A stretch of DNA of 64,000 bases, taken from the IMG/VR virus record IMGVR_UViG_3300028581_000018, positions 32,001-96,000 of that record. One strand, written 5' to 3'. This DNA comes from a virus. The notes below the pieces were generated by a model. It ran no database searches, was not told the origin of the DNA, and worked only from the letters and a program-made list of their open reading frames with translations. The stretch's first letter is position 1. Every line of letters starts with the position of its first letter. Positions 1 through 64,000 of the stretch are shown piece after piece. The translations under genes and the position numbers were made by a program.

Positions 1-244
1 AGTTTATTACTACTTTATCTGGGGTTTCATTTACCGTGAACCAGTTGTTGGTAAAGGCCGCAGTTTTATAAGTATCTGTTGACCACTTTTCAACTATACT
101 AGTTAGTTCTTCTAAAGAAAAATCTTTAGTATCAATAGATAACGTTGTTCCTTCTGGTTTGTATTTACCCGCAGTTTTTACAACTACATTAGTAATGGCA
201 GATTGTACTGCACTATCTGTCAAGTTTCTAATTTTGCACGCCAT
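1..244 (-). CDS. N-terminal part of a further probable giant ejected/cargo protein (truncated by window edge)
   Basis: Not in the ORF track. ATG at 244-242, reading MACKIRNLTDSAVQSAITNVVVKTAGKY... open to base 1. Starts 19 nt after the vRNAP stop and is preceded by the TATATTA motif. Confidence 0.8.
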   Translation of the reverse strand, partial: MACKIRNLTDSAVQSAITNVVVKTAGKYKPEGTTLSIDTKDFSLEELTSIVEKWSTDTYKTAAFTNNWFTVNETPDKVVIN

Positions 245-249
245 GGTAC

Positions 250-260
250 TAATATACTAA
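250..260 (-). promoter_or_regulatory. Candidate phage late promoter motif (TTAGTATATTA)
   Basis: One of 8 TATATTA copies upstream of gene starts. Identical 11-mer at 38814-38824. Confidence 0.5.
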
Positions 261-263
261 ATA

Positions 264-3200
264 TTAAACTCTAAAACACGTCCCGTCTAGATCTAAACCT
301 ATTAGATCTTCGCTAACAAGAGTTTCACCAGCAATACCTTCTTGGTTTTCAATAATCAAATCCATTACTCCAAATTTACTTGACCCGGGCACCGGTAAGT
401 TAAATCTCTTATAAAGTTCACCATATAAGTACTCTGCAATAACTTTAGATCCCGCAATTTGTGGAGTGTTCTGTTTTAATATGTCATTTATCAAAAGAGA
501 CATATCCATTACAACAGCATTTCTAGGATTGCTCAAAATCTCTTCAATTTGAGATAACTGCTCATTTATACGTTTCTTAGCATCTTCAATGCTGGGAGTG
601 GTACCTTGAACTACAGGACTAGGTTGAGTAGTGCGTTGTTGAGAGGTTAATTTTGCAGGTGCCGTGGGCATACCTGGTGTTAGGTCTGCAGCTCTTCTGA
701 ATGTAAGAGTAATAGTATAATTTTCTATAACAGTACCATTAGGTAAAGTAATAGGTGGAAACTTCTGATCTCTTTTTACGCCTTTAGGTGTGTCATGAGC
801 TAGTTCAAATCTACCTTTACCATCCATACCAAAAGTATAAATAGTTCCATTTTGAGTAGGTATTTCTTTTCTAGAATCTGATCTAAAAGATGGTGAACCA
901 GGATTATTTTTATCCTCATAAATTCCAATTCCACTATTATTACCTATAGTATATACTACAACTGGATAATTTCTAGCACTCAAACTTTCTGTGGTATCTC
1001 TATGTGTTGCTATGTTCTGACCAGGTAAATAAATATTACCAATTACAGCATCATAGTTAGACATATCTATACCTAGAGTATTCTGAATCTCCTCAATAAT
1101 AGGTTGTAGATTAGATACAGGAGCTAGCGGATTACCATTTTGATCAACTGTATCATATACATAGTTATCTTTTGCCTTAGCATCTGTAGTAGCTAATCCA
1201 GCATTTGCATAGCTCTTATTATTAAGAGGTGCTTTAGCTGTACTTTTTCTAGTCCAACGTAGTCCATACATGAACATGTCATTAGCTGTACCAGAAGCAT
1301 TTTCTTTATAAGCTTGTGCTCTAATCTGTGGTTGGATAATATCTATAAAATCTTGAGTCTTATCAACAGATGGTTTAGTTTCTGCTACTACTACACCATA
1401 AGGTTCTGATACTACTTGCTGATTAGTACTTACAGGAGCTTGGGTGGGTTGAGTAGTAGTTCTTAATTGTTCAACTACTTCAGCTAATGCTGTAGGATGC
1501 ATACCTTGACCTCTAGCTGCAGACTTACCTGCATACAACAATGTAGCACCATCTAGTTTACCTTGATTAATTTGATTTAAAATCCATTCTCTTTGTTTTT
1601 CATTTACATCTTGAAGCAAAGTATCCCTTAATTCCATTTCCTTGCCTGTAGTAGCCACAGAATACTCCATATAATCACTTATAGGTTCATCAACTCCTAA
1701 TAACCAATCTTTATAAGCTCTTACTGCTTCACTAATACCGGCAACTTTTATAGTACCTCCATAACCAGCCTCACTAAAAGGATTACCAAAATGCTCATTA
1801 GGTTTAGCAGCTTCAGTGCGCATAGTATTAACCAACTTTGGATTATTTTTATCATAAACTTCCGCAGTTTTTAAATCACCTTTCCATTCTCTTGATGTAT
1901 CTATTGTAGGTTTAACACTAGTAGATGGTTGAGTAGTTTCTTTTACTTTAATTCTTGAAGTAGCACCTGTATGATAAACAGCAAACTTAGCACCTATTTC
2001 TTGCAAATAATCAATAAACTGAGAATCTACATTAGGCATGTCTCCTACTACAAACTCCATATTAAAATCATCATGATAAAACTTTATCATATCTTTAGTT
2101 TCTTGAAGTAAAGGTTTACCTTTTAAGGAACCATTTCTTGCAAGCATGACTGCTTTACCAGGGTCTGCCAGGTTTTTAGTACTTCTAGCAACTGTCTGTT
2201 CTTTTGTACCTTTTTGTTCTATTATACTTCCTGTTTTTAAAGAAGTTAAAGAAGAACTTGGATTAGTATTAGATACTTCAACAACAAAACTATCAGCAAC
2301 TGCTCTCATTGCTTTATCTTTACCATCACCTTCAGGAGTACCTTTACCAGTATTTTCAAAATCTCCTTTATATCCTTGGAATCCTCCAATACTAGTAGAT
2401 GGTTGAGTAGTGCGTTGTACACTAGAAATACCAGCATTAGCAAGCATCTCTTTAATCTTAGGTAAATTTTCTCTAGTATAATCTTTTCTTACTGTACCTT
2501 GTCTACCAAGATTTACATTTTCTGAAGGTATTACAAGTTTAATATTAGGACTAGCTTGTACTGTTTTAATAAGCAATGGTAAAATTTCTTCTATAGAACC
2601 TTCACCATGACCTAAACCCGCTAAAGGAAGTAAATAAGTTTTAGTTGGGTTTTCTTTAGAAACTTTAATCAAACTTCTTAAACTTTCTTTAAGTAACTCC
2701 ATGTTATTATTCATAGACATGTCATCACTCCATTTTTTCTTAACAGGTAACTGTACTACATCATCAGTAGCTTTAAAATTACCTTCACCTTGTTTAACCA
2801 AACCTTTAGCTTTAGCTGCTTGAGCAAGACCAGCACCATGTACACCACCTAAATTAGTAGTAATAACTGGGATACCAGGTAATGCAAAAATATCACCTTC
2901 TAATACTTTATCATTACTTACAGGAGCTTTGGTGGATTGAGTAGGTTGACCACCTTCTATAAAACCATCACCTACTTCTTTAAAACCAATACTAATTGGA
3001 AGATACTTGGCACGGGTAGTAGTATTTCTTAAATATGGAGACCTTGCTGCTTCAGTTTTATCTAGAGTGGTTGGATATACTACATATACCCCACCCGTTT
3101 GATCTTGCTTAATAACAAGGTCGTAGTAATCATATGGCTTAGAATAACCATATTGTTCGTTGGTAAAGAGCAGATTTCTAAAGTTTTTAGATGGTACATA

Positions 3201-6200
3201 ATTTGATCGTATTGTCTCCCCGCCAGGTAATCTATAACTAAATGCACCAGGAACAAGCTCGCTTCGGTCAATTTTTACAGGTGCCAAGCTGTATTGTCTA
3301 ACAGGAACTGTTGTTTTTCTAGTTTGACCAGAAATAAAACCTTCAGCAAAGTTCAATAATGATTGTTCTGAAAAATTAAAACCTGAAATAGCATCTTGAA
3401 TTGTAGCGTTTACTTCAGACAAATCAACTAGGTTTACTAAATTAGAAACATTTTTACTAAAACCATTTTGTAAAAATGCAATCTGGGGCAGCATAGTAAA
3501 TACATAGTTTATAAGCTTAATATTACTATCTGACAAGTTTGGCATTCTGTTTTTTACCGCCGTAAAATCTTTTAGTTGTTTTAACTGAGAATGGTATGAC
3601 GTTGCAGTAATCTCATCAATAGATTTTCCTATAAAGTCTAATATTACATATCCTGGATATTTTTTAGAATTAGTAAGAAAATAAGATAATACAGGAAACT
3701 GCTCTGTTAGTTCTTCTGAAAAATCTTTCTTTAAAATGTTTCTATAGAACACATTTGCAAATGATGATCCAGGATCTTGAAATAACTTATAGAGATTAAA
3801 GCTGTTAATATACGCCCTGTTTTCTTTTTGAACATCTGTACTATTTGGTTGAGTAAGTTCAACAATCGCGCGCTCTATCAAGAACCTAGTATACTCATGT
3901 ATTGTTGGGAACTCCTTGTTGCGAAAATCATTAGATAAGCTTTCATACTTTCTTTGTATCTCACTAGCACTTATATAGATTTTATCTTTAGTGAGGTAAA
4001 CACCTTTTTTTAAATAATCTACATACTGAACAGGTACTGTTTCTGATACACCAAATCCTTTGTAAGAATCAGATACACCAAGTCTAAAACCACGAACAGC
4101 ATTTTGGTATAATGCTAGAACAAGTTCATCTCTAAATGCAGCATCTAACAACTCCGTGCCGGTAGCTTTATTTGATGTTTGGCTATTTGATAATCTTCTA
4201 TAACCTTCTTGTAAAGAGTTAAACTCAGTGTTATCCGTTTCAATTTTACCACTAAGTTTATTTATAAAGTTATCAATGCGCGCATCAAACCTAAAAGGTA
4301 ATACTGATTTTGTTAAGGCTATAGAAAAGTCTCCAATAAAGAAGCTACCAATCATAGACTTTTCAGAGTTTTGAATAGCGTCAACTAAAGATCTATCAAT
4401 ACGACCATCGTAAAGCAGCTCATTTAATGATGCTTCACGTTCTCTGGTTGATAGATAAGAGTTTTCTCTTGTGGTGTCTACATTTGTTGCCCGGCTAAAC
4501 TTTGTAAATGCTTCAGATATATTTGATATCTCAATAAAATGTCTTAAAACTTTTTCTTGATACTCTTTATCTACTTTAGTAGGTATAAGTTGATCTTTAA
4601 GATCATTTAGTTGAAACTCTTCTTCATTATTTAATGAGTTTAATATGATTACATTCTTATTTTTATTGTTTAAAAGTATTTTATAAGCCTCACTTGCACC
4701 TCTTTCTTTCTTTAATGCTATGAACCTTCTAACAAGTGGTTGTGATACAAAGTAAACAGCATGTTCAACTGGTACTCCTGCCATTAACATATACATTAAT
4801 ACAGGAGTAATCTCTTTGTTACCTTGTATATAGAAGATCCATGGGTTTGCGCCAACGTCAACCCAACCATTAATCATCTGACTAAAAATATCAGATATTC
4901 TTACAAGCGGTGCTTTTTTATCTGTTCTATAACTATAAGTGTTATGTAAAGATATGTTACCCTCTTTTGTTACATTTTTTGGCAACAGCATCCTTATTGG
5001 TACAGTATAATCCTCCTTATTATTTCCACTACCTGTGGATATAACATATTCTTTTGGACTAACACCTTTCAAACTATTCAATAGAATATTATAGGTGGTC
5101 ATAATTGCACCAATACCTAAAGCATCCATGGCTGTCATGTATGCTTCATACTTAGACAAGTTGTAATCAGACTCAAATAATCTAGTAGGGCTTATTACAC
5201 CAGTAGATTCTCCAGAAAAATTTAATAATGGATCATAAGTCTGTGTGAGCCTTTTTAATTTATCAGCAAGATCATCAAAGATATCTGTGCTGTTAGGTGT
5301 TATTAATGACTCATAGTTTTGAGGACTTAATATAATTTCAAGAGATGTTTCTAGTAAATCTGTTTGTAGGGCGCCGACATAATTGTTCTCAACATCTAAT
5401 ACATAAATAATCTCTTTTAGATCTTCAATACTTTCTTCTATTTCTTTATTTAACTGATTTTTATCTTGAAAAGCATTTTTTAGTTCTTTATCTAAGTTAC
5501 CTGATTCATCTTTGAATCTATCAAATTCTTTTATTTGATCAAATAACCTTTTACTAAACTTTTCTAAGATACTCCTAGATGTGTCTTTAGTTAAAATCTT
5601 AGAGGATATGCGAAGAGCTTTAATTATATCCCCGTCAGTATAATCTGGTTTAGAAAGTACTTTTTGTAATGGACTTGGTAAAAATTGAAGCTGTCCGTTT
5701 TCACGATTATCATTAATTATTTTATTAATTTCTTCAATAATAAGCTTTCTACGAACTTTAGCATACTCGAGATTGCGTATGATATTAGAGATTGTCTCTT
5801 TGTTAACTTTCTTATCTGCTTTAAGATCTTTAATTAACATTTTAACTCTTTCTATAACATCTTTCTTATCAAGATTATTTTCTTTTTCAAGTCTTGATAG
5901 TTCATCTAAAAGATCTTGTCTTGTTTTATACTTCTTAGCAGATATTATCTTACCATTTTTATTTATTCTAGGAAATAGTGATGGTAGTTTATCAAAGTCA
6001 AAGTCACCACCAGATTTACCAACAATCTCTGAAGGCAACACAATAATGTTACCCGTGCCAATTGGCAAAAACTCATATACTTCTAATGCATCAATTGAAC
6101 CTTGACCCTGCACAGGTATCCTTACACCAAGAATACTAATTGCCTGGCGGTTGTCATCTTGATGTAACCATTTATCATTTTTGATTAACTGGTTTAGCTT

Positions 6201-9200
6201 AACCCGGCTAGCCTCAATATCAAGTACTCTCTTTTTTGTACCATCTTCTTCTTCAACGATATCATATACAGCAATTATATTACCATTAAGATCTTTACGC
6301 TGAAAAAGATTTATGAAGTCTCCATGTAAGGTAATAGCTACTTTAGCAGCTTGAATCTTTTTAGGATTGTATTTATAAAAGGGTAAAAACTCATTAGTAC
6401 CTAACCATTTCTTTCTTTCACTCTCATTAGCTTTTCTCCAAAATGATCCAGGTACTTGTACCAGTCCTTCACCATATGACTTTTGCTTTATAAGGCGCCG
6501 GCTGATTGTAGAAAACATGATTGCTTCTATAGTCTGGGCATTAGGTAAAGCTGATAAATCATTAGTTAGATTACCATTAGCATCTACAGAAATCTGTTTT
6601 ACTATATGCTCTGGTAAATTTTTCTTTCTCAGTTGAGTTTGTAAAAAAGCAGCAAGTCTTTCTACTGGGCCAGAGTATGTATTACCTTCTTTTACCCAAC
6701 CTATTTCATCTAAGAAATCTTTTTCAAGATTTTTAGTAACCTCATCTACAAGTCTTAAATAGTCTTTTTCAAGTTCTTTTTTGTCCTCTATAATTATACC
6801 ATTTAAGTACAAGTTCTCAACGATAAGCTTCCTCATCTGCGTAGCAAATGTTTGACCCGCTTTCCAAACATTAGTATTGCTGGTAACCTCTTTTAAGTAC
6901 GCTAAGTTTACAGGGTTAACGGTAAACTCTGTAGACATATTTATCTTATTACGATCACCATTCTCGTAAAGATCAGTAGGATTACCAAGATTAGAAATCT
7001 TTGAACCACTAGGATAAGTAATATAATCTATATTATTGATAATCATAAGATTATGAATATCATTTAATAAAGAATCTTCATGTACATTTGGTAGTAATGG
7101 TGATATACTAAACTTGTGTAATGCAGTAATAGGGGCATCTGTCTGAAGATTACCGTACATTTGTAACTTGTAAGTTGGAAAAAATACTTTAGCGTCATTA
7201 GCATCAAGCTTTTCACCATTTACAATCTTTTGGTATAGTGCTTCTTGTTCTGGTAACCAGTTGTTTTGTGCAATTTTAAGGTGTCGGTATGTATCAATAG
7301 TCATATAAGCATGACCATCACCAATTTTCATTTCTTTACCATAAGCTTTCTCAAGAGATTCAACAACTTCTTGTCTAACAGCTTTTTGACTTCTCTTTTC
7401 TCTCGCGGCTTTAAGTTTAACAACAGCTTCAATCATTTCATTAAGACTAACAGATCTTAAGCCTGTATCTTCCTGAATAATTGCTGTATTTAAAATACTA
7501 GTTGTCTCTTTTACAACCCCATCTGGTCTAAGTTCAGACATTACCTTTTCACTGTAAACTTTGGGGTATGCTTTATTAATAGCTTGTAGTACCCATTCAT
7601 CAGAAATAAAACCTGGGCCACCAGAACCAGCACCAGCATTATACTTTGTACCAGCTTCTTTTTTGTGATTGTATTGAGCCATATCACCATAAAAGAAATT
7701 GTTCATTTCAAAACGGTGAATAAAGTAGTTTACTGTATATGCTCTAACTAACGTTTTGTTTAACTCAGCATCCTTTACATTTAAATTAAACTTTCTTAGT
7801 TCTGTTTCATCTACAGGAACAAGTGGAGCTGATTGATCGTATCTATTCTGATTTTGCTTATTAACTTCTGTAAAGTAATATTTTAGATCTTCTTTAATAG
7901 CATCAATGTTTTTCCTTACAGATTCATCAGATGTTAAACCCTTCTCAATGTCTGCGTATAGAGCACCTTTTGTCTTAGGACTTAATATATCATCAAATGC
8001 TGTAAACTTTTCACCGGCGCCATCTTTATTCAACGCTTGGTTTTGTTTGTATGTCTCATTTGTCTTAAACAAAACAATTCTTTCATACTCCGCTTTGATA
8101 TATCTTTGAAGTAATCTAAGAGCATCATCTGGTAAAAGAGTATTCTCAAATAGTTTAGGTTGTAAGTATAATTCAGCAGAACCATTTTTATCTGTTATCA
8201 TAGGAACATAAACACTAGATTTACTTTCGTGAACTAGTGTTGGCATATATCCGTGTAGGATAAAAGAATAAAAGTCAGTTATGAACTTTTGATTTATTGT
8301 TAAATCTGTAGCTGAACTAGCATTTTCTATGTTATCATATTCATCAAGCTGTTGATAACCAACATGAAACATTAACTCTAACTTATTAAGATTGTTTCTG
8401 GATTCATCTTCGTAAAAAAGTTTTTCTCGTATGATACTGTACTTGAAAAATGGATTTAGTTCTTCAGAAAACTCTACGTTAAAGCCAGATGCATCTAATA
8501 AGTTAATGCTCTCATTTAGATACATGATCTTTCGAGTCATTGAGTTATGCAGAGAAATACTACTTACCAGATCACCATTAGCATTTAGAATAATGCTATC
8601 GTTAAAAAGAGGATTATACTTAATCTCTATCTGGGCAATTTTTCTAAGAATAGTTCTTTGATTACTTATTTTAGAATCAGTACTTCTCTCAATAAATGCT
8701 TGTAGAGGATTACTTTTTAGTTTTTTGTTATTAGGATTAATGCGAATATCATCGAGCATTTTATTAGCAGCAGATAATAACTCATTAAGAGTAATTCCAC
8801 TTTTTTGTGCTTGAATTACTTCTTTAGTAGTTTTTGTAAGCTGTACACCGAGCCTTTCAAAAAACTCAAAAGCTTCCTCAAAAGTGTTTACTCTGTTTGG
8901 TAAGTTGTTTGTGTTTAATACTGCTTCGTTATTAACGCGGGGTGCCACGTTAACAAAAATATTCTGCCATCTTCTATAAACATTTCCTACACTATTAGTA
9001 GCTTTACCAGAAGTGAAAGTTTGTTTAGTATCTGTTGTATTTTCATCAACCAGAACGTTACTTTTTGTATTAATTAATGCTTCTACTGATGCTTTATCAA
9101 AGGCTGAATGAAAATTTAATAGCACCTCTAACAAAATCCTTACTCTATTTCCTGTAATATCTTGAGCTAAAGCTCTATTGGTTGTATGCTCTTTAGGTAA

Positions 9201-12200
9201 CAGTTCATATATTACTTTTAATACAGGAAACGCATCACTAGACTTTTTTATAGCATCAAGCATCTCAGTATAAGTCTTAACGCCAACAACTGTTTTTTGT
9301 AATGCATTAAGCGTTGGGCCAAATTCTTGGTTTATAGGAAACCCTAGTTTGTTCTTTATATAAACAAACTTTTCCTCACCTATACTAAAATCATAAGATT
9401 TGCTGTTAATCTCTTTTTGTGTAGCTTTTTTAAAACTAGGAATTATTCTAAGAATTGTTGTAAGCTCTTTTGGTAAATAGTCTTTCATAGGTCGACTATT
9501 TGCTCTCTTATCTCCTCCTTGTTGTAATAACTCAGAATTGTTTGATGTATCTGCGTCAACGTCAATATCAATATCTTCTTCAGCAACTACTAAATTAGTA
9601 ATAGCTGCAGATGAAGTTTGAGCATATGCTGCTAAAATACCATTTGTCTTTTTGTTATTCGCAAATGATTCAATGTCTCCAAAGTTCTCAATAACTATCT
9701 CTAGCAGTCTCTTTTGGTCTAGTAAGTTGTTTGGTTTTTCTTCAAGACTATCAAGCTCCTCATTAATATCAGCAAGTTTATTCTTAAAGGTATTTAGAAT
9801 ACCTTCAAAAATTGTTGTACGTCCTTTTGATGAATACAAGAAAGCTAAGTTGTTAGAGCGAGTTCCGTCTAGTTCTGTGTTAATTAAAGCTTTAGCTACA
9901 AGCCCATCAATAGATTGTCTAATAAGATCAAACTCTTCATCTTCAATGTTCAAAGGTGTTTTATCATCTTTTACACTCTTAGCACGATTCAAGACATCAA
10001 ACATTGAGTTATTAATGTTTGGTTGAAGATTTAGAAGCTTACCAAAGTAAAGTTTCTCAAATGCTTCAGCCACTGCCGGTACACTCATTGCATCTACATA
10101 GACAGCATTTCTATTAGTGCCCCCAAACAAAGCCTTTAAAAGATTCCAGATCTTTCTAAAGATTGTATTTTTTGCAGGAGAACCCTTCTCAGGATTTTGG
10201 AATCGAGCATAATCTCTAAACTGCTCGGCTAAATATTCTTCTATTTGAAAGAAAGAAGCATCGCTAAAACTTACTACCTCACCATTAACAGTTGTAAATA
10301 CACCGGGTTTTTTACGAACCTCTTTATATAGTTTTACTTTTTCTTCAGTGGTTAAGTATAGCTGAGTAAAACCGTGCCATGCTTCGTGGTAAATATCTAC
10401 AGAACTTGATCCTTTATAAAGGGTGATGCCTGATCTTGAAAATGTGGCCCAAGCATTACTATTAACAATACTAAGTAATCTGTTTAAAGGTATTACTTTT
10501 GAAAGGGGACTATTCGCCCACCATTTTTCAGCATCACGAATTTGTTCTTCTGTGACTGCGTTTTCTAGATTTGTTGCCCTAAACAAATCGTCAAAACTTA
10601 AATTAAAAAGATCAGGGTTACCAGGATTTAAATTCTCATTGTCTTGCTCTTCTACAGTTTTTTCTTCTGCAGGTGAAGTTTCTTGTTCAACCTCTGGAGT
10701 TTTTTGTAGAGTATCTAAGTCTGGTAATGTATATCTGAAAAGAGGATTTAATGCAACAATTTGACCTTCTGCATTTGGTTTACTAGCACGTACTTTAATA
10801 TTGTTGTATAACCAGCTATAATAGTTAGAATTGTCCTTAACTTTCAGTTCTCCATTTTCAACTTTAATATTTGTATATATACCATTTGTAAAGTTTGTAA
10901 GATTAATATTTACAAGAATGTTTTGTTTAAACACCTCCTCAAGTGCAGACTTAAGATTTTCATCTCCTATCTTGTATTGAGTTTCCTTACCATCGGCATC
11001 TTTTATAGTAACTGTTTCTGCAGATTTATTATATATAACTTGAGGACGATCTGTAGCCTTAACAGTAGTAAGAAGATTATTTCCAATCTTTACAAAAAAC
11101 GTTTCAAGATACTTATATCTAGTATCAGAGCTTATATTAATATTGTCAACTAGTATATTTTGTTCAGAAAGAAGCATTATTATAGCTTCTGTTAAACCAG
11201 GAACATCTTTAAAATAAGGCTTAACTGCCTCAACATGTTCATCTGATAAGTTTCTAACAAGATTAGTGATCTTTAAAAACTTATCAAAAATACCCTTTCG
11301 ACGAATCCAATCTTCTGAATCTATTTGTTCATCACTTGCATCTATACGTATATCTCTTAGAAGACCTGGTGTATTATCATAGTTAGAACTACCTATTGAT
11401 GTAATAGGCATTGTTACTTGAGTATTGTTTTCTGTTACATACTTTTTAGTTTCTTCTAGTCGCTTAATAAGTTCTAATTGAGCAGCAATTGCTTCTCGGC
11501 TTTTTAGTGTAGCAATTTTATCTTTATTTCTAGTAAAGTTATATATCACACCCCCAGTGCCATCTTCTGTAATGTTTCCTTCATTATCAAACAAATAAGG
11601 TACACCCTTAGCATCTGTTACAATTAAAATTGTAAGGTTTTCTCTCCTATTGTAAAGATTTGATCTTTGAAATCTATTCATTGACGCAAAGTCTCCACTA
11701 CCCAAATATTCTTTATCTAGCTCTATATCTAAATTTTGGTGAGCCATCATTGTATAGTACAATGGCTTACCATTATACATCAAAGGTTGACCAGGAACCG
11801 TTTCTTCATTATTTTTCTGTTGTTTAGAAACTTTCTCTTTGAATTTATAAATTCTATTTTTTACAGGATCTTCTTCATCACGAAGAGTTTGAATTGGTAC
11901 AGTTACTTTTTCTTGTTCAATTTGAAAAGCTTGTTCTCGGGTATCTGTGTTTGGACTACTAGAATAAGTAAAAACCGGTTCTGAAGTATTAAGTTCTATT
12001 TTACGTTTGTTATCTTCTGTTGCTTCGTATTGTCCTAGTACAATTCTTTGTGAATCTATAATCTCTAGAATAGTTTGTAATGAACCAGTTATTGTAGTAA
12101 TTAACTTTTTAACCTCTTCAATATCTTTGAATGTTTCAATTGAAATACTCAGTTTATCTGAGTAATTAATTCTTGCAAGATATCTTTTAACTTCAGGTAC

Positions 12201-12413
12201 AAAATATGATAAACCTGATATTAACTCAGGTACCATCATGGCATATGCTAATGCTGTATTCTCATCATTATTTTTACGAACTAATGAATATATTTTTTGA
12301 GCAAACGGTACCACAGAAAAATTTTTCTGATCTGCAGTAATCATTTTCTGAATGTCTTTTAATAGAAGAGCACTTACTCGTTGTATTTGCTCTTTTGGTA
12401 TAGCACAGTTCAT
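264..12413 (-). CDS. Virion RNA polymerase polyprotein (crAss-type double-psi beta-barrel RNAP) with N-proximal zincin domain and C-terminal Macro, SLOG, DUF4326-like and AlkB-like domains
   Basis: 4049 aa. RIPVQG...SGGDFDFDK catalytic signature (DFDFD at 5991-6005) as in phi14:2 gp66-type RNAPs. HEAWH...EEYLAE zincin motif (10374-10388). Accessory domains at about 690-2915. Confidence 0.92.
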   Translation of the reverse strand: MNCAIPKEQIQRVSALLLKDIQKMITADQKNFSVVPFAQKIYSLVRKNNDENTALAYAMMVPELISGLSYFVPEVKRYLARINYSDKLSISIETFKDIEEVKKLITTITGSLQTILEIIDSQRIVLGQYEATEDNKRKIELNTSEPVFTYSSSPNTDTREQAFQIEQEKVTVPIQTLRDEEDPVKNRIYKFKEKVSKQQKNNEETVPGQPLMYNGKPLYYTMMAHQNLDIELDKEYLGSGDFASMNRFQRSNLYNRRENLTILIVTDAKGVPYLFDNEGNITEDGTGGVIYNFTRNKDKIATLKSREAIAAQLELIKRLEETKKYVTENNTQVTMPITSIGSSNYDNTPGLLRDIRIDASDEQIDSEDWIRRKGIFDKFLKITNLVRNLSDEHVEAVKPYFKDVPGLTEAIIMLLSEQNILVDNINISSDTRYKYLETFFVKIGNNLLTTVKATDRPQVIYNKSAETVTIKDADGKETQYKIGDENLKSALEEVFKQNILVNINLTNFTNGIYTNIKVENGELKVKDNSNYYSWLYNNIKVRASKPNAEGQIVALNPLFRYTLPDLDTLQKTPEVEQETSPAEEKTVEEQDNENLNPGNPDLFNLSFDDLFRATNLENAVTEEQIRDAEKWWANSPLSKVIPLNRLLSIVNSNAWATFSRSGITLYKGSSSVDIYHEAWHGFTQLYLTTEEKVKLYKEVRKKPGVFTTVNGEVVSFSDASFFQIEEYLAEQFRDYARFQNPEKGSPAKNTIFRKIWNLLKALFGGTNRNAVYVDAMSVPAVAEAFEKLYFGKLLNLQPNINNSMFDVLNRAKSVKDDKTPLNIEDEEFDLIRQSIDGLVAKALINTELDGTRSNNLAFLYSSKGRTTIFEGILNTFKNKLADINEELDSLEEKPNNLLDQKRLLEIVIENFGDIESFANNKKTNGILAAYAQTSSAAITNLVVAEEDIDIDVDADTSNNSELLQQGGDKRANSRPMKDYLPKELTTILRIIPSFKKATQKEINSKSYDFSIGEEKFVYIKNKLGFPINQEFGPTLNALQKTVVGVKTYTEMLDAIKKSSDAFPVLKVIYELLPKEHTTNRALAQDITGNRVRILLEVLLNFHSAFDKASVEALINTKSNVLVDENTTDTKQTFTSGKATNSVGNVYRRWQNIFVNVAPRVNNEAVLNTNNLPNRVNTFEEAFEFFERLGVQLTKTTKEVIQAQKSGITLNELLSAANKMLDDIRINPNNKKLKSNPLQAFIERSTDSKISNQRTILRKIAQIEIKYNPLFNDSIILNANGDLVSSISLHNSMTRKIMYLNESINLLDASGFNVEFSEELNPFFKYSIIREKLFYEDESRNNLNKLELMFHVGYQQLDEYDNIENASSATDLTINQKFITDFYSFILHGYMPTLVHESKSSVYVPMITDKNGSAELYLQPKLFENTLLPDDALRLLQRYIKAEYERIVLFKTNETYKQNQALNKDGAGEKFTAFDDILSPKTKGALYADIEKGLTSDESVRKNIDAIKEDLKYYFTEVNKQNQNRYDQSAPLVPVDETELRKFNLNVKDAELNKTLVRAYTVNYFIHRFEMNNFFYGDMAQYNHKKEAGTKYNAGAGSGGPGFISDEWVLQAINKAYPKVYSEKVMSELRPDGVVKETTSILNTAIIQEDTGLRSVSLNEMIEAVVKLKAAREKRSQKAVRQEVVESLEKAYGKEMKIGDGHAYMTIDTYRHLKIAQNNWLPEQEALYQKIVNGEKLDANDAKVFFPTYKLQMYGNLQTDAPITALHKFSISPLLPNVHEDSLLNDIHNLMIINNIDYITYPSGSKISNLGNPTDLYENGDRNKINMSTEFTVNPVNLAYLKEVTSNTNVWKAGQTFATQMRKLIVENLYLNGIIIEDKKELEKDYLRLVDEVTKNLEKDFLDEIGWVKEGNTYSGPVERLAAFLQTQLRKKNLPEHIVKQISVDANGNLTNDLSALPNAQTIEAIMFSTISRRLIKQKSYGEGLVQVPGSFWRKANESERKKWLGTNEFLPFYKYNPKKIQAAKVAITLHGDFINLFQRKDLNGNIIAVYDIVEEEDGTKKRVLDIEASRVKLNQLIKNDKWLHQDDNRQAISILGVRIPVQGQGSIDALEVYEFLPIGTGNIIVLPSEIVGKSGGDFDFDKLPSLFPRINKNGKIISAKKYKTRQDLLDELSRLEKENNLDKKDVIERVKMLIKDLKADKKVNKETISNIIRNLEYAKVRRKLIIEEINKIINDNRENGQLQFLPSPLQKVLSKPDYTDGDIIKALRISSKILTKDTSRSILEKFSKRLFDQIKEFDRFKDESGNLDKELKNAFQDKNQLNKEIEESIEDLKEIIYVLDVENNYVGALQTDLLETSLEIILSPQNYESLITPNSTDIFDDLADKLKRLTQTYDPLLNFSGESTGVISPTRLFESDYNLSKYEAYMTAMDALGIGAIMTTYNILLNSLKGVSPKEYVISTGSGNNKEDYTVPIRMLLPKNVTKEGNISLHNTYSYRTDKKAPLVRISDIFSQMINGWVDVGANPWIFYIQGNKEITPVLMYMLMAGVPVEHAVYFVSQPLVRRFIALKKERGASEAYKILLNNKNKNVIILNSLNNEEEFQLNDLKDQLIPTKVDKEYQEKVLRHFIEISNISEAFTKFSRATNVDTTRENSYLSTREREASLNELLYDGRIDRSLVDAIQNSEKSMIGSFFIGDFSIALTKSVLPFRFDARIDNFINKLSGKIETDNTEFNSLQEGYRRLSNSQTSNKATGTELLDAAFRDELVLALYQNAVRGFRLGVSDSYKGFGVSETVPVQYVDYLKKGVYLTKDKIYISASEIQRKYESLSNDFRNKEFPTIHEYTRFLIERAIVELTQPNSTDVQKENRAYINSFNLYKLFQDPGSSFANVFYRNILKKDFSEELTEQFPVLSYFLTNSKKYPGYVILDFIGKSIDEITATSYHSQLKQLKDFTAVKNRMPNLSDSNIKLINYVFTMLPQIAFLQNGFSKNVSNLVNLVDLSEVNATIQDAISGFNFSEQSLLNFAEGFISGQTRKTTVPVRQYSLAPVKIDRSELVPGAFSYRLPGGETIRSNYVPSKNFRNLLFTNEQYGYSKPYDYYDLVIKQDQTGGVYVVYPTTLDKTEAARSPYLRNTTTRAKYLPISIGFKEVGDGFIEGGQPTQSTKAPVSNDKVLEGDIFALPGIPVITTNLGGVHGAGLAQAAKAKGLVKQGEGNFKATDDVVQLPVKKKWSDDMSMNNNMELLKESLRSLIKVSKENPTKTYLLPLAGLGHGEGSIEEILPLLIKTVQASPNIKLVIPSENVNLGRQGTVRKDYTRENLPKIKEMLANAGISSVQRTTQPSTSIGGFQGYKGDFENTGKGTPEGDGKDKAMRAVADSFVVEVSNTNPSSSLTSLKTGSIIEQKGTKEQTVARSTKNLADPGKAVMLARNGSLKGKPLLQETKDMIKFYHDDFNMEFVVGDMPNVDSQFIDYLQEIGAKFAVYHTGATSRIKVKETTQPSTSVKPTIDTSREWKGDLKTAEVYDKNNPKLVNTMRTEAAKPNEHFGNPFSEAGYGGTIKVAGISEAVRAYKDWLLGVDEPISDYMEYSVATTGKEMELRDTLLQDVNEKQREWILNQINQGKLDGATLLYAGKSAARGQGMHPTALAEVVEQLRTTTQPTQAPVSTNQQVVSEPYGVVVAETKPSVDKTQDFIDIIQPQIRAQAYKENASGTANDMFMYGLRWTRKSTAKAPLNNKSYANAGLATTDAKAKDNYVYDTVDQNGNPLAPVSNLQPIIEEIQNTLGIDMSNYDAVIGNIYLPGQNIATHRDTTESLSARNYPVVVYTIGNNSGIGIYEDKNNPGSPSFRSDSRKEIPTQNGTIYTFGMDGKGRFELAHDTPKGVKRDQKFPPITLPNGTVIENYTITLTFRRAADLTPGMPTAPAKLTSQQRTTQPSPVVQGTTPSIEDAKKRINEQLSQIEEILSNPRNAVVMDMSLLINDILKQNTPQIAGSKVIAEYLYGELYKRFNLPVPGSSKFGVMDLIIENQEGIAGETLVSEDLIGLDLDGTCFRV
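611..2944. repeat. Five dispersed linker repeats (core TTGAGTAG, encoding T/P-T-Q-P/S linkers) separating the vRNAP C-terminal domains
   Basis: 1917-1937 = 2391-2411 (21/21). 622-639 = 2401-2418 (18/18). 1428-1456 vs 2916-2944 (27/29). Confidence 0.85.
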
Positions 12414-12417
12414 ATGT

Positions 12418-15400
12418 TTAACACTTTGAATTATTACCTATATCGTCTTCTAGACTAGAATCATCTTGATCTAAAAAGGGATTTTCTTCACCAAATGTAG
12501 TTCTAGGTTCACTTTTAATAGCATCTAAGTTTTCATTGGTTAATTCCAGGTTTATCCGTTCTTCTTGAGATAGTACAACAGGTTCATCCTCAACACTTAA
12601 AAGTAGGTCAAATGAATTTTGAAAATCTTTCACACTCATTTTTTCTTTTACTGAAGGATTATTTACCAAAGATATCACTATTTCTCCTCTTGCCTCATTA
12701 TAAGATACAACTTTATAAGCAGTATCTACACTTTGCACATCACTTTTCCTAAAGAAATATGTGTTTTTTGATATGCTTTCTAGATCTGGTAGTAGGGCGA
12801 GCTCCGCGCGCTTTGCTTCAATAGCATCACTGAGCTCTTGATTAAGTGTAGAAGTAGGAAACTGGAATCTGAAATTAAAAGCTTCTTTTACAACACCTGA
12901 AAGCTGGCTTAAATTTGTAACAGCACCAAGCATTCCTAGTATGTTTTGACGTTGTTCTGATGCTCGATTAAAGATTGTAGCATCTGACACGCGCATCCTA
13001 CCAACAACACCATTAGTTTCTGCGTCAACTAGATTAACTACATCTTCATATATTACATCAAAAGCTTCACCCGGTACAACAGATTCTTTTTGAAGACTTA
13101 GCTTTATGATGTCTCCCTGGTTTAAAAGAATGTTTGCGTCTAAGAATACCCCAACCCGTAACGTTTTACCATTTACTTTTAGAATTAAACTTCTAGAACT
13201 TCCATATTCAAAGTATTCGCCGTAGAGTTCTTGTCCAGAATTTAAAAGCTCTCTTACAAGTTTTGCTTTAGCGTCAACACGGTCACTAGGTCTTGAGTTA
13301 TCAATCTTAGTTAGTACAGCTTCTTGTTCTGCTGTAAGACTAACTGTGTTCTCATTAGTAAATGTTGTAGTTTCTCCACCGGTATCTTCACTTTCTAAAA
13401 CAGCTATTTCTTCATCAAATTTCTTTTTTAACTCATTTAATATATCTACTCTTCCTTGATCTTTAGCTGTTTGCATTGCTTTGAAAAATGCTTCTGCTAC
13501 AATTTGACGATCCTCAGATTGTGTATTTTTATCTGGATGTACGAGTTTAGCATATTCTTTAAACAATCGTGCAGCTTCTGCTTTATTTGTTTTTACTACC
13601 TCACCCTTAAGAGTTTTATTGATAGCATCAAACATTTGAGATCCTAAGTTATCAGGTATAAACTCACCTCTAACAACTTTACCTGGTTGATTTTCACTAA
13701 AATCAAATAATGATTCGGATCCAAATACTTTTGATATAGTATCATTAATTCTCTTTATTATATCCCCTTTATCAGAAACAGTAGTACCTTCTAAAGCAGC
13801 TAGTTCTGCATCATATTTAGCATTGATTTCTTTATTTCTTTTTTGAACTTCTGGCATCCATACATTGTCAGGTAAAGAAGCTCTATTATTTTTAGCATAT
13901 TCAGCGACCTGTTCTCTTTCTTCTTGTCTTCTTCTTTCTATAGCAGTAACCTCCTTAAACAATGCTGGATATCTAGTAACTACACTTCCTGCTACTACAG
14001 GCTCTTTAGGATTCTCTAACAAGAATTTTGCAAGTCTTGTTAGCTCTTTAAATTCAGCAGGAGTTATCTTTTGTTTTTCATCTTCTAACGCATCTGCTCC
14101 TTCACCCTCTCCAGTTTCTTCTCCTGATGGCTCTTCTTCTTCTGCTCCTGTTTCTTCTTCTGTTACCTCTTTTAGTCTATTACCTAGTGCTTCATCTACA
14201 ATCTCTTCTAATGTCATTTCTTTCTTGGTTGTATCACTAGGAACATCGCTTGTGAATACTACATGTTTTTCATTGACGTTGATGGTTATAAAGGGCGCAT
14301 CCGCTGTGAGCTTTTGAGTACCTACTTTTGCTGGAGTTTTAATAGACGATATTTTTGCGTCGCCATCATACTCTACCTCAAGAGGTAATATCCCCAGGTT
14401 TATTTTGTCAAGACCAGTAATTTCCTGTAAGATCTTTTTGTAAATAATCTGTTGTAGAGCATTTTTTATATATGTTCTATATGCATCCGCTCCTGTAGAA
14501 TATTTTGACCATTTAGATTTCTTACCGGTTTTTACATCTACAATCCACCACTCTGAGTTTTCGTCAATGAATAGTAAATCCATTTGCCCAGCAACCTTTG
14601 TATTATCAGAATAGATTACATCTGTATTAGAGGCTATTTCTCCAACCGTTTGTTTAAAAGGCTCTAGTATCTTTTGTAGTTGTTTAGCCGCAGCTTCTGA
14701 TAATAAAGACGTTTCTGGAATACTTGTAGCACCAATATCTGCTACAAAATCTCTTACCGCCTCATCAACCTCGTTACCAACATCTCTTGATGCATCATAT
14801 AAACTATTCATTATCTCTTCAGATAATGTATCTAAATAGTTAGTTTGTACCTTAGCCGTTATTGTACTTGATGCTAATACCCCAAGAAAATCAGGCAATC
14901 TTTGAATTGTACGATCTAGTATTTTACCAGCTTTTTCAGAACTAACTTTACCACCAGTTATACTAACAAGCTCTCTTTGCATATGCGCGCGCACATCTGT
15001 AGCACGATCACCTTTTAACGCATTAGCTAATTGTGTAAGGTATAGTGTTACCTCAGCATTTGGCGCTAAACCAAAAGGCTCTTGTCTAAAATACTTTTCT
15101 AGTATTTTTTCAACTATTAAACTCACCCTAGCATACTCTTCTTCTTTAATGATATATGCTTCAGATGATTTTACTGGAGTACCATCAGGATTTTTCTCTA
15201 CACTAGCCATTCTTTGTCTAATAGAATCTAGAACTTTTTCAATTTCTTGTTCTATTAAAAAGATGTCTTTGTTTGTATAGAGAGCATACTGTTTTATAAA
15301 AGCATCCAGCGCGTTTATATCATTTGCTAAAGCTGTGTATTCACGAGTTCTAGTTGTAAGTGTAGCTAGTTTAGATTTTAAAGATTTTAGCAAACTCCTC

Positions 15401-16155
15401 AAATACAATAAAGACATATCTGTAGATATCTCTTCGCCTGTTGTACCAAGTTTTATATTTGCTGGTTTTGTTTTAGCAGGGGTTCCTGTAGATGGCACCG
15501 TGGCAAGTGCTGTGTTGTATTGGCTTATAATACTTACCGCTGTGCTTGTAGATAAAAACTTACTTATATCAGTGTATAACGTTGGATTAGCTCTTTGAGC
15601 ATTTGCAAATGCTGTATCTAATTTAGTTTTTAATTCTCTTAGTGCTTGATAAGTAGCATCAGTATCAGGTAATAACTCAAAATCTTCATAAGTAATATCA
15701 CCAATTGATATTTCTTCATTAGGCACCAGCTTAGTTGTCTTTTCTTCTTCCTCTTCTTCTTCCGCTGGAGTAGGGGTAATAGGTGTTGCACTTGTAGATG
15801 TAGTGCTTAATGTAGTACCTGGTATTTTAAATCCAATATACAAGAACACTTTTTCTAATCCTTCTACAGGACTAGTAAACTTATTGATCATATCTACTAA
15901 CGCCGTTTCACGTATTGGCGTAGCATCAAGCACTGACTTAAATACAGGTATACTTCTACCTTTACCAATAATAGCAAATGCTGTTTGTACAAATAATGCT
16001 GCCCTACTAACACTCCCCGTGCTAGTAGCAACAAGATTGAACAGATCATTCATGTAAACGTCTATGTCAAACGTAGCAGGATCCGCATTAATATGCGCAT
16101 ATACATCATTTGCTAAATCAGAAATCTGCTCTTTAGTTAATGCACAAGTTATCAT
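12418..16155 (-). CDS. Giant ejected/cargo protein with PD-(D/E)XK nuclease and J-domain
   Basis: 1245 aa. VAGQMDLLFID...VDVKTG...LQQIIY nuclease motifs. KEYAKLVHPDKN J-domain (HPD at 13531-13539). ATGA overlap with the upstream gene. Confidence 0.8.
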   Translation of the reverse strand: MITCALTKEQISDLANDVYAHINADPATFDIDVYMNDLFNLVATSTGSVSRAALFVQTAFAIIGKGRSIPVFKSVLDATPIRETALVDMINKFTSPVEGLEKVFLYIGFKIPGTTLSTTSTSATPITPTPAEEEEEEEKTTKLVPNEEISIGDITYEDFELLPDTDATYQALRELKTKLDTAFANAQRANPTLYTDISKFLSTSTAVSIISQYNTALATVPSTGTPAKTKPANIKLGTTGEEISTDMSLLYLRSLLKSLKSKLATLTTRTREYTALANDINALDAFIKQYALYTNKDIFLIEQEIEKVLDSIRQRMASVEKNPDGTPVKSSEAYIIKEEEYARVSLIVEKILEKYFRQEPFGLAPNAEVTLYLTQLANALKGDRATDVRAHMQRELVSITGGKVSSEKAGKILDRTIQRLPDFLGVLASSTITAKVQTNYLDTLSEEIMNSLYDASRDVGNEVDEAVRDFVADIGATSIPETSLLSEAAAKQLQKILEPFKQTVGEIASNTDVIYSDNTKVAGQMDLLFIDENSEWWIVDVKTGKKSKWSKYSTGADAYRTYIKNALQQIIYKKILQEITGLDKINLGILPLEVEYDGDAKISSIKTPAKVGTQKLTADAPFITINVNEKHVVFTSDVPSDTTKKEMTLEEIVDEALGNRLKEVTEEETGAEEEEPSGEETGEGEGADALEDEKQKITPAEFKELTRLAKFLLENPKEPVVAGSVVTRYPALFKEVTAIERRRQEEREQVAEYAKNNRASLPDNVWMPEVQKRNKEINAKYDAELAALEGTTVSDKGDIIKRINDTISKVFGSESLFDFSENQPGKVVRGEFIPDNLGSQMFDAINKTLKGEVVKTNKAEAARLFKEYAKLVHPDKNTQSEDRQIVAEAFFKAMQTAKDQGRVDILNELKKKFDEEIAVLESEDTGGETTTFTNENTVSLTAEQEAVLTKIDNSRPSDRVDAKAKLVRELLNSGQELYGEYFEYGSSRSLILKVNGKTLRVGVFLDANILLNQGDIIKLSLQKESVVPGEAFDVIYEDVVNLVDAETNGVVGRMRVSDATIFNRASEQRQNILGMLGAVTNLSQLSGVVKEAFNFRFQFPTSTLNQELSDAIEAKRAELALLPDLESISKNTYFFRKSDVQSVDTAYKVVSYNEARGEIVISLVNNPSVKEKMSVKDFQNSFDLLLSVEDEPVVLSQEERINLELTNENLDAIKSEPRTTFGEENPFLDQDDSSLEDDIGNNSKC

Positions 16156-19100
16156 TTACAATTAAGATTATTAGATAATTTTTCTCTAGCTGTAAGAACA
16201 TCTGGGCTAAATGTAAAAGTACTATCTACTACACTAGAAACATCACTTACTGTATTATTAGCAAAAGCTCTTTCTTCATCTGTAATATCAGGTGTTTCAC
16301 CACGCTCTTCTGCAGGCACAGCCTCAGAGTTATTTAACTCCCTCGCAATGTTTAAAACTTCAATGTAATTTTCATACTCTAAAGAATCTTCTGTTACTTG
16401 AACACCGCGGCGCACATCAATAAATTCAATAGGTACGTTTTTACCGGGAGGAGAGTTTACATAATTTGTAAACTGTTCCGCGTCAACATATATTTGAAAC
16501 TTATCAGCAAGATAATTCAGAGTAGCATTCTTCTCATGCGCCTTTAAAAAGTTATTTACAATAGTATCAGCATAGGTCTTCTTGTTGTTATAAAGATCCT
16601 GCATAATTAAAAAGTTGCGAGAGTATTGTTCCTCTAATGATGCTGGATCAAACATCGCATCAATATAAGGCTGCATAAATTTTTCATTAGAACTTATTGT
16701 ATGATAATCTAACAACTTATCAATAAACGCCATTGCTTTTTGATCATCTATTTTTGTACCAGATTGTTTAGATAATTTACCTAGTAATTCTTTTGTTTTA
16801 GCATGCACTCTACCTCTTAATGATTGTTGTTCTGCATCAATTTTTGCTTCTTCCTTACGTGTTAAATTTCTTTTTACAGCAGCTGTAGCATTTTTATATG
16901 GAGAAGAAGCTTTTAACAACTGAAGTTTAAGTTGACTATACTTATCAAAACTATTAAGTGTAGTTAACATTTGGATAAGAGAACCTTCTGTGGGTATACC
17001 AAAAATACCAGAGTCAAAAACAGTACCGGTTAATGTTTTTAAAAGATCTTCCTTTTCACTTAAGATTTTTTTATCAGATTCTTTTGTAGATTTTTTTAGA
17101 ATATCAATCTCTTGTTGCAACAGTGAAACCTCATTCTCAGAGTTTTGAGGGTTAAACAACATTGTAAACAAACTATTGGCGCCCCCACCAATTGGTGAGT
17201 CAACAGCCATAGCTTCTGCATAAAGTTTTTCTTTTCTTTCTAGTTGCGCGTCAAAGATAGAACCATTAAATATAGCGTTGGTGATTGTGTGACGATAAGC
17301 ATTCTCTTTTAGTTTAGCTTTTATATACTCTGGTGAGTCTTTAATCATACCTTCTGTTGATGCCTCTGCAGGTAGCTCAAAGTTTTCAGTCATATATTTA
17401 TGACGTTCTCGTATAGCAGCAACTTTTTTCTTGAACTCAGGGACTTCTTGTTTCATCCTCTGAGCTTTTTCTAGAGTTACATTATAAGCATCTGCTACAT
17501 CTTGAGCTTCTTGTTCTTCAATTGTTTCAAGGTTCTCTAGATAGTAATCTAATGTTCCTGTATTGATTGCTGTTAAGATACCGAGAGCTCGCGCGCCATC
17601 TCTCTCATTTTTCTGTTTCCACTCATCATTTCTTAGTTGCGCATCATCCATACCGCGAGCAAACTCATCTTGGGCAGCAACATTAAAAAACCTACTATCA
17701 AACATGACGTCAACATCTTGCATCATCTCAGTAAGAGTCTTAGCTAGTTTTGGCCCGTATTCTTCTTTAGCTTTTAAATAGTTTCCGTATTCAGTTTTAT
17801 CAAAGAAGTAGTTATATGCAATTGGTGCCTTAGCAATAGCCGTATTAATAGGCTTCATGTGAGCACCAATTAAAAACCCTGATAAAAATGTTTCTAACCC
17901 CTGACCACTAAGTTGCTCCTTAGCACCATGAATATATGCAGCTTTGTGAGCAAGAAAGTTTGCAGCAACAGGATTGTTAAAAGCATTGATATAATGTTCT
18001 TTTGCTCCTATAGCAACAGCTTCCTGGAATACTTCCTGGAAACCTTCCATGAAATTTGCAGAGGTATATTTAAGACCTGATAATAATGTCTTGCGCCCTT
18101 CTTTTAAAGATATTTTAGGCAAGAAAGAATCTTTTACCCATTCAACTTTTGGTGCTTTCCCTTTACCACGAATAACATTAAGATAACCACCTTTTCTTTT
18201 TACAACATCTTCTGTAAGTTCACGAATTGGCCTAAACCCTCTAAAGGCATTACCAATAGTAATCCGGTTACTTAAATAGATAATAGGCCAGTTTAATAAA
18301 CCAGCTTCATTACCTGCAGCGCTTGCTTGTTGGTATATCTGTTTTACTTTACCTTCTGAGAGTGGTTGATTATTATTTTTTTCAAGTTCAGTTGCATATA
18401 AGCTTTTGTACACTTCATTATTTACAAAGCCGCCTTCTAAGTTTGATTCTGATAATGCTACAGATACTTCTTTAACATCTCTATAAAAAGCACCACCCGT
18501 TTTAGCAACTTTAGCAAGAGATGTAAGATTCTTTGACTTTCTTAGATCTAAGAACGCCTCTGTAGTTTGACGTAAAGGATTAGCAAAATTTACAAAATCA
18601 TTGCCTGCAGCTTTCCAAAATGTTTTTGCTCGTAATGGGTTTTTAGAAAGAGCTTGTAGAGCTTTTCTGGTTTTATTTATTGCCCCATAAATATCACCAA
18701 CACTACTCACAATTTTACTACCAGATCTAATTGCTGCAGGTACAGCGCCCAATCCTTGTGTAGCAGCGGTAATTAAAGATGCCTCAGCAACAGACTCTGC
18801 AGCAATACCCACAGTATAAGCAAAAGACATCTGGATATTAGATAAACTTGAAAGCATTCCTCCCCTAGATGAGTAACCCATTTCTGTAGCTTTCTCATAT
18901 GCGTCTGCTTGATCTATATTACCGAGAGGTTTATTAGATGAACTTAGCAAATCTGGGATAGACATAAAAGCATCTATGGCTCCTCGAGTTGCAAGAGGCA
19001 TAAAACTCTTAGTCATCATTCTTTTCCAATCATCAAACACAGATGTATTTGCGTTGTATACAGATTCGTTATCGCGAAATGGATTAAAACCTAGTTTGTT

Positions 19101-19433
19101 TTTTACATCACCCAGCGCATAATATCTTTCAAAAGATTGACCACTTAAATCTTTACCACCATATTGAAATAGAGATGCTAGCTTGGGAGAACGTGATGCA
19201 TTGATTGAAGCAACATCCATTTTTTGTTGGAGTTGGTTATTAAACAATTTACCAGGATCTCCTGATGTAGATGTTATTCCTGTTGCTAAAGGATCTGACT
19301 GTGTAGCATATGGATTAGGGCGCCCAACAGCATTTTTATAACCACTATTTAATACAGGATCTTTTAGATTAATGTTTTTTTGAATACCTGCTAGTGGATC
19401 AAAATTATTATTAGGTACTTGTAATTCTTCCAT
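16152..19433 (-). CDS. Giant ejected/cargo protein, probable inner-membrane-spanning ejection protein
   Basis: 1093 aa. Ala/Gly-rich hydrophobic/amphipathic segments in the N-terminal half (AYTVGIAAESVAEASLITAATQGLGAVPAAI; FLSGFLIGA) and a helical C-terminal half. Position in the cargo block. Confidence 0.65.
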   Translation of the reverse strand: MEELQVPNNNFDPLAGIQKNINLKDPVLNSGYKNAVGRPNPYATQSDPLATGITSTSGDPGKLFNNQLQQKMDVASINASRSPKLASLFQYGGKDLSGQSFERYYALGDVKNKLGFNPFRDNESVYNANTSVFDDWKRMMTKSFMPLATRGAIDAFMSIPDLLSSSNKPLGNIDQADAYEKATEMGYSSRGGMLSSLSNIQMSFAYTVGIAAESVAEASLITAATQGLGAVPAAIRSGSKIVSSVGDIYGAINKTRKALQALSKNPLRAKTFWKAAGNDFVNFANPLRQTTEAFLDLRKSKNLTSLAKVAKTGGAFYRDVKEVSVALSESNLEGGFVNNEVYKSLYATELEKNNNQPLSEGKVKQIYQQASAAGNEAGLLNWPIIYLSNRITIGNAFRGFRPIRELTEDVVKRKGGYLNVIRGKGKAPKVEWVKDSFLPKISLKEGRKTLLSGLKYTSANFMEGFQEVFQEAVAIGAKEHYINAFNNPVAANFLAHKAAYIHGAKEQLSGQGLETFLSGFLIGAHMKPINTAIAKAPIAYNYFFDKTEYGNYLKAKEEYGPKLAKTLTEMMQDVDVMFDSRFFNVAAQDEFARGMDDAQLRNDEWKQKNERDGARALGILTAINTGTLDYYLENLETIEEQEAQDVADAYNVTLEKAQRMKQEVPEFKKKVAAIRERHKYMTENFELPAEASTEGMIKDSPEYIKAKLKENAYRHTITNAIFNGSIFDAQLERKEKLYAEAMAVDSPIGGGANSLFTMLFNPQNSENEVSLLQQEIDILKKSTKESDKKILSEKEDLLKTLTGTVFDSGIFGIPTEGSLIQMLTTLNSFDKYSQLKLQLLKASSPYKNATAAVKRNLTRKEEAKIDAEQQSLRGRVHAKTKELLGKLSKQSGTKIDDQKAMAFIDKLLDYHTISSNEKFMQPYIDAMFDPASLEEQYSRNFLIMQDLYNNKKTYADTIVNNFLKAHEKNATLNYLADKFQIYVDAEQFTNYVNSPPGKNVPIEFIDVRRGVQVTEDSLEYENYIEVLNIARELNNSEAVPAEERGETPDITDEERAFANNTVSDVSSVVDSTFTFSPDVLTAREKLSNNLNCK

Positions 19434-19435
19434 GG

Positions 19436-22400
19436 TTATTCAGAATCTACTGGTTCAGGGCTAATAATATTTTTTAGATTTGCTGTAGTTACATTAGCCA
19501 TAATATCATCAAACTGACTAAGAATTTGGCTAAACGAAGCGCCATTTGCAAGTACATCATTATCTATTGGTACAGATACACTATTTGTTCTATAAATACT
19601 TTTAAGAGGATCAAAATATTTATAGTCTACAGTTCCATTATATACCTGCATTATAGGATCAAAGCCAATGTTTAATTCAGCATCTCCCCGGCGATTTTTT
19701 TCTTGGTATGAAAATCTACCATTATTATCTGTATTTGATAAAAATAAATTATATCTAGGATCTACATCATATGTATCAAACAACGATGATTCAAAATCAT
19801 TAGAATTACTGTAAATAACAAATCCATCATTTACAATTTTTTCTTTTAAAGACTTAGCTTCTTCTTCATTAGTTGTAAACTGATTAACTACACCATTTAC
19901 AACTTCAGATGATATATTGTTAAACCAATATCCTCTTTTATCAATGTTACCACCAATTTGAACTAAAGGAGATAACTCAAAAGATTTACTACTTTTTGGA
20001 TTAGTTGCTTCATTATATAACTCTTGAGTAATAGCTTTTATAACTTCAACTTCAGTATTAGTTGCTAGGTTTTTAGGATTATAACCAATAGATATTTTTG
20101 GGGCACCTTTTAAGTCCTGATCTACTCTTGTAAGTATAGGTTGAATATCTGTTTGATAAGCTCCATAAAAACTCATATTTATAGGTGTTTGTTTATAATC
20201 ACCTTGAATTTTAAAGTTATTAACAGAAAGCTTTCCATCTTTACTAGTAGCAAACATACCTAAACCAGAAACTAAAGGATTTCCAGGATTTATTTTTAAA
20301 CCAATTTGTGGATCAGATACCATTTGTGCTGCAACTGTATTCAGTCCATCAAAAGATTGTTCACCTATAGATTCAAAGAATTGTTTTTTTGAAAGTTCAT
20401 TTGAAGGAACACCACCTGCTGGTGCATCTAAATCATCTTGTATTAATTGACCTTTATAATAAACTTTCATTTTACGTTTTGGTACTTGATAACCACTTAC
20501 ATAATATTCAATATTTATATCTTTTCCATATTTAGCATTTAAAGAAGTTGCTATTTCACCAGGTGAGCGTAATCCACCATCAGGATCTAATAAAGATGTC
20601 TTAAGCATTTCTGATTTAACTTTAGCTGATTCTTTACTTTCTTGATCAGGTTTTAATAACCAACCTACAGATTTATGAAGAAGCACAGAAAATATACCTG
20701 CTTCTGCAGGAAGATTTTTAAGATCATACATATCTTGTCCTTGTTTTTCTAACCAAGTAATTGCACTTTCTTCTTCTAATCTTCTTAGTACATTATCTAC
20801 AACTCTTTGGTTAAACTGTTTAGTTTTACTAACCTCTACTTTAGCTGATTGTATACTTTGGTCTATTTTACGCAATTGACCAGCATAACTTTGTAAAGCA
20901 TTACCAAGTGATGTTTTTAATAAACCTTCATTACCTTCTTTCAAAGGATCAATAGCTGTTAAAACGTCATTAATTGCAAATGTTCCAGTACTTCCTGAAC
21001 GTTCTCTGTTATTTTTAATATTGGCTAATATAACTTTAGCAGTTGCTGCATCAGGAGTATTAGTTCTAGAAACTTCATTTAGATATTTAACAGCGCCATT
21101 AACTGTATTTGCTTGTACTGATTGAATATTTTGTTCAGTTTCATTTACAGTTTTAGAATATTCAACTTGTTTAGCATCTTCATCTGGAAATTCTGCTTTT
21201 ATATCTTTTGTACCAAACTGTAACTGATATAATCTAAGAGCTTCTTCAGTTTTTTCTTTTTCTTCAAGTTCTAATTTTTTTAGAAATCTAGCATTTTCAT
21301 TTTTTTCACGCGTTTCAGCTCTAGCATTAGCACCTGCTTCACGCATTCTAGCTAAAGCAACAGGATCTGCTTTTATCTTAACTTCTGCACCCATTGCTGA
21401 ATTAGAAATAGCAGCTTGCATAAAGTCACCATTCATTTTATAAAAAGCAACTATTGCATCTGCACCTTGAGGTGTATATTGAGGAGATGTAGGAGTTGAA
21501 GAAAGACCAGATGGAGTAGTTATTGCATACCCATTATTAATGTTATTTGCAATGTCTGTTACAGACCGGCGATTAACTTCATTAACCTGAATTTGTTGTT
21601 CTAAGTTTTGTTTAGTTTGAACAAGTGGATGATTTTCATTTACATTGGGGATGCTTTCTAAAAACTGATTAACACGTTCTAGTTGATTTTGTAATGATGC
21701 ACCTTGGGTCTCCGCCATTTTTTTGCTATCATCAACTAATAACTGGTATTTTTCGTATTTGTCTTTTGCGTAAATCTGATCAGCTTCTTCTCTAGAAATA
21801 CCTTTACTTTCAGAGGTGCGAATAAAATTTTCTCTTTCTACATATGCCTCTACTGCATACATTCTCTTAACTGCAGGATCTTCTCCAATAAGAGCTTTGA
21901 AGTGTTCATAAAGGGGCACCTGCACAAGTTGACCATTCTTCCTAGTAACAATATACATCCCTTGAGATGTTTCTTGAACTACTGGTTTAAACTCTTTTGC
22001 CAGCTCATTTGCTCTACCCATTACATCAATCATAGGTACCGCATCTGGAGCACTCATATTTAATGCTTCATCTGCAGACGCCCGTTTGTACTCATCTAGT
22101 TTATACTGGATAAATAGTTGACCTTCATTCCAATATTTACCATCACATTTTTCTCCAACACAAGATTTTAATGAATCTAGTTTAGAAAAATTCTCCATAG
22201 CTTTTTTAGTAAGACTCATGTCATGTATAAGATTCTTGTCATTATACAATGGTGAAAAAACTTGAAGAGCTTGCTGGACATTTTGATCTAATGATAAATC
22301 CATGCTGGTTATCTTTTGTATCGCAGCTACAGATTGTTTATAGTATTGATCTCTGTTTTTAATATTATCCTCTCTAGTAAGAGGAGCATTTAAAAACTTA

Positions 22401-22543
22401 CCATAAAGACTATTTAATTTTGACCAGTTTTGATCATATTGCTGTTGCTTCTTTTGGATAACACCCGCAAAGAAATTAAAATCAGGCTGAAAAGGCTGAT
22501 ATTGTGGTATATAATCGGTCACACCACTTATGTAGGTTGCCAT
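19436..22543 (-). CDS. Cargo/ejection protein (coiled-coil rich)
   Basis: 1035 aa. N-terminal YIPQYQPFQPDF followed by long helical segments. Located among the crAss-like cargo genes. Confidence 0.6.
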   Translation of the reverse strand: MATYISGVTDYIPQYQPFQPDFNFFAGVIQKKQQQYDQNWSKLNSLYGKFLNAPLTREDNIKNRDQYYKQSVAAIQKITSMDLSLDQNVQQALQVFSPLYNDKNLIHDMSLTKKAMENFSKLDSLKSCVGEKCDGKYWNEGQLFIQYKLDEYKRASADEALNMSAPDAVPMIDVMGRANELAKEFKPVVQETSQGMYIVTRKNGQLVQVPLYEHFKALIGEDPAVKRMYAVEAYVERENFIRTSESKGISREEADQIYAKDKYEKYQLLVDDSKKMAETQGASLQNQLERVNQFLESIPNVNENHPLVQTKQNLEQQIQVNEVNRRSVTDIANNINNGYAITTPSGLSSTPTSPQYTPQGADAIVAFYKMNGDFMQAAISNSAMGAEVKIKADPVALARMREAGANARAETREKNENARFLKKLELEEKEKTEEALRLYQLQFGTKDIKAEFPDEDAKQVEYSKTVNETEQNIQSVQANTVNGAVKYLNEVSRTNTPDAATAKVILANIKNNRERSGSTGTFAINDVLTAIDPLKEGNEGLLKTSLGNALQSYAGQLRKIDQSIQSAKVEVSKTKQFNQRVVDNVLRRLEEESAITWLEKQGQDMYDLKNLPAEAGIFSVLLHKSVGWLLKPDQESKESAKVKSEMLKTSLLDPDGGLRSPGEIATSLNAKYGKDINIEYYVSGYQVPKRKMKVYYKGQLIQDDLDAPAGGVPSNELSKKQFFESIGEQSFDGLNTVAAQMVSDPQIGLKINPGNPLVSGLGMFATSKDGKLSVNNFKIQGDYKQTPINMSFYGAYQTDIQPILTRVDQDLKGAPKISIGYNPKNLATNTEVEVIKAITQELYNEATNPKSSKSFELSPLVQIGGNIDKRGYWFNNISSEVVNGVVNQFTTNEEEAKSLKEKIVNDGFVIYSNSNDFESSLFDTYDVDPRYNLFLSNTDNNGRFSYQEKNRRGDAELNIGFDPIMQVYNGTVDYKYFDPLKSIYRTNSVSVPIDNDVLANGASFSQILSQFDDIMANVTTANLKNIISPEPVDSE

Positions 22544-22545
22544 AT

Positions 22546-23181
22546 TTAGATATATTTAAATGTTGTTTTATTTATTCTTTTTCCTAATAGGATTCTTGAA
22601 AGAGAACCTTTGGTCATTCCAATTAACTCACAAACTTCAGCTAATGAGCTATATATAACGCCTGTTGTAATATCTATAATTTTTTTTCCTCTTTTTTCCC
22701 TATGTAGCTTTGTATAGTTTATACCTTCTCTTGATCTTTTTAAAAGTTCTTTATGTTGACAAGAAAGTGTCCTTTGTTTTAAAGCTTCAATACAGGCTTG
22801 AGATGGTTTTTTGCCTTTATTTGCTTGTCTTAATTTTTCTATTGTTGCTTCTGAATGTATAGAGCAACCATTTGGATTTGTAGGTTTTATATTATAACCA
22901 GTTGATCTGTCCAAACAATTTAATTCATTAACCCAATAGTGTTCTCTAGCATGTAAATTACTGATGTCACATTTTTCAATCATCTCGAAAATAAAATTTT
23001 CTTCACCGTACTTAGTCCATGCTCTTTGCAAATAACTATTATTATGTTTGTCTTTTCTTAAATCATAGAGATGTCCATTTATTCTAGTTCTTACATTGGA
23101 AGCACAACCAATATATATTTTACCGTTAGTTATACTAGTAATTTTATATATTCCAGGAGTTGATTGTATATAAGTAGCCAT
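22546..23181 (-). CDS. Free-standing GIY-YIG homing endonuclease with NUMOD3/NUMOD1-like DNA-binding modules
   Basis: GIYKIT...KIYIG...R...LQRAWTKYGEENF...E...GYN catalytic domain. HSEATIEKLRQANKG (NUMOD3-like). C-terminal IYSSLAEVCELIG HTH. Confidence 0.92.
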   Translation of the reverse strand: MATYIQSTPGIYKITSITNGKIYIGCASNVRTRINGHLYDLRKDKHNNSYLQRAWTKYGEENFIFEMIEKCDISNLHAREHYWVNELNCLDRSTGYNIKPTNPNGCSIHSEATIEKLRQANKGKKPSQACIEALKQRTLSCQHKELLKRSREGINYTKLHREKRGKKIIDITTGVIYSSLAEVCELIGMTKGSLSRILLGKRINKTTFKYI

Positions 23182-23186
23182 ATCTT

Positions 23187-26100
23187 TTAACTAAATAAAC
23201 CTTTGTATTGTGTATAATAATTAGGATCTACTCCTGTATTTTGAGTCTTTGACTTGTACTCACGATCATATTGTTCTTTTGCAAATTGTGCAGCTTTATT
23301 ATCATCAACACCCATTTGTGACTTAATTTTTTCTTTTCTTTTTGCAATCTCATCCCAGTCATATTCTGCAGAAGCAGTTTGTGAACCGTCAAATGGTTTA
23401 GATACACCTGTTGGTAATACAAAACCACTACTTGGATCAACTTGATATTGTGGATTTAAAACATTTAACGCTTGCGTTTTCCCCCGGTTGGTAAGTGCAT
23501 TAGTGTAAGCTTGTGTATACTGCTGCCGTGCTTGATTTTTAGCATTCTCAAATTGTTGATTAGCTACTGTAGTTTTATCAAATATATTTGTAGCCCTATC
23601 AGCAGCCGCTTTTCTACCAGCATCTATTAAACCAACATTTATTTGGTTGGCTTGGTTATAGATATTTTGGTTAGCGTTATTAACAGATGATAATGTATCA
23701 GCTATACTTTTAGCAGCGTTGCCTTGTAAATCAGACATTCTAGCAGAAAAAGCTTGTGGCCCACTATATGAAGTTAAACCTTGTACAGCTTGTCCAGCAG
23801 ATTCATTAATTGCAGCAATTTGACGATCCGGGTCTATATATGATGCAAACATTTGTGGTGGTTCATATGGTGCTACAAAAGGTAACTGTTTGTTTATGTT
23901 ATACAAGTTACCAAAGGTAGCAAGATTAAGAACTTCATCCTGCGCCCACCATGGAGTAAATCCTGGTACACCAGGAATATTTTGATTTGTTTGCGTAGGT
24001 TGATCTGTTTCAGTTTCAGTAGTTGTACTTGGTTCTGTAAACTCTTCTTCAGCATATTTACCAGGATCATATCCAGCTAATTGACCACGAGTAGTATTAG
24101 CAAGTACATTATCAGCTCTAGAAATAGAGCCTGCCTTATCTCCTGTAATTTTATCATTAAACTTACCAGCTTGTTGTATGCTGTAAGGCTTAAGTTTTTC
24201 TTTCAGTGCTGGAGGTGCGTCTTTATCATCACGATACTTTAATAGATCTCTATAAGCAATGTAAGATAACTGTTGACCAATACCTGAAGTTCCAGATGGT
24301 GGTGTAATACCAATCTGTTTAAGTTTTGTATTTATATCTGCACCTGTTTCACCTGCTTTACTAACATCATAACCATGTGCCTGTAAAGCAAGATTAGCTT
24401 TTTCAAATTCTAAAAACTGTTGAACTATTTCATCAGGAGAAAGATTCCGCAGCTCATTTTTTTGAGCTTCTGTAATTTTTTCACCAAAATAGTCATTGTT
24501 GTCCAAACCCTTTTTAAACTGTTCAACAAATGCATCTTTAACATCAGTGTCACTAAATGTTTCTTCTATAGCAGCATATTGTTGAGCAAATCCTTTATTA
24601 TTATTAAAGATCTTCGTAAAATCATTAGACTGTTCATCAAGTGTAAATTGTCTTGGTTGAGATGTAACCTTTCTTAATTTACCATCTGCTGTTTCATAAA
24701 TATCACCAACATTTAAATTATTCTTATCAAAACCAGCATCTTCTTCTTTAGGATAGTTTGATTTTTTACCAGCATTATCAGATGCTGTAACTGGCGTAGT
24801 TTCAGTTTTAGTAGTTGTAGGAGAAGGAGTAGCTTCAGAGGATGTTTGATTAGTTGCAGATTGAGTAGGTGTAGTGGATGGTTGAGTAGTTGCAGGTTGC
24901 GTTTGAGTTACTGGAGTTGCAGTTGCAGGAGTATACTCAGATAAAGTTTTATCAAATGCAGCACCTTGATTTTTTTTGTTGTATGCGTCTTTTGCAAATG
25001 TAGGTTCGTAGTTATACTGTTGTGGGTTCTCAGTATAAAATTCGCGTGGTGTTTCAGTTGTCTTAGGAGCATTGTTATTAAAGTCAAAATTATTCCACAT
25101 CAAAGATCTAGGAACAAAATTATCTTTAAAGTTCTTAACATATACATCAGGTTCAGCATCTAAATTTTTTCCTGTTTGATATGAACCATTAATTTTAGCT
25201 TCATCAATAGAAGCAAAACTATTAGGGTTAGTTAAAAAAGAATTGTAATCAAAGTTTGGTACATCTTTAACTGTACCACCCATAGTAGAAGGATCTACAC
25301 TTCCACTAGCAACTAAAACTAAATCTTTAATTGAGCGACCAGTATTAAATTTATAATCAACAAGCCTTACTTGCATTTCAGGTTTTAAAGAATTATAATC
25401 TACACCTAACTTGGTAAGCTCATCAACTGTTTTTTGTATATGTTCTTTCATTTTAGTCTTATTACTACCAGTCCAGTTATCATCTGAATACTTACTTTGA
25501 TAAGACGTATTACCTTGTGTGGCTGCTTTACCACCTTTCATGCCAGCATCTCTTTCATGCTTAAGTATATACTTTGTCCAGTTATCATTCCAGCTATTAA
25601 ATGCTGTATCAATTGGATCTCCACTATTAGCTTGTGCTTGGCTATTAGCTGCATTTTGTAATGCTACTGCGTCATTTCCACGATATGTGCCAGATTGAGC
25701 ATCTGACTTTAAGATATTTATTAGACCTTCTTGATTAGAATCAAGATTAACTGCATTACCTGTTTGAAAAATAGGTAATGAAATACGTACACGAGATCTT
25801 GATTGTCCACCTTCACGCATATATGGCATGCCACCATATTCCATTACAGGGTTATAGTAAGATCCTCCATACATCATCATCATCTCTGGTGATACTCCTT
25901 GCATCATTTGTGGATCAACAGGTTGTTGATCTGGAGCCATCATTTGTTGAGCTTCTGGTTCTTCTTGAATTGGCCCTTGATTATATGACTCTGTTGGTAC
26001 ATCTTGTATGTTTTCTTCACCAGGTTGAGTTTGTGGTAAAAGCATTTCTGGTTTAATACCTTTGGACTCTAGGTAAGGCATCGCAATTACAGGTATCCCC

Positions 26101-26657
26101 TGGGGGAAACCTTTAATAGATTCTTGTGCTAAAGCTAAAGAACCTAATTTAAGATTAATGTTTTTAAGCATCATCTCTGCGGTGCGTACTTGTAAGGTGT
26201 CGCTGTTCTTATCTTGCAACATCTTACGATACTCATTACCTTTTTTGTTTATGTGGTTTGATATTTCCGCGGGGGTATATGCTTTCTTACCCTTCTTAGT
26301 AGGCATACCAAAGTATGCTAACAAATCAGGATCTTTTATAAGCATTGCCCTAGTATCAGAAAAGATAAAAGTGTTTTCAGGTAGATTAAGTGGTACGCCA
26401 CCGCTTGAGTGGCGGGGCCCAGATATCTTGTAGAACTCAGCCATGCCATCTTTGTTGATGTCACCCATGGCTGTTTCACCACCTTCAGCTTCTAAGTTAG
26501 CTTCATTTCTAGGAACACGAGTAAGTGCTTTACGAGATGTTAAGTCAGGAGTTTTAAACTCATTAACATTGGCACCACCCCACATGCTCATTTGACGAGC
26601 ATTTGCGGTAACCTCATTTCCGTATTGTGCTTTAGGTAATGTAACGCGAACTTTCAT
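23187..26657 (-). CDS. Cargo protein (crAss cargo-protein-1-like) with internal lysozyme/GH108-like domain
   Basis: 1156 aa. N-terminal LEAEGGE...GPRHSSGGVP...IFSD motif typical of crAss cargo proteins. YILKHE...MQVRLVDYKFNTG resembles GH108/lysozyme-fold motifs. Confidence 0.65.
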   Translation of the reverse strand: MKVRVTLPKAQYGNEVTANARQMSMWGGANVNEFKTPDLTSRKALTRVPRNEANLEAEGGETAMGDINKDGMAEFYKISGPRHSSGGVPLNLPENTFIFSDTRAMLIKDPDLLAYFGMPTKKGKKAYTPAEISNHINKKGNEYRKMLQDKNSDTLQVRTAEMMLKNINLKLGSLALAQESIKGFPQGIPVIAMPYLESKGIKPEMLLPQTQPGEENIQDVPTESYNQGPIQEEPEAQQMMAPDQQPVDPQMMQGVSPEMMMMYGGSYYNPVMEYGGMPYMREGGQSRSRVRISLPIFQTGNAVNLDSNQEGLINILKSDAQSGTYRGNDAVALQNAANSQAQANSGDPIDTAFNSWNDNWTKYILKHERDAGMKGGKAATQGNTSYQSKYSDDNWTGSNKTKMKEHIQKTVDELTKLGVDYNSLKPEMQVRLVDYKFNTGRSIKDLVLVASGSVDPSTMGGTVKDVPNFDYNSFLTNPNSFASIDEAKINGSYQTGKNLDAEPDVYVKNFKDNFVPRSLMWNNFDFNNNAPKTTETPREFYTENPQQYNYEPTFAKDAYNKKNQGAAFDKTLSEYTPATATPVTQTQPATTQPSTTPTQSATNQTSSEATPSPTTTKTETTPVTASDNAGKKSNYPKEEDAGFDKNNLNVGDIYETADGKLRKVTSQPRQFTLDEQSNDFTKIFNNNKGFAQQYAAIEETFSDTDVKDAFVEQFKKGLDNNDYFGEKITEAQKNELRNLSPDEIVQQFLEFEKANLALQAHGYDVSKAGETGADINTKLKQIGITPPSGTSGIGQQLSYIAYRDLLKYRDDKDAPPALKEKLKPYSIQQAGKFNDKITGDKAGSISRADNVLANTTRGQLAGYDPGKYAEEEFTEPSTTTETETDQPTQTNQNIPGVPGFTPWWAQDEVLNLATFGNLYNINKQLPFVAPYEPPQMFASYIDPDRQIAAINESAGQAVQGLTSYSGPQAFSARMSDLQGNAAKSIADTLSSVNNANQNIYNQANQINVGLIDAGRKAAADRATNIFDKTTVANQQFENAKNQARQQYTQAYTNALTNRGKTQALNVLNPQYQVDPSSGFVLPTGVSKPFDGSQTASAEYDWDEIAKRKEKIKSQMGVDDNKAAQFAKEQYDREYKSKTQNTGVDPNYYTQYKGLFS

Positions 26658-26659
26658 AA

Positions 26660-29600
26660 TTATAAGTATTCAATTGTACCACCCATGCGTTGAATATAAG
26701 CAACTTCTTCAGGTGTCAAATCCATTTCATAAGTACCACCCATTTTCATCATACCCCCAAATTTAGCAAATCCACTTGACACACCGGGACTAAACTGTTG
26801 ACGTTGACCCATAAATGATTGATATGGTCTTGACATATCATATGTGTTTATGTTAATGCCCTCATCTGGGTTAGCATAAGTTTGTGCAAAGTAGTTATAA
26901 GGATCTGTTTCACGGTTTAACATTTCAGCTTGAGCAAGCTCCTGATCTGCACGATTTTTCAGATTAGTAATTAAATTGGCACCAGCATATCCTATGTCTC
27001 CATACTGTGTAACACTTAAAGGATCTTTTCTAAAATTAAGACCAAATGTTTTCATTGAAGCATCTGGATCAACTTCTTGAGCACGTTCTTTAGCTGTCTT
27101 AGTAGGTAACTGCATTGGTTGTGGGCGCGCCCCAACTAAAGCACTATTATCAAATGGCTCCATAGCAAATTCAGTGTCACCAAATGTTTTAGCAGACTGA
27201 CCAGGGTTAGAAATTGAACGTGGTGCTAAAGTTACTTCACTTGCATCAGGGCCTTGGAATCTAGGTAATCCACCATTTTTATAAAGATATAGTTGTCCCC
27301 CGTTTTGTTTATTTTTAAGAGGTGGTGCAACAGGAAAGTTTTCAATAAACTTTTTATCTTCTGGATTTCGAGAATCAATATAAACTGCAGTATCTCCTTC
27401 TGTACCAAATCTTTCAGTTAAACACTCTAAAGAATATGGTTCAAAGTTTGTACATCCATAGCTACCAAATCTATTATCAGGTTGACTAAACCTTTTAAGT
27501 CTTGATTGATATTCTACTGGATCATGATGTGGTTTTGCACCTATACCCTGTGAAGGATCCCACGTATAACCAGGTTTTGCTCCTGCACCATATACAACAT
27601 GCATTGCTAAAGGAGTTGTAGCAATAGGCGCATCTTCTCCAAAAGCAGCAATAGGTTTTTGATAATATCCAGGATAACCATAAATACTCTTATCGTATTT
27701 CATGTTATATGTTCCTGTTGGAGTAGATCTTGCCGCAGGATTGTCTTTTAAATATGATACTGGATAAGGATTGGCATTAGGATCTGTTTCATAATTTTTA
27801 CCAGCTAATCCCGTTAATACGGGAAACTTTTGATCAATTTTACCAGCTCTTACAAAATTGATAGTTCCTGTTGCCTTATCAACAATAACTCCAGATTCAA
27901 GATTGCTTCTTAAATCTTTATTTTCATAATAACCATCACCTTGAAATGGACTATTACCAGTATTTTTAAAATCAATACCATTTCTTCTTTGTAACAAAGG
28001 TGGTATTTTAACTTTTACATTGTTAACCTCTTTAGCATTTTGTTTTTTTGCTTGGTTAACTACTTTAGGAGTACTTGGCTTTTGATTATTAGATTGATCT
28101 ATTTGAGAACTTCTAGATGAAACATTAGTAGTTTTTGGTTGTTGAACCGTTTTAAAATCTTCAGTATTTTTTTTACGATTTATATCATTAACCAGTTGAA
28201 TATTTCCAGAAAGAAGTTCTTTTTTTAATGTAGAATTTTGTTCATAAGTACCAGTATAAGGTTCATCAAAATAATCTTGGAATATTTTTTTTCTAGATTC
28301 AAAAGATGGATCATACCCTTTACTCTTTACTATATCATAAAGTGTTGATCCACCAGTTTGATATGAATCTTCTTGATAAAAAGATTGTTTATTTCTTGGA
28401 TTAGGTTGACTAACTTTAAAACTCTCTTCTCTCTTCAATGCATCTACTTCACTTTGGTTAGTAAGATTAATTGGGCCAGCACCACTTAAATCAATTGGTG
28501 TTAGTGATTGTCTCATGTAATTTATAGCATCACTATTAGGTGCAAAATTGTTGTCAGCTTCCTGACCATATGCACCAGTATAAGAAGGATCTCTTGGTAT
28601 AGATTGGTTAATACTTTGAGTAGGTAAACCAGTAATACTGGTAGGAGGAATTTGTTGTATACCTGGCGTATACTGTGATGGTGGAGTTACTGAATAATCT
28701 CTTATATTAGTTTGTTGTGGAGGTGATATATTGTTTGGATCTAATAGAGGTGGTACACCAATTCTAGCGGGTTTATTAGAAGATGTAGTGCCAGATGTAG
28801 TTGATGTTTCTTGTGGAAAATTAAGTGGAGGTAACGATCTACTAAACTGCATTGACAAGGTTCTAGGATTATTAATATTTCCTAAAAAACCTTTTTTAGC
28901 TTCTACGTTAGATAAATAAGATCTGTCTAATGGTATAGTGCCATATACTTTTTGAGCATCTGCAAAATCTCTAGCGCTTTTTCTTGTAAGACTATACCCA
29001 CGCGGTTGAAACCAATCATTAGAAATTGGCGCCGCGCCAAACATGCTTAACAAGTTACTCATATTTACACTCCTACCTATTCCTGGATATTGTGGAGTAG
29101 CACCCCTATTTTGAGCAGCTAGTAGCTGATTAAACTGTTCAGGAGTAAGTGATATGTTACCCGTATTAGACGTATTACCTGTTTGACTATTCTGAGTGCC
29201 TTGAAAAGTTGGTAAACCACCATATCTCATCATAGGGGGTTGGCTAAAGTAATCCATACTTTGTTCAACTGCTTCGTCAGCCATTGTATTAGCTACATTG
29301 CGCTGTATGCCAGCGACGAATTTTTTGAGACGCTCACCGCCATATGAAGAATCACCAGTAGGTAAACCATCTGTGTTTACCATTTCCTGTGCCATACCGC
29401 GCGCAGCTTTTTTAAGCTGAGATGTAAATTTATTACGCCCACGCTTTGAACCACCATACATATAATCTTCCTCACCATAATCTGCAGTGGCTGCCTCAAC
29501 AGCAGCGTTATACTGTTCTTCTTCAGCTTCTAAACCTGCAAGCTCTTCTGGAGTTGGTGTATTGTAAGATTTTTGATATTGAGCTGGTTGTGCAGATTCA

Positions 29601-29971
29601 TCTTCTTCATCATACATACTTTGTTGTTGCTCATCAACCATTTGATTTTGTTGACGAGATTGTTGCATAGTATAGTATTTCTGAACAGTACCAACCATTT
29701 CTTGTAATGCAGCCTGTTGATCTTCTTGACTCATTGAAGAAATTTGGCTCATTACTTCTTCAGGATCTGATTCTGTAATCTCAGAATACATTTGAATGTA
29801 TTGCATTATTTCATCATCACCACCACCACCTTGTTGCTGTTGCTGTTGTTGTTGACCCCAAGGCATACCACCCACTTGAAAACTAGATAACATTGCATTA
29901 TCGTCAGTTTGCATAGGCCCGTAAAAAGCATAGTCATATAAGTTGGCGCCGGGAGTATATTCTGGTAACAT
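26660..29971 (-). CDS. Cargo protein with L,D-transpeptidase (YkuD-like) and DUF3597-like domains
   Basis: 1103 aa. VIVDK...FPVLTG...TPTGTY...AMH...GSYGCTN YkuD signature (Cys at 27452-27454). TLYDIVKSKGYDPSFESRKKI...YTGTYEQN DUF3597-like. Remainder is Q/M/G low-complexity with xxGG motifs. Confidence 0.75.
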   Translation of the reverse strand: MLPEYTPGANLYDYAFYGPMQTDDNAMLSSFQVGGMPWGQQQQQQQQGGGGDDEIMQYIQMYSEITESDPEEVMSQISSMSQEDQQAALQEMVGTVQKYYTMQQSRQQNQMVDEQQQSMYDEEDESAQPAQYQKSYNTPTPEELAGLEAEEEQYNAAVEAATADYGEEDYMYGGSKRGRNKFTSQLKKAARGMAQEMVNTDGLPTGDSSYGGERLKKFVAGIQRNVANTMADEAVEQSMDYFSQPPMMRYGGLPTFQGTQNSQTGNTSNTGNISLTPEQFNQLLAAQNRGATPQYPGIGRSVNMSNLLSMFGAAPISNDWFQPRGYSLTRKSARDFADAQKVYGTIPLDRSYLSNVEAKKGFLGNINNPRTLSMQFSRSLPPLNFPQETSTTSGTTSSNKPARIGVPPLLDPNNISPPQQTNIRDYSVTPPSQYTPGIQQIPPTSITGLPTQSINQSIPRDPSYTGAYGQEADNNFAPNSDAINYMRQSLTPIDLSGAGPINLTNQSEVDALKREESFKVSQPNPRNKQSFYQEDSYQTGGSTLYDIVKSKGYDPSFESRKKIFQDYFDEPYTGTYEQNSTLKKELLSGNIQLVNDINRKKNTEDFKTVQQPKTTNVSSRSSQIDQSNNQKPSTPKVVNQAKKQNAKEVNNVKVKIPPLLQRRNGIDFKNTGNSPFQGDGYYENKDLRSNLESGVIVDKATGTINFVRAGKIDQKFPVLTGLAGKNYETDPNANPYPVSYLKDNPAARSTPTGTYNMKYDKSIYGYPGYYQKPIAAFGEDAPIATTPLAMHVVYGAGAKPGYTWDPSQGIGAKPHHDPVEYQSRLKRFSQPDNRFGSYGCTNFEPYSLECLTERFGTEGDTAVYIDSRNPEDKKFIENFPVAPPLKNKQNGGQLYLYKNGGLPRFQGPDASEVTLAPRSISNPGQSAKTFGDTEFAMEPFDNSALVGARPQPMQLPTKTAKERAQEVDPDASMKTFGLNFRKDPLSVTQYGDIGYAGANLITNLKNRADQELAQAEMLNRETDPYNYFAQTYANPDEGININTYDMSRPYQSFMGQRQQFSPGVSSGFAKFGGMMKMGGTYEMDLTPEEVAYIQRMGGTIEYL

Positions 29972-29998
29972 AGTATCTGTATTAAGGTTAAAATACGA

Positions 29999-31468
29999 TT
30001 ATTTTTTGGATTTAGAAAATCTAGGGGACTGGCGTTGTATGAAGTTTAGTACTGGGTCTCCTGCTGTTGGTAGAGAACCGCCAAATTGCTTAGACATATA
30101 TTGCAACTGGTTTTCTCCAAAATATCCTTCTGGATTATAGGTAACATTGTAATTGTTATAAACTTCTGGATTTAACTGATAACCATACATTGATTCCATC
30201 CAAGCTGTAGGATGTTGTTTAGATTTTAACCACATACCTGTTTCTTCATCTACTGAAGGATAATGTCCTGCTTCATCTGGAGTGTAACCTAGCTCTGATG
30301 CTCTTTTCATATTGTAGTCACCACCCTTTTGAAAGTTTAGATTACCACCAAATCTTTGCATAGGTTGTGCATCTTGCATTTGATTTACTCCGTATGCTCC
30401 TGCTCCTATACCCATAACTGGTGCTAATGCTTTATATATATTAGGATTAGTCATGTCAAAAAATCCTACATTACCTGTTGCTGATTTAAGTTGTTTGTTT
30501 TTAGGAATACTCTGTTCCCATGCATATTTACCTGTTAAAGGATTAGGTCTAGCTAACTGTGGATTAAACTGACCCTCGTATTGAAATCTTGGTAACGCTC
30601 CGCCTAGTTGTTTAAAACTATCATATCCTTTTTGTATAGATTTATCTTTAGCTTTCTGTACGCTTGTTCTAAAACTTCCCCTATTTTCACCTTTTTCTAT
30701 CTTTTTATGACCTTGTAACCATAAATCTACTAATGGCAATTTATTATCAGCATAATCTTTAAGCTTTGCACTTGACTCAGATAAGTTTATTAAGAATAAA
30801 GAGTATTGTTGTTCTGGAGAAAGTTCAAGTGCAGACTTAGCACTTAGTATTTTAGGATCCGGTTTAAGGTTTAATCTATCAGATATTCTCTGATATCTAT
30901 TTTGAGCAGTTATTAAAGAAGGAGCTTCAAATTGAAATATTCCTCTTCCAGGGCCTCCACTATTTTGCATTTGTAAAGGATCCATTGTGTGACCAGATTC
31001 ATGATAACCAATAGTGTCAGCCATGTGTCCCCATAAATCTCTAGTACCACCTCTGGTTTCTACTAAATAATCTAGTGTGTTATCTAAATCTAGAACATCA
31101 GATTTTTTCTTTTCCATGTACTCTGCATTAGGATTAATGTTCATATGAACTCTTAATGCATCTGGTTGTTGAATAGGTACTTGTAATCCTACTTGAGCCA
31201 TGGGTAACTCTAGAACATTCTTACCAGGAAACTGATACTCTTGATTGGGATACATCATTTGACCATATCCTGTTTCATCTTGACCATATACTGGATAAGG
31301 GACTCCACGCATCGTAATTCTACCATCATCTGTTGGCACCATTGTATTCATACCTGGAAAATCCCACTGACCCCTTTGAGAAACTATAATATTTTTTACT
31401 TTCTCAAACATTTCATTAGGCCCACCTGGTAAGCCTTGTCTAGAATTTTTTGAATAAGTCTTTTTCAT
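29999..31468 (-). CDS. Cargo protein with lysozyme-like (lytic transglycosylase/phage tail lysozyme) domain
   Basis: 489 aa. IGYHESG...GPGRGIFQF lysozyme-superfamily motif. Multiple xxGG motifs. Confidence 0.7.
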   Translation of the reverse strand: MKKTYSKNSRQGLPGGPNEMFEKVKNIIVSQRGQWDFPGMNTMVPTDDGRITMRGVPYPVYGQDETGYGQMMYPNQEYQFPGKNVLELPMAQVGLQVPIQQPDALRVHMNINPNAEYMEKKKSDVLDLDNTLDYLVETRGGTRDLWGHMADTIGYHESGHTMDPLQMQNSGGPGRGIFQFEAPSLITAQNRYQRISDRLNLKPDPKILSAKSALELSPEQQYSLFLINLSESSAKLKDYADNKLPLVDLWLQGHKKIEKGENRGSFRTSVQKAKDKSIQKGYDSFKQLGGALPRFQYEGQFNPQLARPNPLTGKYAWEQSIPKNKQLKSATGNVGFFDMTNPNIYKALAPVMGIGAGAYGVNQMQDAQPMQRFGGNLNFQKGGDYNMKRASELGYTPDEAGHYPSVDEETGMWLKSKQHPTAWMESMYGYQLNPEVYNNYNVTYNPEGYFGENQLQYMSKQFGGSLPTAGDPVLNFIQRQSPRFSKSKK

Positions 31469-34400
31469 CGTGATGAAAACTGTAATTTTTCATTAAATGA
31501 TCTGAGTATCATGTTTACATTACCAGACACTCGCTTCCTTAAAAGTACATAATTTATATAATGCCTAAACTTTTTACGCTGTGTTTGAAGCTTGTTGTAA
31601 TTTAAGTTGTTAGGATTTAATGTTTTTAGATAACCATTTGGTTGTGTATTCCATATTTGCCTTTGGGCAATAGGGTTAAATTCGCCGCGATCATCTGTGA
31701 TATCCCAGAACTGATTAAATCTTATCTTCTGTTCTTCTTTAGCGTATAGTATATCAATAAAACCTGGGTTAATAATTGGGTAAGCAAGATTTGCAATACC
31801 ATTATTTTTAGACTGAAGATTTAATCTTAGCAACCCTGATGTTTGCTCTGTATTCCAGATTATTGCTTCGTCGAAGTTGTAATCTAAAATTTGAAAATCA
31901 TCTGTGCAGTTGTTTAAATTTCTAGCAACAAAAGATTCTACTGTATATTCTAAACTTCTCAATGTAAATACTTGCTGGCCGCTAGCTACAGGTATCTCAA
32001 TTTCAAAAGGATAGTCTATACCATAGAAGTTACAGTATTGTGCACATGTATTATTATGGCGCCATATACCCGAACCCTTAATACTTGAAAAGTGATTCTT
32101 TGAAGGTAATAACAAATCAGGTTTCCAATCATGAAAACTTATCCACATTTCATTTTTCAAGTCATAGCTTACTGTCCATGATGCGTCATCAAAGTAATTA
32201 AAGAAGTTTGCGTCTCCTATTTTTACACGAATCAATCTGTCAATAACAAACTCGTTTGTTGACTCATCATAGATAACACGTCCAGTATTTTTATACTGAT
32301 CTCTGAGATAGTAGTCTTTCTTACATATGTAAAGAATAGTATCTACATTCTCGTAGATTGTTTGCATACCAACACCTGCAACAGGATTAGCTACCAGCGG
32401 GAAATTTGGAAAATCCTTTAGCAACTCATATTGCATGTATTTAAAGAACCACCATTTCAAACCAGCTAGCGAAATTTCTTTTAGTTGACCAGTATATTGA
32501 TATATCTTACCTTGGTTTTGACTTGTCCAGAATAACCCGCCGGGAGTACTTATCACTGATCTTATATCTTGACAAGATGCATATTCAAATGAATTTTCTG
32601 CATTGACTATTCTTTGTTCTGCTTGAGAGAAAAGCGCCCCGTCGCCAAGAGTAACTTTGGTGCCAAGATCTGTTTTTAGTTCATCAACACCCTGGAATAA
32701 AACAGGACTAGAATCTCTAAAGAAAAACATTGCACCATTTCTACTAATACTCTTTACACCAGTAACATAGTTACGATAGTCTTTGTAGTTATTAGCCAAA
32801 TATATTCTCCAGCTATCTCTTATCTGCTCATCTTGCTGAGGGAGGGAATACAATATCCTGTATGGAAAATACTGATAGCAAAGCTGTGATACCTGTGGAT
32901 CATAGTTTCTTGCTTGTAATTGTCCCCAGGAAATAAAGTTGTTGAACAACCTACTTATGCTAAAAGACTCGTCGTATGCATAAAAGTTATCAAATGGTAT
33001 AACATCTGGGTTGGCATTAAACATAGTACCCAAATCGTTGAAACCATAGGGATCATAAAATTTGTCTTTGTTTAACACACCCTGTTCTCTAAACTCAGAC
33101 AACCTTTCTGTCTCTACAAAGAAATCACGCACCCCAGAATTAAATAGATAGAAGTAAGTATTGTCATTTGTAAATACACTTAATGGGTTGAAGACACCAC
33201 CATCATCTAATTTATAAAAATCACTAGGTAAAATACCTGCTCCAGTTGAAGGGCTTGGTGGCTGAAGAGTTATTAAACTACTAATAGCACTATTAACAGC
33301 ACCACTTAAAGTAAACTGTTTACTATTTACCCAAAACTTTGGTTTTGATACCATCCTGTAGTTGTAGTAATTATACTCAAACCCATCAGGTTGACTATAC
33401 AACCAATCATTAAAATAAAAGAAAGTTGTCTTTTCAGTATATCGTTGGATATATGTATCTCCTCCAAAAAATATACATGCTGGAGGCGCTGGTGAATTAA
33501 AGTTTATACCAGATGGTATAACTCGTTTAGTGTACTGCTTGCCGTTGACAGTAAAAGAATTAGATATTAAACTGCTAAAATCAATTTTCTGTTCGCAGTC
33601 TGTAATAGGTATTTGTTTAATACTATCTAACTGACCATATTGATTTTGTATTCTAACCTTTATGCCAGCATACCAAGAAGAAATATTTCTTTGAAACTCT
33701 TGTCTTGGATCACTATAGCTTGCAGGTTTAGCATAAGAGTTATCTAAATTAGGTGGAACAAGAAATGCTGAACTTTGAGCATTAACTAAAGTTTTAATAC
33801 CAACAAAAGTATTACGTTTAATATTGTTGATTTTATAATTTTGATCAAAGTTTACAAGTCCCGGGCGCACGTAAGCATTAAAGTCTATCTCTCTTGTAAC
33901 ATTTGGAATAATTGGTCTTACTGAAGAATCATAAAAACCATGGGCTAAACTTTGTAATGCGTATTGTCTGTATGGAGTAAATGCATAAATTGCTCTCATT
34001 GCAGTTTCTGCACCTTCACTAAAAAAGTAGAGAAAATTAAAAGCATTAGCATTTAAAGGAAACCCATCATAAGGATTTGATTCATAACTTTCAGTATATT
34101 CCCCACCTATAAAACCAGGAGATAAAGCAGCTGCAGTATTTGCTGTTGTTTGTTCAGCTTGAGATACTGATGATTGACCACCAGGAGCCGCAGCTTGCAC
34201 TATTGCTACACTACTTGAAGAAGCAGTATTACCTGACGTAGCCTGTGTTGTTGTTGCGGTTGCAACATGTGCACCAGGTATTGGTACAAATGGATAAAAT
34301 GCTGGTGGTAGAGTAGTACCATTTGCTGTTATAGGAAAAGCTATATTTAACCCTCTTGGTGAACTATATGTTCTTTGCTTTTTACCGTTAAGTTTTATTA

Positions 34401-36507
34401 TACCATATGCTGCTCCAGCCATTAACGCAAAAACAACAAAAACATCTTTTATTAGTTTAAACTGCGGGTGATCTTCAGGCTCCTGAAAATAATGTGTTGA
34501 GTTACCATAAATATTATTGTACAGTTTAAGCTGTTTAGTATTTAGATATGGTCTATTAAAATTTGTATCAGGAGAATGAAAACTTAAATATTGATTACTA
34601 AACAAGTTTGGAGTTATATCTAAAAAAGGATCTCCACCAAGAGGATTAAAAGGATAATTTTGATAAAGAACTTCATCAATAACAGTTGTACTGTTAAGAT
34701 CTTTAACTTCATACTTACGCATGTTGTTGATAAGACCCTTTGCAATAATAGACCTATTACCCTGACGCGTACCTCTTAATATCTCATAACCTACTATGTT
34801 AGTTATGTCATTTCCGTCATTGTCTTTTGGTAGTGCAATGTTTTGAAATCGCACACCCATTATTCTAATAAACTGATTACCTGTAACTGGGTCTACTCTA
34901 AAGTGTACAAGCTCACCTCTGGTTAGATATCCATTAGGTGTATACTGGTAATTTTCAGGAAACTTATGGTGTCTTATTTTTTTACCACATAAATCATATG
35001 ATGGGTTGGTTTGATTAAATACCCCCGTCCATGGTTGTGAACTAGAGTTCCAGATTTCTGGTTTGTCATCGGGATATATCTCTGTTGATTCCCAATAGCT
35101 CATATCTCCTTCTGCTATAATTGTTCCTTGATAAGGAGCGTCATCTATAGATTTAGTGGATCCCGGCGCCGTGTTAATAACTGCTGTGTTATACACCTGC
35201 CATGTTTGATTACCAATACCCTCAGCAATATTTTGTGCGGCGTCTGCATTTGATACAGTTGGTAAATCAAAAAGACCATTAGAAAATCTACCAGGTATAT
35301 GATAAGATTGACTCTTATCGCCAGTATCATATATCCACCTAATAAAAAATGAGTAAACTTCATCTCGCAAATAAGATGTTCTAAATCCACCATTTTGGTA
35401 ATAAGTAGCAGGATACTCAACAGACACCCACTTAGCACCAATTAAATTTGCTAATGGTTGATAGTTAAAGTCTAGTTTACCACTAGGTCTGATTCTAAGT
35501 AAATATCTATTTACCTCAAACATCCCCTCACTTTTCTCATAGACATTGTTTCTGAGTGGTATGTTGTCAATAGGTACAGATGTTAATTCACTTGCAATGA
35601 TATCTAATGACACAATTGTTTGCCGCGTGCTGTAAATACCAATCCTCTTAGCAACAGTTTGTTGAGATACATTAGATACTATTACTAACTCATACTCACT
35701 AAAGTATTCAGTATCTGCTTCTACTTCAATTTCTAATGAACCAGCAAACTCTGCATCTCTATCAAATAATACCTGCACATTACTAGGTGAAAAGTAATCT
35801 GTTACTTTTTGACCATTGATGCAATATGCAATAACAGCATAATAAGAACCAGCTTGTAGGTTACCACCACCAGGGCCTTGACGCACCTTTACACAAGGTG
35901 TTTCCATTAACGATGCTAATCTTAGTTTATCACAATCTAAGTCAGGCAAGTTAATACATGTAGTACACCCATTTACTGTAGTGCACTTTTGTTTCCAAGG
36001 TGGCCCATCCCAAAGTGTTAATGGAGCAATACAATTTTGTGGCCACAAAGTAGGGTTACCAATGTTCATAACCCTATCTGGGTTTAAACCATCTGCCCAG
36101 TATATTGACCAAGTACAATCTGCGTTCTCTCTAGAAACACCGAGTATAAGATTCTCTTTTTTAAATTCTAAACAGCTATCATTTACAATACGTAAATAAC
36201 AACAATCACTTTCATCATACAAACCTATTTCTGAGTTTGTATTATCTGTAGAGTAAATTATCCACTTGTCTCCAAATAGATGTGTTGTTCCAATAATAGG
36301 ATATGGCGCTGCACCACATAAAAAGTTAGCAGGCTCATTACTCACTGTGCCAACATCACCAGTAACAGTATTGTTTTGTAAATTTCTAGCATGTGTCCAA
36401 TAACCTTCAGGTAGAAACGTGGTATCCACGTCTTTATTCATACCCTTAGTAAAAGGTTTTGTTATAACAGTGCTGCTAACATTTTCTTGAGAACCTTTCT
36501 TTGCCAT
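31465..36507 (-). CDS. Tail muzzle / 'stabilization' protein (P22 gp10-like, crAss muzzle)
   Basis: 1680 aa. N-terminal FTKGMNKD motif and beta-propeller-like composition. C-terminal WTVSYD...WISFHDWKP. Located between the ring proteins and cargo genes. Confidence 0.8.
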   Translation of the reverse strand: MAKKGSQENVSSTVITKPFTKGMNKDVDTTFLPEGYWTHARNLQNNTVTGDVGTVSNEPANFLCGAAPYPIIGTTHLFGDKWIIYSTDNTNSEIGLYDESDCCYLRIVNDSCLEFKKENLILGVSRENADCTWSIYWADGLNPDRVMNIGNPTLWPQNCIAPLTLWDGPPWKQKCTTVNGCTTCINLPDLDCDKLRLASLMETPCVKVRQGPGGGNLQAGSYYAVIAYCINGQKVTDYFSPSNVQVLFDRDAEFAGSLEIEVEADTEYFSEYELVIVSNVSQQTVAKRIGIYSTRQTIVSLDIIASELTSVPIDNIPLRNNVYEKSEGMFEVNRYLLRIRPSGKLDFNYQPLANLIGAKWVSVEYPATYYQNGGFRTSYLRDEVYSFFIRWIYDTGDKSQSYHIPGRFSNGLFDLPTVSNADAAQNIAEGIGNQTWQVYNTAVINTAPGSTKSIDDAPYQGTIIAEGDMSYWESTEIYPDDKPEIWNSSSQPWTGVFNQTNPSYDLCGKKIRHHKFPENYQYTPNGYLTRGELVHFRVDPVTGNQFIRIMGVRFQNIALPKDNDGNDITNIVGYEILRGTRQGNRSIIAKGLINNMRKYEVKDLNSTTVIDEVLYQNYPFNPLGGDPFLDITPNLFSNQYLSFHSPDTNFNRPYLNTKQLKLYNNIYGNSTHYFQEPEDHPQFKLIKDVFVVFALMAGAAYGIIKLNGKKQRTYSSPRGLNIAFPITANGTTLPPAFYPFVPIPGAHVATATTTQATSGNTASSSSVAIVQAAAPGGQSSVSQAEQTTANTAAALSPGFIGGEYTESYESNPYDGFPLNANAFNFLYFFSEGAETAMRAIYAFTPYRQYALQSLAHGFYDSSVRPIIPNVTREIDFNAYVRPGLVNFDQNYKINNIKRNTFVGIKTLVNAQSSAFLVPPNLDNSYAKPASYSDPRQEFQRNISSWYAGIKVRIQNQYGQLDSIKQIPITDCEQKIDFSSLISNSFTVNGKQYTKRVIPSGINFNSPAPPACIFFGGDTYIQRYTEKTTFFYFNDWLYSQPDGFEYNYYNYRMVSKPKFWVNSKQFTLSGAVNSAISSLITLQPPSPSTGAGILPSDFYKLDDGGVFNPLSVFTNDNTYFYLFNSGVRDFFVETERLSEFREQGVLNKDKFYDPYGFNDLGTMFNANPDVIPFDNFYAYDESFSISRLFNNFISWGQLQARNYDPQVSQLCYQYFPYRILYSLPQQDEQIRDSWRIYLANNYKDYRNYVTGVKSISRNGAMFFFRDSSPVLFQGVDELKTDLGTKVTLGDGALFSQAEQRIVNAENSFEYASCQDIRSVISTPGGLFWTSQNQGKIYQYTGQLKEISLAGLKWWFFKYMQYELLKDFPNFPLVANPVAGVGMQTIYENVDTILYICKKDYYLRDQYKNTGRVIYDESTNEFVIDRLIRVKIGDANFFNYFDDASWTVSYDLKNEMWISFHDWKPDLLLPSKNHFSSIKGSGIWRHNNTCAQYCNFYGIDYPFEIEIPVASGQQVFTLRSLEYTVESFVARNLNNCTDDFQILDYNFDEAIIWNTEQTSGLLRLNLQSKNNGIANLAYPIINPGFIDILYAKEEQKIRFNQFWDITDDRGEFNPIAQRQIWNTQPNGYLKTLNPNNLNYNKLQTQRKKFRHYINYVLLRKRVSGNVNMILRSFNEKLQFSSR

Positions 36508-37556
36508 TACATTATGTATGATCTTTTATACGGATAAGCAATATTATTACGGGGATAGCTCTTAAACATGTCATAGTATTTTGAATACATAGCACGCCTA
36601 TTTGTTTCCCATAACTGCCTCATCTCAGCAAAGTTTGGAGTATTGATAAACCCTAATGCTACATTTCTAGCAGCTCTATAGCGAGCTTCAATAAGTTGCA
36701 TTTTAGCTGTCACGTCTTCGCCGTTCATAAGGAGATTCTCGAGTATGCGTTGTTTCAACGCGTATTCATAGTATTCATTTAAATACTCATGATCAGGAAC
36801 CAGTAAGTTACCATCTTCATCTTCTAGAGATCCTTGATAGTTAAGGTAAACATTCCCGTGCTCAAAATTGACATATAGAAAGCCATCTTTGATCCAACCC
36901 TCGTGTGGTGATTTCCAGTATAAATTTGGGCACCCACATTCTATATCCTGAGATTCGCGAAGTCTAATAGGGTGCACACTTTTATAGTGACGAGTTTGTG
37001 TTTTTAACATCTGCACTATTTCATACTGTTCACCTTTTTGATTTACAAATGTTCGCGGGCGCACGCATACATTCCCGTAAGGATTGTTGGGATCATATAC
37101 ATTTGTTTGTGTATATACAACACCGTTATCCCCGGGCATACACATTGCTGGATTACAACCACAAGGTGTGCAACCACAATTTGCACAGTTTACAGTAGGT
37201 GGTGCACACTGGTCAATAGTACCAGGCACTTCAGTATATGTAGGCACAACCTTAACTTCTTCAATATGAGTACCTTGCGGTAAAAATTCTTTTGTAGTAA
37301 GATCTGCACATATTAGCGCATAGTTTATACTGAAGAAATCATCAGGTAGTTTTACCTTATGATTAGTTACTTCAAGTACAGTTTCCTTAGTCATGTAAAT
37401 CCTTAGACCTAAATCATAGGTTACACGCTTGGCTACCTTGATTAATGTTTGCGGGTCAATCATGTTGTCAAGAGCATACTGCCTAAAATCAACATTGACA
37501 TCTTCCAACAAGCTGTCAAAGGTTTTATATTTAATAGTGTAATTGTAAGTTGCCAT
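36507..37556 (-). CDS. Tail ring (tubular) protein with Cys-rich insertion
   Basis: 349 aa. GFLYVNFEHGNVYLNYQG...DEDGNLLVPD ring-protein-like C-terminus. Internal CANCGCTPCGCNPAMC. Confidence 0.7.
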   Translation of the reverse strand: MATYNYTIKYKTFDSLLEDVNVDFRQYALDNMIDPQTLIKVAKRVTYDLGLRIYMTKETVLEVTNHKVKLPDDFFSINYALICADLTTKEFLPQGTHIEEVKVVPTYTEVPGTIDQCAPPTVNCANCGCTPCGCNPAMCMPGDNGVVYTQTNVYDPNNPYGNVCVRPRTFVNQKGEQYEIVQMLKTQTRHYKSVHPIRLRESQDIECGCPNLYWKSPHEGWIKDGFLYVNFEHGNVYLNYQGSLEDEDGNLLVPDHEYLNEYYEYALKQRILENLLMNGEDVTAKMQLIEARYRAARNVALGFINTPNFAEMRQLWETNRRAMYSKYYDMFKSYPRNNIAYPYKRSYIM

Positions 37557-38227
37557 TACCGTAAAATATTTTGTTTGTCATCTTGACCATCTCCAGGAAT
37601 ACTAGCGGCGGCAGTTAATTCTTTCAAAGCAAATTGTTCTATTTCTGCAAACAAGTAATCTGGTACGTTAAAGTTTTGCTCTTGCCGAGGAATACATTGA
37701 TCCTGACTATCACACTGAAATGCACCAATGTTACCTTCAAAAATAGCCTCTACTTTAATTGCTTCCCAAGTTTGATTTGGTATATAAATGTAATCGTTGA
37801 TAATCCAGCAATATACATTTTTATTATACTTAAATGTACTAGTCTTAGTCATAGAAGTATAGGTACCGGGATCAGTAATTATAATAGAAATAGAGCCATC
37901 AATTGAAGTAATAGATCTAAACATAGGCCCATATGTAGCATCAAGAATCTTAGGTAGTTTATCTTTAGTGCGCATTACAATACAGTTGGTTTTTATACCA
38001 GAGCAACACGCTTCTATCTTATCAACCTCAATAAGTTCTATGCAAGGTAATACACTATAAATAGATGACATACGGATAATTTTCCCGCGGTCATCATCTC
38101 TCTTTATCAAGAGTTTAGCATACTTAAGTATAACAGTATAAAGCATACGATCAGTAATGAAACTATCTTCATTGACAGCTTTTAAAATACTTCTCAATCG
38201 CGATACTGCATCTCCTATGGTGTTCAT
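37556..38227 (-). CDS. Tail ring (tubular) protein
   Basis: 223 aa. N-terminal helices (SRLRSILK...DSFITDR), YCWIINDYIY beta region and C-terminal P-D-x-D-D. Adjacent to the other ring gene and the muzzle. Confidence 0.7.
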   Translation of the reverse strand: MNTIGDAVSRLRSILKAVNEDSFITDRMLYTVILKYAKLLIKRDDDRGKIIRMSSIYSVLPCIELIEVDKIEACCSGIKTNCIVMRTKDKLPKILDATYGPMFRSITSIDGSISIIITDPGTYTSMTKTSTFKYNKNVYCWIINDYIYIPNQTWEAIKVEAIFEGNIGAFQCDSQDQCIPRQEQNFNVPDYLFAEIEQFALKELTAAASIPGDGQDDKQNILR

Positions 38228-38808
38228 ATGTCAAATTCGTTATAGTTCTTTAGTGATTTCTCCCTAAGATACGTTCTTTGTTTTTTACGCTTCTCCTCTT
38301 TCATAATACGTGATATCTTATGCATACTATCTACAACAATATACATCTGCCAAGTATCAGGATATGTTTTTGCTACCGTTCTAGAAAAAAGTCTAGATGG
38401 TTTGAATTGCCATAATTCCCGGTTATTAAACATGTACCTGTTATCATAGTTGCTATAAAAGATTTTACCCAGATAACTGTCTGAGCCAAGATTACTATGA
38501 ATAACTTTTATACCATATTTGATAGATTTACCAAAGTCAATATTTTCTTTTTTAGGTCTTTGACAACTACCAATAAATATGTAACCTATTTTTTCTGGTA
38601 ACTCTATACCATCGCGCCGTTCAATTACTTGCTCAGTAACTTTTATATTAAAAGTTTTAATTATTTTCTTAAACTCATTAATACTATAACTTGGCATATC
38701 AGGATTTTTTTCCTTAAACCTTTTTAAAAAATCCTTATCAATCACCAATTGATTTTTTTGATAAAACCGTGGCTTATTAAGATCTGGCTTTTTGAACATT
38801 TTATTCAT
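38224..38808 (-). CDS. HU/IHF-like DNA-binding protein
   Basis: 194 aa, basic. EFKKIIKTFN...VIERRDGIELPEKIGYIFIG and WQFKPSRLF resemble the IHF-like genes of crAss structural modules. Confidence 0.6.
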   Translation of the reverse strand: MNKMFKKPDLNKPRFYQKNQLVIDKDFLKRFKEKNPDMPSYSINEFKKIIKTFNIKVTEQVIERRDGIELPEKIGYIFIGSCQRPKKENIDFGKSIKYGIKVIHSNLGSDSYLGKIFYSNYDNRYMFNNRELWQFKPSRLFSRTVAKTYPDTWQMYIVVDSMHKISRIMKEEKRKKQRTYLREKSLKNYNEFDI

Positions 38809-38813
38809 AGGTA

Positions 38814-38824
38814 TAATATACTAA
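38814..38824 (-). promoter_or_regulatory. Candidate phage late promoter motif (TTAGTATATTA)
   Basis: 5 nt upstream of ATG 38808, just downstream of a terminator. Confidence 0.55.
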
Positions 38825-38866
38825 TTATATAGCCACTTTACAAATTTGAGGGTTTTGAACGGGTAT

Positions 38867-38894
38867 AAAAAGCAAGCCCCCATTAAAGGGGGCT
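38867..38894 (-). terminator. Rho-independent terminator
   Basis: AGCCCCC (38875-38881) / GGGGGCT (38888-38894) stem, followed on the minus strand by TGCTTTTT, downstream of the 296-aa gene. Confidence 0.7.
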
Positions 38895-38935
38895 GCCTTG
38901 TTGTCACAGATAAACCAACAAACTGAGACATATTT

Positions 38936-39826
38936 TTAACATGGATCACCCACGGCTACGGTGCCACTAGTAATGTACCATGAGTTGTTGCTCGCACATA
39001 CTGCTAGAGTAGCTAATGGGCCTAAAGCTACAGGGCCAATAAATTCGCCACTGCAATCAACATAGTAAACATTACCACCACCACCACCGGCAGTAAATGT
39101 AATATTTCGACAATCATAACAGCACCCTCCAGCATTAATTACAATACCACTAGGAACTGAAATAATAGTTAAGTCATTTACTGAGCAAACAGAAACTGTT
39201 TCATTTACTGGTAATGACGGGAAAGCTTCAGTTGAACCATTACAATCTGTAATGTTAAATACTGTACAGGGAGTAAGAGCTGCATCTGCAGTTGCTGTTA
39301 CACCTGGCACAGGAGGAGGATCAATTACTACACTAGGTGTACTAATATATCCTGTACCCGGAGCTACTAATGTTACAGCTGTAATTGTATTTGCTCCACC
39401 AACAGTAGCGTTAGCTGTTGCACCAAGACCACCTCCACCACTAATTGTAACAGTAGGTGGGTTTAATGGATCATAGTTGGTACCAGCATTAGTAACACTA
39501 AATGTCATAATAGTATATTGACACTCTATGTTATAACCATCACAAGTAGGTACAGGAGTAAATGTTACGGAGAAGGGTACGCGTTTATTCAACGAAACTT
39601 CTGACTCGCAAGTTGGTTGCACGTACCCTTCAAATGTTACAGTGTCACACGTTTCATTATCAACAGTTGTAACAATATTTGCGTTGCAAGATGCTCCTCC
39701 ACCAGTACAAGTAACTATAGTTGTACAGTCATAGGGTGAAGAAGGACTAGTTCTCCAACATACGCGGTGATTACCAGCGAAGTTGGAGTTGAAAGTTACT
39801 GTAATCGTAGCTGGAATTGCTGCCAT
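38936..39826 (-). CDS. Cys-rich tail fibre/accessory structural protein with G-x-G-Y beta-sandwich module
   Basis: 296 aa, Thr/Cys/Gly rich. VTNAGTNY...PTVTISGGGG.GATANA...PGTGYISTPSV repeat. Confidence 0.6.
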   Translation of the reverse strand: MAAIPATITVTFNSNFAGNHRVCWRTSPSSPYDCTTIVTCTGGGASCNANIVTTVDNETCDTVTFEGYVQPTCESEVSLNKRVPFSVTFTPVPTCDGYNIECQYTIMTFSVTNAGTNYDPLNPPTVTISGGGGLGATANATVGGANTITAVTLVAPGTGYISTPSVVIDPPPVPGVTATADAALTPCTVFNITDCNGSTEAFPSLPVNETVSVCSVNDLTIISVPSGIVINAGGCCYDCRNITFTAGGGGGNVYYVDCSGEFIGPVALGPLATLAVCASNNSWYITSGTVAVGDPC

Positions 39827-39829
39827 GAA

Positions 39830-40372
39830 TTATGAATTTAGTGTTCTAACTTTAATTGTTACAGAGTTACAAGGGCCACCAGATGCACATGCTGTACTAA
39901 CACGAATATAGTATTCTGTATTAGGTGTTAGACCAATTAGTGTATCTGTTAGTAGAGTAGTTGCAACATTAGGTTGTGTATACGGCCCCGCAAAACTAGT
40001 AGCTACAGATAACTGATAGTTTACAGCTGTAGGATTAGCTGTCCAGCTAATAGTTATTGCACTAGTAGTAACTGTACCTACAGATAAACCAGTAGTAGCT
40101 AAACAGGTACCAGTAGGATCAACGCAACCATCAATTTGATCAAGAATATACTTCTCAAGAATATTACAGAGAGTATCTCCAGTTTCAATAATAAACGGAT
40201 CAAGATCTACAATTGTAGGCCCATTATACACAACACAACACATGTTGTAAAACTCTGAGCAAATCTCAGGAGTAGGACAACCCACACCGCTTGGACAAGC
40301 AGGTGGGGTTGTCAGATATGAATCGCAAGTACATGTTGTCTTGCTGCAGGAACAATTTGTGCAGTAGCTCAT
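39830..40372 (-). CDS. Cys-rich tail accessory protein with fibronectin type III domain
   Basis: 180 aa. ITISWT...YQLSV...LIGLTPNTEYYIRVST FN3 signature. CCVVYNGP...TGDTL motif shared with the 498-aa neighbour. Confidence 0.7.
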   Translation of the reverse strand: MSYCTNCSCSKTTCTCDSYLTTPPACPSGVGCPTPEICSEFYNMCCVVYNGPTIVDLDPFIIETGDTLCNILEKYILDQIDGCVDPTGTCLATTGLSVGTVTTSAITISWTANPTAVNYQLSVATSFAGPYTQPNVATTLLTDTLIGLTPNTEYYIRVSTACASGGPCNSVTIKVRTLNS

Positions 40373-40373
40373 C

Positions 40374-41870
40374 TTAGTATGTTAAAATTACAGTTACAGT
40401 GTCAGGAGCTTCACATAGATCTGATAGGGTGCTGGTTACATTATAAGAACACTCTTGTTCTTCAGAACCAACAACAATACGCAGACGCACGCGATATGTA
40501 GTAGAACTTGTCAATCCACTAAATGTTCCAGTATAAACTGCAGGTGATGCACCAGCAGCTTGTACATATGTACTAATTAGTGAACCAGGTGAACCACCAT
40601 CCCACAACTCTACATTGTAAGTAGCTGTGCCACCGGGATGGCTAAAGCTCCATGCAACTGTAGATGCAGTAGGAGTAAGTGTTACAACAGGACAAGGAAT
40701 CGTATTATTCACAGTATCACTTAGAACCTGGAAGCAAGTTTGACCAATTGACGTGTTATTAAAACAAGTCGTAGAAGTAATCGTGAAATCCAACAATGGA
40801 TTCAACGGTGTACTACCAATGGTTATACCAAAATAGGTACTGTTGATTAGTGAAGGAATACTAAGAATGGCATTGTAGAGATTTCCTGCTGTGTCCAAGA
40901 TTGTAAATGTGCTAGAACCAGCGCATTCTACAAAACCAGCAGGGATTGTGCCAGTAAAGTACAAGCGAAGTTCTCCACTTACAACCAGAGCTTGAAGAAC
41001 AATTTGTAGATCTTCACAACCATCTGGACAACAGTTTACTTTAATGTTTTGAACAGCAGCACGCAAATCACAAACTGTTAGCCACATATTTGTAACTGAA
41101 TCAGATAAATTTGTTACTGTGTTTACCCATCCTGGTAAAGATGACATATTACCTAAACCAGGAGCTAACGCCGGGCTGTTATTTAGATTAGGGCATTGTA
41201 CTGCAATAGCTGAAAAGATATCTGCAGGTAAACCTGTAGATGTTCTTAGCTGACAAAACTGAGTTTCTAATGCCTCTAAAATAATATCAATTGTAGTTGG
41301 TACAGGAGGTGTAATTACACAATCAGGTGTAAAGCTAGGCAATGTAAATGTTGGTGCCGGGGTATTTTCTAATACAGTAACACGGATATCTAGTTGCTGA
41401 ATAGCTAACTGGATCTGAGTAATATCACTAACAATATCACAAACACGGTTACCAATTAAGTTTACATAATCAGTAATAGACAAAAACCTTACCTCATCAC
41501 CTAAGTTGTTTATATAGTAAAAACACTCAGAAATAGGTACAACGCAATTATCTGGGCAACCTCCACCTGTGCTAGCAATCCCCGGTGTTACACCAGCTTG
41601 TTGTTCGCAAATCTTTTGAATAAGGATATTGATTAAATCCTTAAAGTTTTCAGGAGTTGGACAACCTAAATTTAAACATGTAAGATCATAGTTTTGCAGA
41701 TCAAACATGTCAATTAATTTACACAACTCTGTAGCTAGTTTATAGACTACATCAGTAATGGTATCACCACTGCATAAGTTAATGCATGGGATATCTGAGC
41801 CTTGCCACACTACACAGTTTGAAGAAACTGGTGTGCAACCTCCATGTTTTTGTTTGTTAACTGGTACCAT
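40374..41870 (-). CDS. Cys-rich tail fibre protein with coiled coil and C-terminal FN3 domain (start probably MVPVNK at 41870)
   Basis: NCVVWQG...SGDTITDVV N-domain, heptad ITQIQLAIQQLDIRVTVLE and C-terminal FSGLTSSTTYRVRL. The 41870 start avoids overlap and follows the TATATTA motif. Confidence 0.7.
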   Translation of the reverse strand: MVPVNKQKHGGCTPVSSNCVVWQGSDIPCINLCSGDTITDVVYKLATELCKLIDMFDLQNYDLTCLNLGCPTPENFKDLINILIQKICEQQAGVTPGIASTGGGCPDNCVVPISECFYYINNLGDEVRFLSITDYVNLIGNRVCDIVSDITQIQLAIQQLDIRVTVLENTPAPTFTLPSFTPDCVITPPVPTTIDIILEALETQFCQLRTSTGLPADIFSAIAVQCPNLNNSPALAPGLGNMSSLPGWVNTVTNLSDSVTNMWLTVCDLRAAVQNIKVNCCPDGCEDLQIVLQALVVSGELRLYFTGTIPAGFVECAGSSTFTILDTAGNLYNAILSIPSLINSTYFGITIGSTPLNPLLDFTITSTTCFNNTSIGQTCFQVLSDTVNNTIPCPVVTLTPTASTVAWSFSHPGGTATYNVELWDGGSPGSLISTYVQAAGASPAVYTGTFSGLTSSTTYRVRLRIVVGSEEQECSYNVTSTLSDLCEAPDTVTVILTY

Positions 41871-41876
41871 CTTATT

Positions 41877-41886
41877 TAATATACAA
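41877..41886 (-). promoter_or_regulatory. Candidate phage late promoter motif (TTGTATATTA)
   Basis: Upstream of ATG 41870. Same 10-mer at 48824-48833 and 63676-63685. Confidence 0.55.
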
Positions 41887-41899
41887 TTTTTTAGCCGAT

Positions 41900-43603
41900 T
41901 TAACAACCCGAGCAACTACTACATCCTGATGTACAGTTACCTGTACAACTTGATGTGCACCCACAGTTTGAAGTATTTGTTCCACAATTAATGTTGTCTG
42001 TAAGTTGAAGCATTAAAAGCTTTTCTTTAGCAAGAAAAGATTCAAGTAAATCATACTCACAACATATATTAATACCATAGCGCCTACTTAACATGTCAGA
42101 ATAATACGCTTCAGCAAATGCACAGTTTACAAGAATTTCTCTTTCTTCAGTACATACTATTGGTATATATCCAGGTTCTATGTAAAACTTAGTTTGTTTA
42201 ACTGGTTTTGGTAAACATAGATCACAGCGGCTAAAGGACGCAGTTTTTGTAGTTGCTTGGATACAATCACAGCCATCTTGACTACCTGCAGATACTGTCC
42301 AACATTTATTATTGCCTTGTATTTGAATTACATTACCAATTTCAACAGTAAGATCTTCATTAGTGTAAATGATATCTGTTGGATCCTCACAGTTTATAAG
42401 AATAAAACAAGGTATAATACATGCATCACAATCTTGAATTACATTAAATGTAAATGGTGATGGTGTAATAATTACAGGATCACAAGACCCATCAATAATT
42501 GTGTAACAACCTTTTATACTCTCTGGTTGAGAAACATAAATGCTTGTACCAATAAAACTTGTTAAGTCTTGACTAATGCTAATTGTTGACCCATCTGCAC
42601 AAGATTCTAAAACTGTACACGTTGCAGAAGATGTTTCTTCAGTCCATACTGCTCTAGGTAGATAGTAAGGATTATCAGATTGTGTCAATGTCACCATTGA
42701 ATCTGCTGTAGAATGCACTGGGCCACCTATACCTGCGCCAGTACCAGTTACATATCCGTCATCAGCATTGTACATGTGTGCACCATAATGCCATTCACCT
42801 TGTGCAGATGCTGCATTTTGTGTAGTCCAGGTTGCTCCAGCATTAACTGTTTTTAATCTTAATCCAGCAGTGCCTGTAACCCATAAAACATTATCGTTAA
42901 TCCAAGTAAGATGTAGAAGATTATTAGATATATCTCCTCCAACTGTATATTCAGCAGTAAAAACGGCACCTGCATTTGTACTACGCCAAATATTAAATGC
43001 AGTAACTGCAATTATAGTTTGCTGATCCTGACTAATATGAATACCAACAATAGGATCCTTGATTGCTATTGATCCTGGTAAAGCACCCCAGTTCGCACCA
43101 GCATCTAATGTATAGTAAACCTCACCATTTACTCCACCTACTACACCAATATTAGGTGTAATAAAATGTATAGAATATAAATCAACAGGATTAGAACCGC
43201 TGTCAAGAACTTGTCCAGTAGCAAGATTAAAAGTGTTTCCTTGGTCTGTAGATATTGCTACTCTACCGTTATCACCAGCGACAACAATATTTGCTGTGTC
43301 TATGCACCATACTTCACGCCATGAAAAACCTGTATTCCATATAGACTGGTAATTACCAGAAGGGGTTGCCCATGTAACACCTGCGTTGTTAGTAACAAGT
43401 ATACCCTTATTATTGACTAATACACTACCTACCCTACCAACAATAATAGCTGAGTCAGCTACACTAGGTCTAGACATAACATCTAGAATTGACTGCATCT
43501 GTAAATTTGGAAACAGTGTACTAGTCAAATCTACCCAGGGAAGGGTATGATTATCTAACCTTTTTACAAGGCTATTATCACCAACAACATATGTTCTAAA
43601 CAT
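41900..43603 (-). CDS. Tail protein with BNR/YCF48-like beta-propeller and Cys-rich C-terminus
   Basis: 567 aa. Repeated T-x-N/D-x-G-x-T/N-W/F Asp-box-like motifs (TNNAGVTW, STDQGNTF, TLDAGANW, STNAGAVF, TVNAGATW). Confidence 0.75.
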   Translation of the reverse strand: MFRTYVVGDNSLVKRLDNHTLPWVDLTSTLFPNLQMQSILDVMSRPSVADSAIIVGRVGSVLVNNKGILVTNNAGVTWATPSGNYQSIWNTGFSWREVWCIDTANIVVAGDNGRVAISTDQGNTFNLATGQVLDSGSNPVDLYSIHFITPNIGVVGGVNGEVYYTLDAGANWGALPGSIAIKDPIVGIHISQDQQTIIAVTAFNIWRSTNAGAVFTAEYTVGGDISNNLLHLTWINDNVLWVTGTAGLRLKTVNAGATWTTQNAASAQGEWHYGAHMYNADDGYVTGTGAGIGGPVHSTADSMVTLTQSDNPYYLPRAVWTEETSSATCTVLESCADGSTISISQDLTSFIGTSIYVSQPESIKGCYTIIDGSCDPVIITPSPFTFNVIQDCDACIIPCFILINCEDPTDIIYTNEDLTVEIGNVIQIQGNNKCWTVSAGSQDGCDCIQATTKTASFSRCDLCLPKPVKQTKFYIEPGYIPIVCTEEREILVNCAFAEAYYSDMLSRRYGINICCEYDLLESFLAKEKLLMLQLTDNINCGTNTSNCGCTSSCTGNCTSGCSSCSGC

Positions 43604-43808
43604 CGCTTAATCTTACACTTACTTTTTGAATAATAGGTTCATCAGTAGATCTTGTAAGGTTTGGTTGAACAAGTTTGTTTCTGTTTTTAAGAGACAACTC
43701 GTACTCATACTTTGCCGCGCAGGTTACACATACAGAGTAACCATCACTCGCGGTTTTCTTTTGACAACCACAACCTAGTTTAGTTCTACAATTTGTACAT
43801 TGTGCCAT
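43596..43808 (-). CDS. Small Cys-rich protein
   Basis: 70 aa with CTNC...CGC...CVTC. Tightly packed in the operon. Confidence 0.65.
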   Translation of the reverse strand: MAQCTNCRTKLGCGCQKKTASDGYSVCVTCAAKYEYELSLKNRNKLVQPNLTRSTDEPIIQKVSVRLSDV

Positions 43809-43828
43809 ATGAATTGGTTTTTAATTGG

Positions 43829-44371
43829 TTAACAGTTTACGCAGTTTATTTTATCTAATAGCTTTACAGCATAGTTGTAAATATCTATCCCGCGCATGGG
43901 CTCGTGGCAATATTCAGTAGCAGCTTTTGCAGCATCTAATAGTGTACGGATATACTGCAGTTGACGTAGTTTGTCTTTTACTTTAACTGTAGGATCACAA
44001 TTTGCAAGATTTAAACTACATAGTGCTCTCTCATATTTTTTGAGAGCTGCTGTAATTCGTAAATGATTATACTCTACATATAACTGATCAGAAGGTGAAA
44101 GACTATACTTAATTATCCATACACCATCTGGTAAGTCAATATATGAACTACCACAACCATTAGTTTGAATACCAAGATCACACGCCGTGATGTTTAAATT
44201 GAAGTTTTCAGTTACACTCAGCTCTTTTGAAAAAGAATATCCCGGTAGTGTAATATGAAGCGTAGGACATGTAATAGGTAAACCTGTAGCATAAACGCTA
44301 GTATCTACTACTTTAAGAATACAACCTGTCATCGTGGTTGGTACATCAAGACTTAAAACGTGATTTGCCAT
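43829..44371 (-). CDS. Putative tail hub/structural protein
   Basis: 180 aa. DLPDGVWIIKYS beta domain plus helical C-terminus. Position in the tail module. Confidence 0.5.
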   Translation of the reverse strand: MANHVLSLDVPTTMTGCILKVVDTSVYATGLPITCPTLHITLPGYSFSKELSVTENFNLNITACDLGIQTNGCGSSYIDLPDGVWIIKYSLSPSDQLYVEYNHLRITAALKKYERALCSLNLANCDPTVKVKDKLRQLQYIRTLLDAAKAATEYCHEPMRGIDIYNYAVKLLDKINCVNC

Positions 44372-44385
44372 ATGCTAAGATATAT

Positions 44386-44425
44386 AAGAAAAGGGAGAGG
44401 AGAGATAAACTCTCACTCTCCCTTT
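44386..44425 (-). terminator. Rho-independent terminator
   Basis: AAAGGGAGAG-GAGAG / CTCTC-A-CTCTCCCTTT inverted repeat directly after the 543-aa gene, with a minus-strand T-rich tail. Confidence 0.75.
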
Positions 44426-44445
44426 AACTTAAGATTCAGAAATAA

Positions 44446-46077
44446 TTAACTAATACTTGGAATATCAATTACTGAAGTGCTGCAAGGTGTACAAGATACA
44501 ACTTCAAGTGTAGGACACTGAGCACAAGCAGTCAACCATGCATCGACAGTTTGTTCAAAACTGGTAGAACGAGCATTCGTGATGATTTCCAACATGTAGC
44601 GATCATTATCAAATACGCCAGAAGGGTTGTTGAAGCGAGGAACGCTGTGCAACAAGTAATAGCGGAAATAACGAGTGCTACGGTTAATCACGTTAAACAC
44701 ATTGTCTCCTTGAGTAATCTCCCGGATACGAATGTCAGTGGCAAAGAAGTTTTGACGATAGCTCTCAGAAAGAATCAAATCGCGCAAAATTGTTTCGCCA
44801 AATCCATTGCCTTGTAAACCTAAACACTCAGTGCGGTTTACGCAGATACCTTCAAACTTACAAGGATCTCCAGTGTAATCTACCATAGAAGCGTAGATCT
44901 GAATTGGCTCAACTTCATAGAAGTCAGACACTTGGAAAGAGCAGTTACCAAAAGTGGTATCTACATAAGCTCCAAACAATACCAAACCAGCACACTCACC
45001 AGTAGTATGACCAGGAGATACATAATTATCCCAAGTACCATAAACTACATCAGTAGGAGCAGCAGTTAAAGCAGTTAGATCAGTTCCAGGAGGGTACAAC
45101 CATTTTGTGCTACCACTTACAGTTTCAGAAATTACCACAGGGTAAATAAAATCACTTAGGTAAGGTACATTACGAGTAATATCCATGATTTGAGAGGCCC
45201 AACCAATCATAACCAAAGTGGAATCTACAGGAGTGGGTGCTAAAGTCCCAGAAGGGCAGCAACCAGTGTAGTAATCCAGAGTGTTATACACTTGGTGGTT
45301 CATAAAACGTAAAGCAGGTGAACCTTTAATGTCAAGACGCAAGTAGTAGGTCTCACCACAAAGGAACTCAAAGCAACACTCACCATCTACACTACTTCCA
45401 TTTACAGAAGTGATGGTTAAGGTAGCATTTGCACCACCGCCAGTAATTGTTACTACATCTCCTACTTTGTAACCATAACCACTATTGTTAATAGCAACAG
45501 CTGTAACTATACCTGCTGCTTGAGTAACATTAACAGTTAAACCATTACCGTCACCTGTAGAAGTAGTTGCTACACCAGTTCCAGTACTATATCCAGTACC
45601 ACCTGTGGTAATAGATACACCAGTAACTGCAGTGTTAAAAGGAGTTTTACCAATGTTTACAATTGCTTGTTGTGGCGTACATGGTGCAACAACATAGAAA
45701 TTCTGAACATATTTGGGATTGATTTCTTTAGACTTGTTGGTCTCTTGGTATCCACCATGAAATTTACCAATCTTGTCATTTTCATAAAATGAAGAACCAG
45801 CAAGGATCAAAGGGCAACATGCACTAGCACCGCTCCATGAAGTATCAGTTCCTACAGATGCATAAGTGTCTTTGTAAAAAAGACCATAAGCAGGAGTTGC
45901 TTTAGGATTAGTAGGCGCAATACTGCGACCAGTTACATATGCACCATTAAGATTTACCATAGGCATACTTACACTGGTGACATAACCTTGATCCAAGCCT
46001 GCAGCTGTTGCTGACTCAACTTGGTTTCCAGCAGTTCCTACGAACACTTTCTGGAATGAATGATTAAAATAAGCCAT
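44446..46077 (-). CDS. Abundant structural protein, probable auxiliary capsid protein, with inserted G-x-G-Y beta module
   Basis: 543 aa. Has its own promoter motif and terminator. 5'-UTR resembles that of MCP. C-terminal YFRYYLLH...F. Internal ITTGGTGY...NSGYGYKVGDVVTI insertion. Confidence 0.55.
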   Translation of the reverse strand: MAYFNHSFQKVFVGTAGNQVESATAAGLDQGYVTSVSMPMVNLNGAYVTGRSIAPTNPKATPAYGLFYKDTYASVGTDTSWSGASACCPLILAGSSFYENDKIGKFHGGYQETNKSKEINPKYVQNFYVVAPCTPQQAIVNIGKTPFNTAVTGVSITTGGTGYSTGTGVATTSTGDGNGLTVNVTQAAGIVTAVAINNSGYGYKVGDVVTITGGGANATLTITSVNGSSVDGECCFEFLCGETYYLRLDIKGSPALRFMNHQVYNTLDYYTGCCPSGTLAPTPVDSTLVMIGWASQIMDITRNVPYLSDFIYPVVISETVSGSTKWLYPPGTDLTALTAAPTDVVYGTWDNYVSPGHTTGECAGLVLFGAYVDTTFGNCSFQVSDFYEVEPIQIYASMVDYTGDPCKFEGICVNRTECLGLQGNGFGETILRDLILSESYRQNFFATDIRIREITQGDNVFNVINRSTRYFRYYLLHSVPRFNNPSGVFDNDRYMLEIITNARSTSFEQTVDAWLTACAQCPTLEVVSCTPCSTSVIDIPSIS

Positions 46078-46109
46078 TGTTTTAGATTAAAAGGGTTATA
46101 AACATATTA

Positions 46110-46120
46110 TAATATAAGAA
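46110..46120 (-). promoter_or_regulatory. Candidate phage late promoter motif (TTCTTATATTA)
   Basis: Intergenic, upstream of the 543-aa structural gene. Confidence 0.5.
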
Positions 46121-46140
46121 AAAGTTTTTCAAATGCAAAA

Positions 46141-46638
46141 TCAGGAAAGAAAAAGTAATTTATATTTGGCTGCATTTATACTGTCTTTAACAGTATCAAG
46201 GCTGTTTACTATTTCTGAGTATGGCATTTTTGCCTGCAGTTTTGTAATTGCTGCATACATGTCTCGTAGATAGTTTACAGCATCTTGTACTAAATCTAGT
46301 TCTCTGGGTGCACTCTCTGTATACTTCAATATCTTTTCTGCGGCGCCTTGATACCCTTCAATTAAACTATCAGCATGATCTGGTAATGCTACATATAAAT
46401 CATTTAATGCTTTATGAACAGCATATGAACCAGGGCCTGTAATTTTTAAGTGTAGTTTATGAAAGCTTGATGCTGCATTCATCATCTCTGTTGCACAGGC
46501 TGCTGTCATTGTGTCTAAAGAGCTGCCACCAACACCTGTATCAGAAGCAGGTACTGGTTTTACAGTTTCTGGTTGCACTTCTGGCCTAGCAATCTTTTTT
46601 GCTGGCTCAGGATTTCTTTTTAAAAGTCTTGATTCCAT
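46141..46638 (-). CDS. Ferritin/Dps-like protein
   Basis: 165 aa. FHKLHL...SYAVHKALNDLY...DSLIEGYQG...YKLLFL four-helix ferritin-like motif. Confidence 0.75.
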   Translation of the reverse strand: MESRLLKRNPEPAKKIARPEVQPETVKPVPASDTGVGGSSLDTMTAACATEMMNAASSFHKLHLKITGPGSYAVHKALNDLYVALPDHADSLIEGYQGAAEKILKYTESAPRELDLVQDAVNYLRDMYAAITKLQAKMPYSEIVNSLDTVKDSINAAKYKLLFLS

Positions 46639-47336
46639 TAGTTATTTTGTTCTACGCGTTGTTGCTCTCGTTGATACTGAGTAAATATTTCCATATCACC
46701 AGCAAGAATTGATGCTGCCTCGTCAATCATGACTTCAACAACATCATCTTTAAATTCACTAGTTACATCTGTTGTTGATGTAATACCTGTATAAGGATCT
46801 ACACAACCCGTAATTTGTATACGCCGGGGTTGACGATAATAGATAAAACTACCTTTTGTAATTTCAAACTCTTCGTTGGTATAAACAAAAAGTTTCCCAT
46901 CACGCAAAGTAGCTACTGTTTCACCCCAATCAAAACTTGGGCGCTTATTGGTGTCTTTTAAAATAATATCAAGGTTACCTTCTTCAACAAGATACACAAC
47001 AAGTTTTTTTATAGGACAACATTCATTTTTGGCATACACACTAATTCTTTTCCATTGAAAATAATCAGCGGGTATAGCACCAAAACTATAGCCATCTTTA
47101 TCTGTAAGAATAATGTTATACTCAGTTAAAAGAATTTGAAGGTCATCAATGCGCCGGTTACTTTGCTCATCACCTTCTTTAAACTGGTTAAAGCCATGGA
47201 GCTGGCGCCGGCACCATTCAACTTGCGCTTTATTAAAAGCCTCAACAATATGCCAACACTCAAGATTATCATAGTCTTGACTATCTAGTTTATTGAGCCG
47301 TTGCTTAATCTTAAGCTGTATGGTTGAATTTAGCAT
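46638..47336 (-). CDS. Tail ring / head-tail adaptor protein
   Basis: 232 aa. RLNKLDS...EAFNKAQ...RIDDLQIL...IPADY...YYRQP...EVMIDEAA pattern of crAss ring proteins. Confidence 0.7.
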   Translation of the reverse strand: MLNSTIQLKIKQRLNKLDSQDYDNLECWHIVEAFNKAQVEWCRRQLHGFNQFKEGDEQSNRRIDDLQILLTEYNIILTDKDGYSFGAIPADYFQWKRISVYAKNECCPIKKLVVYLVEEGNLDIILKDTNKRPSFDWGETVATLRDGKLFVYTNEEFEITKGSFIYYRQPRRIQITGCVDPYTGITSTTDVTSEFKDDVVEVMIDEAASILAGDMEIFTQYQREQQRVEQNN

Positions 47337-47339
47337 TGA

Positions 47340-47585
47340 TTATTTTTTCATCTTACCAAGAGTTTTAGCAAGCCTTGCGCGTTGCGCTGTCTTACCAGAA
47401 CCTTTAGCTTTCTCGTTTAACCATGATTTTTTAATAGTACCTTCAGGAGTAATTGCTCCTGCAGCTTTAGCAGTTGCACGTAAAGAACCTGGTTTTTTAA
47501 TAGCACCTTTAATCCAGCTACCACCAGATTCCATTTTAGTAAGTTTGGTTGGTGTAATAGCACCACCGCATTTTATGCATTTCAT
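47340..47585 (-). CDS. Small basic protein
   Basis: 81 aa, Lys-rich. WIKGAIKKPGSLR...RARLAKTL. Confidence 0.7.
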   Translation of the reverse strand: MKCIKCGGAITPTKLTKMESGGSWIKGAIKKPGSLRATAKAAGAITPEGTIKKSWLNEKAKGSGKTAQRARLAKTLGKMKK

Positions 47586-47595
47586 GGTTGTATTA

Positions 47596-48168
47596 TTAAC
47601 AGTTCCATTTTCTTAAATATTCTTCTGCTTCAGAAGAGTCCTTATTATAATATAGTAAATAAATCCGTGCAAACTCTAATAAAAACGGATCATCTTTAAA
47701 ATGACCTAATCCCATATTACAGTTATTACAAAGCATTCCTCTTACTATGTTTGTAGTATGACAATGATCAACTACGAGTTTTTCTTCAGAGCCACATATA
47801 ACACAACTTTCAGTTTTGATTAATTCTTTTAATTCTTTATCACTAATCATTGATCTATACTGACCTCTTCTTATTTCACTTCTATAATTACCTCTACATG
47901 TTTTACACCAACTATCAAAACCATCTAAAGTTTTTTTGTGTGCTGTAAAATATTCATTTGTTCTTGGTTTTTCTACATTACATTTTTTACATGTTTTGTT
48001 TTCTGAAAAACCTTTTTCTAATTGAAGTTTATTATTATATTCTTTTGAGCAAGTTATACTACAAAAAACAGTGTTGTTCTTTTTTAAAGATCTTTCAATA
48101 TCATACTTACCTCTTATAAAAAAAGTGTTACACTGTGTACAATTATATTTTATTTTCTTTGAAGGCAT
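47596..48168 (-). CDS. Endonuclease VII-family (His-Me finger) homing endonuclease with Zn-finger modules
   Basis: CVICG...LVVDHCHTTNIVRGMLCNNCNMGLGHFKDD EndoVII signature and N-terminal CxxC modules. Confidence 0.9.
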   Translation of the reverse strand: MPSKKIKYNCTQCNTFFIRGKYDIERSLKKNNTVFCSITCSKEYNNKLQLEKGFSENKTCKKCNVEKPRTNEYFTAHKKTLDGFDSWCKTCRGNYRSEIRRGQYRSMISDKELKELIKTESCVICGSEEKLVVDHCHTTNIVRGMLCNNCNMGLGHFKDDPFLLEFARIYLLYYNKDSSEAEEYLRKWNC

Positions 48169-48169
48169 G

Positions 48170-48445
48170 TTAACAATTCCATTTTTTCCTTGCTAATCTT
48201 AATCTACTATTTGGATCTTTAGCTGCTTTTGGAAAATTAGCCATTTGCCCTGCAGATCTAGCACAAAATGATTTACGACGCTTGGCATCTTTACTACCTG
48301 GTTTAAGCTCAGAAGGTTTTTTTGTAACTGCAGTTTGTAACTTACTACCAGGATTTTCCCGGCGATAAGAAGCTACACCTTTAGCATTAAGACCACCTTT
48401 TGGATCTTTACCCTCTTTTCTTGTCCAAGCAGCAGTTTTCGCCAT
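48170..48445 (-). CDS. Small basic phage protein (DUF6321-like)
   Basis: 91 aa. EGKDPKGGLNAKG...RRKSFCAR...SRLRLARKKWNC. Confidence 0.75.
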   Translation of the reverse strand: MAKTAAWTRKEGKDPKGGLNAKGVASYRRENPGSKLQTAVTKKPSELKPGSKDAKRRKSFCARSAGQMANFPKAAKDPNSRLRLARKKWNC

Positions 48446-48669
48446 TACTTTTTAAGTTTGCGCACCGGGCTACTTGATGCGGGTTTAGATGCATTCTTTT
48501 GAACAATACTGCTTAATGCAGAAAGCTGTTGTTTAGCAAGAGCTTGTGCGGCTGTTATTCGAGACTTATCAGCCATAATTTCTTTAGCGCGTTGTAGAGT
48601 TGATAGATCAGACTCTGTGCGCCATTTCTTTTCTTCTACAGAAAGATTGATTGCTTTAGACTTAGCCAT
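48445..48669 (-). CDS. Small basic protein
   Basis: 74 aa. KWRTESDLSTLQRAKEIMADKSR. Abuts its neighbours. Confidence 0.7.
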   Translation of the reverse strand: MAKSKAINLSVEEKKWRTESDLSTLQRAKEIMADKSRITAAQALAKQQLSALSSIVQKNASKPASSSPVRKLKK

Positions 48670-48671
48670 GA

Positions 48672-48818
48672 TTATTTGGTTTTTGGTTTAACATTTCCGC
48701 CACGTTTGTAAGCGGGTTTCTTTTTACATACAGCTTTAAAACGCTGCAACTCTTCTACGCCGGCGCCACTTTGTACACCACCGTAAGCTTTTTTCTTTAA
48801 GGGTTTAGTCTTTTTCAT
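48672..48818 (-). CDS. Small basic protein with xxGG motifs (start MKKTKP at 48818)
   Basis: 48 aa with KKAYGG and YKRGG. ATG directly follows the TATATTA motif. The longer track start overlaps the upstream gene. Confidence 0.65.
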   Translation of the reverse strand: MKKTKPLKKKAYGGVQSGAGVEELQRFKAVCKKKPAYKRGGNVKPKTK

Positions 48819-48823
48819 AAGAT

Positions 48824-48833
48824 TAATATACAA
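48824..48833 (-). promoter_or_regulatory. Candidate phage late promoter motif (TTGTATATTA)
   Basis: Intergenic, 5 nt upstream of ATG 48818. Confidence 0.5.
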
Positions 48834-48837
48834 AAAA

Positions 48838-49104
48838 TTAACGATATCTTTTTGCTTTTTCACGAGCACTCTTAGGTTGAGGTACAAACTGTTTACCTCT
48901 CTTGTTACCCTCAGCTTTAGCTTTATTTGTAGATGCTTTCTCTCCTGTTGATAAGGCATCCCACGCTGCTTTAGGTAAGTAGCGTTTTTTACCTTTAGAT
49001 TTTATTTCTTTAGAAGACCCTCGCTTTTTATTAGCTGCGGTGCCAGAAGTCATCCACTCTTGCTTAGTCCAGTCACGAAGACTTTGTTGAGGATCTTTAG
49101 CCAT
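48838..49104 (-). CDS. Small basic phage protein (DUF5872-like, C-terminal part)
   Basis: 88 aa. QQSLRDWTKQEW...RYLPKAAWDALS...KGKQFV-like motif. Confidence 0.7.
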   Translation of the reverse strand: MAKDPQQSLRDWTKQEWMTSGTAANKKRGSSKEIKSKGKKRYLPKAAWDALSTGEKASTNKAKAEGNKRGKQFVPQPKSAREKAKRYR

Positions 49105-49112
49105 TACTTGTT

Positions 49113-49121
49113 TAATATAAG
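49113..49121 (-). promoter_or_regulatory. Candidate phage late promoter motif (CTTATATTA)
   Basis: Intergenic, upstream of ATG 49104. Confidence 0.45.
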
Positions 49122-49126
49122 TTTAA

Positions 49127-49261
49127 TCACCTATGTTCTTTATATAAACATGTATTACATCTGCTTTTTAGTAGATGCTTTTGTAATCCACCTCTACTTC
49201 TAAAATTAGAAGTTTCTTTAGATTCTTTACATATAGAACATATTTTAGTTTTTGTATCCAC
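49127..49261 (-). pseudogene. Truncated Zn-finger N-terminus of a homing endonuclease
   Basis: 44 codons: KICSICKESKETSNF...KSRCNTC then stop. Similar to the KTCKKCNVEK...WCKTC module of the 47596-48168 endonuclease but with no catalytic domain. Confidence 0.55.
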
Positions 49262-49439
49262 CACCCTTTTTTTTATATTCACGTGCAAGCAATTGACTTT
49301 TTCTAGCAGACCATTCTCCAGGATCACCTCCTTTAGAACCAGCTTTGACTCTATTAAAGATCGTCTTACGCAAACCAGGCTTGGTGTAGACACCAGCCTG
49401 GTTTACTTTAGACTTAGTTTTTGACTTAGAAGGGGTCAT
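49245..49439 (-). CDS. Small basic phage protein (DUF5872-like, N-terminal part)
   Basis: 64 aa. YTKPGLRK...GSKGGDPGEWSARKSQLLAREYKKKGGGY. Confidence 0.75.
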   Translation of the reverse strand: MTPSKSKTKSKVNQAGVYTKPGLRKTIFNRVKAGSKGGDPGEWSARKSQLLAREYKKKGGGYKN

Positions 49440-49942
49440 TACTTTTTGCGAGTAGCGCCGCCTTTTTTCATCATTGATTTCTTGGCTCCACCGTACATCA
49501 TTTTGCCTTTGCCATCAGCAGCAAATGAAGGTACCATTTTGCCATCTTTTTTTACCATAGGCATAGATCCGCCTTTTTTCATCATAGGTTTAGCTTTAGT
49601 AGCTCCACCTTTCTTTTTATAGTCTTCTGGATAACCATCTTTTGTAAAACCTGGTAAACCCTTACGACCTTGTCGGTTTAAATCTTTAAGCGCACCAGCA
49701 GCAACAGAATCAGCTTTTGCAGATCTAGTAGAATCTCCATAATTTTTTAAGTTATTTGAAGCATCTGTATAATATCTTTCTTTACCTATAAAATATTCAG
49801 TACTATCTGTACTACGAGGTTGATTTGGATTTTTGAACTTGGGTACTTCCTTACCAACTTGAGCTTTGGCTAACATTTTTTTAGGTGCACGCGATGTGCC
49901 ACCTTTTTTCATAGTGTTCATTTTGGGTTTTACAGCATTCAT
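49439..49942 (-). CDS. Basic protein with repeated MKKGG motifs (start MNAVKP at 49942)
   Basis: 167 aa with MKKGG x3, KKKGG, MMYGG and KAQVG. The track start (50017) overlaps the upstream gene. Confidence 0.7.
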   Translation of the reverse strand: MNAVKPKMNTMKKGGTSRAPKKMLAKAQVGKEVPKFKNPNQPRSTDSTEYFIGKERYYTDASNNLKNYGDSTRSAKADSVAAGALKDLNRQGRKGLPGFTKDGYPEDYKKKGGATKAKPMMKKGGSMPMVKKDGKMVPSFAADGKGKMMYGGAKKSMMKKGGATRKK

Positions 49943-49961
49943 GAGTATAAAAATTAAAGAG

Positions 49962-50966
49962 TTACATATTCCAGTTACGCTCAACCTTTTTGGTAAGATC
50001 AAGCAAAATATCCTCATGCAACGGATTCTTTAAAAACTCAACAATGTCAGAAACATTTCTTCCTAGCAAAGCATTTAACTCAGTGTGGTAAATATAACCA
50101 TCACCTTTGGTAATAATAAACTTGTAGAAAGTAGCGTCTTTAACAATAGAGCGAATCTTTAAAGTTTCCATGTCTAACTTTGCAGCATCCAAAAACTGAT
50201 TAGCAGCCCGAGTTTTGTTTGTTTCAACACCTTCACCATTAATGAACCTATCCATTGCGTCATAAATAACATCATTGGGTGTGTTCTTTTTATAAATCTG
50301 GCTTGCGGCGTCAACTACTTTAGCAACATAGAACAACTTATTGCTATTCTTATCATACAGCTTTTGCATTTCTGAAAGAGCTTTGTTGCGTAGTTTTTTA
50401 CCCTCGGTTTTAGTAATAATAGTTTCTTCAGCCTTATCAAGATAAAACTTAGGTGGCACCGCGCGAGAACGAGCATCATCTAAGCTTTTAGCCACAATAG
50501 AAAATCCACCAGCATTAATTGCGTGTAATTTAATCCTATCAAATGGATCAACAGGATCCAAGAATAATGGATCATTACCACAACGAATAGCAATTTTGTT
50601 CCAGAAAGATTTGTTGTTAGGTTGAAGTAATTCAACCTTATTCCAAAATTCTTTGTCCTCTGGATCAAGAATGTTAGCTGCTAATTCTCGCTCAAGTTCA
50701 ACTACAGCTGAACGGATTTCTCGAATGCGTGCTTCACGAACCTCTGGGTCAAGTTTTTTAATTTCAGGAGCAAACTCATTTAAACCGGTAAGGTAACGAG
50801 TTATTCCATTCATTTCAATACAAGCTAATTGCTCTTCGTGGTAGACACCATCATAAAGAGTTAAGCCATATTTTTCAAGACCTAAATTAGATACGTTTCC
50901 ATCAAAGTAAGGTTTCACAGAAACTGCCGTGAGTTTGGTAGGATTTAAAGTTTCGACAAGTGTCAT
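49962..50966 (-). CDS. Conserved crAss-like structural-module protein downstream of MCP ('gene 75'-like)
   Basis: 334 aa. RYLTGL...EFWNK...PLFLDP.DP.D...KFYL...LLGRNVSDIVEFLKNP. Syntenic position. Confidence 0.6.
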   Translation of the reverse strand: MTLVETLNPTKLTAVSVKPYFDGNVSNLGLEKYGLTLYDGVYHEEQLACIEMNGITRYLTGLNEFAPEIKKLDPEVREARIREIRSAVVELERELAANILDPEDKEFWNKVELLQPNNKSFWNKIAIRCGNDPLFLDPVDPFDRIKLHAINAGGFSIVAKSLDDARSRAVPPKFYLDKAEETIITKTEGKKLRNKALSEMQKLYDKNSNKLFYVAKVVDAASQIYKKNTPNDVIYDAMDRFINGEGVETNKTRAANQFLDAAKLDMETLKIRSIVKDATFYKFIITKGDGYIYHTELNALLGRNVSDIVEFLKNPLHEDILLDLTKKVERNWNM

Positions 50967-50988
50967 GAGTTGTTGGTTTTAAAAGGGG

Positions 50989-51483
50989 TTAATTAATTAC
51001 TAAGAAATGAATAGTTGCCGCTGCGTTTAATACTGCAGATGAAACGTTTTTAATGTCAACACTAAAAGAACCATTTGCTACAGTACTAATTGATGCTAAA
51101 GGATATCCTGTAGAAGCACTAGGATAAGATACAGTAACCAAAATAACACTTGTAGTTTTTACAAAACTGTTATTTACAGTAAACTGAAATTCACCATTTG
51201 CTGCTGTAGTTAAAGCTACAGTAGTAATTCTACCAGACGCTGAATTAATAGTTACTGGCGTTACATTAGATGTTATTTGAGTTACTGTTGTATTGTCTCC
51301 CAAAAACTCAGAATATAGGTCAGTAACCAATTCTGTTTTAAAGTTTGAAAATTCAATAGCCCAAGTTTTGTAACCGTCATCACGAGTAGAATCAGGATTA
51401 CCAAATAACAATAACGCGTTATCTGGTACAGTAGTCGAAATAATTTCGTTAGCTACTAAATATGAAAAATTAACTATGTCCAT
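50989..51483 (-). CDS. Putative head decoration/fibre protein
   Basis: 164 aa. TVTQITSNVTPVTINSASGRITT...FTVNNS...SVILVT beta-rich domain. Immediately after MCP. Confidence 0.55.
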   Translation of the reverse strand: MDIVNFSYLVANEIISTTVPDNALLLFGNPDSTRDDGYKTWAIEFSNFKTELVTDLYSEFLGDNTTVTQITSNVTPVTINSASGRITTVALTTAANGEFQFTVNNSFVKTTSVILVTVSYPSASTGYPLASISTVANGSFSVDIKNVSSAVLNAAATIHFLVIN

Positions 51484-51503
51484 GGATTTTATTTTTTATA
51501 AGT

Positions 51504-51536
51504 AAAAAATGGGGAGGATTTGATCCCTCCCCATTT
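51504..51536 (-). terminator. Rho-independent terminator after MCP
   Basis: AAATGGGGAGG (51507-51517) / CCTCCCCATTT (51526-51536) stem with a minus-strand T6 tail. Confidence 0.85.
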
Positions 51537-51552
51537 CTACTCAGATTTATAA

Positions 51553-53169
51553 TTAGAATGAACCTCCAGTGATTGGGTTGCGCATAACAATCTTCAATAC
51601 CTTGGTAGGATCTTTTACCCAGATTGCAGGCATAGTCTGTGTCATATACACACGGTAACCGTTGAATTGACCAGAGCTTGCAAATCCTTGAGAGCGACCC
51701 ATGTAGTCCATGGTACCATTTTGGTAGAACCACTTCAACTGATTATCCCAAGATAACTTCAATAGGAAGATGTTATCATTGGTGTTATCAGTGATATCAA
51801 AGATGATAAAGTTATAAGAAGACAAAGGATAACCATCAATGATTGGGTTTTCAATGTCATTCGTAAACACGTTATCAAATGCAGGATTCAATACAAATTT
51901 TACGTTAGCCAAGAATGGAATCACGTAGCTGGTATATGCAAAACCAAAGTTCAAGTCCATACCTTTACCAGTGATTGCACCGATATCAGCAGCTTGAATC
52001 AACAAACCAGAGCTAATAGCTTCTTGTTTGATGGCTTCATTAACCATACGCATACCACCCATACCAGTTTGTACAACTAGTGAACGCATTGGATCTGGGC
52101 CTTTGAACTCAACTTTACCATTGAAGAAGTTGAAGATCTCAGAGCGGAACAAGTCAAGGTTAAAGTTGTTCTTGTTGTAAACACGCTTGAATGAATTATC
52201 AAGCTGTTTCCATAGACCAACTGATAAACGCAAATCATCTGGGCCATCTTGCTTAACACGTCCACCATGTCCCCACATTAAGTAGGTCTCGATGTCAGTA
52301 GCAATTTTGGTTAGGTGAGCTGCTTCCATAGTAGTTAGGAAAGTGCGAGACAAATCACCATTATCCATTGAACGCTTAACTGCATCTTTACCCATGGTCT
52401 TAACCATATCTTCCAAAGAAGTGATTGAAGGATCCATGCGCTTGTCGAAGTTACGCCAGATTTCAGTTACAGGTACAGTACCGTCAGCATTCATACCACC
52501 TTTGATCATAAGATCAGCGCGAGAAGAAACACTATAATGAACGTGAGCTTCAGCACCACCTACGTAGTTGTAAAACTCACGATATCCAGCACCGGTTTGA
52601 ATATCAGAGAAACGCTCTCCATATTCACCACGAGCAGAACCTTTACGGAATACGCGTGTACCATTTGCAAGATATTTATTATCCATGAAACGGTAGTTGT
52701 CATTGTTCACCAACTGCACAGTATAGATGAATCCATCACCAATAGGTAAAATATCATCAGCAGTGATGTACAATTCAGCGCCGTTGTATTTGTCATAAGT
52801 GATGATATCACCATGACCAAACTCGCGCTTGTTCAATTTGATTTTGAAGGATTGACCATCAATACCTTTAGTAAGGTTATTAGATTCAATGTCTTCAACA
52901 ATATAGGGAAGCTCTAAGCTTACCGGGGTTTGCCATTTGTACTCACCGCGAGCGTTATCAACACTGATAACATTCTTACCACCAAAGGATGACATTTGAT
53001 AAAGAGGCATTTCTACTTTCTGAGCCATTGCCCAAAGGTCAACGGGGCCCATATCCATAGGTTCTGCATCTTTCAACATGTTTACCAAGTGGTAAGAATC
53101 CACGTGAGAACTGGCAGCATATTTGGTATCTCGAAGGAATATACCATTATTTAAAACTGGAGTTGCCAT
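51553..53169 (-). CDS. Major capsid protein (crAss-like HK97 fold)
   Basis: 538 aa, following portal and the acidic protein. IETYLMWG...GLWKQL...VQTGMGG...FVLNPAFD...IWVKDP motifs. Strong terminator downstream. Confidence 0.9.
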   Translation of the reverse strand: MATPVLNNGIFLRDTKYAASSHVDSYHLVNMLKDAEPMDMGPVDLWAMAQKVEMPLYQMSSFGGKNVISVDNARGEYKWQTPVSLELPYIVEDIESNNLTKGIDGQSFKIKLNKREFGHGDIITYDKYNGAELYITADDILPIGDGFIYTVQLVNNDNYRFMDNKYLANGTRVFRKGSARGEYGERFSDIQTGAGYREFYNYVGGAEAHVHYSVSSRADLMIKGGMNADGTVPVTEIWRNFDKRMDPSITSLEDMVKTMGKDAVKRSMDNGDLSRTFLTTMEAAHLTKIATDIETYLMWGHGGRVKQDGPDDLRLSVGLWKQLDNSFKRVYNKNNFNLDLFRSEIFNFFNGKVEFKGPDPMRSLVVQTGMGGMRMVNEAIKQEAISSGLLIQAADIGAITGKGMDLNFGFAYTSYVIPFLANVKFVLNPAFDNVFTNDIENPIIDGYPLSSYNFIIFDITDNTNDNIFLLKLSWDNQLKWFYQNGTMDYMGRSQGFASSGQFNGYRVYMTQTMPAIWVKDPTKVLKIVMRNPITGGSF

Positions 53170-53206
53170 TGTTTTGATGTTTGATTAAGGGTTAAAAAAT
53201 TAAAAG

Positions 53207-54466
53207 TTAAAATCTTTGAAACATATTTTTGTTTGAACGTTGAATAGTTCTTTTAGGTTTATTTGTTACTGTGTCTTCATCCCGGTCTACTACTGCTGAA
53301 CTTCTTCTGCGAGCTTCTTCTGTTTTTAGAGAACGCACTGTTTGCTCAGTAGCTACACGAGTACCTTGAGATTTGACTTTGTTTTTAAATCCATCAGGAT
53401 CTGCAAGCAGCCATAAAGCTTCAGCAATCAATTCGTGATTAGGTTCAACCCATTGATACTTCTCTAGTAAGTGCCCTAACAAGTTTGTAGGTTTTCCACT
53501 TATTGAAGGATACCCAGGTTGTACTAATCCTGTATAAAGCATATTTTGTGTTTTACGATCAAGTTTTACTCCACTGAGTTCACCTTTTTCTAGAACACCA
53601 TATACACTATCTACAAATTGTCCTGCAATAGCTTGTTGTTTTTGTTTTTGCTGCTCTTGCTCTGCAATTTTTTTAGCTACTTCTTTTTCACGAACTGCTT
53701 CAAGTTTTGGCTTAAACTGGTTAGCCTTTTGCTCTAAGCGATCCATGTCTTTAAACGTGGCTATTTCCTCTTCAATTTCATCTTGTGTCATATCTCCTTT
53801 AAGAGACAGATACTGACGAACAATTAGTTCTTGATCTGAAGAGTCTGATGGGTCTAGCTCCATTACTTCATTAACCTGAGCTAGTTGTTGCATCATACCT
53901 TTCACATCTGTACCACCTTTAGAAATGTAATCCATAAGATATTGCATTTCACCAGGCATAGATTGAAAAATCTGCTGAGGAATATCTTGAGATAACTGCT
54001 GCTCTTTTTCTTTCATGTTTGCTTCAAACAACTCACGAAAGTCTTTAGCAGTGTACTCATCTAAAGATTTATCATCATCAAAAGGAAAAAGAACACCTTC
54101 TTCAATCATTTTTGAAGCTAGTTCAACAAGACCACTCTTATCAACTTTTTTGCGACCCCGAGCACTTGGATCTTCTTGCTGGTTGATTAAAGTTTCAAAC
54201 TCTTCTAAAGCTTCTTGATTTTTTTCAGAATCTTCTTGCGTTTCTGCAGCAGGTGTATCAGCTTTTGCAGCAGGGGCTGCAGGTTTTAATTTGTCAAGGA
54301 ACGAAGTATCTACATTTGTAGACGAAAACATATTAGGTTTTTTTTCATCATCATCCTCAGCACCAGGAACCATAATGTTCTCTGCACCAGGAAGAGCGAA
54401 TAGCTCATCAATATTAACGTCAGCTTGTGAAACCTGTGTCACTTCTTCATTTGTATTATTTGCCAT
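53207..54466 (-). CDS. Acidic protein between portal and MCP, probable scaffolding protein
   Basis: 419 aa. D/E-rich N-terminus, coiled coils and basic C-terminus. Syntenic position. Confidence 0.65.
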   Translation of the reverse strand: MANNTNEEVTQVSQADVNIDELFALPGAENIMVPGAEDDDEKKPNMFSSTNVDTSFLDKLKPAAPAAKADTPAAETQEDSEKNQEALEEFETLINQQEDPSARGRKKVDKSGLVELASKMIEEGVLFPFDDDKSLDEYTAKDFRELFEANMKEKEQQLSQDIPQQIFQSMPGEMQYLMDYISKGGTDVKGMMQQLAQVNEVMELDPSDSSDQELIVRQYLSLKGDMTQDEIEEEIATFKDMDRLEQKANQFKPKLEAVREKEVAKKIAEQEQQKQKQQAIAGQFVDSVYGVLEKGELSGVKLDRKTQNMLYTGLVQPGYPSISGKPTNLLGHLLEKYQWVEPNHELIAEALWLLADPDGFKNKVKSQGTRVATEQTVRSLKTEEARRRSSAVVDRDEDTVTNKPKRTIQRSNKNMFQRF

Positions 54467-54486
54467 TAGTTGTTGGTTTATGGTAT

Positions 54487-54503
54487 TAATATATGCAAAT
54501 TTA
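54487..54503 (-). promoter_or_regulatory. Promoter region of the scaffold-MCP operon: TAAATTTG (host -7 consensus) followed by the TATATTA motif
   Basis: Minus strand ...TAAATTTGCATATATTAAT... in the 106-nt intergenic region. Confidence 0.55.
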
Positions 54504-54572
54504 TTATATAAACTTTAAAAAGTTACATTGATAAAAAATCAAGAATAAAATAAAGTTGATTATATAGCAACT

Positions 54573-57347
54573 CTATTTTTTCTTTTTATCAGATGCCTTT
54601 GTCTTTTCTTTTTCTGTAGCTTTTGCATCGTATTGATTTTTGTTTTCTCTAGCTATTTGAAGCTGAGTATTGTTCTTTTCACGTTCAACTTGTAAACGCT
54701 CCCGTTCAATATTTAACTTTTCACCTTCTGTAATTTTACGATTAGTTTCTTTTTCGCGTTGCAAAGCTGTTTGCTGTTCATACTGTTCAGATTCACGAAT
54801 GTCACGCATAGCATCTTTATAGTCAGATTGCTGGTTTTTATCAATATCAACCATTGACCCATAACCAGCAGCTTTAATTTCAGCAACAAGAATATCGCGT
54901 TGACGATCTTTTTGTTTTTCAGCAGCATCAAATTCAAGCTTTCTTTTCTGTTCTTCCAATCTAGTTTGTTGTTCTTGCTGTGCAAGTTGTTGTTCATGCT
55001 GTTGTTGTTCAGCACGTTGAGCATTAGTTTTCTCTTCAATTTTCTTAAGAGCACCTGAAACATCTGCCATAGACTCAGCTTCAATAATTTGTCCAAGATC
55101 ATAGATGCTGGCACCAGCTGTATTGTTTTGAACAGCTAACTGTTTTATTTGATCTAGGATAGCCCTATGATTAGCTTTTGTGGTGCAGTAAACACCAATG
55201 TCTCTTAACAACAAATCAGTACCATTCATCTGGAAGTTTACAATCTCATCTTTAGTACTAATGTATTGTAAACGAGAAGACGGTTTAGTTGAATAATAAT
55301 ACTGTGCAATGTCAGTGCGCATTTGATGTACTCTAGGCATTAGATAATCACAATGCTGTATAAAGTACTGTTCTGTTTGTGCATAAGAGCCAACCACCGC
55401 TTGCTCTACAGCAGTAGCAGTTTGTTGACCAATCTGTTGACCTAAACGTTGTGGGCTTATACCAATAACCTCAAATGCCTGCATTTTAAAGTAATTGGCC
55501 AACTGAATCCTAGACATCAACCTTTCTGTTTGAGAAAGATCTAGTTTCTGGAAGTGGTTAAAGTTTAGCGAGTTTTCAGTATTTGTAATACTTGTATCTA
55601 AAGGTAGCATTTGAAAATTCTTCATTGCTACATATGCTTTAGCAAGATTGTTTCTACCCCAGTCTTCACCAGCTGAATGGCGTGGTAAAGTATTTTGGTC
55701 TAATAATATTACCGTACCAAGTTCATCAACTAAAATATCTGCAATCTGGTTGTTTACAATGTTATAACCAATTTGAAAAGGTTTCATTAAGTCAACCATA
55801 GATGTAGATCGCGTATTGCGATCTGAAAATACAGATCCTTCAACAGGTAGTTTGCAACCATATAAGGTAGTATCACCTTTCATTTGGTAACGCAATCTTC
55901 CAGGACGATTCTTTTGTACACCTAGATAAATTGGGTTAATACCACCAGGATTATTCATGCCCCAAAAAGATGGGTGATTAGGGCCAATCTTTACACCACC
56001 CCAAGTGTCGTTAATCCAAATCCAATCTATGTGCTCACCAAAAATTAAATTATCTTTTGCTTTATTCTTAAAAAGTGTAGTATCATAAACAGGTTTATCA
56101 GTTACTGTATAATCTTCTCCAATAATAGCTGTTTCTACATTACCTAGTTCATCTAGTTTAGTCAAGTGTCCAACTCGGCGCTGAGATTTCCAATACACCG
56201 TGGTAACACGCAGTAAATGCGCTACTCCAACATCAAAATAATCTTCACCTTCAGAAAGAATCCAGTTTACAATATCTCCACCATTATTACCTGAGTTATT
56301 ATAAACAGATGTAAATTGCCGGTATGCTAAACTTGGCATGTTAGTATTCCACTCATGCGATTTAGTAGCATCGTAGTATGTACCGTCATTTTGATAACCT
56401 TGAATAGCATAACCTGCAGAGCGCACAGGGTAAATAGCTTCTAATGATTTAACTTCATCTTCTGTCATTAAGTAACCATACTTATCAATCACATCAGATA
56501 CTGACATCATATCTGTTTTGCCAACCCAGTTTCCCTGGGAGATATATCTTACATCTGGTGATTTATGATAAAAAGTTAGTACAGGATTCCAAAGCTCAAC
56601 CTCGTAATCATCTTCCATCATGTGAAAATGCCAAAACTCTCTATCTGTAATTAGCATGTCACGAAAAGCACGTTCTTCTAATTCTTCAATCTTGAAGCGT
56701 TCCATGTCATGTTGCATAAGATGCGTAGCCCACTGTTCACCTTGTGACTTATAATTTGTTCTAAAGTAGTCTTCAATCTCAGGTAAAGTTTTTAATTTTT
56801 CTGGGTTAAGCTCTTGCTGGCCTTCTTCTGATTCTGGATCCATACCCATCTCCATCATCTTATTCATAATTTTCATCTGAGCATCTGACATTAGATAGTC
56901 TTCTACCATAGACTTCTTTTGTTCAAGAAGTTCATTGTAAGAATACTCATCAACAGCTTTAAACGTAATCTTAGTGTTTCTCTTTGCAAATTCTGAAACT
57001 AAAACGTTAATTACATTGGGTATAATAGGATAAAACTTTAGCTCTAGTGCACTATGATCTTCTTGAGTTAGTGTTTCAATTAAATCAGACATCTCATTAT
57101 TTTCTTCAACAATGTAGTCTGTCTTATCTATAATACCTTTTGCAAGTTTGTAGTTCTTCATAAGGCGCCGCGCGTTACGGCGCAGTTGCTTTAATCCATT
57201 CCACTCTAACCAGTCAACATTCCAAGCCGCCCACTCATCTGATTTATCTTTATCAGGAATAAACTGCAATGGCTGAGTTACGCTACCTAGCCTATTGTAA
57301 TCAGCTTTTGCTCCATTCTTAATCTGTAATGCGTTATATATTTGCAT
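54573..57347 (-). CDS. Portal protein
   Basis: 924 aa, after TerL. YPIIPNVINVLVSE...SMVDLMKPFQ...GISPQRLGQ and long C-terminal coiled coil typical of crAss portals. Confidence 0.92.
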   Translation of the reverse strand: MQIYNALQIKNGAKADYNRLGSVTQPLQFIPDKDKSDEWAAWNVDWLEWNGLKQLRRNARRLMKNYKLAKGIIDKTDYIVEENNEMSDLIETLTQEDHSALELKFYPIIPNVINVLVSEFAKRNTKITFKAVDEYSYNELLEQKKSMVEDYLMSDAQMKIMNKMMEMGMDPESEEGQQELNPEKLKTLPEIEDYFRTNYKSQGEQWATHLMQHDMERFKIEELEERAFRDMLITDREFWHFHMMEDDYEVELWNPVLTFYHKSPDVRYISQGNWVGKTDMMSVSDVIDKYGYLMTEDEVKSLEAIYPVRSAGYAIQGYQNDGTYYDATKSHEWNTNMPSLAYRQFTSVYNNSGNNGGDIVNWILSEGEDYFDVGVAHLLRVTTVYWKSQRRVGHLTKLDELGNVETAIIGEDYTVTDKPVYDTTLFKNKAKDNLIFGEHIDWIWINDTWGGVKIGPNHPSFWGMNNPGGINPIYLGVQKNRPGRLRYQMKGDTTLYGCKLPVEGSVFSDRNTRSTSMVDLMKPFQIGYNIVNNQIADILVDELGTVILLDQNTLPRHSAGEDWGRNNLAKAYVAMKNFQMLPLDTSITNTENSLNFNHFQKLDLSQTERLMSRIQLANYFKMQAFEVIGISPQRLGQQIGQQTATAVEQAVVGSYAQTEQYFIQHCDYLMPRVHQMRTDIAQYYYSTKPSSRLQYISTKDEIVNFQMNGTDLLLRDIGVYCTTKANHRAILDQIKQLAVQNNTAGASIYDLGQIIEAESMADVSGALKKIEEKTNAQRAEQQQHEQQLAQQEQQTRLEEQKRKLEFDAAEKQKDRQRDILVAEIKAAGYGSMVDIDKNQQSDYKDAMRDIRESEQYEQQTALQREKETNRKITEGEKLNIERERLQVEREKNNTQLQIARENKNQYDAKATEKEKTKASDKKKK

Positions 57348-57348
57348 C

Positions 57349-59553
57349 TTATTTCATATTTTTAAATGGGCTTCTCCTCATACCAGCTGGTAATAAAGAC
57401 TTACCCATGTGTCTAAACGGACTATTATTAAATTTAGTCATTTTATCTGATTTTACCAATTTAGAGTCATCAGTAATTGTACGTCTTGCATAACCTCTGT
57501 TTGTTTGCTGGATTTTAGCAAATGCAACTAATGCAGAAAATGCAACTAATCTGTCAACGTTAAGACGATCATGATAAGCCTGCATTTCACGCAAAAGCAT
57601 AATATCAGGTATCCGCTCTACACCAAACTTTGTGCTAACTATAGAACCATCTTCAGCAATATCTTGATCTAGGATCTCTTGAAGATACTCAATAGCATAT
57701 GACAATAAATGACTTTTAAATAATGTACCTGTGTTTTTCCAACCATAGTCTGCATACACGGCCCGGTTTGATGATATCTCCTTTAAAAACAGAATTTGAT
57801 CTTTGGGTACTAGGTATTTTTGTTTACGTTTTAACATCATGTATTGTATAAACAAGCTAACGTTGTTTTCTACTAGTGTCCACGCGTTATAATATTCAAT
57901 AATATTCTCTAGTCTTTCATGTGTTTGTTTAATATCATCAAAGCGACCACACCAAGATGCTACTATTTTGTCACCTTCAATATAACTTGTAATGTTTGAA
58001 CCCTCAACTTTTGTAACTTCCGTAGGAGCTTTATATACAAAAATCGAACAGAGCGAGTCAGACGTAGTAGTCTTTCCCTCTCCCACAGGGTCAATTGATG
58101 CATAATACATACCAAAAGGCGGACTTTTAACAGGGCGCTCATAAATGATAACAACGCTTTCTTTGTTATTTGAGTTCTTAGCAATAGGAAATTCATTAAT
58201 AGGTAATTTACGGGTTTCTTTCATTGTAATAATGTCGTGCTCATCGCGTACAAGCTCCACAAACTCCATTGGGTATTCTTTATCTTGAATACGTTTGATC
58301 TGGGCATTAACCAGATGCTGAGGAAACTTTGATTCTTTTCTATAAGCAAACGCTTCTTCAATGTTGCGCGGGTGCTGAGAAATACGCAACTGATACTTAT
58401 CTGCAGGTAACTCTTTTCTCCATATATTAAACTGTTCGTCTAATGCAGTTAAAGCTTCTTCTACTTTAGAATTACCAAATGCATCAATGAATGGTGGCAT
58501 TGACCATTGCTCTGGAATAAATAACCCTGATCTACCAAGAGTACCGTCTTTGTCAATAAGTGTAGTTTCTACAGAATAAATGTCATTTATATCTGGTTTG
58601 AGAATCATCTCTTTTAGTGGCTCACACTGGTCAAGATCACCAACAGAACCCGCTGCTATAAACATACCACTAGTAATAAACCCAGATTTCATTGCAGGGC
58701 GTATATACTCAAAGGTATCATTCATCTTTGGTGCAATACCTGCTTCTTCATGAAAGAAGTATTTACATGGGCCACCAACACCATTTGTAGGATCCTTTTC
58801 AAATGACATACCTTGAATAGTACCTTTAAGACCAACCTCGGTTTTACGATTACCCTTTTTAACCTCAATCTTTTGCTGCCACATTAATGTTTTATCTGGG
58901 CTAAATGGTCTATACCAAGCTGTATGCTCATTTAAAAAAGCAGCATACTCGTCTAGCATTTTCCAGGTACCTTTCTCATTAATGTAATCTTTAAGACTAG
59001 CACCTATTTTTAAGGTGATACCTTCTTCAAACCATATTTGATTTATAAATTTAGCGGAGTGAAAATATGAACTAGCTATCTGACGCTTTTTTAATATTGC
59101 TGAATGCTTGTAGTGTAACTCAGCTAGTAACTCATATAATGCCATATGATACTGAGCATCTCTAATTTTAGCAAAACCAAAGGTGTTTTCTTCTTTATCA
59201 TAAATAGGTAAGAAGTTTAACCACATATAGTAGTCTCTACATATATACCATGTTTTACTACCAGAGATAATTATTGTTCCATTTCTATTCTTGTTTTTTT
59301 GATCATCCCAGTATGTAACAAAGTCTTTGCTCTTTGTAGGAGACGCACAGTAGTAGTTTTGTTTATTGAAGATTGTAGCCTGCTCATTAAATATTGCAGT
59401 ATCTTCATTAAATTCATACTTCCCGGGCTCCTTAAAAAGAGGTAACAAGAACTCTTTAAATTCATCCCTGCTACCAAATTCTGTTACTTCCCAGTTGCCA
59501 TTACGCCAGGTTGGTATTCTCTCATAAAACTTTAAACCACTTCTACTGATCAT
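57349..59553 (-). CDS. terL: Terminase large subunit
   Basis: 734 aa. Walker A-like LKKRQIASSY, Walker B FFHEEAG, RuvC-like YYASIDPVG...DRLVAF. Confidence 0.95.
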   Translation of the reverse strand: MISRSGLKFYERIPTWRNGNWEVTEFGSRDEFKEFLLPLFKEPGKYEFNEDTAIFNEQATIFNKQNYYCASPTKSKDFVTYWDDQKNKNRNGTIIISGSKTWYICRDYYMWLNFLPIYDKEENTFGFAKIRDAQYHMALYELLAELHYKHSAILKKRQIASSYFHSAKFINQIWFEEGITLKIGASLKDYINEKGTWKMLDEYAAFLNEHTAWYRPFSPDKTLMWQQKIEVKKGNRKTEVGLKGTIQGMSFEKDPTNGVGGPCKYFFHEEAGIAPKMNDTFEYIRPAMKSGFITSGMFIAAGSVGDLDQCEPLKEMILKPDINDIYSVETTLIDKDGTLGRSGLFIPEQWSMPPFIDAFGNSKVEEALTALDEQFNIWRKELPADKYQLRISQHPRNIEEAFAYRKESKFPQHLVNAQIKRIQDKEYPMEFVELVRDEHDIITMKETRKLPINEFPIAKNSNNKESVVIIYERPVKSPPFGMYYASIDPVGEGKTTTSDSLCSIFVYKAPTEVTKVEGSNITSYIEGDKIVASWCGRFDDIKQTHERLENIIEYYNAWTLVENNVSLFIQYMMLKRKQKYLVPKDQILFLKEISSNRAVYADYGWKNTGTLFKSHLLSYAIEYLQEILDQDIAEDGSIVSTKFGVERIPDIMLLREMQAYHDRLNVDRLVAFSALVAFAKIQQTNRGYARRTITDDSKLVKSDKMTKFNNSPFRHMGKSLLPAGMRRSPFKNMK

Positions 59554-60055
59554 ATGCTAGTGATTGTCCCCCGCGAACTGAAGATTGTTGTTCATCTTTA
59601 AGGTCACGAAATGCGCCTTTAAAGCTTTCACGAATCTGTTGATACTTTGCAGCAGCATTTACAAGAGAGTTAATATTACCATCGCGACCATGCTCGATTG
59701 GTGTATTCTCCATATAGTCTGCTAACCGGTCAAGCATTGTTTTTATTCCCCTGTACGCGCGCGAAGTTGGTGTTTCGTATAGCTTTTTTAAAACGTCAAC
59801 AGCATTCATAATCATCTCATCCTCAGTTGAAAACTCAGCTTCAAGTTCATTAAGAATAAGTTCTTCACGATCAATATCTGGTACATCAAAGAATGGATTA
59901 AGGTCAGGATTCATACATGTCATATAAAAGGCATACTGGTAGATCTTAAGATAGTTTTCTGGATATTCATCCATAATTGCTTTAAGACTACGCATTGTAT
60001 AACAGTGTTCTGTAGGAACAACTGCACCATTTTGGATATCAAATATTCTCACCAT
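59543..60055 (-). CDS. Conserved protein overlapping the terL start, possible terminase small subunit
   Basis: 170 aa, helical, ending VRGGQS. Function inferred from position only. Confidence 0.45.
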   Translation of the reverse strand: MVRIFDIQNGAVVPTEHCYTMRSLKAIMDEYPENYLKIYQYAFYMTCMNPDLNPFFDVPDIDREELILNELEAEFSTEDEMIMNAVDVLKKLYETPTSRAYRGIKTMLDRLADYMENTPIEHGRDGNINSLVNAAAKYQQIRESFKGAFRDLKDEQQSSVRGGQSLAYDQ

Positions 60056-60118
60056 TTTCTCTGTCTTTTATCTTTTTAGTAAAATGCGATGCTCTTACAT
60101 AGCATTTAAAATAGCCAT

Positions 60119-60925
60119 TTATCCTAGGAATTTAATGATGTCAATGACTTCTCTCTTTAAATAGGGTACATTGATAACATTTACACGTTTAACAATAAAC
60201 TCACCACGCTCATCTTTAAGATAAATAGGATAGCCATGGTTATCTGTACCAGAGCTTTCAAACTCAATATGGTGGATTTCCATTTTACCTGGTTTATAGC
60301 GAGGGTTGTGTTTGTTGATCATGTACATGTACAAACTTAACTGCAGGGCATAGTGGTTAAAATTACAATCATCAAGATGACCTAATGGTTTTTGCATTTT
60401 TTTACTAACCCCATCCCAAGTTTTAAAACCTTCGCGTTTTATCTCCTTGTTAGTTTTATAGTCGATGATGTTGATCTTACCATTAATAATCTCAATTCTA
60501 TCTGCTTGACCGCATATACGTGCTGACTTAAGATATGCAAAATGTTCAGGGTAAATACCTTCAACAAGATTTTGTTCTGGTGCATGTTTTACACCGTCAA
60601 ACTCAATAGGTTTTACAATCTGTAGTGCACGACCTTCAATAGTTATTGTATCACAAGAGTATAGATCAGTCTCTCTTTGTTGGTGGTAAAAGGTACCCAG
60701 CGACATAGCCCGCTCAGACTCTGATTTCCAAATATTTTGAATCTCAGCTGGTGCCATACCATACCATTTAGATCTTTTATTTACAGAAGACTTCTTGGCT
60801 TGTGATACTGCGTCAAATGGTTCTTTGAATTTACTTACTACAGATGTTACGCTTGTCCACTTAATATTATCAGAGTCATTCGTCGAGATGTAAGTATGAG
60901 TCTCCGGGAGAAATTTTACTGCCAT
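60119..60925 (-). CDS. PD-(D/E)XK (Cas4/RecB-like) nuclease (start MAVKF at 60925)
   Basis: SVTSVV...GTFYH...PEH...ICGQADR...IIDYKTN...YALQLSLY. Confidence 0.85.
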   Translation of the reverse strand: MAVKFLPETHTYISTNDSDNIKWTSVTSVVSKFKEPFDAVSQAKKSSVNKRSKWYGMAPAEIQNIWKSESERAMSLGTFYHQQRETDLYSCDTITIEGRALQIVKPIEFDGVKHAPEQNLVEGIYPEHFAYLKSARICGQADRIEIINGKINIIDYKTNKEIKREGFKTWDGVSKKMQKPLGHLDDCNFNHYALQLSLYMYMINKHNPRYKPGKMEIHHIEFESSGTDNHGYPIYLKDERGEFIVKRVNVINVPYLKREVIDIIKFLG

Positions 60926-61106
60926 GATTAATTGAGTTGTTATTTGGGTTGATTTTTGAAAATATGTTTTCAACGAAGTCTGGTGGTAAACCAGTAATTT
61001 CATTGATAATTCTTTTGCCATAACATGTTGGGCAAATCTCAGTTGTATTTATTGTTGTTGGGCAGACACCTTTACCCAAACAAACAGGACATTTTTGAAA
61101 AGCCAT
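60876..61106 (-). CDS. Small Zn-finger protein (DnaJ-type CxxCxGxG)
   Basis: 76 aa. CPVCLGKG...CPTCYGKR. Confidence 0.65.
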   Translation of the reverse strand: MAFQKCPVCLGKGVCPTTINTTEICPTCYGKRIINEITGLPPDFVENIFSKINPNNNSINHGSKISPGDSYLHLDE

Positions 61107-61429
61107 TAGTATTCTAGATTAAGGTTAGACTTTATTTGATTTTCTGTTTCTTCATCTGTTAACGCGTCCCAGCGATCATCATCACAGGCGCTAGACAAAG
61201 AACGTGTTTTCCATTTAAGATTACAGCCACATAATGAACAACACGGTTGGGTACCTGGCATTAAACAAGATTTACCCTTTTTGTCAATGTAAGGGCACTT
61301 TTTACAAATTGACATGCGCCCATCTGCAATCTGTTCTACACTTTCAGATGTAAAAATGGAGTTCTTGATACCCTCAAGAATTTTCTCCTTGTTGTTCCAT
61401 ATTTTGAGAAGATCTATTTTTTTCATCAT
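61106..61429 (-). CDS. Small Cys-rich Zn-binding protein
   Basis: 107 aa. RMSICKKCP...CCSLCGC...KTR...C...W. Confidence 0.7.
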   Translation of the reverse strand: MMKKIDLLKIWNNKEKILEGIKNSIFTSESVEQIADGRMSICKKCPYIDKKGKSCLMPGTQPCCSLCGCNLKWKTRSLSSACDDDRWDALTDEETENQIKSNLNLEY

Positions 61430-61772
61430 AAAAGTTTTTCATGCGTTGTTTATCTTCAACTATATACGCTAAACCGCGTTCCAAGTCTACTAACTCTTCT
61501 TCATAAAGTTTTACTAGTTTATAGTCTTGCATCGTATCTTTTTTAGAAAAGTTTACGATGCGATTGTATTTTTCAATTTTACGTCTAACAACATTTTCGC
61601 GCAAATTAAAATCACCAAGACCATCAACTCTAATCTTTTTGTATTTAAGCTTAATGAGGGCCTGACGTAATTCTTTATAGTAAAAATCAACTATCTTAGT
61701 AAGGTCTGCTTCTGACATATTCATGTCTTCAGCAACTTCTGGAATAAATAATTTAAACTTATACGGGGTCAT
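61374..61772 (-). CDS. HU/IHF-like DNA-binding protein
   Basis: 132 aa. EVAEDMNMSEADLTKIVDFYY...KIRVDGLGDF matches the HU fold N-terminal pattern. Confidence 0.7.
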   Translation of the reverse strand: MTPYKFKLFIPEVAEDMNMSEADLTKIVDFYYKELRQALIKLKYKKIRVDGLGDFNLRENVVRRKIEKYNRIVNFSKKDTMQDYKLVKLYEEELVDLERGLAYIVEDKQRMKNFYDEKNRSSQNMEQQGENS

Positions 61773-62121
61773 TAGATATCATTTTAATATCCAAAAATAC
61801 AGGATGCTCAGTAACTATCTTTATATCAGAGTTTACGTAAATAGTCCTAGACTTCTTACGTTTAAAAACTAGATTTTTAGTTTGCAGCTTTACCACCAGA
61901 TTTCTTACAGATTGAGGATTTGAGAGAATATCTTGATCAACTATGTGTTGACAAAAAGGAATTAACTCAAACTCACCCAATACTGCAAGATGTGATAGAC
62001 ATTCAATTTCAGTTTCAGTAATGTTAATACCACTAACTAAACAGTGGTGCCAGAACTGATACTTGATAATGTCAGCAACACTTAATCTAGTTCTTTTTTG
62101 AACTTGATTAACTATTGCCAT
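61759..62121 (-). CDS. Putative winged-helix DNA-binding protein
   Basis: 120 aa. ITETEIECL...SNPQSVRNLVVKLQTKNLVFK...IYVN wHTH-like pattern. Confidence 0.55.
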   Translation of the reverse strand: MAIVNQVQKRTRLSVADIIKYQFWHHCLVSGINITETEIECLSHLAVLGEFELIPFCQHIVDQDILSNPQSVRNLVVKLQTKNLVFKRKKSRTIYVNSDIKIVTEHPVFLDIKMISNDPV

Positions 62122-62122
62122 C

Positions 62123-62383
62123 TTATGCTTTTTTTAGTTTACGAGATGCAGGATCACCAGCAGAATCTGGATTAGGTTCTTCTTCAGGTTCTGGTGCCAT
62201 AAACTGAGCAACCTTTACTTGAATCATAAACCTGTTAGCACGCGTTTCTTCAATCTTAGTAAGCAACTCTTCATACTCAAGTTGCTTCTTTAAGAAAGGA
62301 ATAGTTTTCTTGTAATGCGCATCTAACTCTTCTCTACGCATTTCAAGTTGTTCTGGACTTAGGTGTTCTTGTTGGTTTTCCAT
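62123..62383 (-). CDS. Small coiled-coil protein (start MENQQE at 62383)
   Basis: 86 aa. The longer track start would run through a terminator and promoter. Confidence 0.7.
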   Translation of the reverse strand: MENQQEHLSPEQLEMRREELDAHYKKTIPFLKKQLEYEELLTKIEETRANRFMIQVKVAQFMAPEPEEEPNPDSAGDPASRKLKKA

Positions 62384-62399
62384 ATTGATAAAGTTTACA

Positions 62400-62431
62400 C
62401 AAATATACAAAAAATATTTAAAGTGTACAAA
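62400..62431 (-). promoter_or_regulatory. Bacteroidota housekeeping-sigma promoter
   Basis: Minus strand TTTG-(20 nt)-TATATTTG equals the consensus -33 TTTG / -7 TAnnTTTG with canonical spacing, just upstream of ATG 62383. Confidence 0.75.
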
Positions 62432-62461
62432 AAAGAAACCCCGCAGTGACCAGCTGCGGGG
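62429..62461 (-). terminator. Rho-independent terminator after the lysis genes
   Basis: CCCCGCAG / CTGCGGGG 8-bp stem (62439-62461) followed by TTTCTTTTTT on the minus strand. Confidence 0.88.
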
Positions 62462-62485
62462 AATCATATAACCAAAAAACACATA

Positions 62486-62908
62486 TTAAGACGCAGCAAA
62501 TATAACAATTAAAATAACAAGTAGACCACCAATCACACTTCCTATTACAGTTCTTTTCTTAATTTTTCTTTCTAGCTTGTTAATATTTTTGTCTTTTACA
62601 GTAATAATTTCAGTATAAACACTATCCTTATTATATACCAAAGAATCTTTTGTAATTATAGACCGTTGTAAGTCCTTGTTAATCAGGATTAATTCCTGAC
62701 AATCTGTGGCAACTCTTTCTAAACTATCTAGCTGAATACTAGCAAAGTCATAGTTTACATGAAGTAAATTAAGGTTCTTAACCTGGGCCCGGGAAATAGC
62801 TACAACCGTATCACTTTCTAGAACTATAATCCTGGGATATCCAACTTGCGAAAAACACAAATGAGGCAGAATCGCTAAGATGACTAACATAATTAACTTT
62901 TTCATCAC
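62486..62908 (-). CDS. Spanin-like protein (N-terminal signal peptide, coiled coil, C-terminal TM helix)
   Basis: 140 aa. MMKKLIMLVILAILPHLCFSQ signal and VIGSVIGGLLVILIVIFAA C-terminal TM. Overlaps the upstream gene by 98 nt. Confidence 0.55.
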   Translation of the reverse strand: MMKKLIMLVILAILPHLCFSQVGYPRIIVLESDTVVAISRAQVKNLNLLHVNYDFASIQLDSLERVATDCQELILINKDLQRSIITKDSLVYNKDSVYTEIITVKDKNINKLERKIKKRTVIGSVIGGLLVILIVIFAAS

Positions 62909-63170
62909 GCTGTTTTTTAATTTGTTTGACGTTTACCAGTGTAATATTAACCTGGTTTGATATTTTATCAGCTTGCACATTTAAAGTTTTAATTTCTGTA
63001 TTTACTGAATCAATCTTCTTACCAAGAGAATAGAGCTCTAATTCAAGTTTAGTCGTTGAGTCAAGAGGCTCATCAACAGTAAAGTATTTATCAAGCATGA
63101 AAAATATGATCATCCCAATACCAAACAGTGATACGTAGCGCACAATTCTATCAAATAATTCTAGGCTCAT
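62811..63170 (-). CDS. i-spanin-like membrane protein
   Basis: 119 aa. N-terminal TM (YVSLFGIGMIIFFML) followed by a coiled coil. Directly after the holin. Confidence 0.55.
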   Translation of the reverse strand: MSLELFDRIVRYVSLFGIGMIIFFMLDKYFTVDEPLDSTTKLELELYSLGKKIDSVNTEIKTLNVQADKISNQVNITLVNVKQIKKQRDEKVNYVSHLSDSASFVFFASWISQDYSSRK

Positions 63171-63193
63171 AAACTACCAATTAGGTATTAAAA

Positions 63194-63658
63194 TTATTCA
63201 ACATTACGTTGCTCACGAAAATCAACAAGTGTTTTGATTGTTTTTTTAATCTTATTCACAAACTCAAATACTCTGTCTGTTATACCTTTTCCCGTAGTCC
63301 ATTTAACTTTCTCATCAACAGATGTGTACTCTATCCATATTAAAAAGAGCGCAGTGAATAATGTTGAAAGATAATCTTGCGGAAAATAATGCAGTACAAA
63401 CTTGTTAAGAATCCATACATCTAAAAGATATATGAATACTAGACCTCCGCCATAGGTCATCATCTTTAGGGTAAAGCCTTCCCTAGTTTTTTTACTTGTT
63501 ACTTCTTTACCTTCTCTTTTAGCATACCACCGGCCAACAAAGGTGTCAGCAACTACCGCAAAAAATACTAGCACTAACAAAGGTGCCAGGGGCATAAAAA
63601 ATGTAATCAGTGTTGAAATATAGGCTAGTATTGCGCTTTTATATGAAATCTTTTCCAT
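63194..63658 (-). CDS. Holin (phage holin 4-1-like)
   Basis: 154 aa with 3-4 TM segments. D-T-F-V-G...TSKK.REG...K...IEYTSVDEK pattern. Confidence 0.8.
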   Translation of the reverse strand: MEKISYKSAILAYISTLITFFMPLAPLLVLVFFAVVADTFVGRWYAKREGKEVTSKKTREGFTLKMMTYGGGLVFIYLLDVWILNKFVLHYFPQDYLSTLFTALFLIWIEYTSVDEKVKWTTGKGITDRVFEFVNKIKKTIKTLVDFREQRNVE

Positions 63659-63675
63659 TGTTTTAACTTACTATA

Positions 63676-63685
63676 TAATATACAA
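63676..63685 (-). promoter_or_regulatory. Candidate phage late promoter motif (TTGTATATTA)
   Basis: Intergenic, upstream of the holin. Confidence 0.55.
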
Positions 63686-63699
63686 TTTTTTTGCGGGTA

Positions 63700-64000
63700 T
63701 TACAAGAATGCTGCTAATTGAGCACCTGTACTTTGTACTGTAGATGCATCTTTTAATCTTTCTCCTATGCTATTAGGTGTAGTGATACTTGCTAGTGGTA
63801 CATTCCAGATATCTGTAGCATTTAGATAACCTGTGCCTACTGTATTATCTACTGGTACACCAATACTTACTGCTGCTGCAGGAGGTACAGCACAAATTCC
63901 AGTTAGGTTATTTGTTGGGCCGTAAACTACACCAGTACGCACATTTGCCTTTGCTGGGTGACCTGTGGCCACTCCGGCAGTATATAATGGATTTAAAACA
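63700..64000 (-). CDS. C-terminal part of a structural/fibre-like protein (truncated by window edge)
   Basis: Frame is open to the window end (...VLNPLYTAGVATGHPAKANVRTGVVYG...VGTG...SIGERLK). Confidence 0.65.
   Translation of the reverse strand, partial: VLNPLYTAGVATGHPAKANVRTGVVYGPTNNLTGICAVPPAAAVSIGVPVDNTVGTGYLNATDIWNVPLASITTPNSIGERLKDASTVQSTGAQLAAFL

Follow-up and report, generated by a model that had tools for sequence, protein, structure and literature searches.

Four giant proteins close the virion operon

The DNA analyzed here is a 64,000-nt window that covers positions 32,001 to 96,000 of IMGVR_UViG_3300028581_000018. According to the ORF calls in the window and in the full record, the virion operon closes with four genes for giant proteins, all of them on the minus strand (Table 1). 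The gene that is cut by the window edge is the last one of the operon. At full length (24847-32244 of the full record) it encodes a 2465-aa protein, which is a homolog of crAss001 gp49, phi14:2 gp65 and the 2748-aa protein of Lbo-JY46.

Table 1. Features of the four-protein locus, with positions in the window.
Feature	Position	Strand	Remarks
Chain member 1, 1093 aa	16152..19433	-	Homologous to the first ~1000 aa of proteins of the crAss001 gp47 type
Chain member 2, 1245 aa	12418..16155	-	Equivalent of the C-terminal half of gp47-type proteins that are not split
Chain member 3, 4049 aa	264..12413	-	Virion RNA polymerase; homolog of crAss001 gp50 and phi14:2 gp66
Chain member 4, first 81 codons	1..244	-	Gene cut by the window edge
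Cys1092 codon	16158..16160	-	C-terminal donor, junction 1
Cys4 codon of the 1245-aa protein	16144..16146	-	N-terminal acceptor, junction 1
Cys1245 codon	12421..12423	-	1245-aa protein, last residue
Cys3 codon of the 4049-aa protein	12405..12407	-	N-terminal side
Cys4046 codon	276..278	-	C-terminal donor, junction 3
Cys3 codon of the 2465-aa protein	236..238	-	N-terminal side; gene start 244
N-terminal 76 residues of the 1245-aa protein	15928..16155	-	Weakly similar to the N-terminal domain of chain member 3
C-terminal segment of the 1245-aa protein, residues 1190-1245	12421..12588	-	Docks on the N-terminal domain of chain member 3 in the complex model
N-terminal all-helical domain of the 4049-aa protein, residues 1-110	12084..12413	-	Predicted
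DFDFD catalytic motif of the RNA polymerase, residues 2137-2141	5991..6005	-	D2137, F2138, D2139 and D2141 invariant (alignment A3)

The preliminary description of this DNA had reported five Cys residues in the 1093-, 1245- and 4049-aa proteins, all near a terminus, and the ORFs bear this out: these are the only Cys in 6387 residues, each at most 4 residues from a terminus. C1092 is the sole Cys of the 1093-aa protein (...NNLNCK), the 1245-aa protein has Cys only at C4 and at its final residue, C1245, and the 4049-aa protein only at C3 and C4046 (...DGTCFRV). The next gene does begin with MAC as described, and C3 is the single Cys in the full 2465 aa, with none at the C-terminus. It was also correctly noted that the first member has a C-terminal Cys only and that each C-terminal Cys faces the N-terminal Cys of the next protein. 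The order along the operon is [C] -> [N,C] -> [N,C] -> [N], which gives three facing junctions.

Together the four proteins contain six Cys in 8852 residues, none of them internal. The remaining genome has 1.75% Cys, from which ~155 Cys would be expected in these proteins. The chance that 6/6 Cys fall within 5 residues of a terminus is P ~1e-14.

The 1245-aa protein has a PD-(D/E)XK nuclease domain (residues 454-579), and in the 4049-aa protein HExxH occurs at residue 676, while an AlkB-like domain spans residues 3736-3867. Several functional labels given earlier did not stand. The PLAGLG stretch at residue 3263 of the 4049-aa protein had been read as a Macro motif and a DUF4326 domain had been proposed, but at a Pfam cutoff of E<=5 neither family matched any of the four proteins, nor, within the 4049-aa protein, residues 3100-3550. 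For the supposed J protein the DnaJ match reached only E=0.32, and a hydropathy scan of the 1093-aa protein, suggested as a membrane channel, found no hydrophobic or transmembrane-like segment. When the PDB was searched by sequence with the 4049-aa protein, the 2465-aa protein and the family-1 profile, no match came up. The 2465-aa protein contains a conserved 500-aa module, for which a protein-atlas look-up yielded viral clusters without names and nothing else, at 0.85.

The genes belong to a crAss-type polymerase module

The portal, terminase and capsid proteins are crAss-type. The 4049-aa protein is a giant DFDxD protein homologous to crAss001 gp50 (BLAST E 8e-9) and phi14:2 gp66 (E 4e-12), and at the end of the virion operon it is flanked by gp47-type and gp49-type giant proteins. 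In BLAST the 1245-aa protein matches crAss001 gp47 at residues 1713-1871 (E 8e-6), while the 2465-aa protein matches the 2748-aa protein of Lbo-JY46 (E 2e-8) and, weakly, crAss001 gp49 (E 0.002). Nothing in INPHARED matched the window DNA, the 1093-aa protein or P0019.

The crAss001 gp47/gp50/gp49 and phi14:2 gp67/gp66/gp65 proteins are homologous to those of the window, stand in the same order and have the same terminal-Cys pattern. In the window, unlike in these two phages, an extra Cys pair goes with the split of the gp47 homolog into 1093 and 1245 aa, and the polymerase protein, with 4049 aa, is much bigger. Among the phages with the crAss-type module (crAss001, phi14:2 and relatives) there are also some in which it is a single fused polyprotein. 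The homologous proteins are present in crAss001 and phi14:2 virions according to mass spectrometry (PMC10172136; NC_021806 annotation), and crAss001 gp47, gp49 and gp50 are packed in the capsid, in a cargo zone without resolved density (PMC10172136). The terminal cysteines and an inter-protein link are not mentioned in the crAss001 and phi14:2 papers (PMC10172136; preprint 10.1101/2020.03.07.982082; PDB 6VR4).

Terminal cysteines are conserved and paired across junctions

The terminal-Cys pattern is kept in hundreds of homologs. Every full-length homolog in the 1245-aa family has exactly C4 and a last-residue Cys; MITCALT[KR]EQ is kept in 15 homologs of the 1245-aa protein and C1245 is an invariant column. 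In the 4049-aa family a Cys lies among the last 7 residues of all 45 proteins (45/45); one at position 3-8 is present in about two thirds. The 1093-aa family (family 1) was compared through 150 representatives with <50% pairwise identity: 137 have the C-terminal Cys, which is mostly the sole Cys in 1000-5700 aa, and none has an N-terminal Cys. C1092 is invariant in a 38-sequence alignment with a mean column identity of 22%. The 2465-aa family has an N-terminal Cys only in 111/120.

Cultured and named phages follow the same scheme. In crAss001 the single Cys of gp47 is at -3 and that of gp49 at position 5, while gp50 has C5, C-9 and one internal Cys. In phi14:2 the only Cys of gp67 is its last residue, gp66 has C3 and C-2, and gp65 has C3. 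DAC15 has the same terminal-Cys pattern, and in Lbo-JY46 a 1552-aa protein ending in Cys is followed by the 2748-aa protein with C4. Some internal Cys are tolerated in gut members, e.g., IAS virus and crAss001 gp50. The virion operon ends with [C]->[N,C]->[N] in 5/5 genomes that are 97-100% complete.

Junctions were compared in 56 non-redundant IMG/VR loci gathered by an alignment-based scan; when the 1245-aa protein alone served as the query against IMG/VR, no relative came up. A C-terminal Cys in gene i and an N-terminal Cys in gene i+1 were paired at 50 junctions, with 1 C-only, 0 N-only and 168 with neither (Fisher P 6e-49 for the 56 loci). The lone C-only junction is a start-codon miscall (MKVTCALS), and the pattern holds at 51/51 junctions of these loci.

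As a separate observation, the motif types on both sides of the junctions covary by clade. We do not count this as evidence of co-evolution, because it possibly reflects shared descent.

The cysteine pair follows gene fission and fusion

A tabulation of Cys across homologs had been suggested in the preliminary description; in it the terminal Cys proved to be conserved, to appear at splits and to vanish at fusions. The Cys pair is gained with a gene split and lost with a fusion. In 72 of the 150 family-1 proteins the 1093-like and 1245-like parts lie in one chain, and nearly all of these unsplit chains have a single C-terminal Cys and none at the junction. The extra Cys link of the window sits at the split point of the gp47 homolog. 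Four fusions of gp47 with the RNA polymerase (4520-5722 aa) each contain one Cys in all, at -2 or -3, and the IMG/VR loci L080 and L081 encode >4328 aa without any Cys. The breakpoints shift along a colinear order, as seen from the HExxH segment, which is C-terminal in crAss001 gp47 and N-terminal in the 4049-aa protein of the window.

A predicted interface between consecutive termini

In the predicted all-helical domain of the 4049-aa protein, Cys3 would lie on a short tail preceding helix 1 (pLDDT 94-98 for residues 11-100). It is the only invariant column among 58 aligned N-termini of this family. The N-termini of the 1245- and 4049-aa proteins share 25% identity over 79 aa (E 6e-5, single comparison). 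This likeness of their N-terminal motifs does not account for a specific order and speaks against the proposed chain.

Residues 1-420 of the 4049-aa protein were modelled in complex with residues 1046-1245 of the 1245-aa protein. The predicted complex scored 0.64 (runs 0.64, 0.40, 0.65), and the best of three controls 0.00. The score mark was reached by 58/80 solved complexes and 2/110 mismatched pairs, counts that apply only roughly here because our own alignments served as input. The model runs share >=36% of contacts with a partner pLDDT >=58, and there are 111-113 confident contacts. The predicted interface is formed by residues 1-16, 41-72 and 98-102 of the 4049-aa protein and includes residues 1238-1245 of the 1245-aa protein. 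Cys3-Cys1245 is not among the lowest-error pairs, and the model output comes without a sulfur-to-sulfur distance. The C-terminal segment of the 1245-aa protein is thus predicted to dock on the N-terminal domain of the 4049-aa protein.

Comparison with other systems

End-to-end disulfide links between cargo proteins of crAss-like phages were not found described in the literature, in line with the preliminary description, which knew of no precedent. A related disulfide has nevertheless been described for another phage. The virion cryo-EM structure of cyanopodophage A4 (Anabaena phage A-4L) has a disulfide between gp27 Cys1715 and gp26 Cys5 in the pre-ejectosome (PNAS 2025, PMC12002296; PDB 9k3a, 9k2v). 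It belongs to a ring of five-fold symmetry in which gp27 and gp26 alternate around the portal axis, with the C-terminal helix of gp27 docked in gp26, and was presented as a local stabilizing bond, not as a conserved rule (PMC12002296). A4 gp27 (1717 aa) has one Cys, at -3, and gp26 (1114 aa) has one, at position 5 (KF356198).

As in the window, the A4 proteins are adjacent giant virion-operon proteins with single facing terminal Cys, but A4 has one link where there are three here, and its pair is without an RNA polymerase. The A4 precedent is an analogy, since homology to the crAss-type proteins was not detected: BLAST between gp27/gp26 and crAss-type proteins gave E >0.1, and hhalign of alignment A1 against gp27 a probability of 0.2%. 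The N-terminal domain model gave no Foldseek hit, and its VIA-align Z of 5.1 to 9k2v_E is within helical-bundle noise.

N4-like phages also have giant ejected proteins, including a virion RNA polymerase, that are nearly free of Cys. The ejection proteins of these Schitoviridae (N4 gp50, DEV gp71-73) have 0.00075% Cys as opposed to 0.865% in the proteomes (PMC11445570), and the same paper cites an earlier suggestion that the suppression reflects periplasm passage. The suppression is complete in the N4-like phages, whereas the window keeps one Cys per facing terminus, six in all and conserved.

In clostridial neurotoxins a single disulfide tethers the translocated cargo chain to its partner, and cytosolic reduction frees the cargo. 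The proteins are unrelated to those of the window and translocated by another route, so the analogy is one of principle only. An interchain disulfide in two-chain bacterial toxins such as these is described in PMC6899712. Inter-subunit disulfides as such are also known from crAss001 virions (PMC10172136).

Proposed mechanism and significance

Comparative evidence strongly supports a head-to-tail joining of consecutive proteins through their facing terminal cysteines. The predicted complex brings two of the termini into contact, and the A4 virion structure contains a disulfide of just this kind (PMC12002296); for crAss-like proteins the support is of a comparative or predictive kind. Conservation, junction pairing, the behavior at fissions and fusions and the model all speak for this core of the head-to-tail chain first described, although several of its side details did not hold. 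The last four genes of the virion operon encode a crAss-type cargo module that carries the RNA polymerase and is probably chained by terminal disulfides.

Each protein would dock, by its extreme C-terminus, on the small helical domain with which the next protein starts, and the single Cys on each side would form an inter-protein disulfide once the particle reaches an oxidizing setting. The outcome might be one ordered 8,852-residue chain that acts like the single polyprotein of some relatives. A purge of internal Cys would prevent wrong cross-links, and the partly unfolded chain could then thread its way through the tail. Inside the host, reduction in the cytoplasm would break the links, so that the nuclease, polymerase and protease-like parts come free. 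We infer that the disulfides form in this phage; their formation by oxidation in the virion, their breakage by reduction in the cytoplasm and their role in an ordered tape for ejection are likewise proposed from the pattern. Phage assembly occurs in the reducing cytoplasm and gut crassviruses inhabit anoxic settings, both of which count against disulfides. Ejection in an unfolded state had been called established; it is really a proposed model of partial unfolding (PMC10172136). For the order of extrusion, the same crAss001 structure paper names packing and mutual interactions as the probable determinants (PMC10172136).

A broader reading is that facing terminal Cys serve across Crassvirales and relatives as a redox-cleavable stand-in for a peptide bond. 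Movable breakpoints would be mended by a disulfide, the entry order would be fixed, and cytoplasmic reduction would release and activate the polymerase and its companion enzymes. We regard this generalization as possible but doubtful. In the human gut no viruses are more abundant than crAss-like phages. The protein they deliver amounts to about a megadalton and includes the polymerase with which infection starts. The terminal-Cys rule, if it holds, would explain why the cargo proteins are encoded as one polyprotein or as three or four genes, why internal Cys are purged from them, and how early transcription could be set off by arrival in a reducing cytoplasm. The terminal-Cys rule also offers a simple annotation mark for ejected cargo chains in metagenomic phages.

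Alternative explanations

The same C-to-N links might serve a different purpose, namely a static core in the capsid (a pre-ejectosome) and equal copy numbers at packaging, without any thread that orders ejection. The A4 disulfide, which belongs to a five-fold gp27/gp26 ring (PMC12002296), would fit such a core, as would the place of crAss001 gp47, gp49 and gp50 in the capsid cargo zone (PMC10172136). We nevertheless consider it unlikely as the sole purpose. A static core is compatible with an ordered thread and the two are not mutually exclusive, the interchange with true polyproteins suits one linear unit, and the complete purge of internal Cys also suits passage through tail and periplasm, as argued for N4-like phages (PMC11445570).

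It is less probable still that the termini only dock non-covalently while the two Cys bridge a metal ion or sense redox state. The sizeable predicted interface and assembly under reducing conditions would be in keeping with this. However, a usual metal site would need more than a single Cys from each side, and no conserved His or second Cys occurs near the termini, as seen from Cys3 standing alone as an invariant column. The one solved case with this signature is moreover a disulfide (PMC12002296).

The choice of Cys partner is not readable from sequence alone, and like-with-like dimers (C-C, N-N) or ring closure of each middle protein could be imagined. Such pairings appear very improbable, as a new C-terminal Cys never occurs without a new N-terminal Cys next door (50 to 0), an N-terminal Cys never occurs in the first member and a C-terminal Cys almost never in the last. 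The predicted model and the A4 structure also agree in placing a C-terminus against the N-terminus of the next protein.

An origin at the nucleotide or translation level, such as a ribosome hop from the pre-stop to the post-start Cys codon that yields one polypeptide, would draw on the Cys codons of the window being 14 to 40 bases apart across very short gaps and TGT in 5/6, but can practically be dismissed: the pattern is kept in crAss001, DAC15 and IAS virus, where the gp47-type gene is opposite in strand to gp50/gp49, the C-terminal Cys ranges from -1 to -10 from the end, an ATG always stands 2-5 codons ahead of the N-terminal Cys, the A4 proteins are separate chains (PMC12002296), and crAss001 proteomics already reports only separate proteins with their own N-termini.

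Cysteines of the four chain genes

The window (positions 32,001–96,000) belongs to a virus record, G000, of 109,449 bases, and all large genes between 264 and 31468 lie on the minus strand. The Cys positions of the chain genes were read from the translations. These confirmed exactly the preliminary description, in which the Cys of the 1093-, 1245- and 4049-aa proteins were confined to the termini and the next gene began with MAC. In the whole record this next gene encodes 2465 aa with C3 as the sole Cys and a C-terminus reading QESVEARK, and it ends the operon. The four proteins therefore form the series [C] → [N,C] → [N,C] → [N], where the letters denote the termini that carry a Cys. There are six Cys in the 8,852 residues of the four proteins and none is internal; the Cys content elsewhere in the genome (1.75%) would lead us to expect about 155. 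The chance probability that all six lie no more than five residues from a terminus is about 1e-14.

Positions of the chain genes and of other features (window coordinates unless another sequence is named)
Feature	Sequence	Position	Strand	Remarks
Chain gene 1	window	16152–19433	-	1093 aa; sole Cys C1092
Chain gene 2	window	12418–16155	-	1245 aa; C4 and C1245 (last residue)
Chain gene 3	window	264–12413	-	4049 aa; C3 and C4046
Chain gene 4	window	starts at 244 (MAC)	-	cut by window edge; C3
AlkB-like 2OG-Fe(II) oxygenase domain	window	813–1208	-	residues 3736–3867 of the 4049-aa protein
Four large genes before the chain	window	19436–31468	-	1035, 1156, 1103 and 489 aa
GIY-YIG/NUMOD3 homing endonuclease	window	22546–23181	-	211 aa; 7 Cys
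Cys-rich ORF run	window	38936–44371	-	4.6–8.3% Cys
2465-aa protein with hydrophobic segment	G000	24847–32244	-	segment at residues 2301–2323
Module of about 500 aa	L083	5565–7106	-	residues 147–660 of the 2465-aa protein
674-aa protein of Lbo-JY46	L002	34333–36357	-	lone Cys at position 5 (MKKKCSKK)
Polymerase gene of IAS virus	L113	31077–40059	-	2159 aa; no N-terminal Cys

Identity of the chain genes

The large terminase, portal and major capsid protein all match crAss-type families. Among cultured phages, Leptolyngbya phage Lbo-JY46 has the closest portal (32.5% identity), followed by the portals of Crassvirales (∼22%). The 4049-aa protein matches crAss001 gp50 and phi14:2 gp66, a virion RNA polymerase with a solved structure (6VR4), and has an invariant DFDFD motif at 2137–2141. 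The 1245-aa protein contains a PD-(D/E)XK nuclease domain and has a match in the C-terminal portion of crAss001 gp47. The family of the 1093-aa protein (family 1) is very large, with 716 matches among 1.84 billion representatives searched, and its members are mostly 1,900–2,600 aa long. Since 72 of the best 150 of these 716 members carry a 1093-like and then a 1245-like part within one chain, the window has a gp47 homologue in two pieces. The 2465-aa protein matches the 2748-aa protein of Lbo-JY46 and, weakly, crAss001 gp49.

The four chain genes are a crAss-type cargo module bearing the polymerase. In crAss001, gp47, gp50 and gp49 are present in virions, where they lie in the capsid cargo zone; their masses of 262.5, 276.9 and 154.5 kDa sum to about 694 kDa (PMC10172136). 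In phi14:2, gp66 is likewise a virion protein (NC_021806 annotation). Some earlier labels are not supported. A hydropathy scan revealed no hydrophobic segment in the 1093-aa protein that would support a "membrane channel", the DnaJ match behind a "J protein" reached only E = 0.32, and the proposed loss of Cys from Macro and DUF4326 motifs found no support, as the four proteins gave no such Pfam match at E ≤ 5.

Conservation and pairing of the terminal cysteines

Tabulation of Cys in homologues, a check suggested in the preliminary description, showed that the terminal Cys are conserved in all four families. All full-length homologues of the 1245-aa protein (identity down to 43%) carry two Cys and no more, one at position 4 and one as the last residue. 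In the 4049-aa family a Cys is found among the last seven residues in 45/45 homologues (identity down to 23%) and at position 3–8 in about two thirds of them. Family 1 has a Cys among the last ten residues in 137 of 150 representatives, almost always the sole Cys in 1,000–5,700 aa, and an N-terminal Cys in none (143 Cys per 311,958 residues in total). The column of C1092 is invariant in a 38-sequence alignment with a mean column identity of 22%, and when 58 N-termini of proteins encoded after a family-1 gene are aligned, the Cys is the sole invariant column. Homologues of the 2465-aa protein have Cys at the N-terminus only (111 of 120).

Scanning IMG/VR with an alignment yielded 80 loci, and every neighbouring gene pair was scored in the 56 that were non-redundant. 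A C-terminal Cys was followed by an N-terminal Cys in the next gene in 50 pairs and stood alone in one; the N-terminal Cys never occurred alone, and 168 pairs had neither (Fisher P 6e-49). The sole unpaired junction is a miscalled start codon, with MKVTCALS read from the next in-frame Met. The virion operon ends [C] → [N,C] → [N] in all five genomes examined (completeness 97–100%).

The Cys pairs also follow gene fission and fusion, another comparison proposed beforehand: the pair comes with the split and is absent from unsplit gp47-type proteins and from fusions. The unsplit proteins have no Cys at the site matching the window's split. Four fusions of gp47-type protein and polymerase (4,520–5,722 aa) each contain a lone Cys, located two or three residues before the end, and in two loci an open frame longer than 4,328 aa is Cys-free. 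The breakpoint itself can shift, as an HExxH segment ends crAss001 gp47 but lies near the start of the window's 4049-aa protein. All cases examined have one Cys pair per gene break. A translational cause such as ribosome hopping was rejected as a general rule, because in crAss001, DAC15 and IAS virus the gp47-type gene and the other two chain genes are on opposite strands.

We consider it fairly probable that the cargo proteins are disulfide-linked head to tail into a chain equivalent to a polyprotein. The timing of the link and its role in ordered ejection are put forward with less confidence than the link itself. The window adds a four-member chain, arising via the gene split, and a passing complex model of one junction.

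Predicted structure of a junction

Residues 1–110 of the 4049-aa protein are predicted with high confidence to form a small helical domain (pLDDT 94–98 for residues 11–100), with Cys3 on a short tail before helix 1. Weak similarity to this domain was seen in residues 1–76 of the 1245-aa protein. A complex model of residues 1–420 of the 4049-aa protein with residues 1046–1245 of the 1245-aa protein scored 0.64 (runs 0.64, 0.40, and 0.65); of three controls, the best reached 0.00. Among solved complexes 58/80 attained the score mark, as did 2/110 mismatched pairs, counts that are only rough here because own alignments were used for the model. Contacts agreed between runs to at least 36%, the partner pLDDT was at least 58, and the modelled interface takes in residues 1–16 of the 4049-aa protein and 1238–1245 of the 1245-aa protein. 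The model supports docking of the 1245-aa C-terminus with the 4049-aa N-terminus; the modelling suggested earlier for this junction placed the termini in predicted contact and did not show the disulfide.

Cultured phages and known systems

Terminal cysteines of chain proteins in cultured phages (negative numbers count from the C-terminal end)
Phage	First	Middle	Last
crAss001	gp47: single Cys at -3	gp50: C5, C-9, 1 internal	gp49: single Cys at 5
phi14:2	gp67: single Cys, last residue	gp66: C3 and C-2	gp65: C3
DAC15	gene 61: only C-3	gene 63: N5, 3 internal, C-1	gene 62: N4, 1 internal
Lbo-JY46 (two-member chain)	1552 aa: last-residue Cys		2748 aa: C4

The N-terminal Cys of the 674-aa protein of Lbo-JY46 has no facing partner, and the preceding gene is Cys-free. 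The polymerase gene of IAS virus overlaps by 11 bases with an upstream 837-aa ORF bearing C5 and C-4, and its translation contains an X; a frameshift or sequencing error may have split one gp50-type gene. Internal Cys are commoner in this polymerase (10 per 2159 aa).

Inter-subunit disulfides occur in the tail and portal vertex of crAss001, and partial unfolding on ejection has been proposed for this phage; the terminal Cys of gp47, gp49, and gp50 are unmentioned in that structure paper, whose methods refer to "R and NR samples" (PMC10172136). Nor is there a word on Cys in 10.1101/2020.03.07.982082. Cys suppression is known in ejected proteins of N4-like phages (PMC11445570). In the cyanophage A4, gp26 has a cleft that takes up the C-terminal helix of gp27, and a Cys1715–Cys5 disulfide holds the helix there (PMC12002296). 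According to the same paper, A4 can be edited by CRISPR. According to the A-4L genome, gp27 (1717 aa) has a single Cys at -3 and gp26 (1114 aa) a single Cys at position 5, the same terminal-Cys signature as in the crAss-type chain. No homology of these two proteins to the crAss-type chain proteins was found with BLAST, hhalign and structure comparison. A full-text literature search of incomplete coverage found no description of a terminal-Cys rule for crAss-like phages.

Neighbouring genes and modules

The four large proteins encoded upstream of the chain are Cys-poor (4 Cys per 3783 aa) and lack terminal Cys, and an HExxH motif occurs at residue 156 of the one with 489 aa. The homing endonuclease is flanked by two Cys-poor cargo-like genes; ORFs of 211–214 aa with 5–6 Cys occupy the matching relative position in several related IMG/VR loci (e.g., L009, L024, L033, L041, L049, and L070). 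The ORF run at the opposite extreme of Cys content from the cargo genes probably encodes external tail or fibre parts, and two of its ORFs have C-terminal Cys clusters (SSCSGC and INCVNC).

The AlkB-like domain within the polymerase protein was detected on a fragment with a Pfam E of 9e-7, slightly below the curated cut-off. It occurs at other positions in otherwise distant giant homologues with 70–89% identity, and so looks mobile from sequence comparison. The module of about 500 aa in the 2465-aa protein also varies in position among many giant proteins, with 40–50% identity between proteins otherwise sharing ∼27%; it has no match in Pfam, and its matches in the protein atlas are unnamed viral clusters only. 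The same protein contains the sole strongly hydrophobic, transmembrane-like segment among the eight large cargo-block proteins.

Follow-up and report, generated by a model that had tools for sequence, protein, structure and literature searches.

Bacterial secreted toxins of the Rhs, CdiA and MARTX types join variable payload domains to a conserved delivery scaffold, with several effectors per polypeptide in MARTX, and these payloads are replaced by recombination beside a short conserved demarcating motif. In the T-even tail-fibre 'His-box' and at lambdoid module boundaries, short conserved sequences flanking variable segments are the crossover points at which phages swap parts of proteins. Integrons hold cassette arrays drawn from a shared pool, each cassette bounded by a DNA site, and need an integrase and a structured attC. 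At the phage locus described here, the delimiter is a short box conserved as DNA, whereas the motifs of Rhs, CdiA and MARTX are conserved as peptides; the orphan cassettes used by Rhs and CdiA were not seen, 80 of 80 boxes lying within long ORFs. Unlike the 'His-box' and lambdoid cases, which concern host-range adhesins or whole genes, multiple enzyme domains appear to be shuffled here inside a polymerase gene, and a single box is common to hundreds of contigs. Integrons (attC/attI) move whole genes, whereas here protein domains are joined in frame and no integrase was found.

Polyvalent proteins (Iyer, Burroughs, Anand, de Souza and Aravind, 2017; PMC5512222) are likewise very large multidomain proteins, found in phages and conjugative elements and arriving with the invading DNA, a delivery that is probable in the present case. 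In that paper, the N4 virion polymerase is treated as a polyvalent protein and recombinational variability is raised briefly; text searches of it gave no mention of crAss, linkers or AlkB. The protein analysed here similarly unites an RNA polymerase with a number of small enzyme domains and an HExxH motif of the zincin-like type, and it carries four predicted effector-type cassettes beside the polymerase, at least two such domains in one phage or plasmid polypeptide being a mark of polyvalent proteins. The hallmark polyvalent domains cpYpsA and ART-PolyVal both occur in the cassette pool, ART-PolyVal as a weak match. The polyvalent concept comes without a nucleotide-conserved in-frame junction box or mapped breakpoints, whereas both are present here, and no description was found in the literature of such a box swapping domains on crAss-like polymerases.

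The window analysed comprises 64,000 nucleotides of an IMG/VR virus record and contains a giant ORF, the features of which are listed in Table 1 together with a partial box copy in another gene. A profile of 9 homologs compared with PDB matched 6vr4_A (E 3.4e-42, 146.5 bits); a single-sequence phmmer search of PDB with the 4049-aa protein gave no match, and the polymerase core was unrecognised by Pfam and PHROGs when the whole protein was scanned. The residues D2137, D2139 and D2141 of the DxDxD motif are invariant in an alignment of 16 divergent homologs. Because of the 6VR4 profile match and the invariant DxDxD, the ORF is assigned as a crAss-like virion RNA polymerase of the phi14:2 gp66 type. 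The Cellulophaga phage phi14:2 gp66 (PDB 6VR4; Drobysheva et al., 2021) has a homologous polymerase core with the DxDxD in common, but its chain in the PDB entry has 2194 residues, whereas the present protein has 4049 and bears four cassettes in a subterminal array, followed by a C-terminal cap that is conserved. The HExxH motif and acidic residues downstream of it are invariant in the 16 homologs; its region matched no Pfam or PHROG model, and it suggests a possible processing peptidase. The homology and the location in a block of giant genes indicate that the polymerase probably travels inside the virion and enters the host with the DNA at ejection. Neither the tail nor the whole gene had a DNA or protein match in the INPHARED phage genomes, and no relative was detected when the core end was searched as a protein pattern in IMG/VR and JGI metagenomes.

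Table 1. Features of the giant polymerase gene and of its cassette array, and a partial box copy in another gene, in window coordinates.
Feature	Position	Strand	Description	Basis
Giant ORF	264..12413	minus	4049 aa; predicted crAss-like virion RNA polymerase with cassette array	ORF list, profile match
HExxH motif, zincin-like	10374..10388	minus	H676, E677, H680	
DxDxD catalytic motif	5991..6005	minus	D2137, D2139, D2141	
Linker 1, variant box TQSTKAPVS	2916..2944	minus	left edge of variable array; 27/29 to linker 4	
Cassette D1, macro-like fold	2409..2915	minus		AF2 model, VIA-align
Linker 2, TTQPSTSI	2388..2411	minus	junction box, 1 mismatch to 21-mer	
Cassette D2, possible SLOG-type domain	1938..2387	minus		language-model neighbours
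Linker 3, TTQPSTSV	1914..1937	minus	exact copy of pan-phage 21-nt box	
Cassette D3, no assigned fold	1457..1913	minus	seen downstream of box; 7 distinct upstream partners	
Linker 4, variant box TQPTQAPVS	1428..1456	minus	D4 homology with L001 begins here	
Cassette D4, AlkB-like 2OG-Fe(II) dioxygenase (putative)	640..1427	minus		PF13532, metal-site residues
Linker 5, QRTTQPSPV	618..639	minus	right edge of variable array; 18/18 to 2401-2418	
D5, conserved C-terminal domain, end DGTCFRV	267..617	minus	outside swappable set	
Partial box copy, TTQPST	24872..24890	minus	long T/P/Q/S linker of 1156-aa cargo-block protein	

Four single-domain cassettes, with five in-frame T/Q/P/S linkers between and around them, stand between the polymerase core and D5, a C-terminal domain of 116 aa that is conserved. 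D1 is assigned as macro-like in fold, D2 possibly as a SLOG domain and D4 as AlkB-like; D3 matched no family. The earlier note had described four enzyme-like domains of about 450-750 bp at the polymerase C-terminus; their number stands, but their measured sizes are 468-819 bp, and the array lies near the end of the protein without being terminal, as the fifth conserved domain (267-617) follows. The linker repeats are exact as claimed, with 1917-1937 equal to 2391-2411 (21/21) and 622-639 equal to 2401-2418 (18/18); 1428-1456 and 2916-2944 agree at 27 of 29 positions, both differences (CCC/TCC and CAA/AAA) being non-synonymous. The shared core TTGAGTAG is in the same reading frame at all five linkers and occurs once more within D4 (852); every copy is on the minus strand. 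A further copy had been noted at 24872-24890 behind the lysozyme-like domain of another cargo gene: its 18/19 match to 1919-1937 was recovered, but the match is partial and lies in a long linker of low complexity, adjoining a variable middle module (aa ~300-650) found in 5 of 120 homologs only.

The junction box, ACT CAA YCA TCT ACT AGT GTT, is part of a DNA element of 21-26 nt, whose extended form NCT ACT CAA YCA TCT ACT AGT GTT RAA encodes (T)TQ(P/S)STSV; TQxxxAPVS and TQPSPVV are the peptides of local variants. Searches with the exact 21-mer returned 80 matches in 62 IMG/VR contigs, all in frame inside long ORFs, and at least 119 metagenome stretches, with 0 matches in 596 Gb of cellular genomes. 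The conserved block is sharply bounded (positions -1 to +24), the flanks holding no information, and box-to-box spacings are multiples of 3 in 48 of 48 cases (median 472 nt). The box is conserved at the DNA level: mismatches at first, second and third codon positions number 72/26/16, only about 8 of 114 changes are synonymous, and the variation is mostly of the kinds P/S, V/I, T/A, S/N and Q/K. Canonical codons were used for TQ[PS]STSV peptides in 7 of 7 protein-fetched cases and 34 of 39 additional ones (41/46 unbiased), whereas codon usage would predict about 0.3%. Codon bias of low-complexity linkers, which had been named among the results that would undo the proposal, thus fails the codon and mismatch tests as an explanation of the DNA identity. 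In the window, the exact 21-mer is confined to linker 3; linker 2 has one mismatch, and linkers 1, 4 and 5 are variants that are absent from the fetched loci. The variant box CAAGCTCCTGTAAGT (QAPVS) was likewise in none of the fetched loci, and the proteins in which it was seen all belong to the clade of this phage.

Comparison with relatives revealed that array content is variable between fixed ends. The close relatives (P0026 and P0156-P0164) were compared as protein sequences: over the final 508 residues of the core, P0026, P0156, P0157-162 and P0163 are 95-96% identical to the window's polymerase, and P0164 is 87% identical. A fixed domain set was looked for in these homologs, and instead these five relatives or groups carry five other arrays, making six with the window's own, all between the same GDGFIEGG(Q)PT and (T)QPSPVVQG ends. 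At linker 1 their sequence diverges immediately past GGQPT, and at linker 5 they regain common sequence at (T)QPSPVVQG. More widely, most of 620 database proteins match one cassette each, the order and position of the cassettes being variable, and in P0003 D1 (82%) is fused straight to D4 (80%), without D2-D3. D4 is 90.7% identical in nucleotides across 792 bp (651-1442) in L001, a locus whose core is 23-36% identical in amino acids, and the best relatives of D1, D2 and D3 (82-89%) lie in three different giant proteins, the cores of which match at 29-40% or not at all.

The joints themselves were resolved at the DNA level in other phages. Clustering the flanks of 103 junctions gave 83 upstream and 59 downstream clusters in 101 combinations. 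The two 120-nt flanks contrast sharply in 63 junction pairs, with identity of at least 80% on one side (95-100% in many pairs) and below 45% on the other; both flanks are similar in only 1 pair. Identity stops inside the box or at its edge, on either side of a C/T polymorphism at position 7. Breakpoints thus fall within the linkers, as had been predicted, at the protein level in the close relatives and at the DNA level for D4 and the 63 pairs. Some D1 homologs are flanked by unrelated linkers; therefore the box is not the sole route of transfer.

The base composition of D1-D4 is foreign. The CpG density of the array, estimated by eye at about a third of that of the core, is 4.28/kb (o/e 0.15) against 13.1/kb (o/e 0.51), the lowest among all 2.3-kb windows. 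D1-D4 contain 10 CpG, whereas 45.8 +/- 6.1 were expected from the protein sequence and the window's codon usage, so that the deficit is not an amino-acid effect; D5 is native in this respect (7 observed, 6.4 expected). Box-bearing phages have a CpG o/e of 0.25, dropping to 0.18 close to boxes. The foreign origin suggested earlier from CpG is supported by these three results.

The cassettes were characterized individually. The AF2 model of D1 (pLDDT 76.7) had macro domains as its top VIA-align matches, with Z 8.5-6.8 over ~130 residues and rmsd 3.5-4.5, values near Z 8 being borderline; they include alphavirus nsP3, PARP9/14, Af1521, DarG and MACROD2. The Foldseek match was weak (E about 7e-3), no Pfam macro match was obtained (DUF7831 reached E 0.087), and phrog_335 'phosphatase' matched at 5.8e-6; the model points to a macro-like fold. 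The DNA similarity of D1 to other phages is limited to 2431-2910. D2 had language-model neighbours of the DprA/YAcAr/YpsA type (0.81-0.83), its only lead, which makes a SLOG-type domain possible; it had no Pfam, PHROG or PDB sequence match, and its portion of the structure model matched HAD-like chains at Z 5.4. Its closest relative, 89% identical, lies within a different giant protein. D3 matched no family (Pfam, PHROG, PDB profile), and its AF2 model (pLDDT 42) was unusable; its atlas neighbours were dismissed as noise, and DUF4326 was absent from Pfam scans of ten D3-containing fragments. Profiles of D1, D2 and D3 had no matches among PDB sequences. D4 matched PF13532 at E 4.8e-7 with 30.6 bits, just under the 31.2 cut-off, and has the iron triad and 2OG-binding arginine (H3804-R-D3806, H3873, R3906), of which H3804 and R3906 are nearly invariant in homologs; a box-flanked cassette of the same family in L060 scores 50.7 bits. 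An AlkB-like 2OG-Fe(II) dioxygenase is thus the putative activity of D4. D5 is 97% identical in P0026 and near-identical by eye in the remaining close relatives, and its C4046 is invariant. In the box-flanked pool at large, cpYpsA, NADAR, 2OG-FeII_Oxy_2 and DUF7831 score above Pfam cut-offs.

Taken as a whole, box-sited exchange of in-frame cassettes on a crAss-like virion RNA polymerase is very probably the explanation of this locus. The array is a hypervariable series of in-frame single-domain cassettes inserted between the polymerase core and the conserved C-terminal domain, and co-infecting phages would exchange, insert and delete cassettes by recombination, with crossovers within the short DNA box. 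Since the box keeps the reading frame and its peptide is a flexible T/Q/P/S linker, an intact fusion protein would result from each crossover. Recombination at the box is strongly supported and would be homology-directed, since the box is about as long as the minimal homology of bacterial and phage recombination systems. The microhomology-driven in-frame gain and loss first proposed holds for gain and loss, but the element is a short homology, the conserved 21-26 nt box, and not a microhomology. Recombinases of the RecT, ERF, RecA, tyrosine and serine families were not found in the 109-kb genome (91% complete). The box would stay intact as box-carrying arrays go on gaining cassettes, and every exchange would supply fresh copies of it; second-order selection for exchangeability is in theory a weak force, which counts against this explanation, and the box may also have a direct role as DNA, RNA or peptide. 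The cassettes (macro-like and AlkB-like here, NADAR, cpYpsA and DUF7831 elsewhere) would be effectors of the polyvalent-protein type, entering the cell with the polymerase at injection and presumably serving counter-defence.

Low-complexity linkers in an AT-rich genome with biased codons might resemble one another by chance, or be remnants of an ancient duplication inside the gene, without any exchange from phage to phage, and the identical codons of linkers 2/5, given identical peptides, are by themselves not significant (P = 0.11 under the window's codon usage). Yet the same test gave P about 0.001 for two pairs (0.0014 for linkers 2/3, 0.0017 for linkers 1/4), and with a tolerance of up to 2 mismatches the window has 3 copies of the repeat 19-mer, whereas 100 dinucleotide shuffles gave 0. 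The cassettes, moreover, are mutually unrelated and each has close relatives in other phages. These tests and relatives, together with the 21-mer spread over 62 IMG/VR contigs and no cellular genome, reject a chance or codon-bias origin, and as array content also differs among close relatives, the reading without exchange is exceedingly improbable. The linker peptide could instead be the functional element, for example as a cleavage site at which the protein's own HExxH metallopeptidase frees the cassettes, the DNA identity being a by-product and recombination incidental. One short peptide does recur at most junctions, the HExxH is invariant across all aligned homologs, and zincin-like processing of polyvalent proteins has already been proposed (PMC5512222). 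Selection on the peptide, however, predicts the reverse of what was found, namely mostly non-synonymous box variation with the least variable third codon positions, and the same codons for the same peptide in 41 of 46 cases. The mismatch and codon data speak against selection on the peptide as what chiefly keeps the linkers identical, and we consider this account improbable; cleavage at the linker could accompany the DNA role of the box.

A box so sharply bounded, and conserved in nucleotides across very divergent phages, might also be the target of a dedicated enzyme, a site-specific recombinase or homing-type endonuclease, in an integron-like or homing-driven cassette system, and the genome does have four GIY-YIG ORFs (one within the cargo-gene block) and one HNH ORF. 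These endonucleases, however, are tied to arrays only by co-occurrence in the genome, no enzyme is consistently linked to arrays, and neither PF00589 nor PF00239 had a match in the 109-kb genome (91% complete). Crossovers, moreover, occur at several box positions, which homologous exchange would predict and a fixed cut-and-join site would not; the enzyme-driven reading is accordingly unlikely. A broader form of the preferred box-sited exchange, which we hold to be speculative and on balance doubtful, makes the box a dedicated recombination signal under DNA-level selection, the basis of an ORF-internal integron-like 'domain cassette' system of a large group of aquatic crAss-like phages, perhaps served by an enzyme of its own, while the box might also be a site of processing. 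If this were true, the effector sets that phages inject would form one pool, reshuffled across the whole community.

Phages are known to bring multidomain polyvalent proteins into the cell, but how the domain sets of these proteins diversify had been left open. The mechanism proposed here can be read from the sequence: the joints are marked by a single short DNA box in frame, its synonymous sites are conserved among very divergent phages, and identity switches on and off exactly at the box. The 21-mer provides a simple handle by which the environmental pool of these probable first-minute effectors could be catalogued; several of its members come from families of ADP-ribose or nucleic-acid modification that bear on anti-defence. 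The box also represents a natural design rule for constructing in-frame domain arrays, and the data offer a testable model of how a phage could alter the toolkit it injects while an essential polymerase gene stays intact.

The large ORFs of the window, which lies in a 109-kb IMG/VR virus record, are on the minus strand. A profile of nine homologs of the giant ORF matched gp66, the structurally solved virion RNA polymerase of Cellulophaga phage phi14:2 (6VR4; E 3.4e-42), and the DxDxD and HExxH motifs were invariant in 16 divergent homologs; the vRNAP label of an earlier note thus holds by homology, and we infer that the polymerase is packaged and injected. Downstream of HExxH, the acidic residues E725, E726 and E730 were also invariant in these homologs; no Pfam or PHROG model matched the region, which possibly represents a zincin-like peptidase module within this polymerase. 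C3 and C4046 were invariant across the 16 homologs, which are otherwise ~23% identical per column. In the 1245-aa protein, residues 454-583 matched an exonuclease-type family (phrog_298, E 2.8e-10).

Features of the polymerase gene and the cargo block (window positions)
Feature	Position	Strand	Description
Giant polymerase ORF	264-12413	minus	4049 residues
C3	12405-12407		three residues from polymerase N-terminus
HExxH motif	10374-10388		polymerase aa 676-680 (H676/E677/H680)
DxDxD motif			giant ORF, D2137/2139/2141
D1	about 2409-2915	minus	segment between linkers
D2	1938-2387	minus	segment between linkers
D3	1457-1913	minus	segment between linkers
D4	640-1427	minus	segment between linkers
D5	267-617	minus	C-terminal domain
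C4046	276-278		four residues from polymerase C-terminus
1245-aa protein	12418-16155		encoded beside polymerase
GIY-YIG ORF	22546-23181	minus	211 aa, between two giant cargo-block genes
1156-aa protein	23187-26657	minus	cargo block
Box copy	24872-24890		within 50-residue T/P/Q/S linker of 1156-aa protein

Cassettes D1-D4 (the array) and D5 are bounded by five T/Q/P/S linkers, with TQ(P/S) at residues 3158, 3336, 3494, 3654 and 3929, all containing the DNA core in the identical reading frame. The linker repeats quoted in the earlier note were all exact in the sequence. Given the codon usage of the window, seven identical codons in linkers 2 and 3 had P = 0.0014, and seven in linkers 1 and 4, including the rare ACC, had P = 0.0017, two non-synonymous changes being the sole differences between linkers 1 and 4; linkers 2 and 5 have the rare CGC in common, a pair that alone is not significant (P = 0.11). 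None of 100 dinucleotide shuffles of the window yielded a repeat 19-mer.

The short box within these linkers is a DNA element. Its exact 21-mer, ACTCAAYCATCTACTAGTGTT, was found in 80 copies on 62 IMG/VR contigs (five copies in one contig), each encoding TQ(P/S)STSV in the frame of a long ORF (up to >4000 codons), and in at least 119 metagenome stretches, marine assemblies included, with no occurrence in bacterial and archaeal genomes (596 Gb). A recognisable polymerase core was present in at least 32 of the 62 loci. In an anchored alignment of 107 non-redundant junctions, conservation was sharply confined to positions -1 to +24, with no information beyond. Loci fetched by D3 protein similarity had the linker codon for codon (ACT ACT CAA CCA TCT ACT AGT GTT AAA), their D3 copies having merely 59-68% protein identity. 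When occurrences of the box peptide were counted irrespective of DNA, canonical codons were used in 7/7 cases in protein-fetched loci and in 34/39 additional cases in DNA-fetched loci (the other five differing by one base each), as compared to about 0.3% expected from codon usage, so that codon bias, the objection raised in the earlier note, does not explain linker identity. Selection on the peptide is likewise disfavoured, because it would give the reverse of the pattern observed at 110 sites within four mismatches of the box, where differences at codon positions 1, 2 and 3 numbered, respectively, 72, 26 and 16 (36, 26 and 16 without the common C/T (P/S) polymorphism), and only about 8 of 114 were synonymous. 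The box peptide may also be a processing site for the invariant polymerase HExxH, a role that could co-exist with that of the box as DNA, but processing leaves the synonymous-site conservation of the box unexplained.

Alignments of junction pairs indicate that recombination happens at this DNA element. Clustering by sequence sorted the 103 junctions into 83 groups upstream and 59 downstream, in 101 distinct combinations, with 12 different upstream partners for one downstream cassette type and 7 for D3. When 120-nt flanks were compared across all junction pairs, 63 pairs reached at least 80% identity on one side (95-100% in many) and stayed at background (<45%) on the other, and only one pair was similar on both sides. 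Identity stopped inside the box or at its edge, rather than outside the linkers as the earlier note had allowed, and crossovers fell on either side of the position-7 polymorphism. All 48 spacings from one box to the next were divisible by three (median 472 nt), which makes the units single domains.

Close relatives were sought with the last 508 core residues and compared at the protein level. Core-end identity was 95-96% in the database proteins P0026, P0156, P0157-162 and P0163, and 87% in P0164. In all of them the core ends in ...GDGFIEGG(Q)PT and D5 begins with (T)QPSPVVQG..., D5 itself being almost identical throughout (97% in P0026). Six differing arrays, about 150-780 residues long, lie between these fixed ends in the window and its relatives, contrary to the fixed domain set against which the earlier note had weighed its proposal: D1-D2-D3-D4 in the window, a different AlkB-like cassette (31% to D4) and then other modules in P0026, one cassette of about 150 residues in P0157-162, a D2-type cassette and another in P0163, and arrays different again in each of P0156 and P0164. 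Divergence starts inside linker 1 and stops inside linker 5. In P0003, D1 (82%) is fused straight to D4 (80%), and therefore, relative to P0003, the window has D2-D3 inserted at a linker.

Searched exhaustively with HMMER, the 892-residue tail had 620 matches, mostly to one cassette each, whose ends coincide with linkers; cassette order varies among them, and some cassettes lie close to the N-terminal end of other giant proteins. Box-delimited cassettes upstream of the polymerase core, near the giant-ORF N-terminus, were observed in the IMG/VR loci L030, L040 and L049 and in P0098, P0103, P0120, P0131 and P0137. The closest relatives of D1, D2, D3 and D4 (82-93%) belong to different proteins; in these, the polymerase core is only about 24-40% identical or gives no match. 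D4 showed 90.7% DNA identity over 792 bp (window 651-1442) in locus L001, whose polymerase outside D4 has 23-36% protein identity and unrelated adjoining cassettes, and nucleotide similarity of D1 to five other viral contigs was restricted to 2431-2910.

The low CpG density of the array, estimated by eye in the earlier note, was borne out (4.28 CpG/kb vs 13.1/kb in the core; o/e 0.15 and 0.51), the array being the window minimum. With expectations conditioned on protein sequence and window codon usage, observed and expected CpG counts were 10 and 45.8 +/- 6.1 in D1-D4, 124 and 183 in the core, and 7 and 6.4 in D5; D1-D4 are thus compositionally foreign and D5 native. The foreign signature matches the composition of box-bearing phages, which are AT-rich (30% GC) and CpG-poor (o/e 0.25, down to 0.18 near boxes), the genome here having 35% GC and a CpG o/e of 0.52. 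In the box-bearing loci L023-L084, CpG o/e was 0.18 within 0.5 kb of the box and 0.25-0.27 beyond; being lowest there, it points to a cassette pool more CpG-poor than its carrier genomes.

Regarding content, D4 has the HxD...H...R residues and scored slightly under the curated cut-off of 2OG-FeII_Oxy_2. The confident structure model of D1 was closest to macro domains (Z up to 8.5, borderline, consistent across many entries), D2 gave weak SLOG-type leads, and no family was found for D3. Box-flanked cassettes of other phages matched cpYpsA, NADAR, DUF7831 and 2OG-FeII_Oxy_2 above cut-offs, and ART-PolyVal and a PIF1-type helicase N-terminus weakly. This is the same kind of domains as in the repertoire of 'polyvalent proteins' (PMC5512222), which supports, without proving, that the cassettes are effectors.

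In the 1156-aa protein, residues 1-300 and 650-1100 are common to 120 homologs, and the middle module (about residues 300-650; 350 residues), which includes a long T/P/Q/S linker and the domain that the earlier note called lysozyme-like, is in only 5 of the 120. This resembles a second instance of module insertion, here in a cargo-block protein. The module ends at the linker holding the box copy, which is suggestive of a junction, unproven because this linker is not conserved among the five homologs.

Polyvalent injected proteins as a concept and the crAss-like virion polymerase are already known; the literature searched contained no description of a junction box that is in frame, conserved at the nucleotide level and tied to mapped recombination breakpoints. 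Less probably, the box is served by a dedicated site-specific system; the genome gave no match to a known recombinase family. Its 109 kb hold four GIY-YIG and one HNH (HNH_3) endonuclease-type ORFs, which could stimulate recombination, and nothing links them to the box. The best reading is that co-infecting phages would exchange cassettes by homologous recombination, with the box as minimal homology segment. Since D5 is conserved beyond the array, replacement would require a double crossover, not a simple C-terminal swap, and the in-frame flexible linker would guarantee a functional fusion after exchange.
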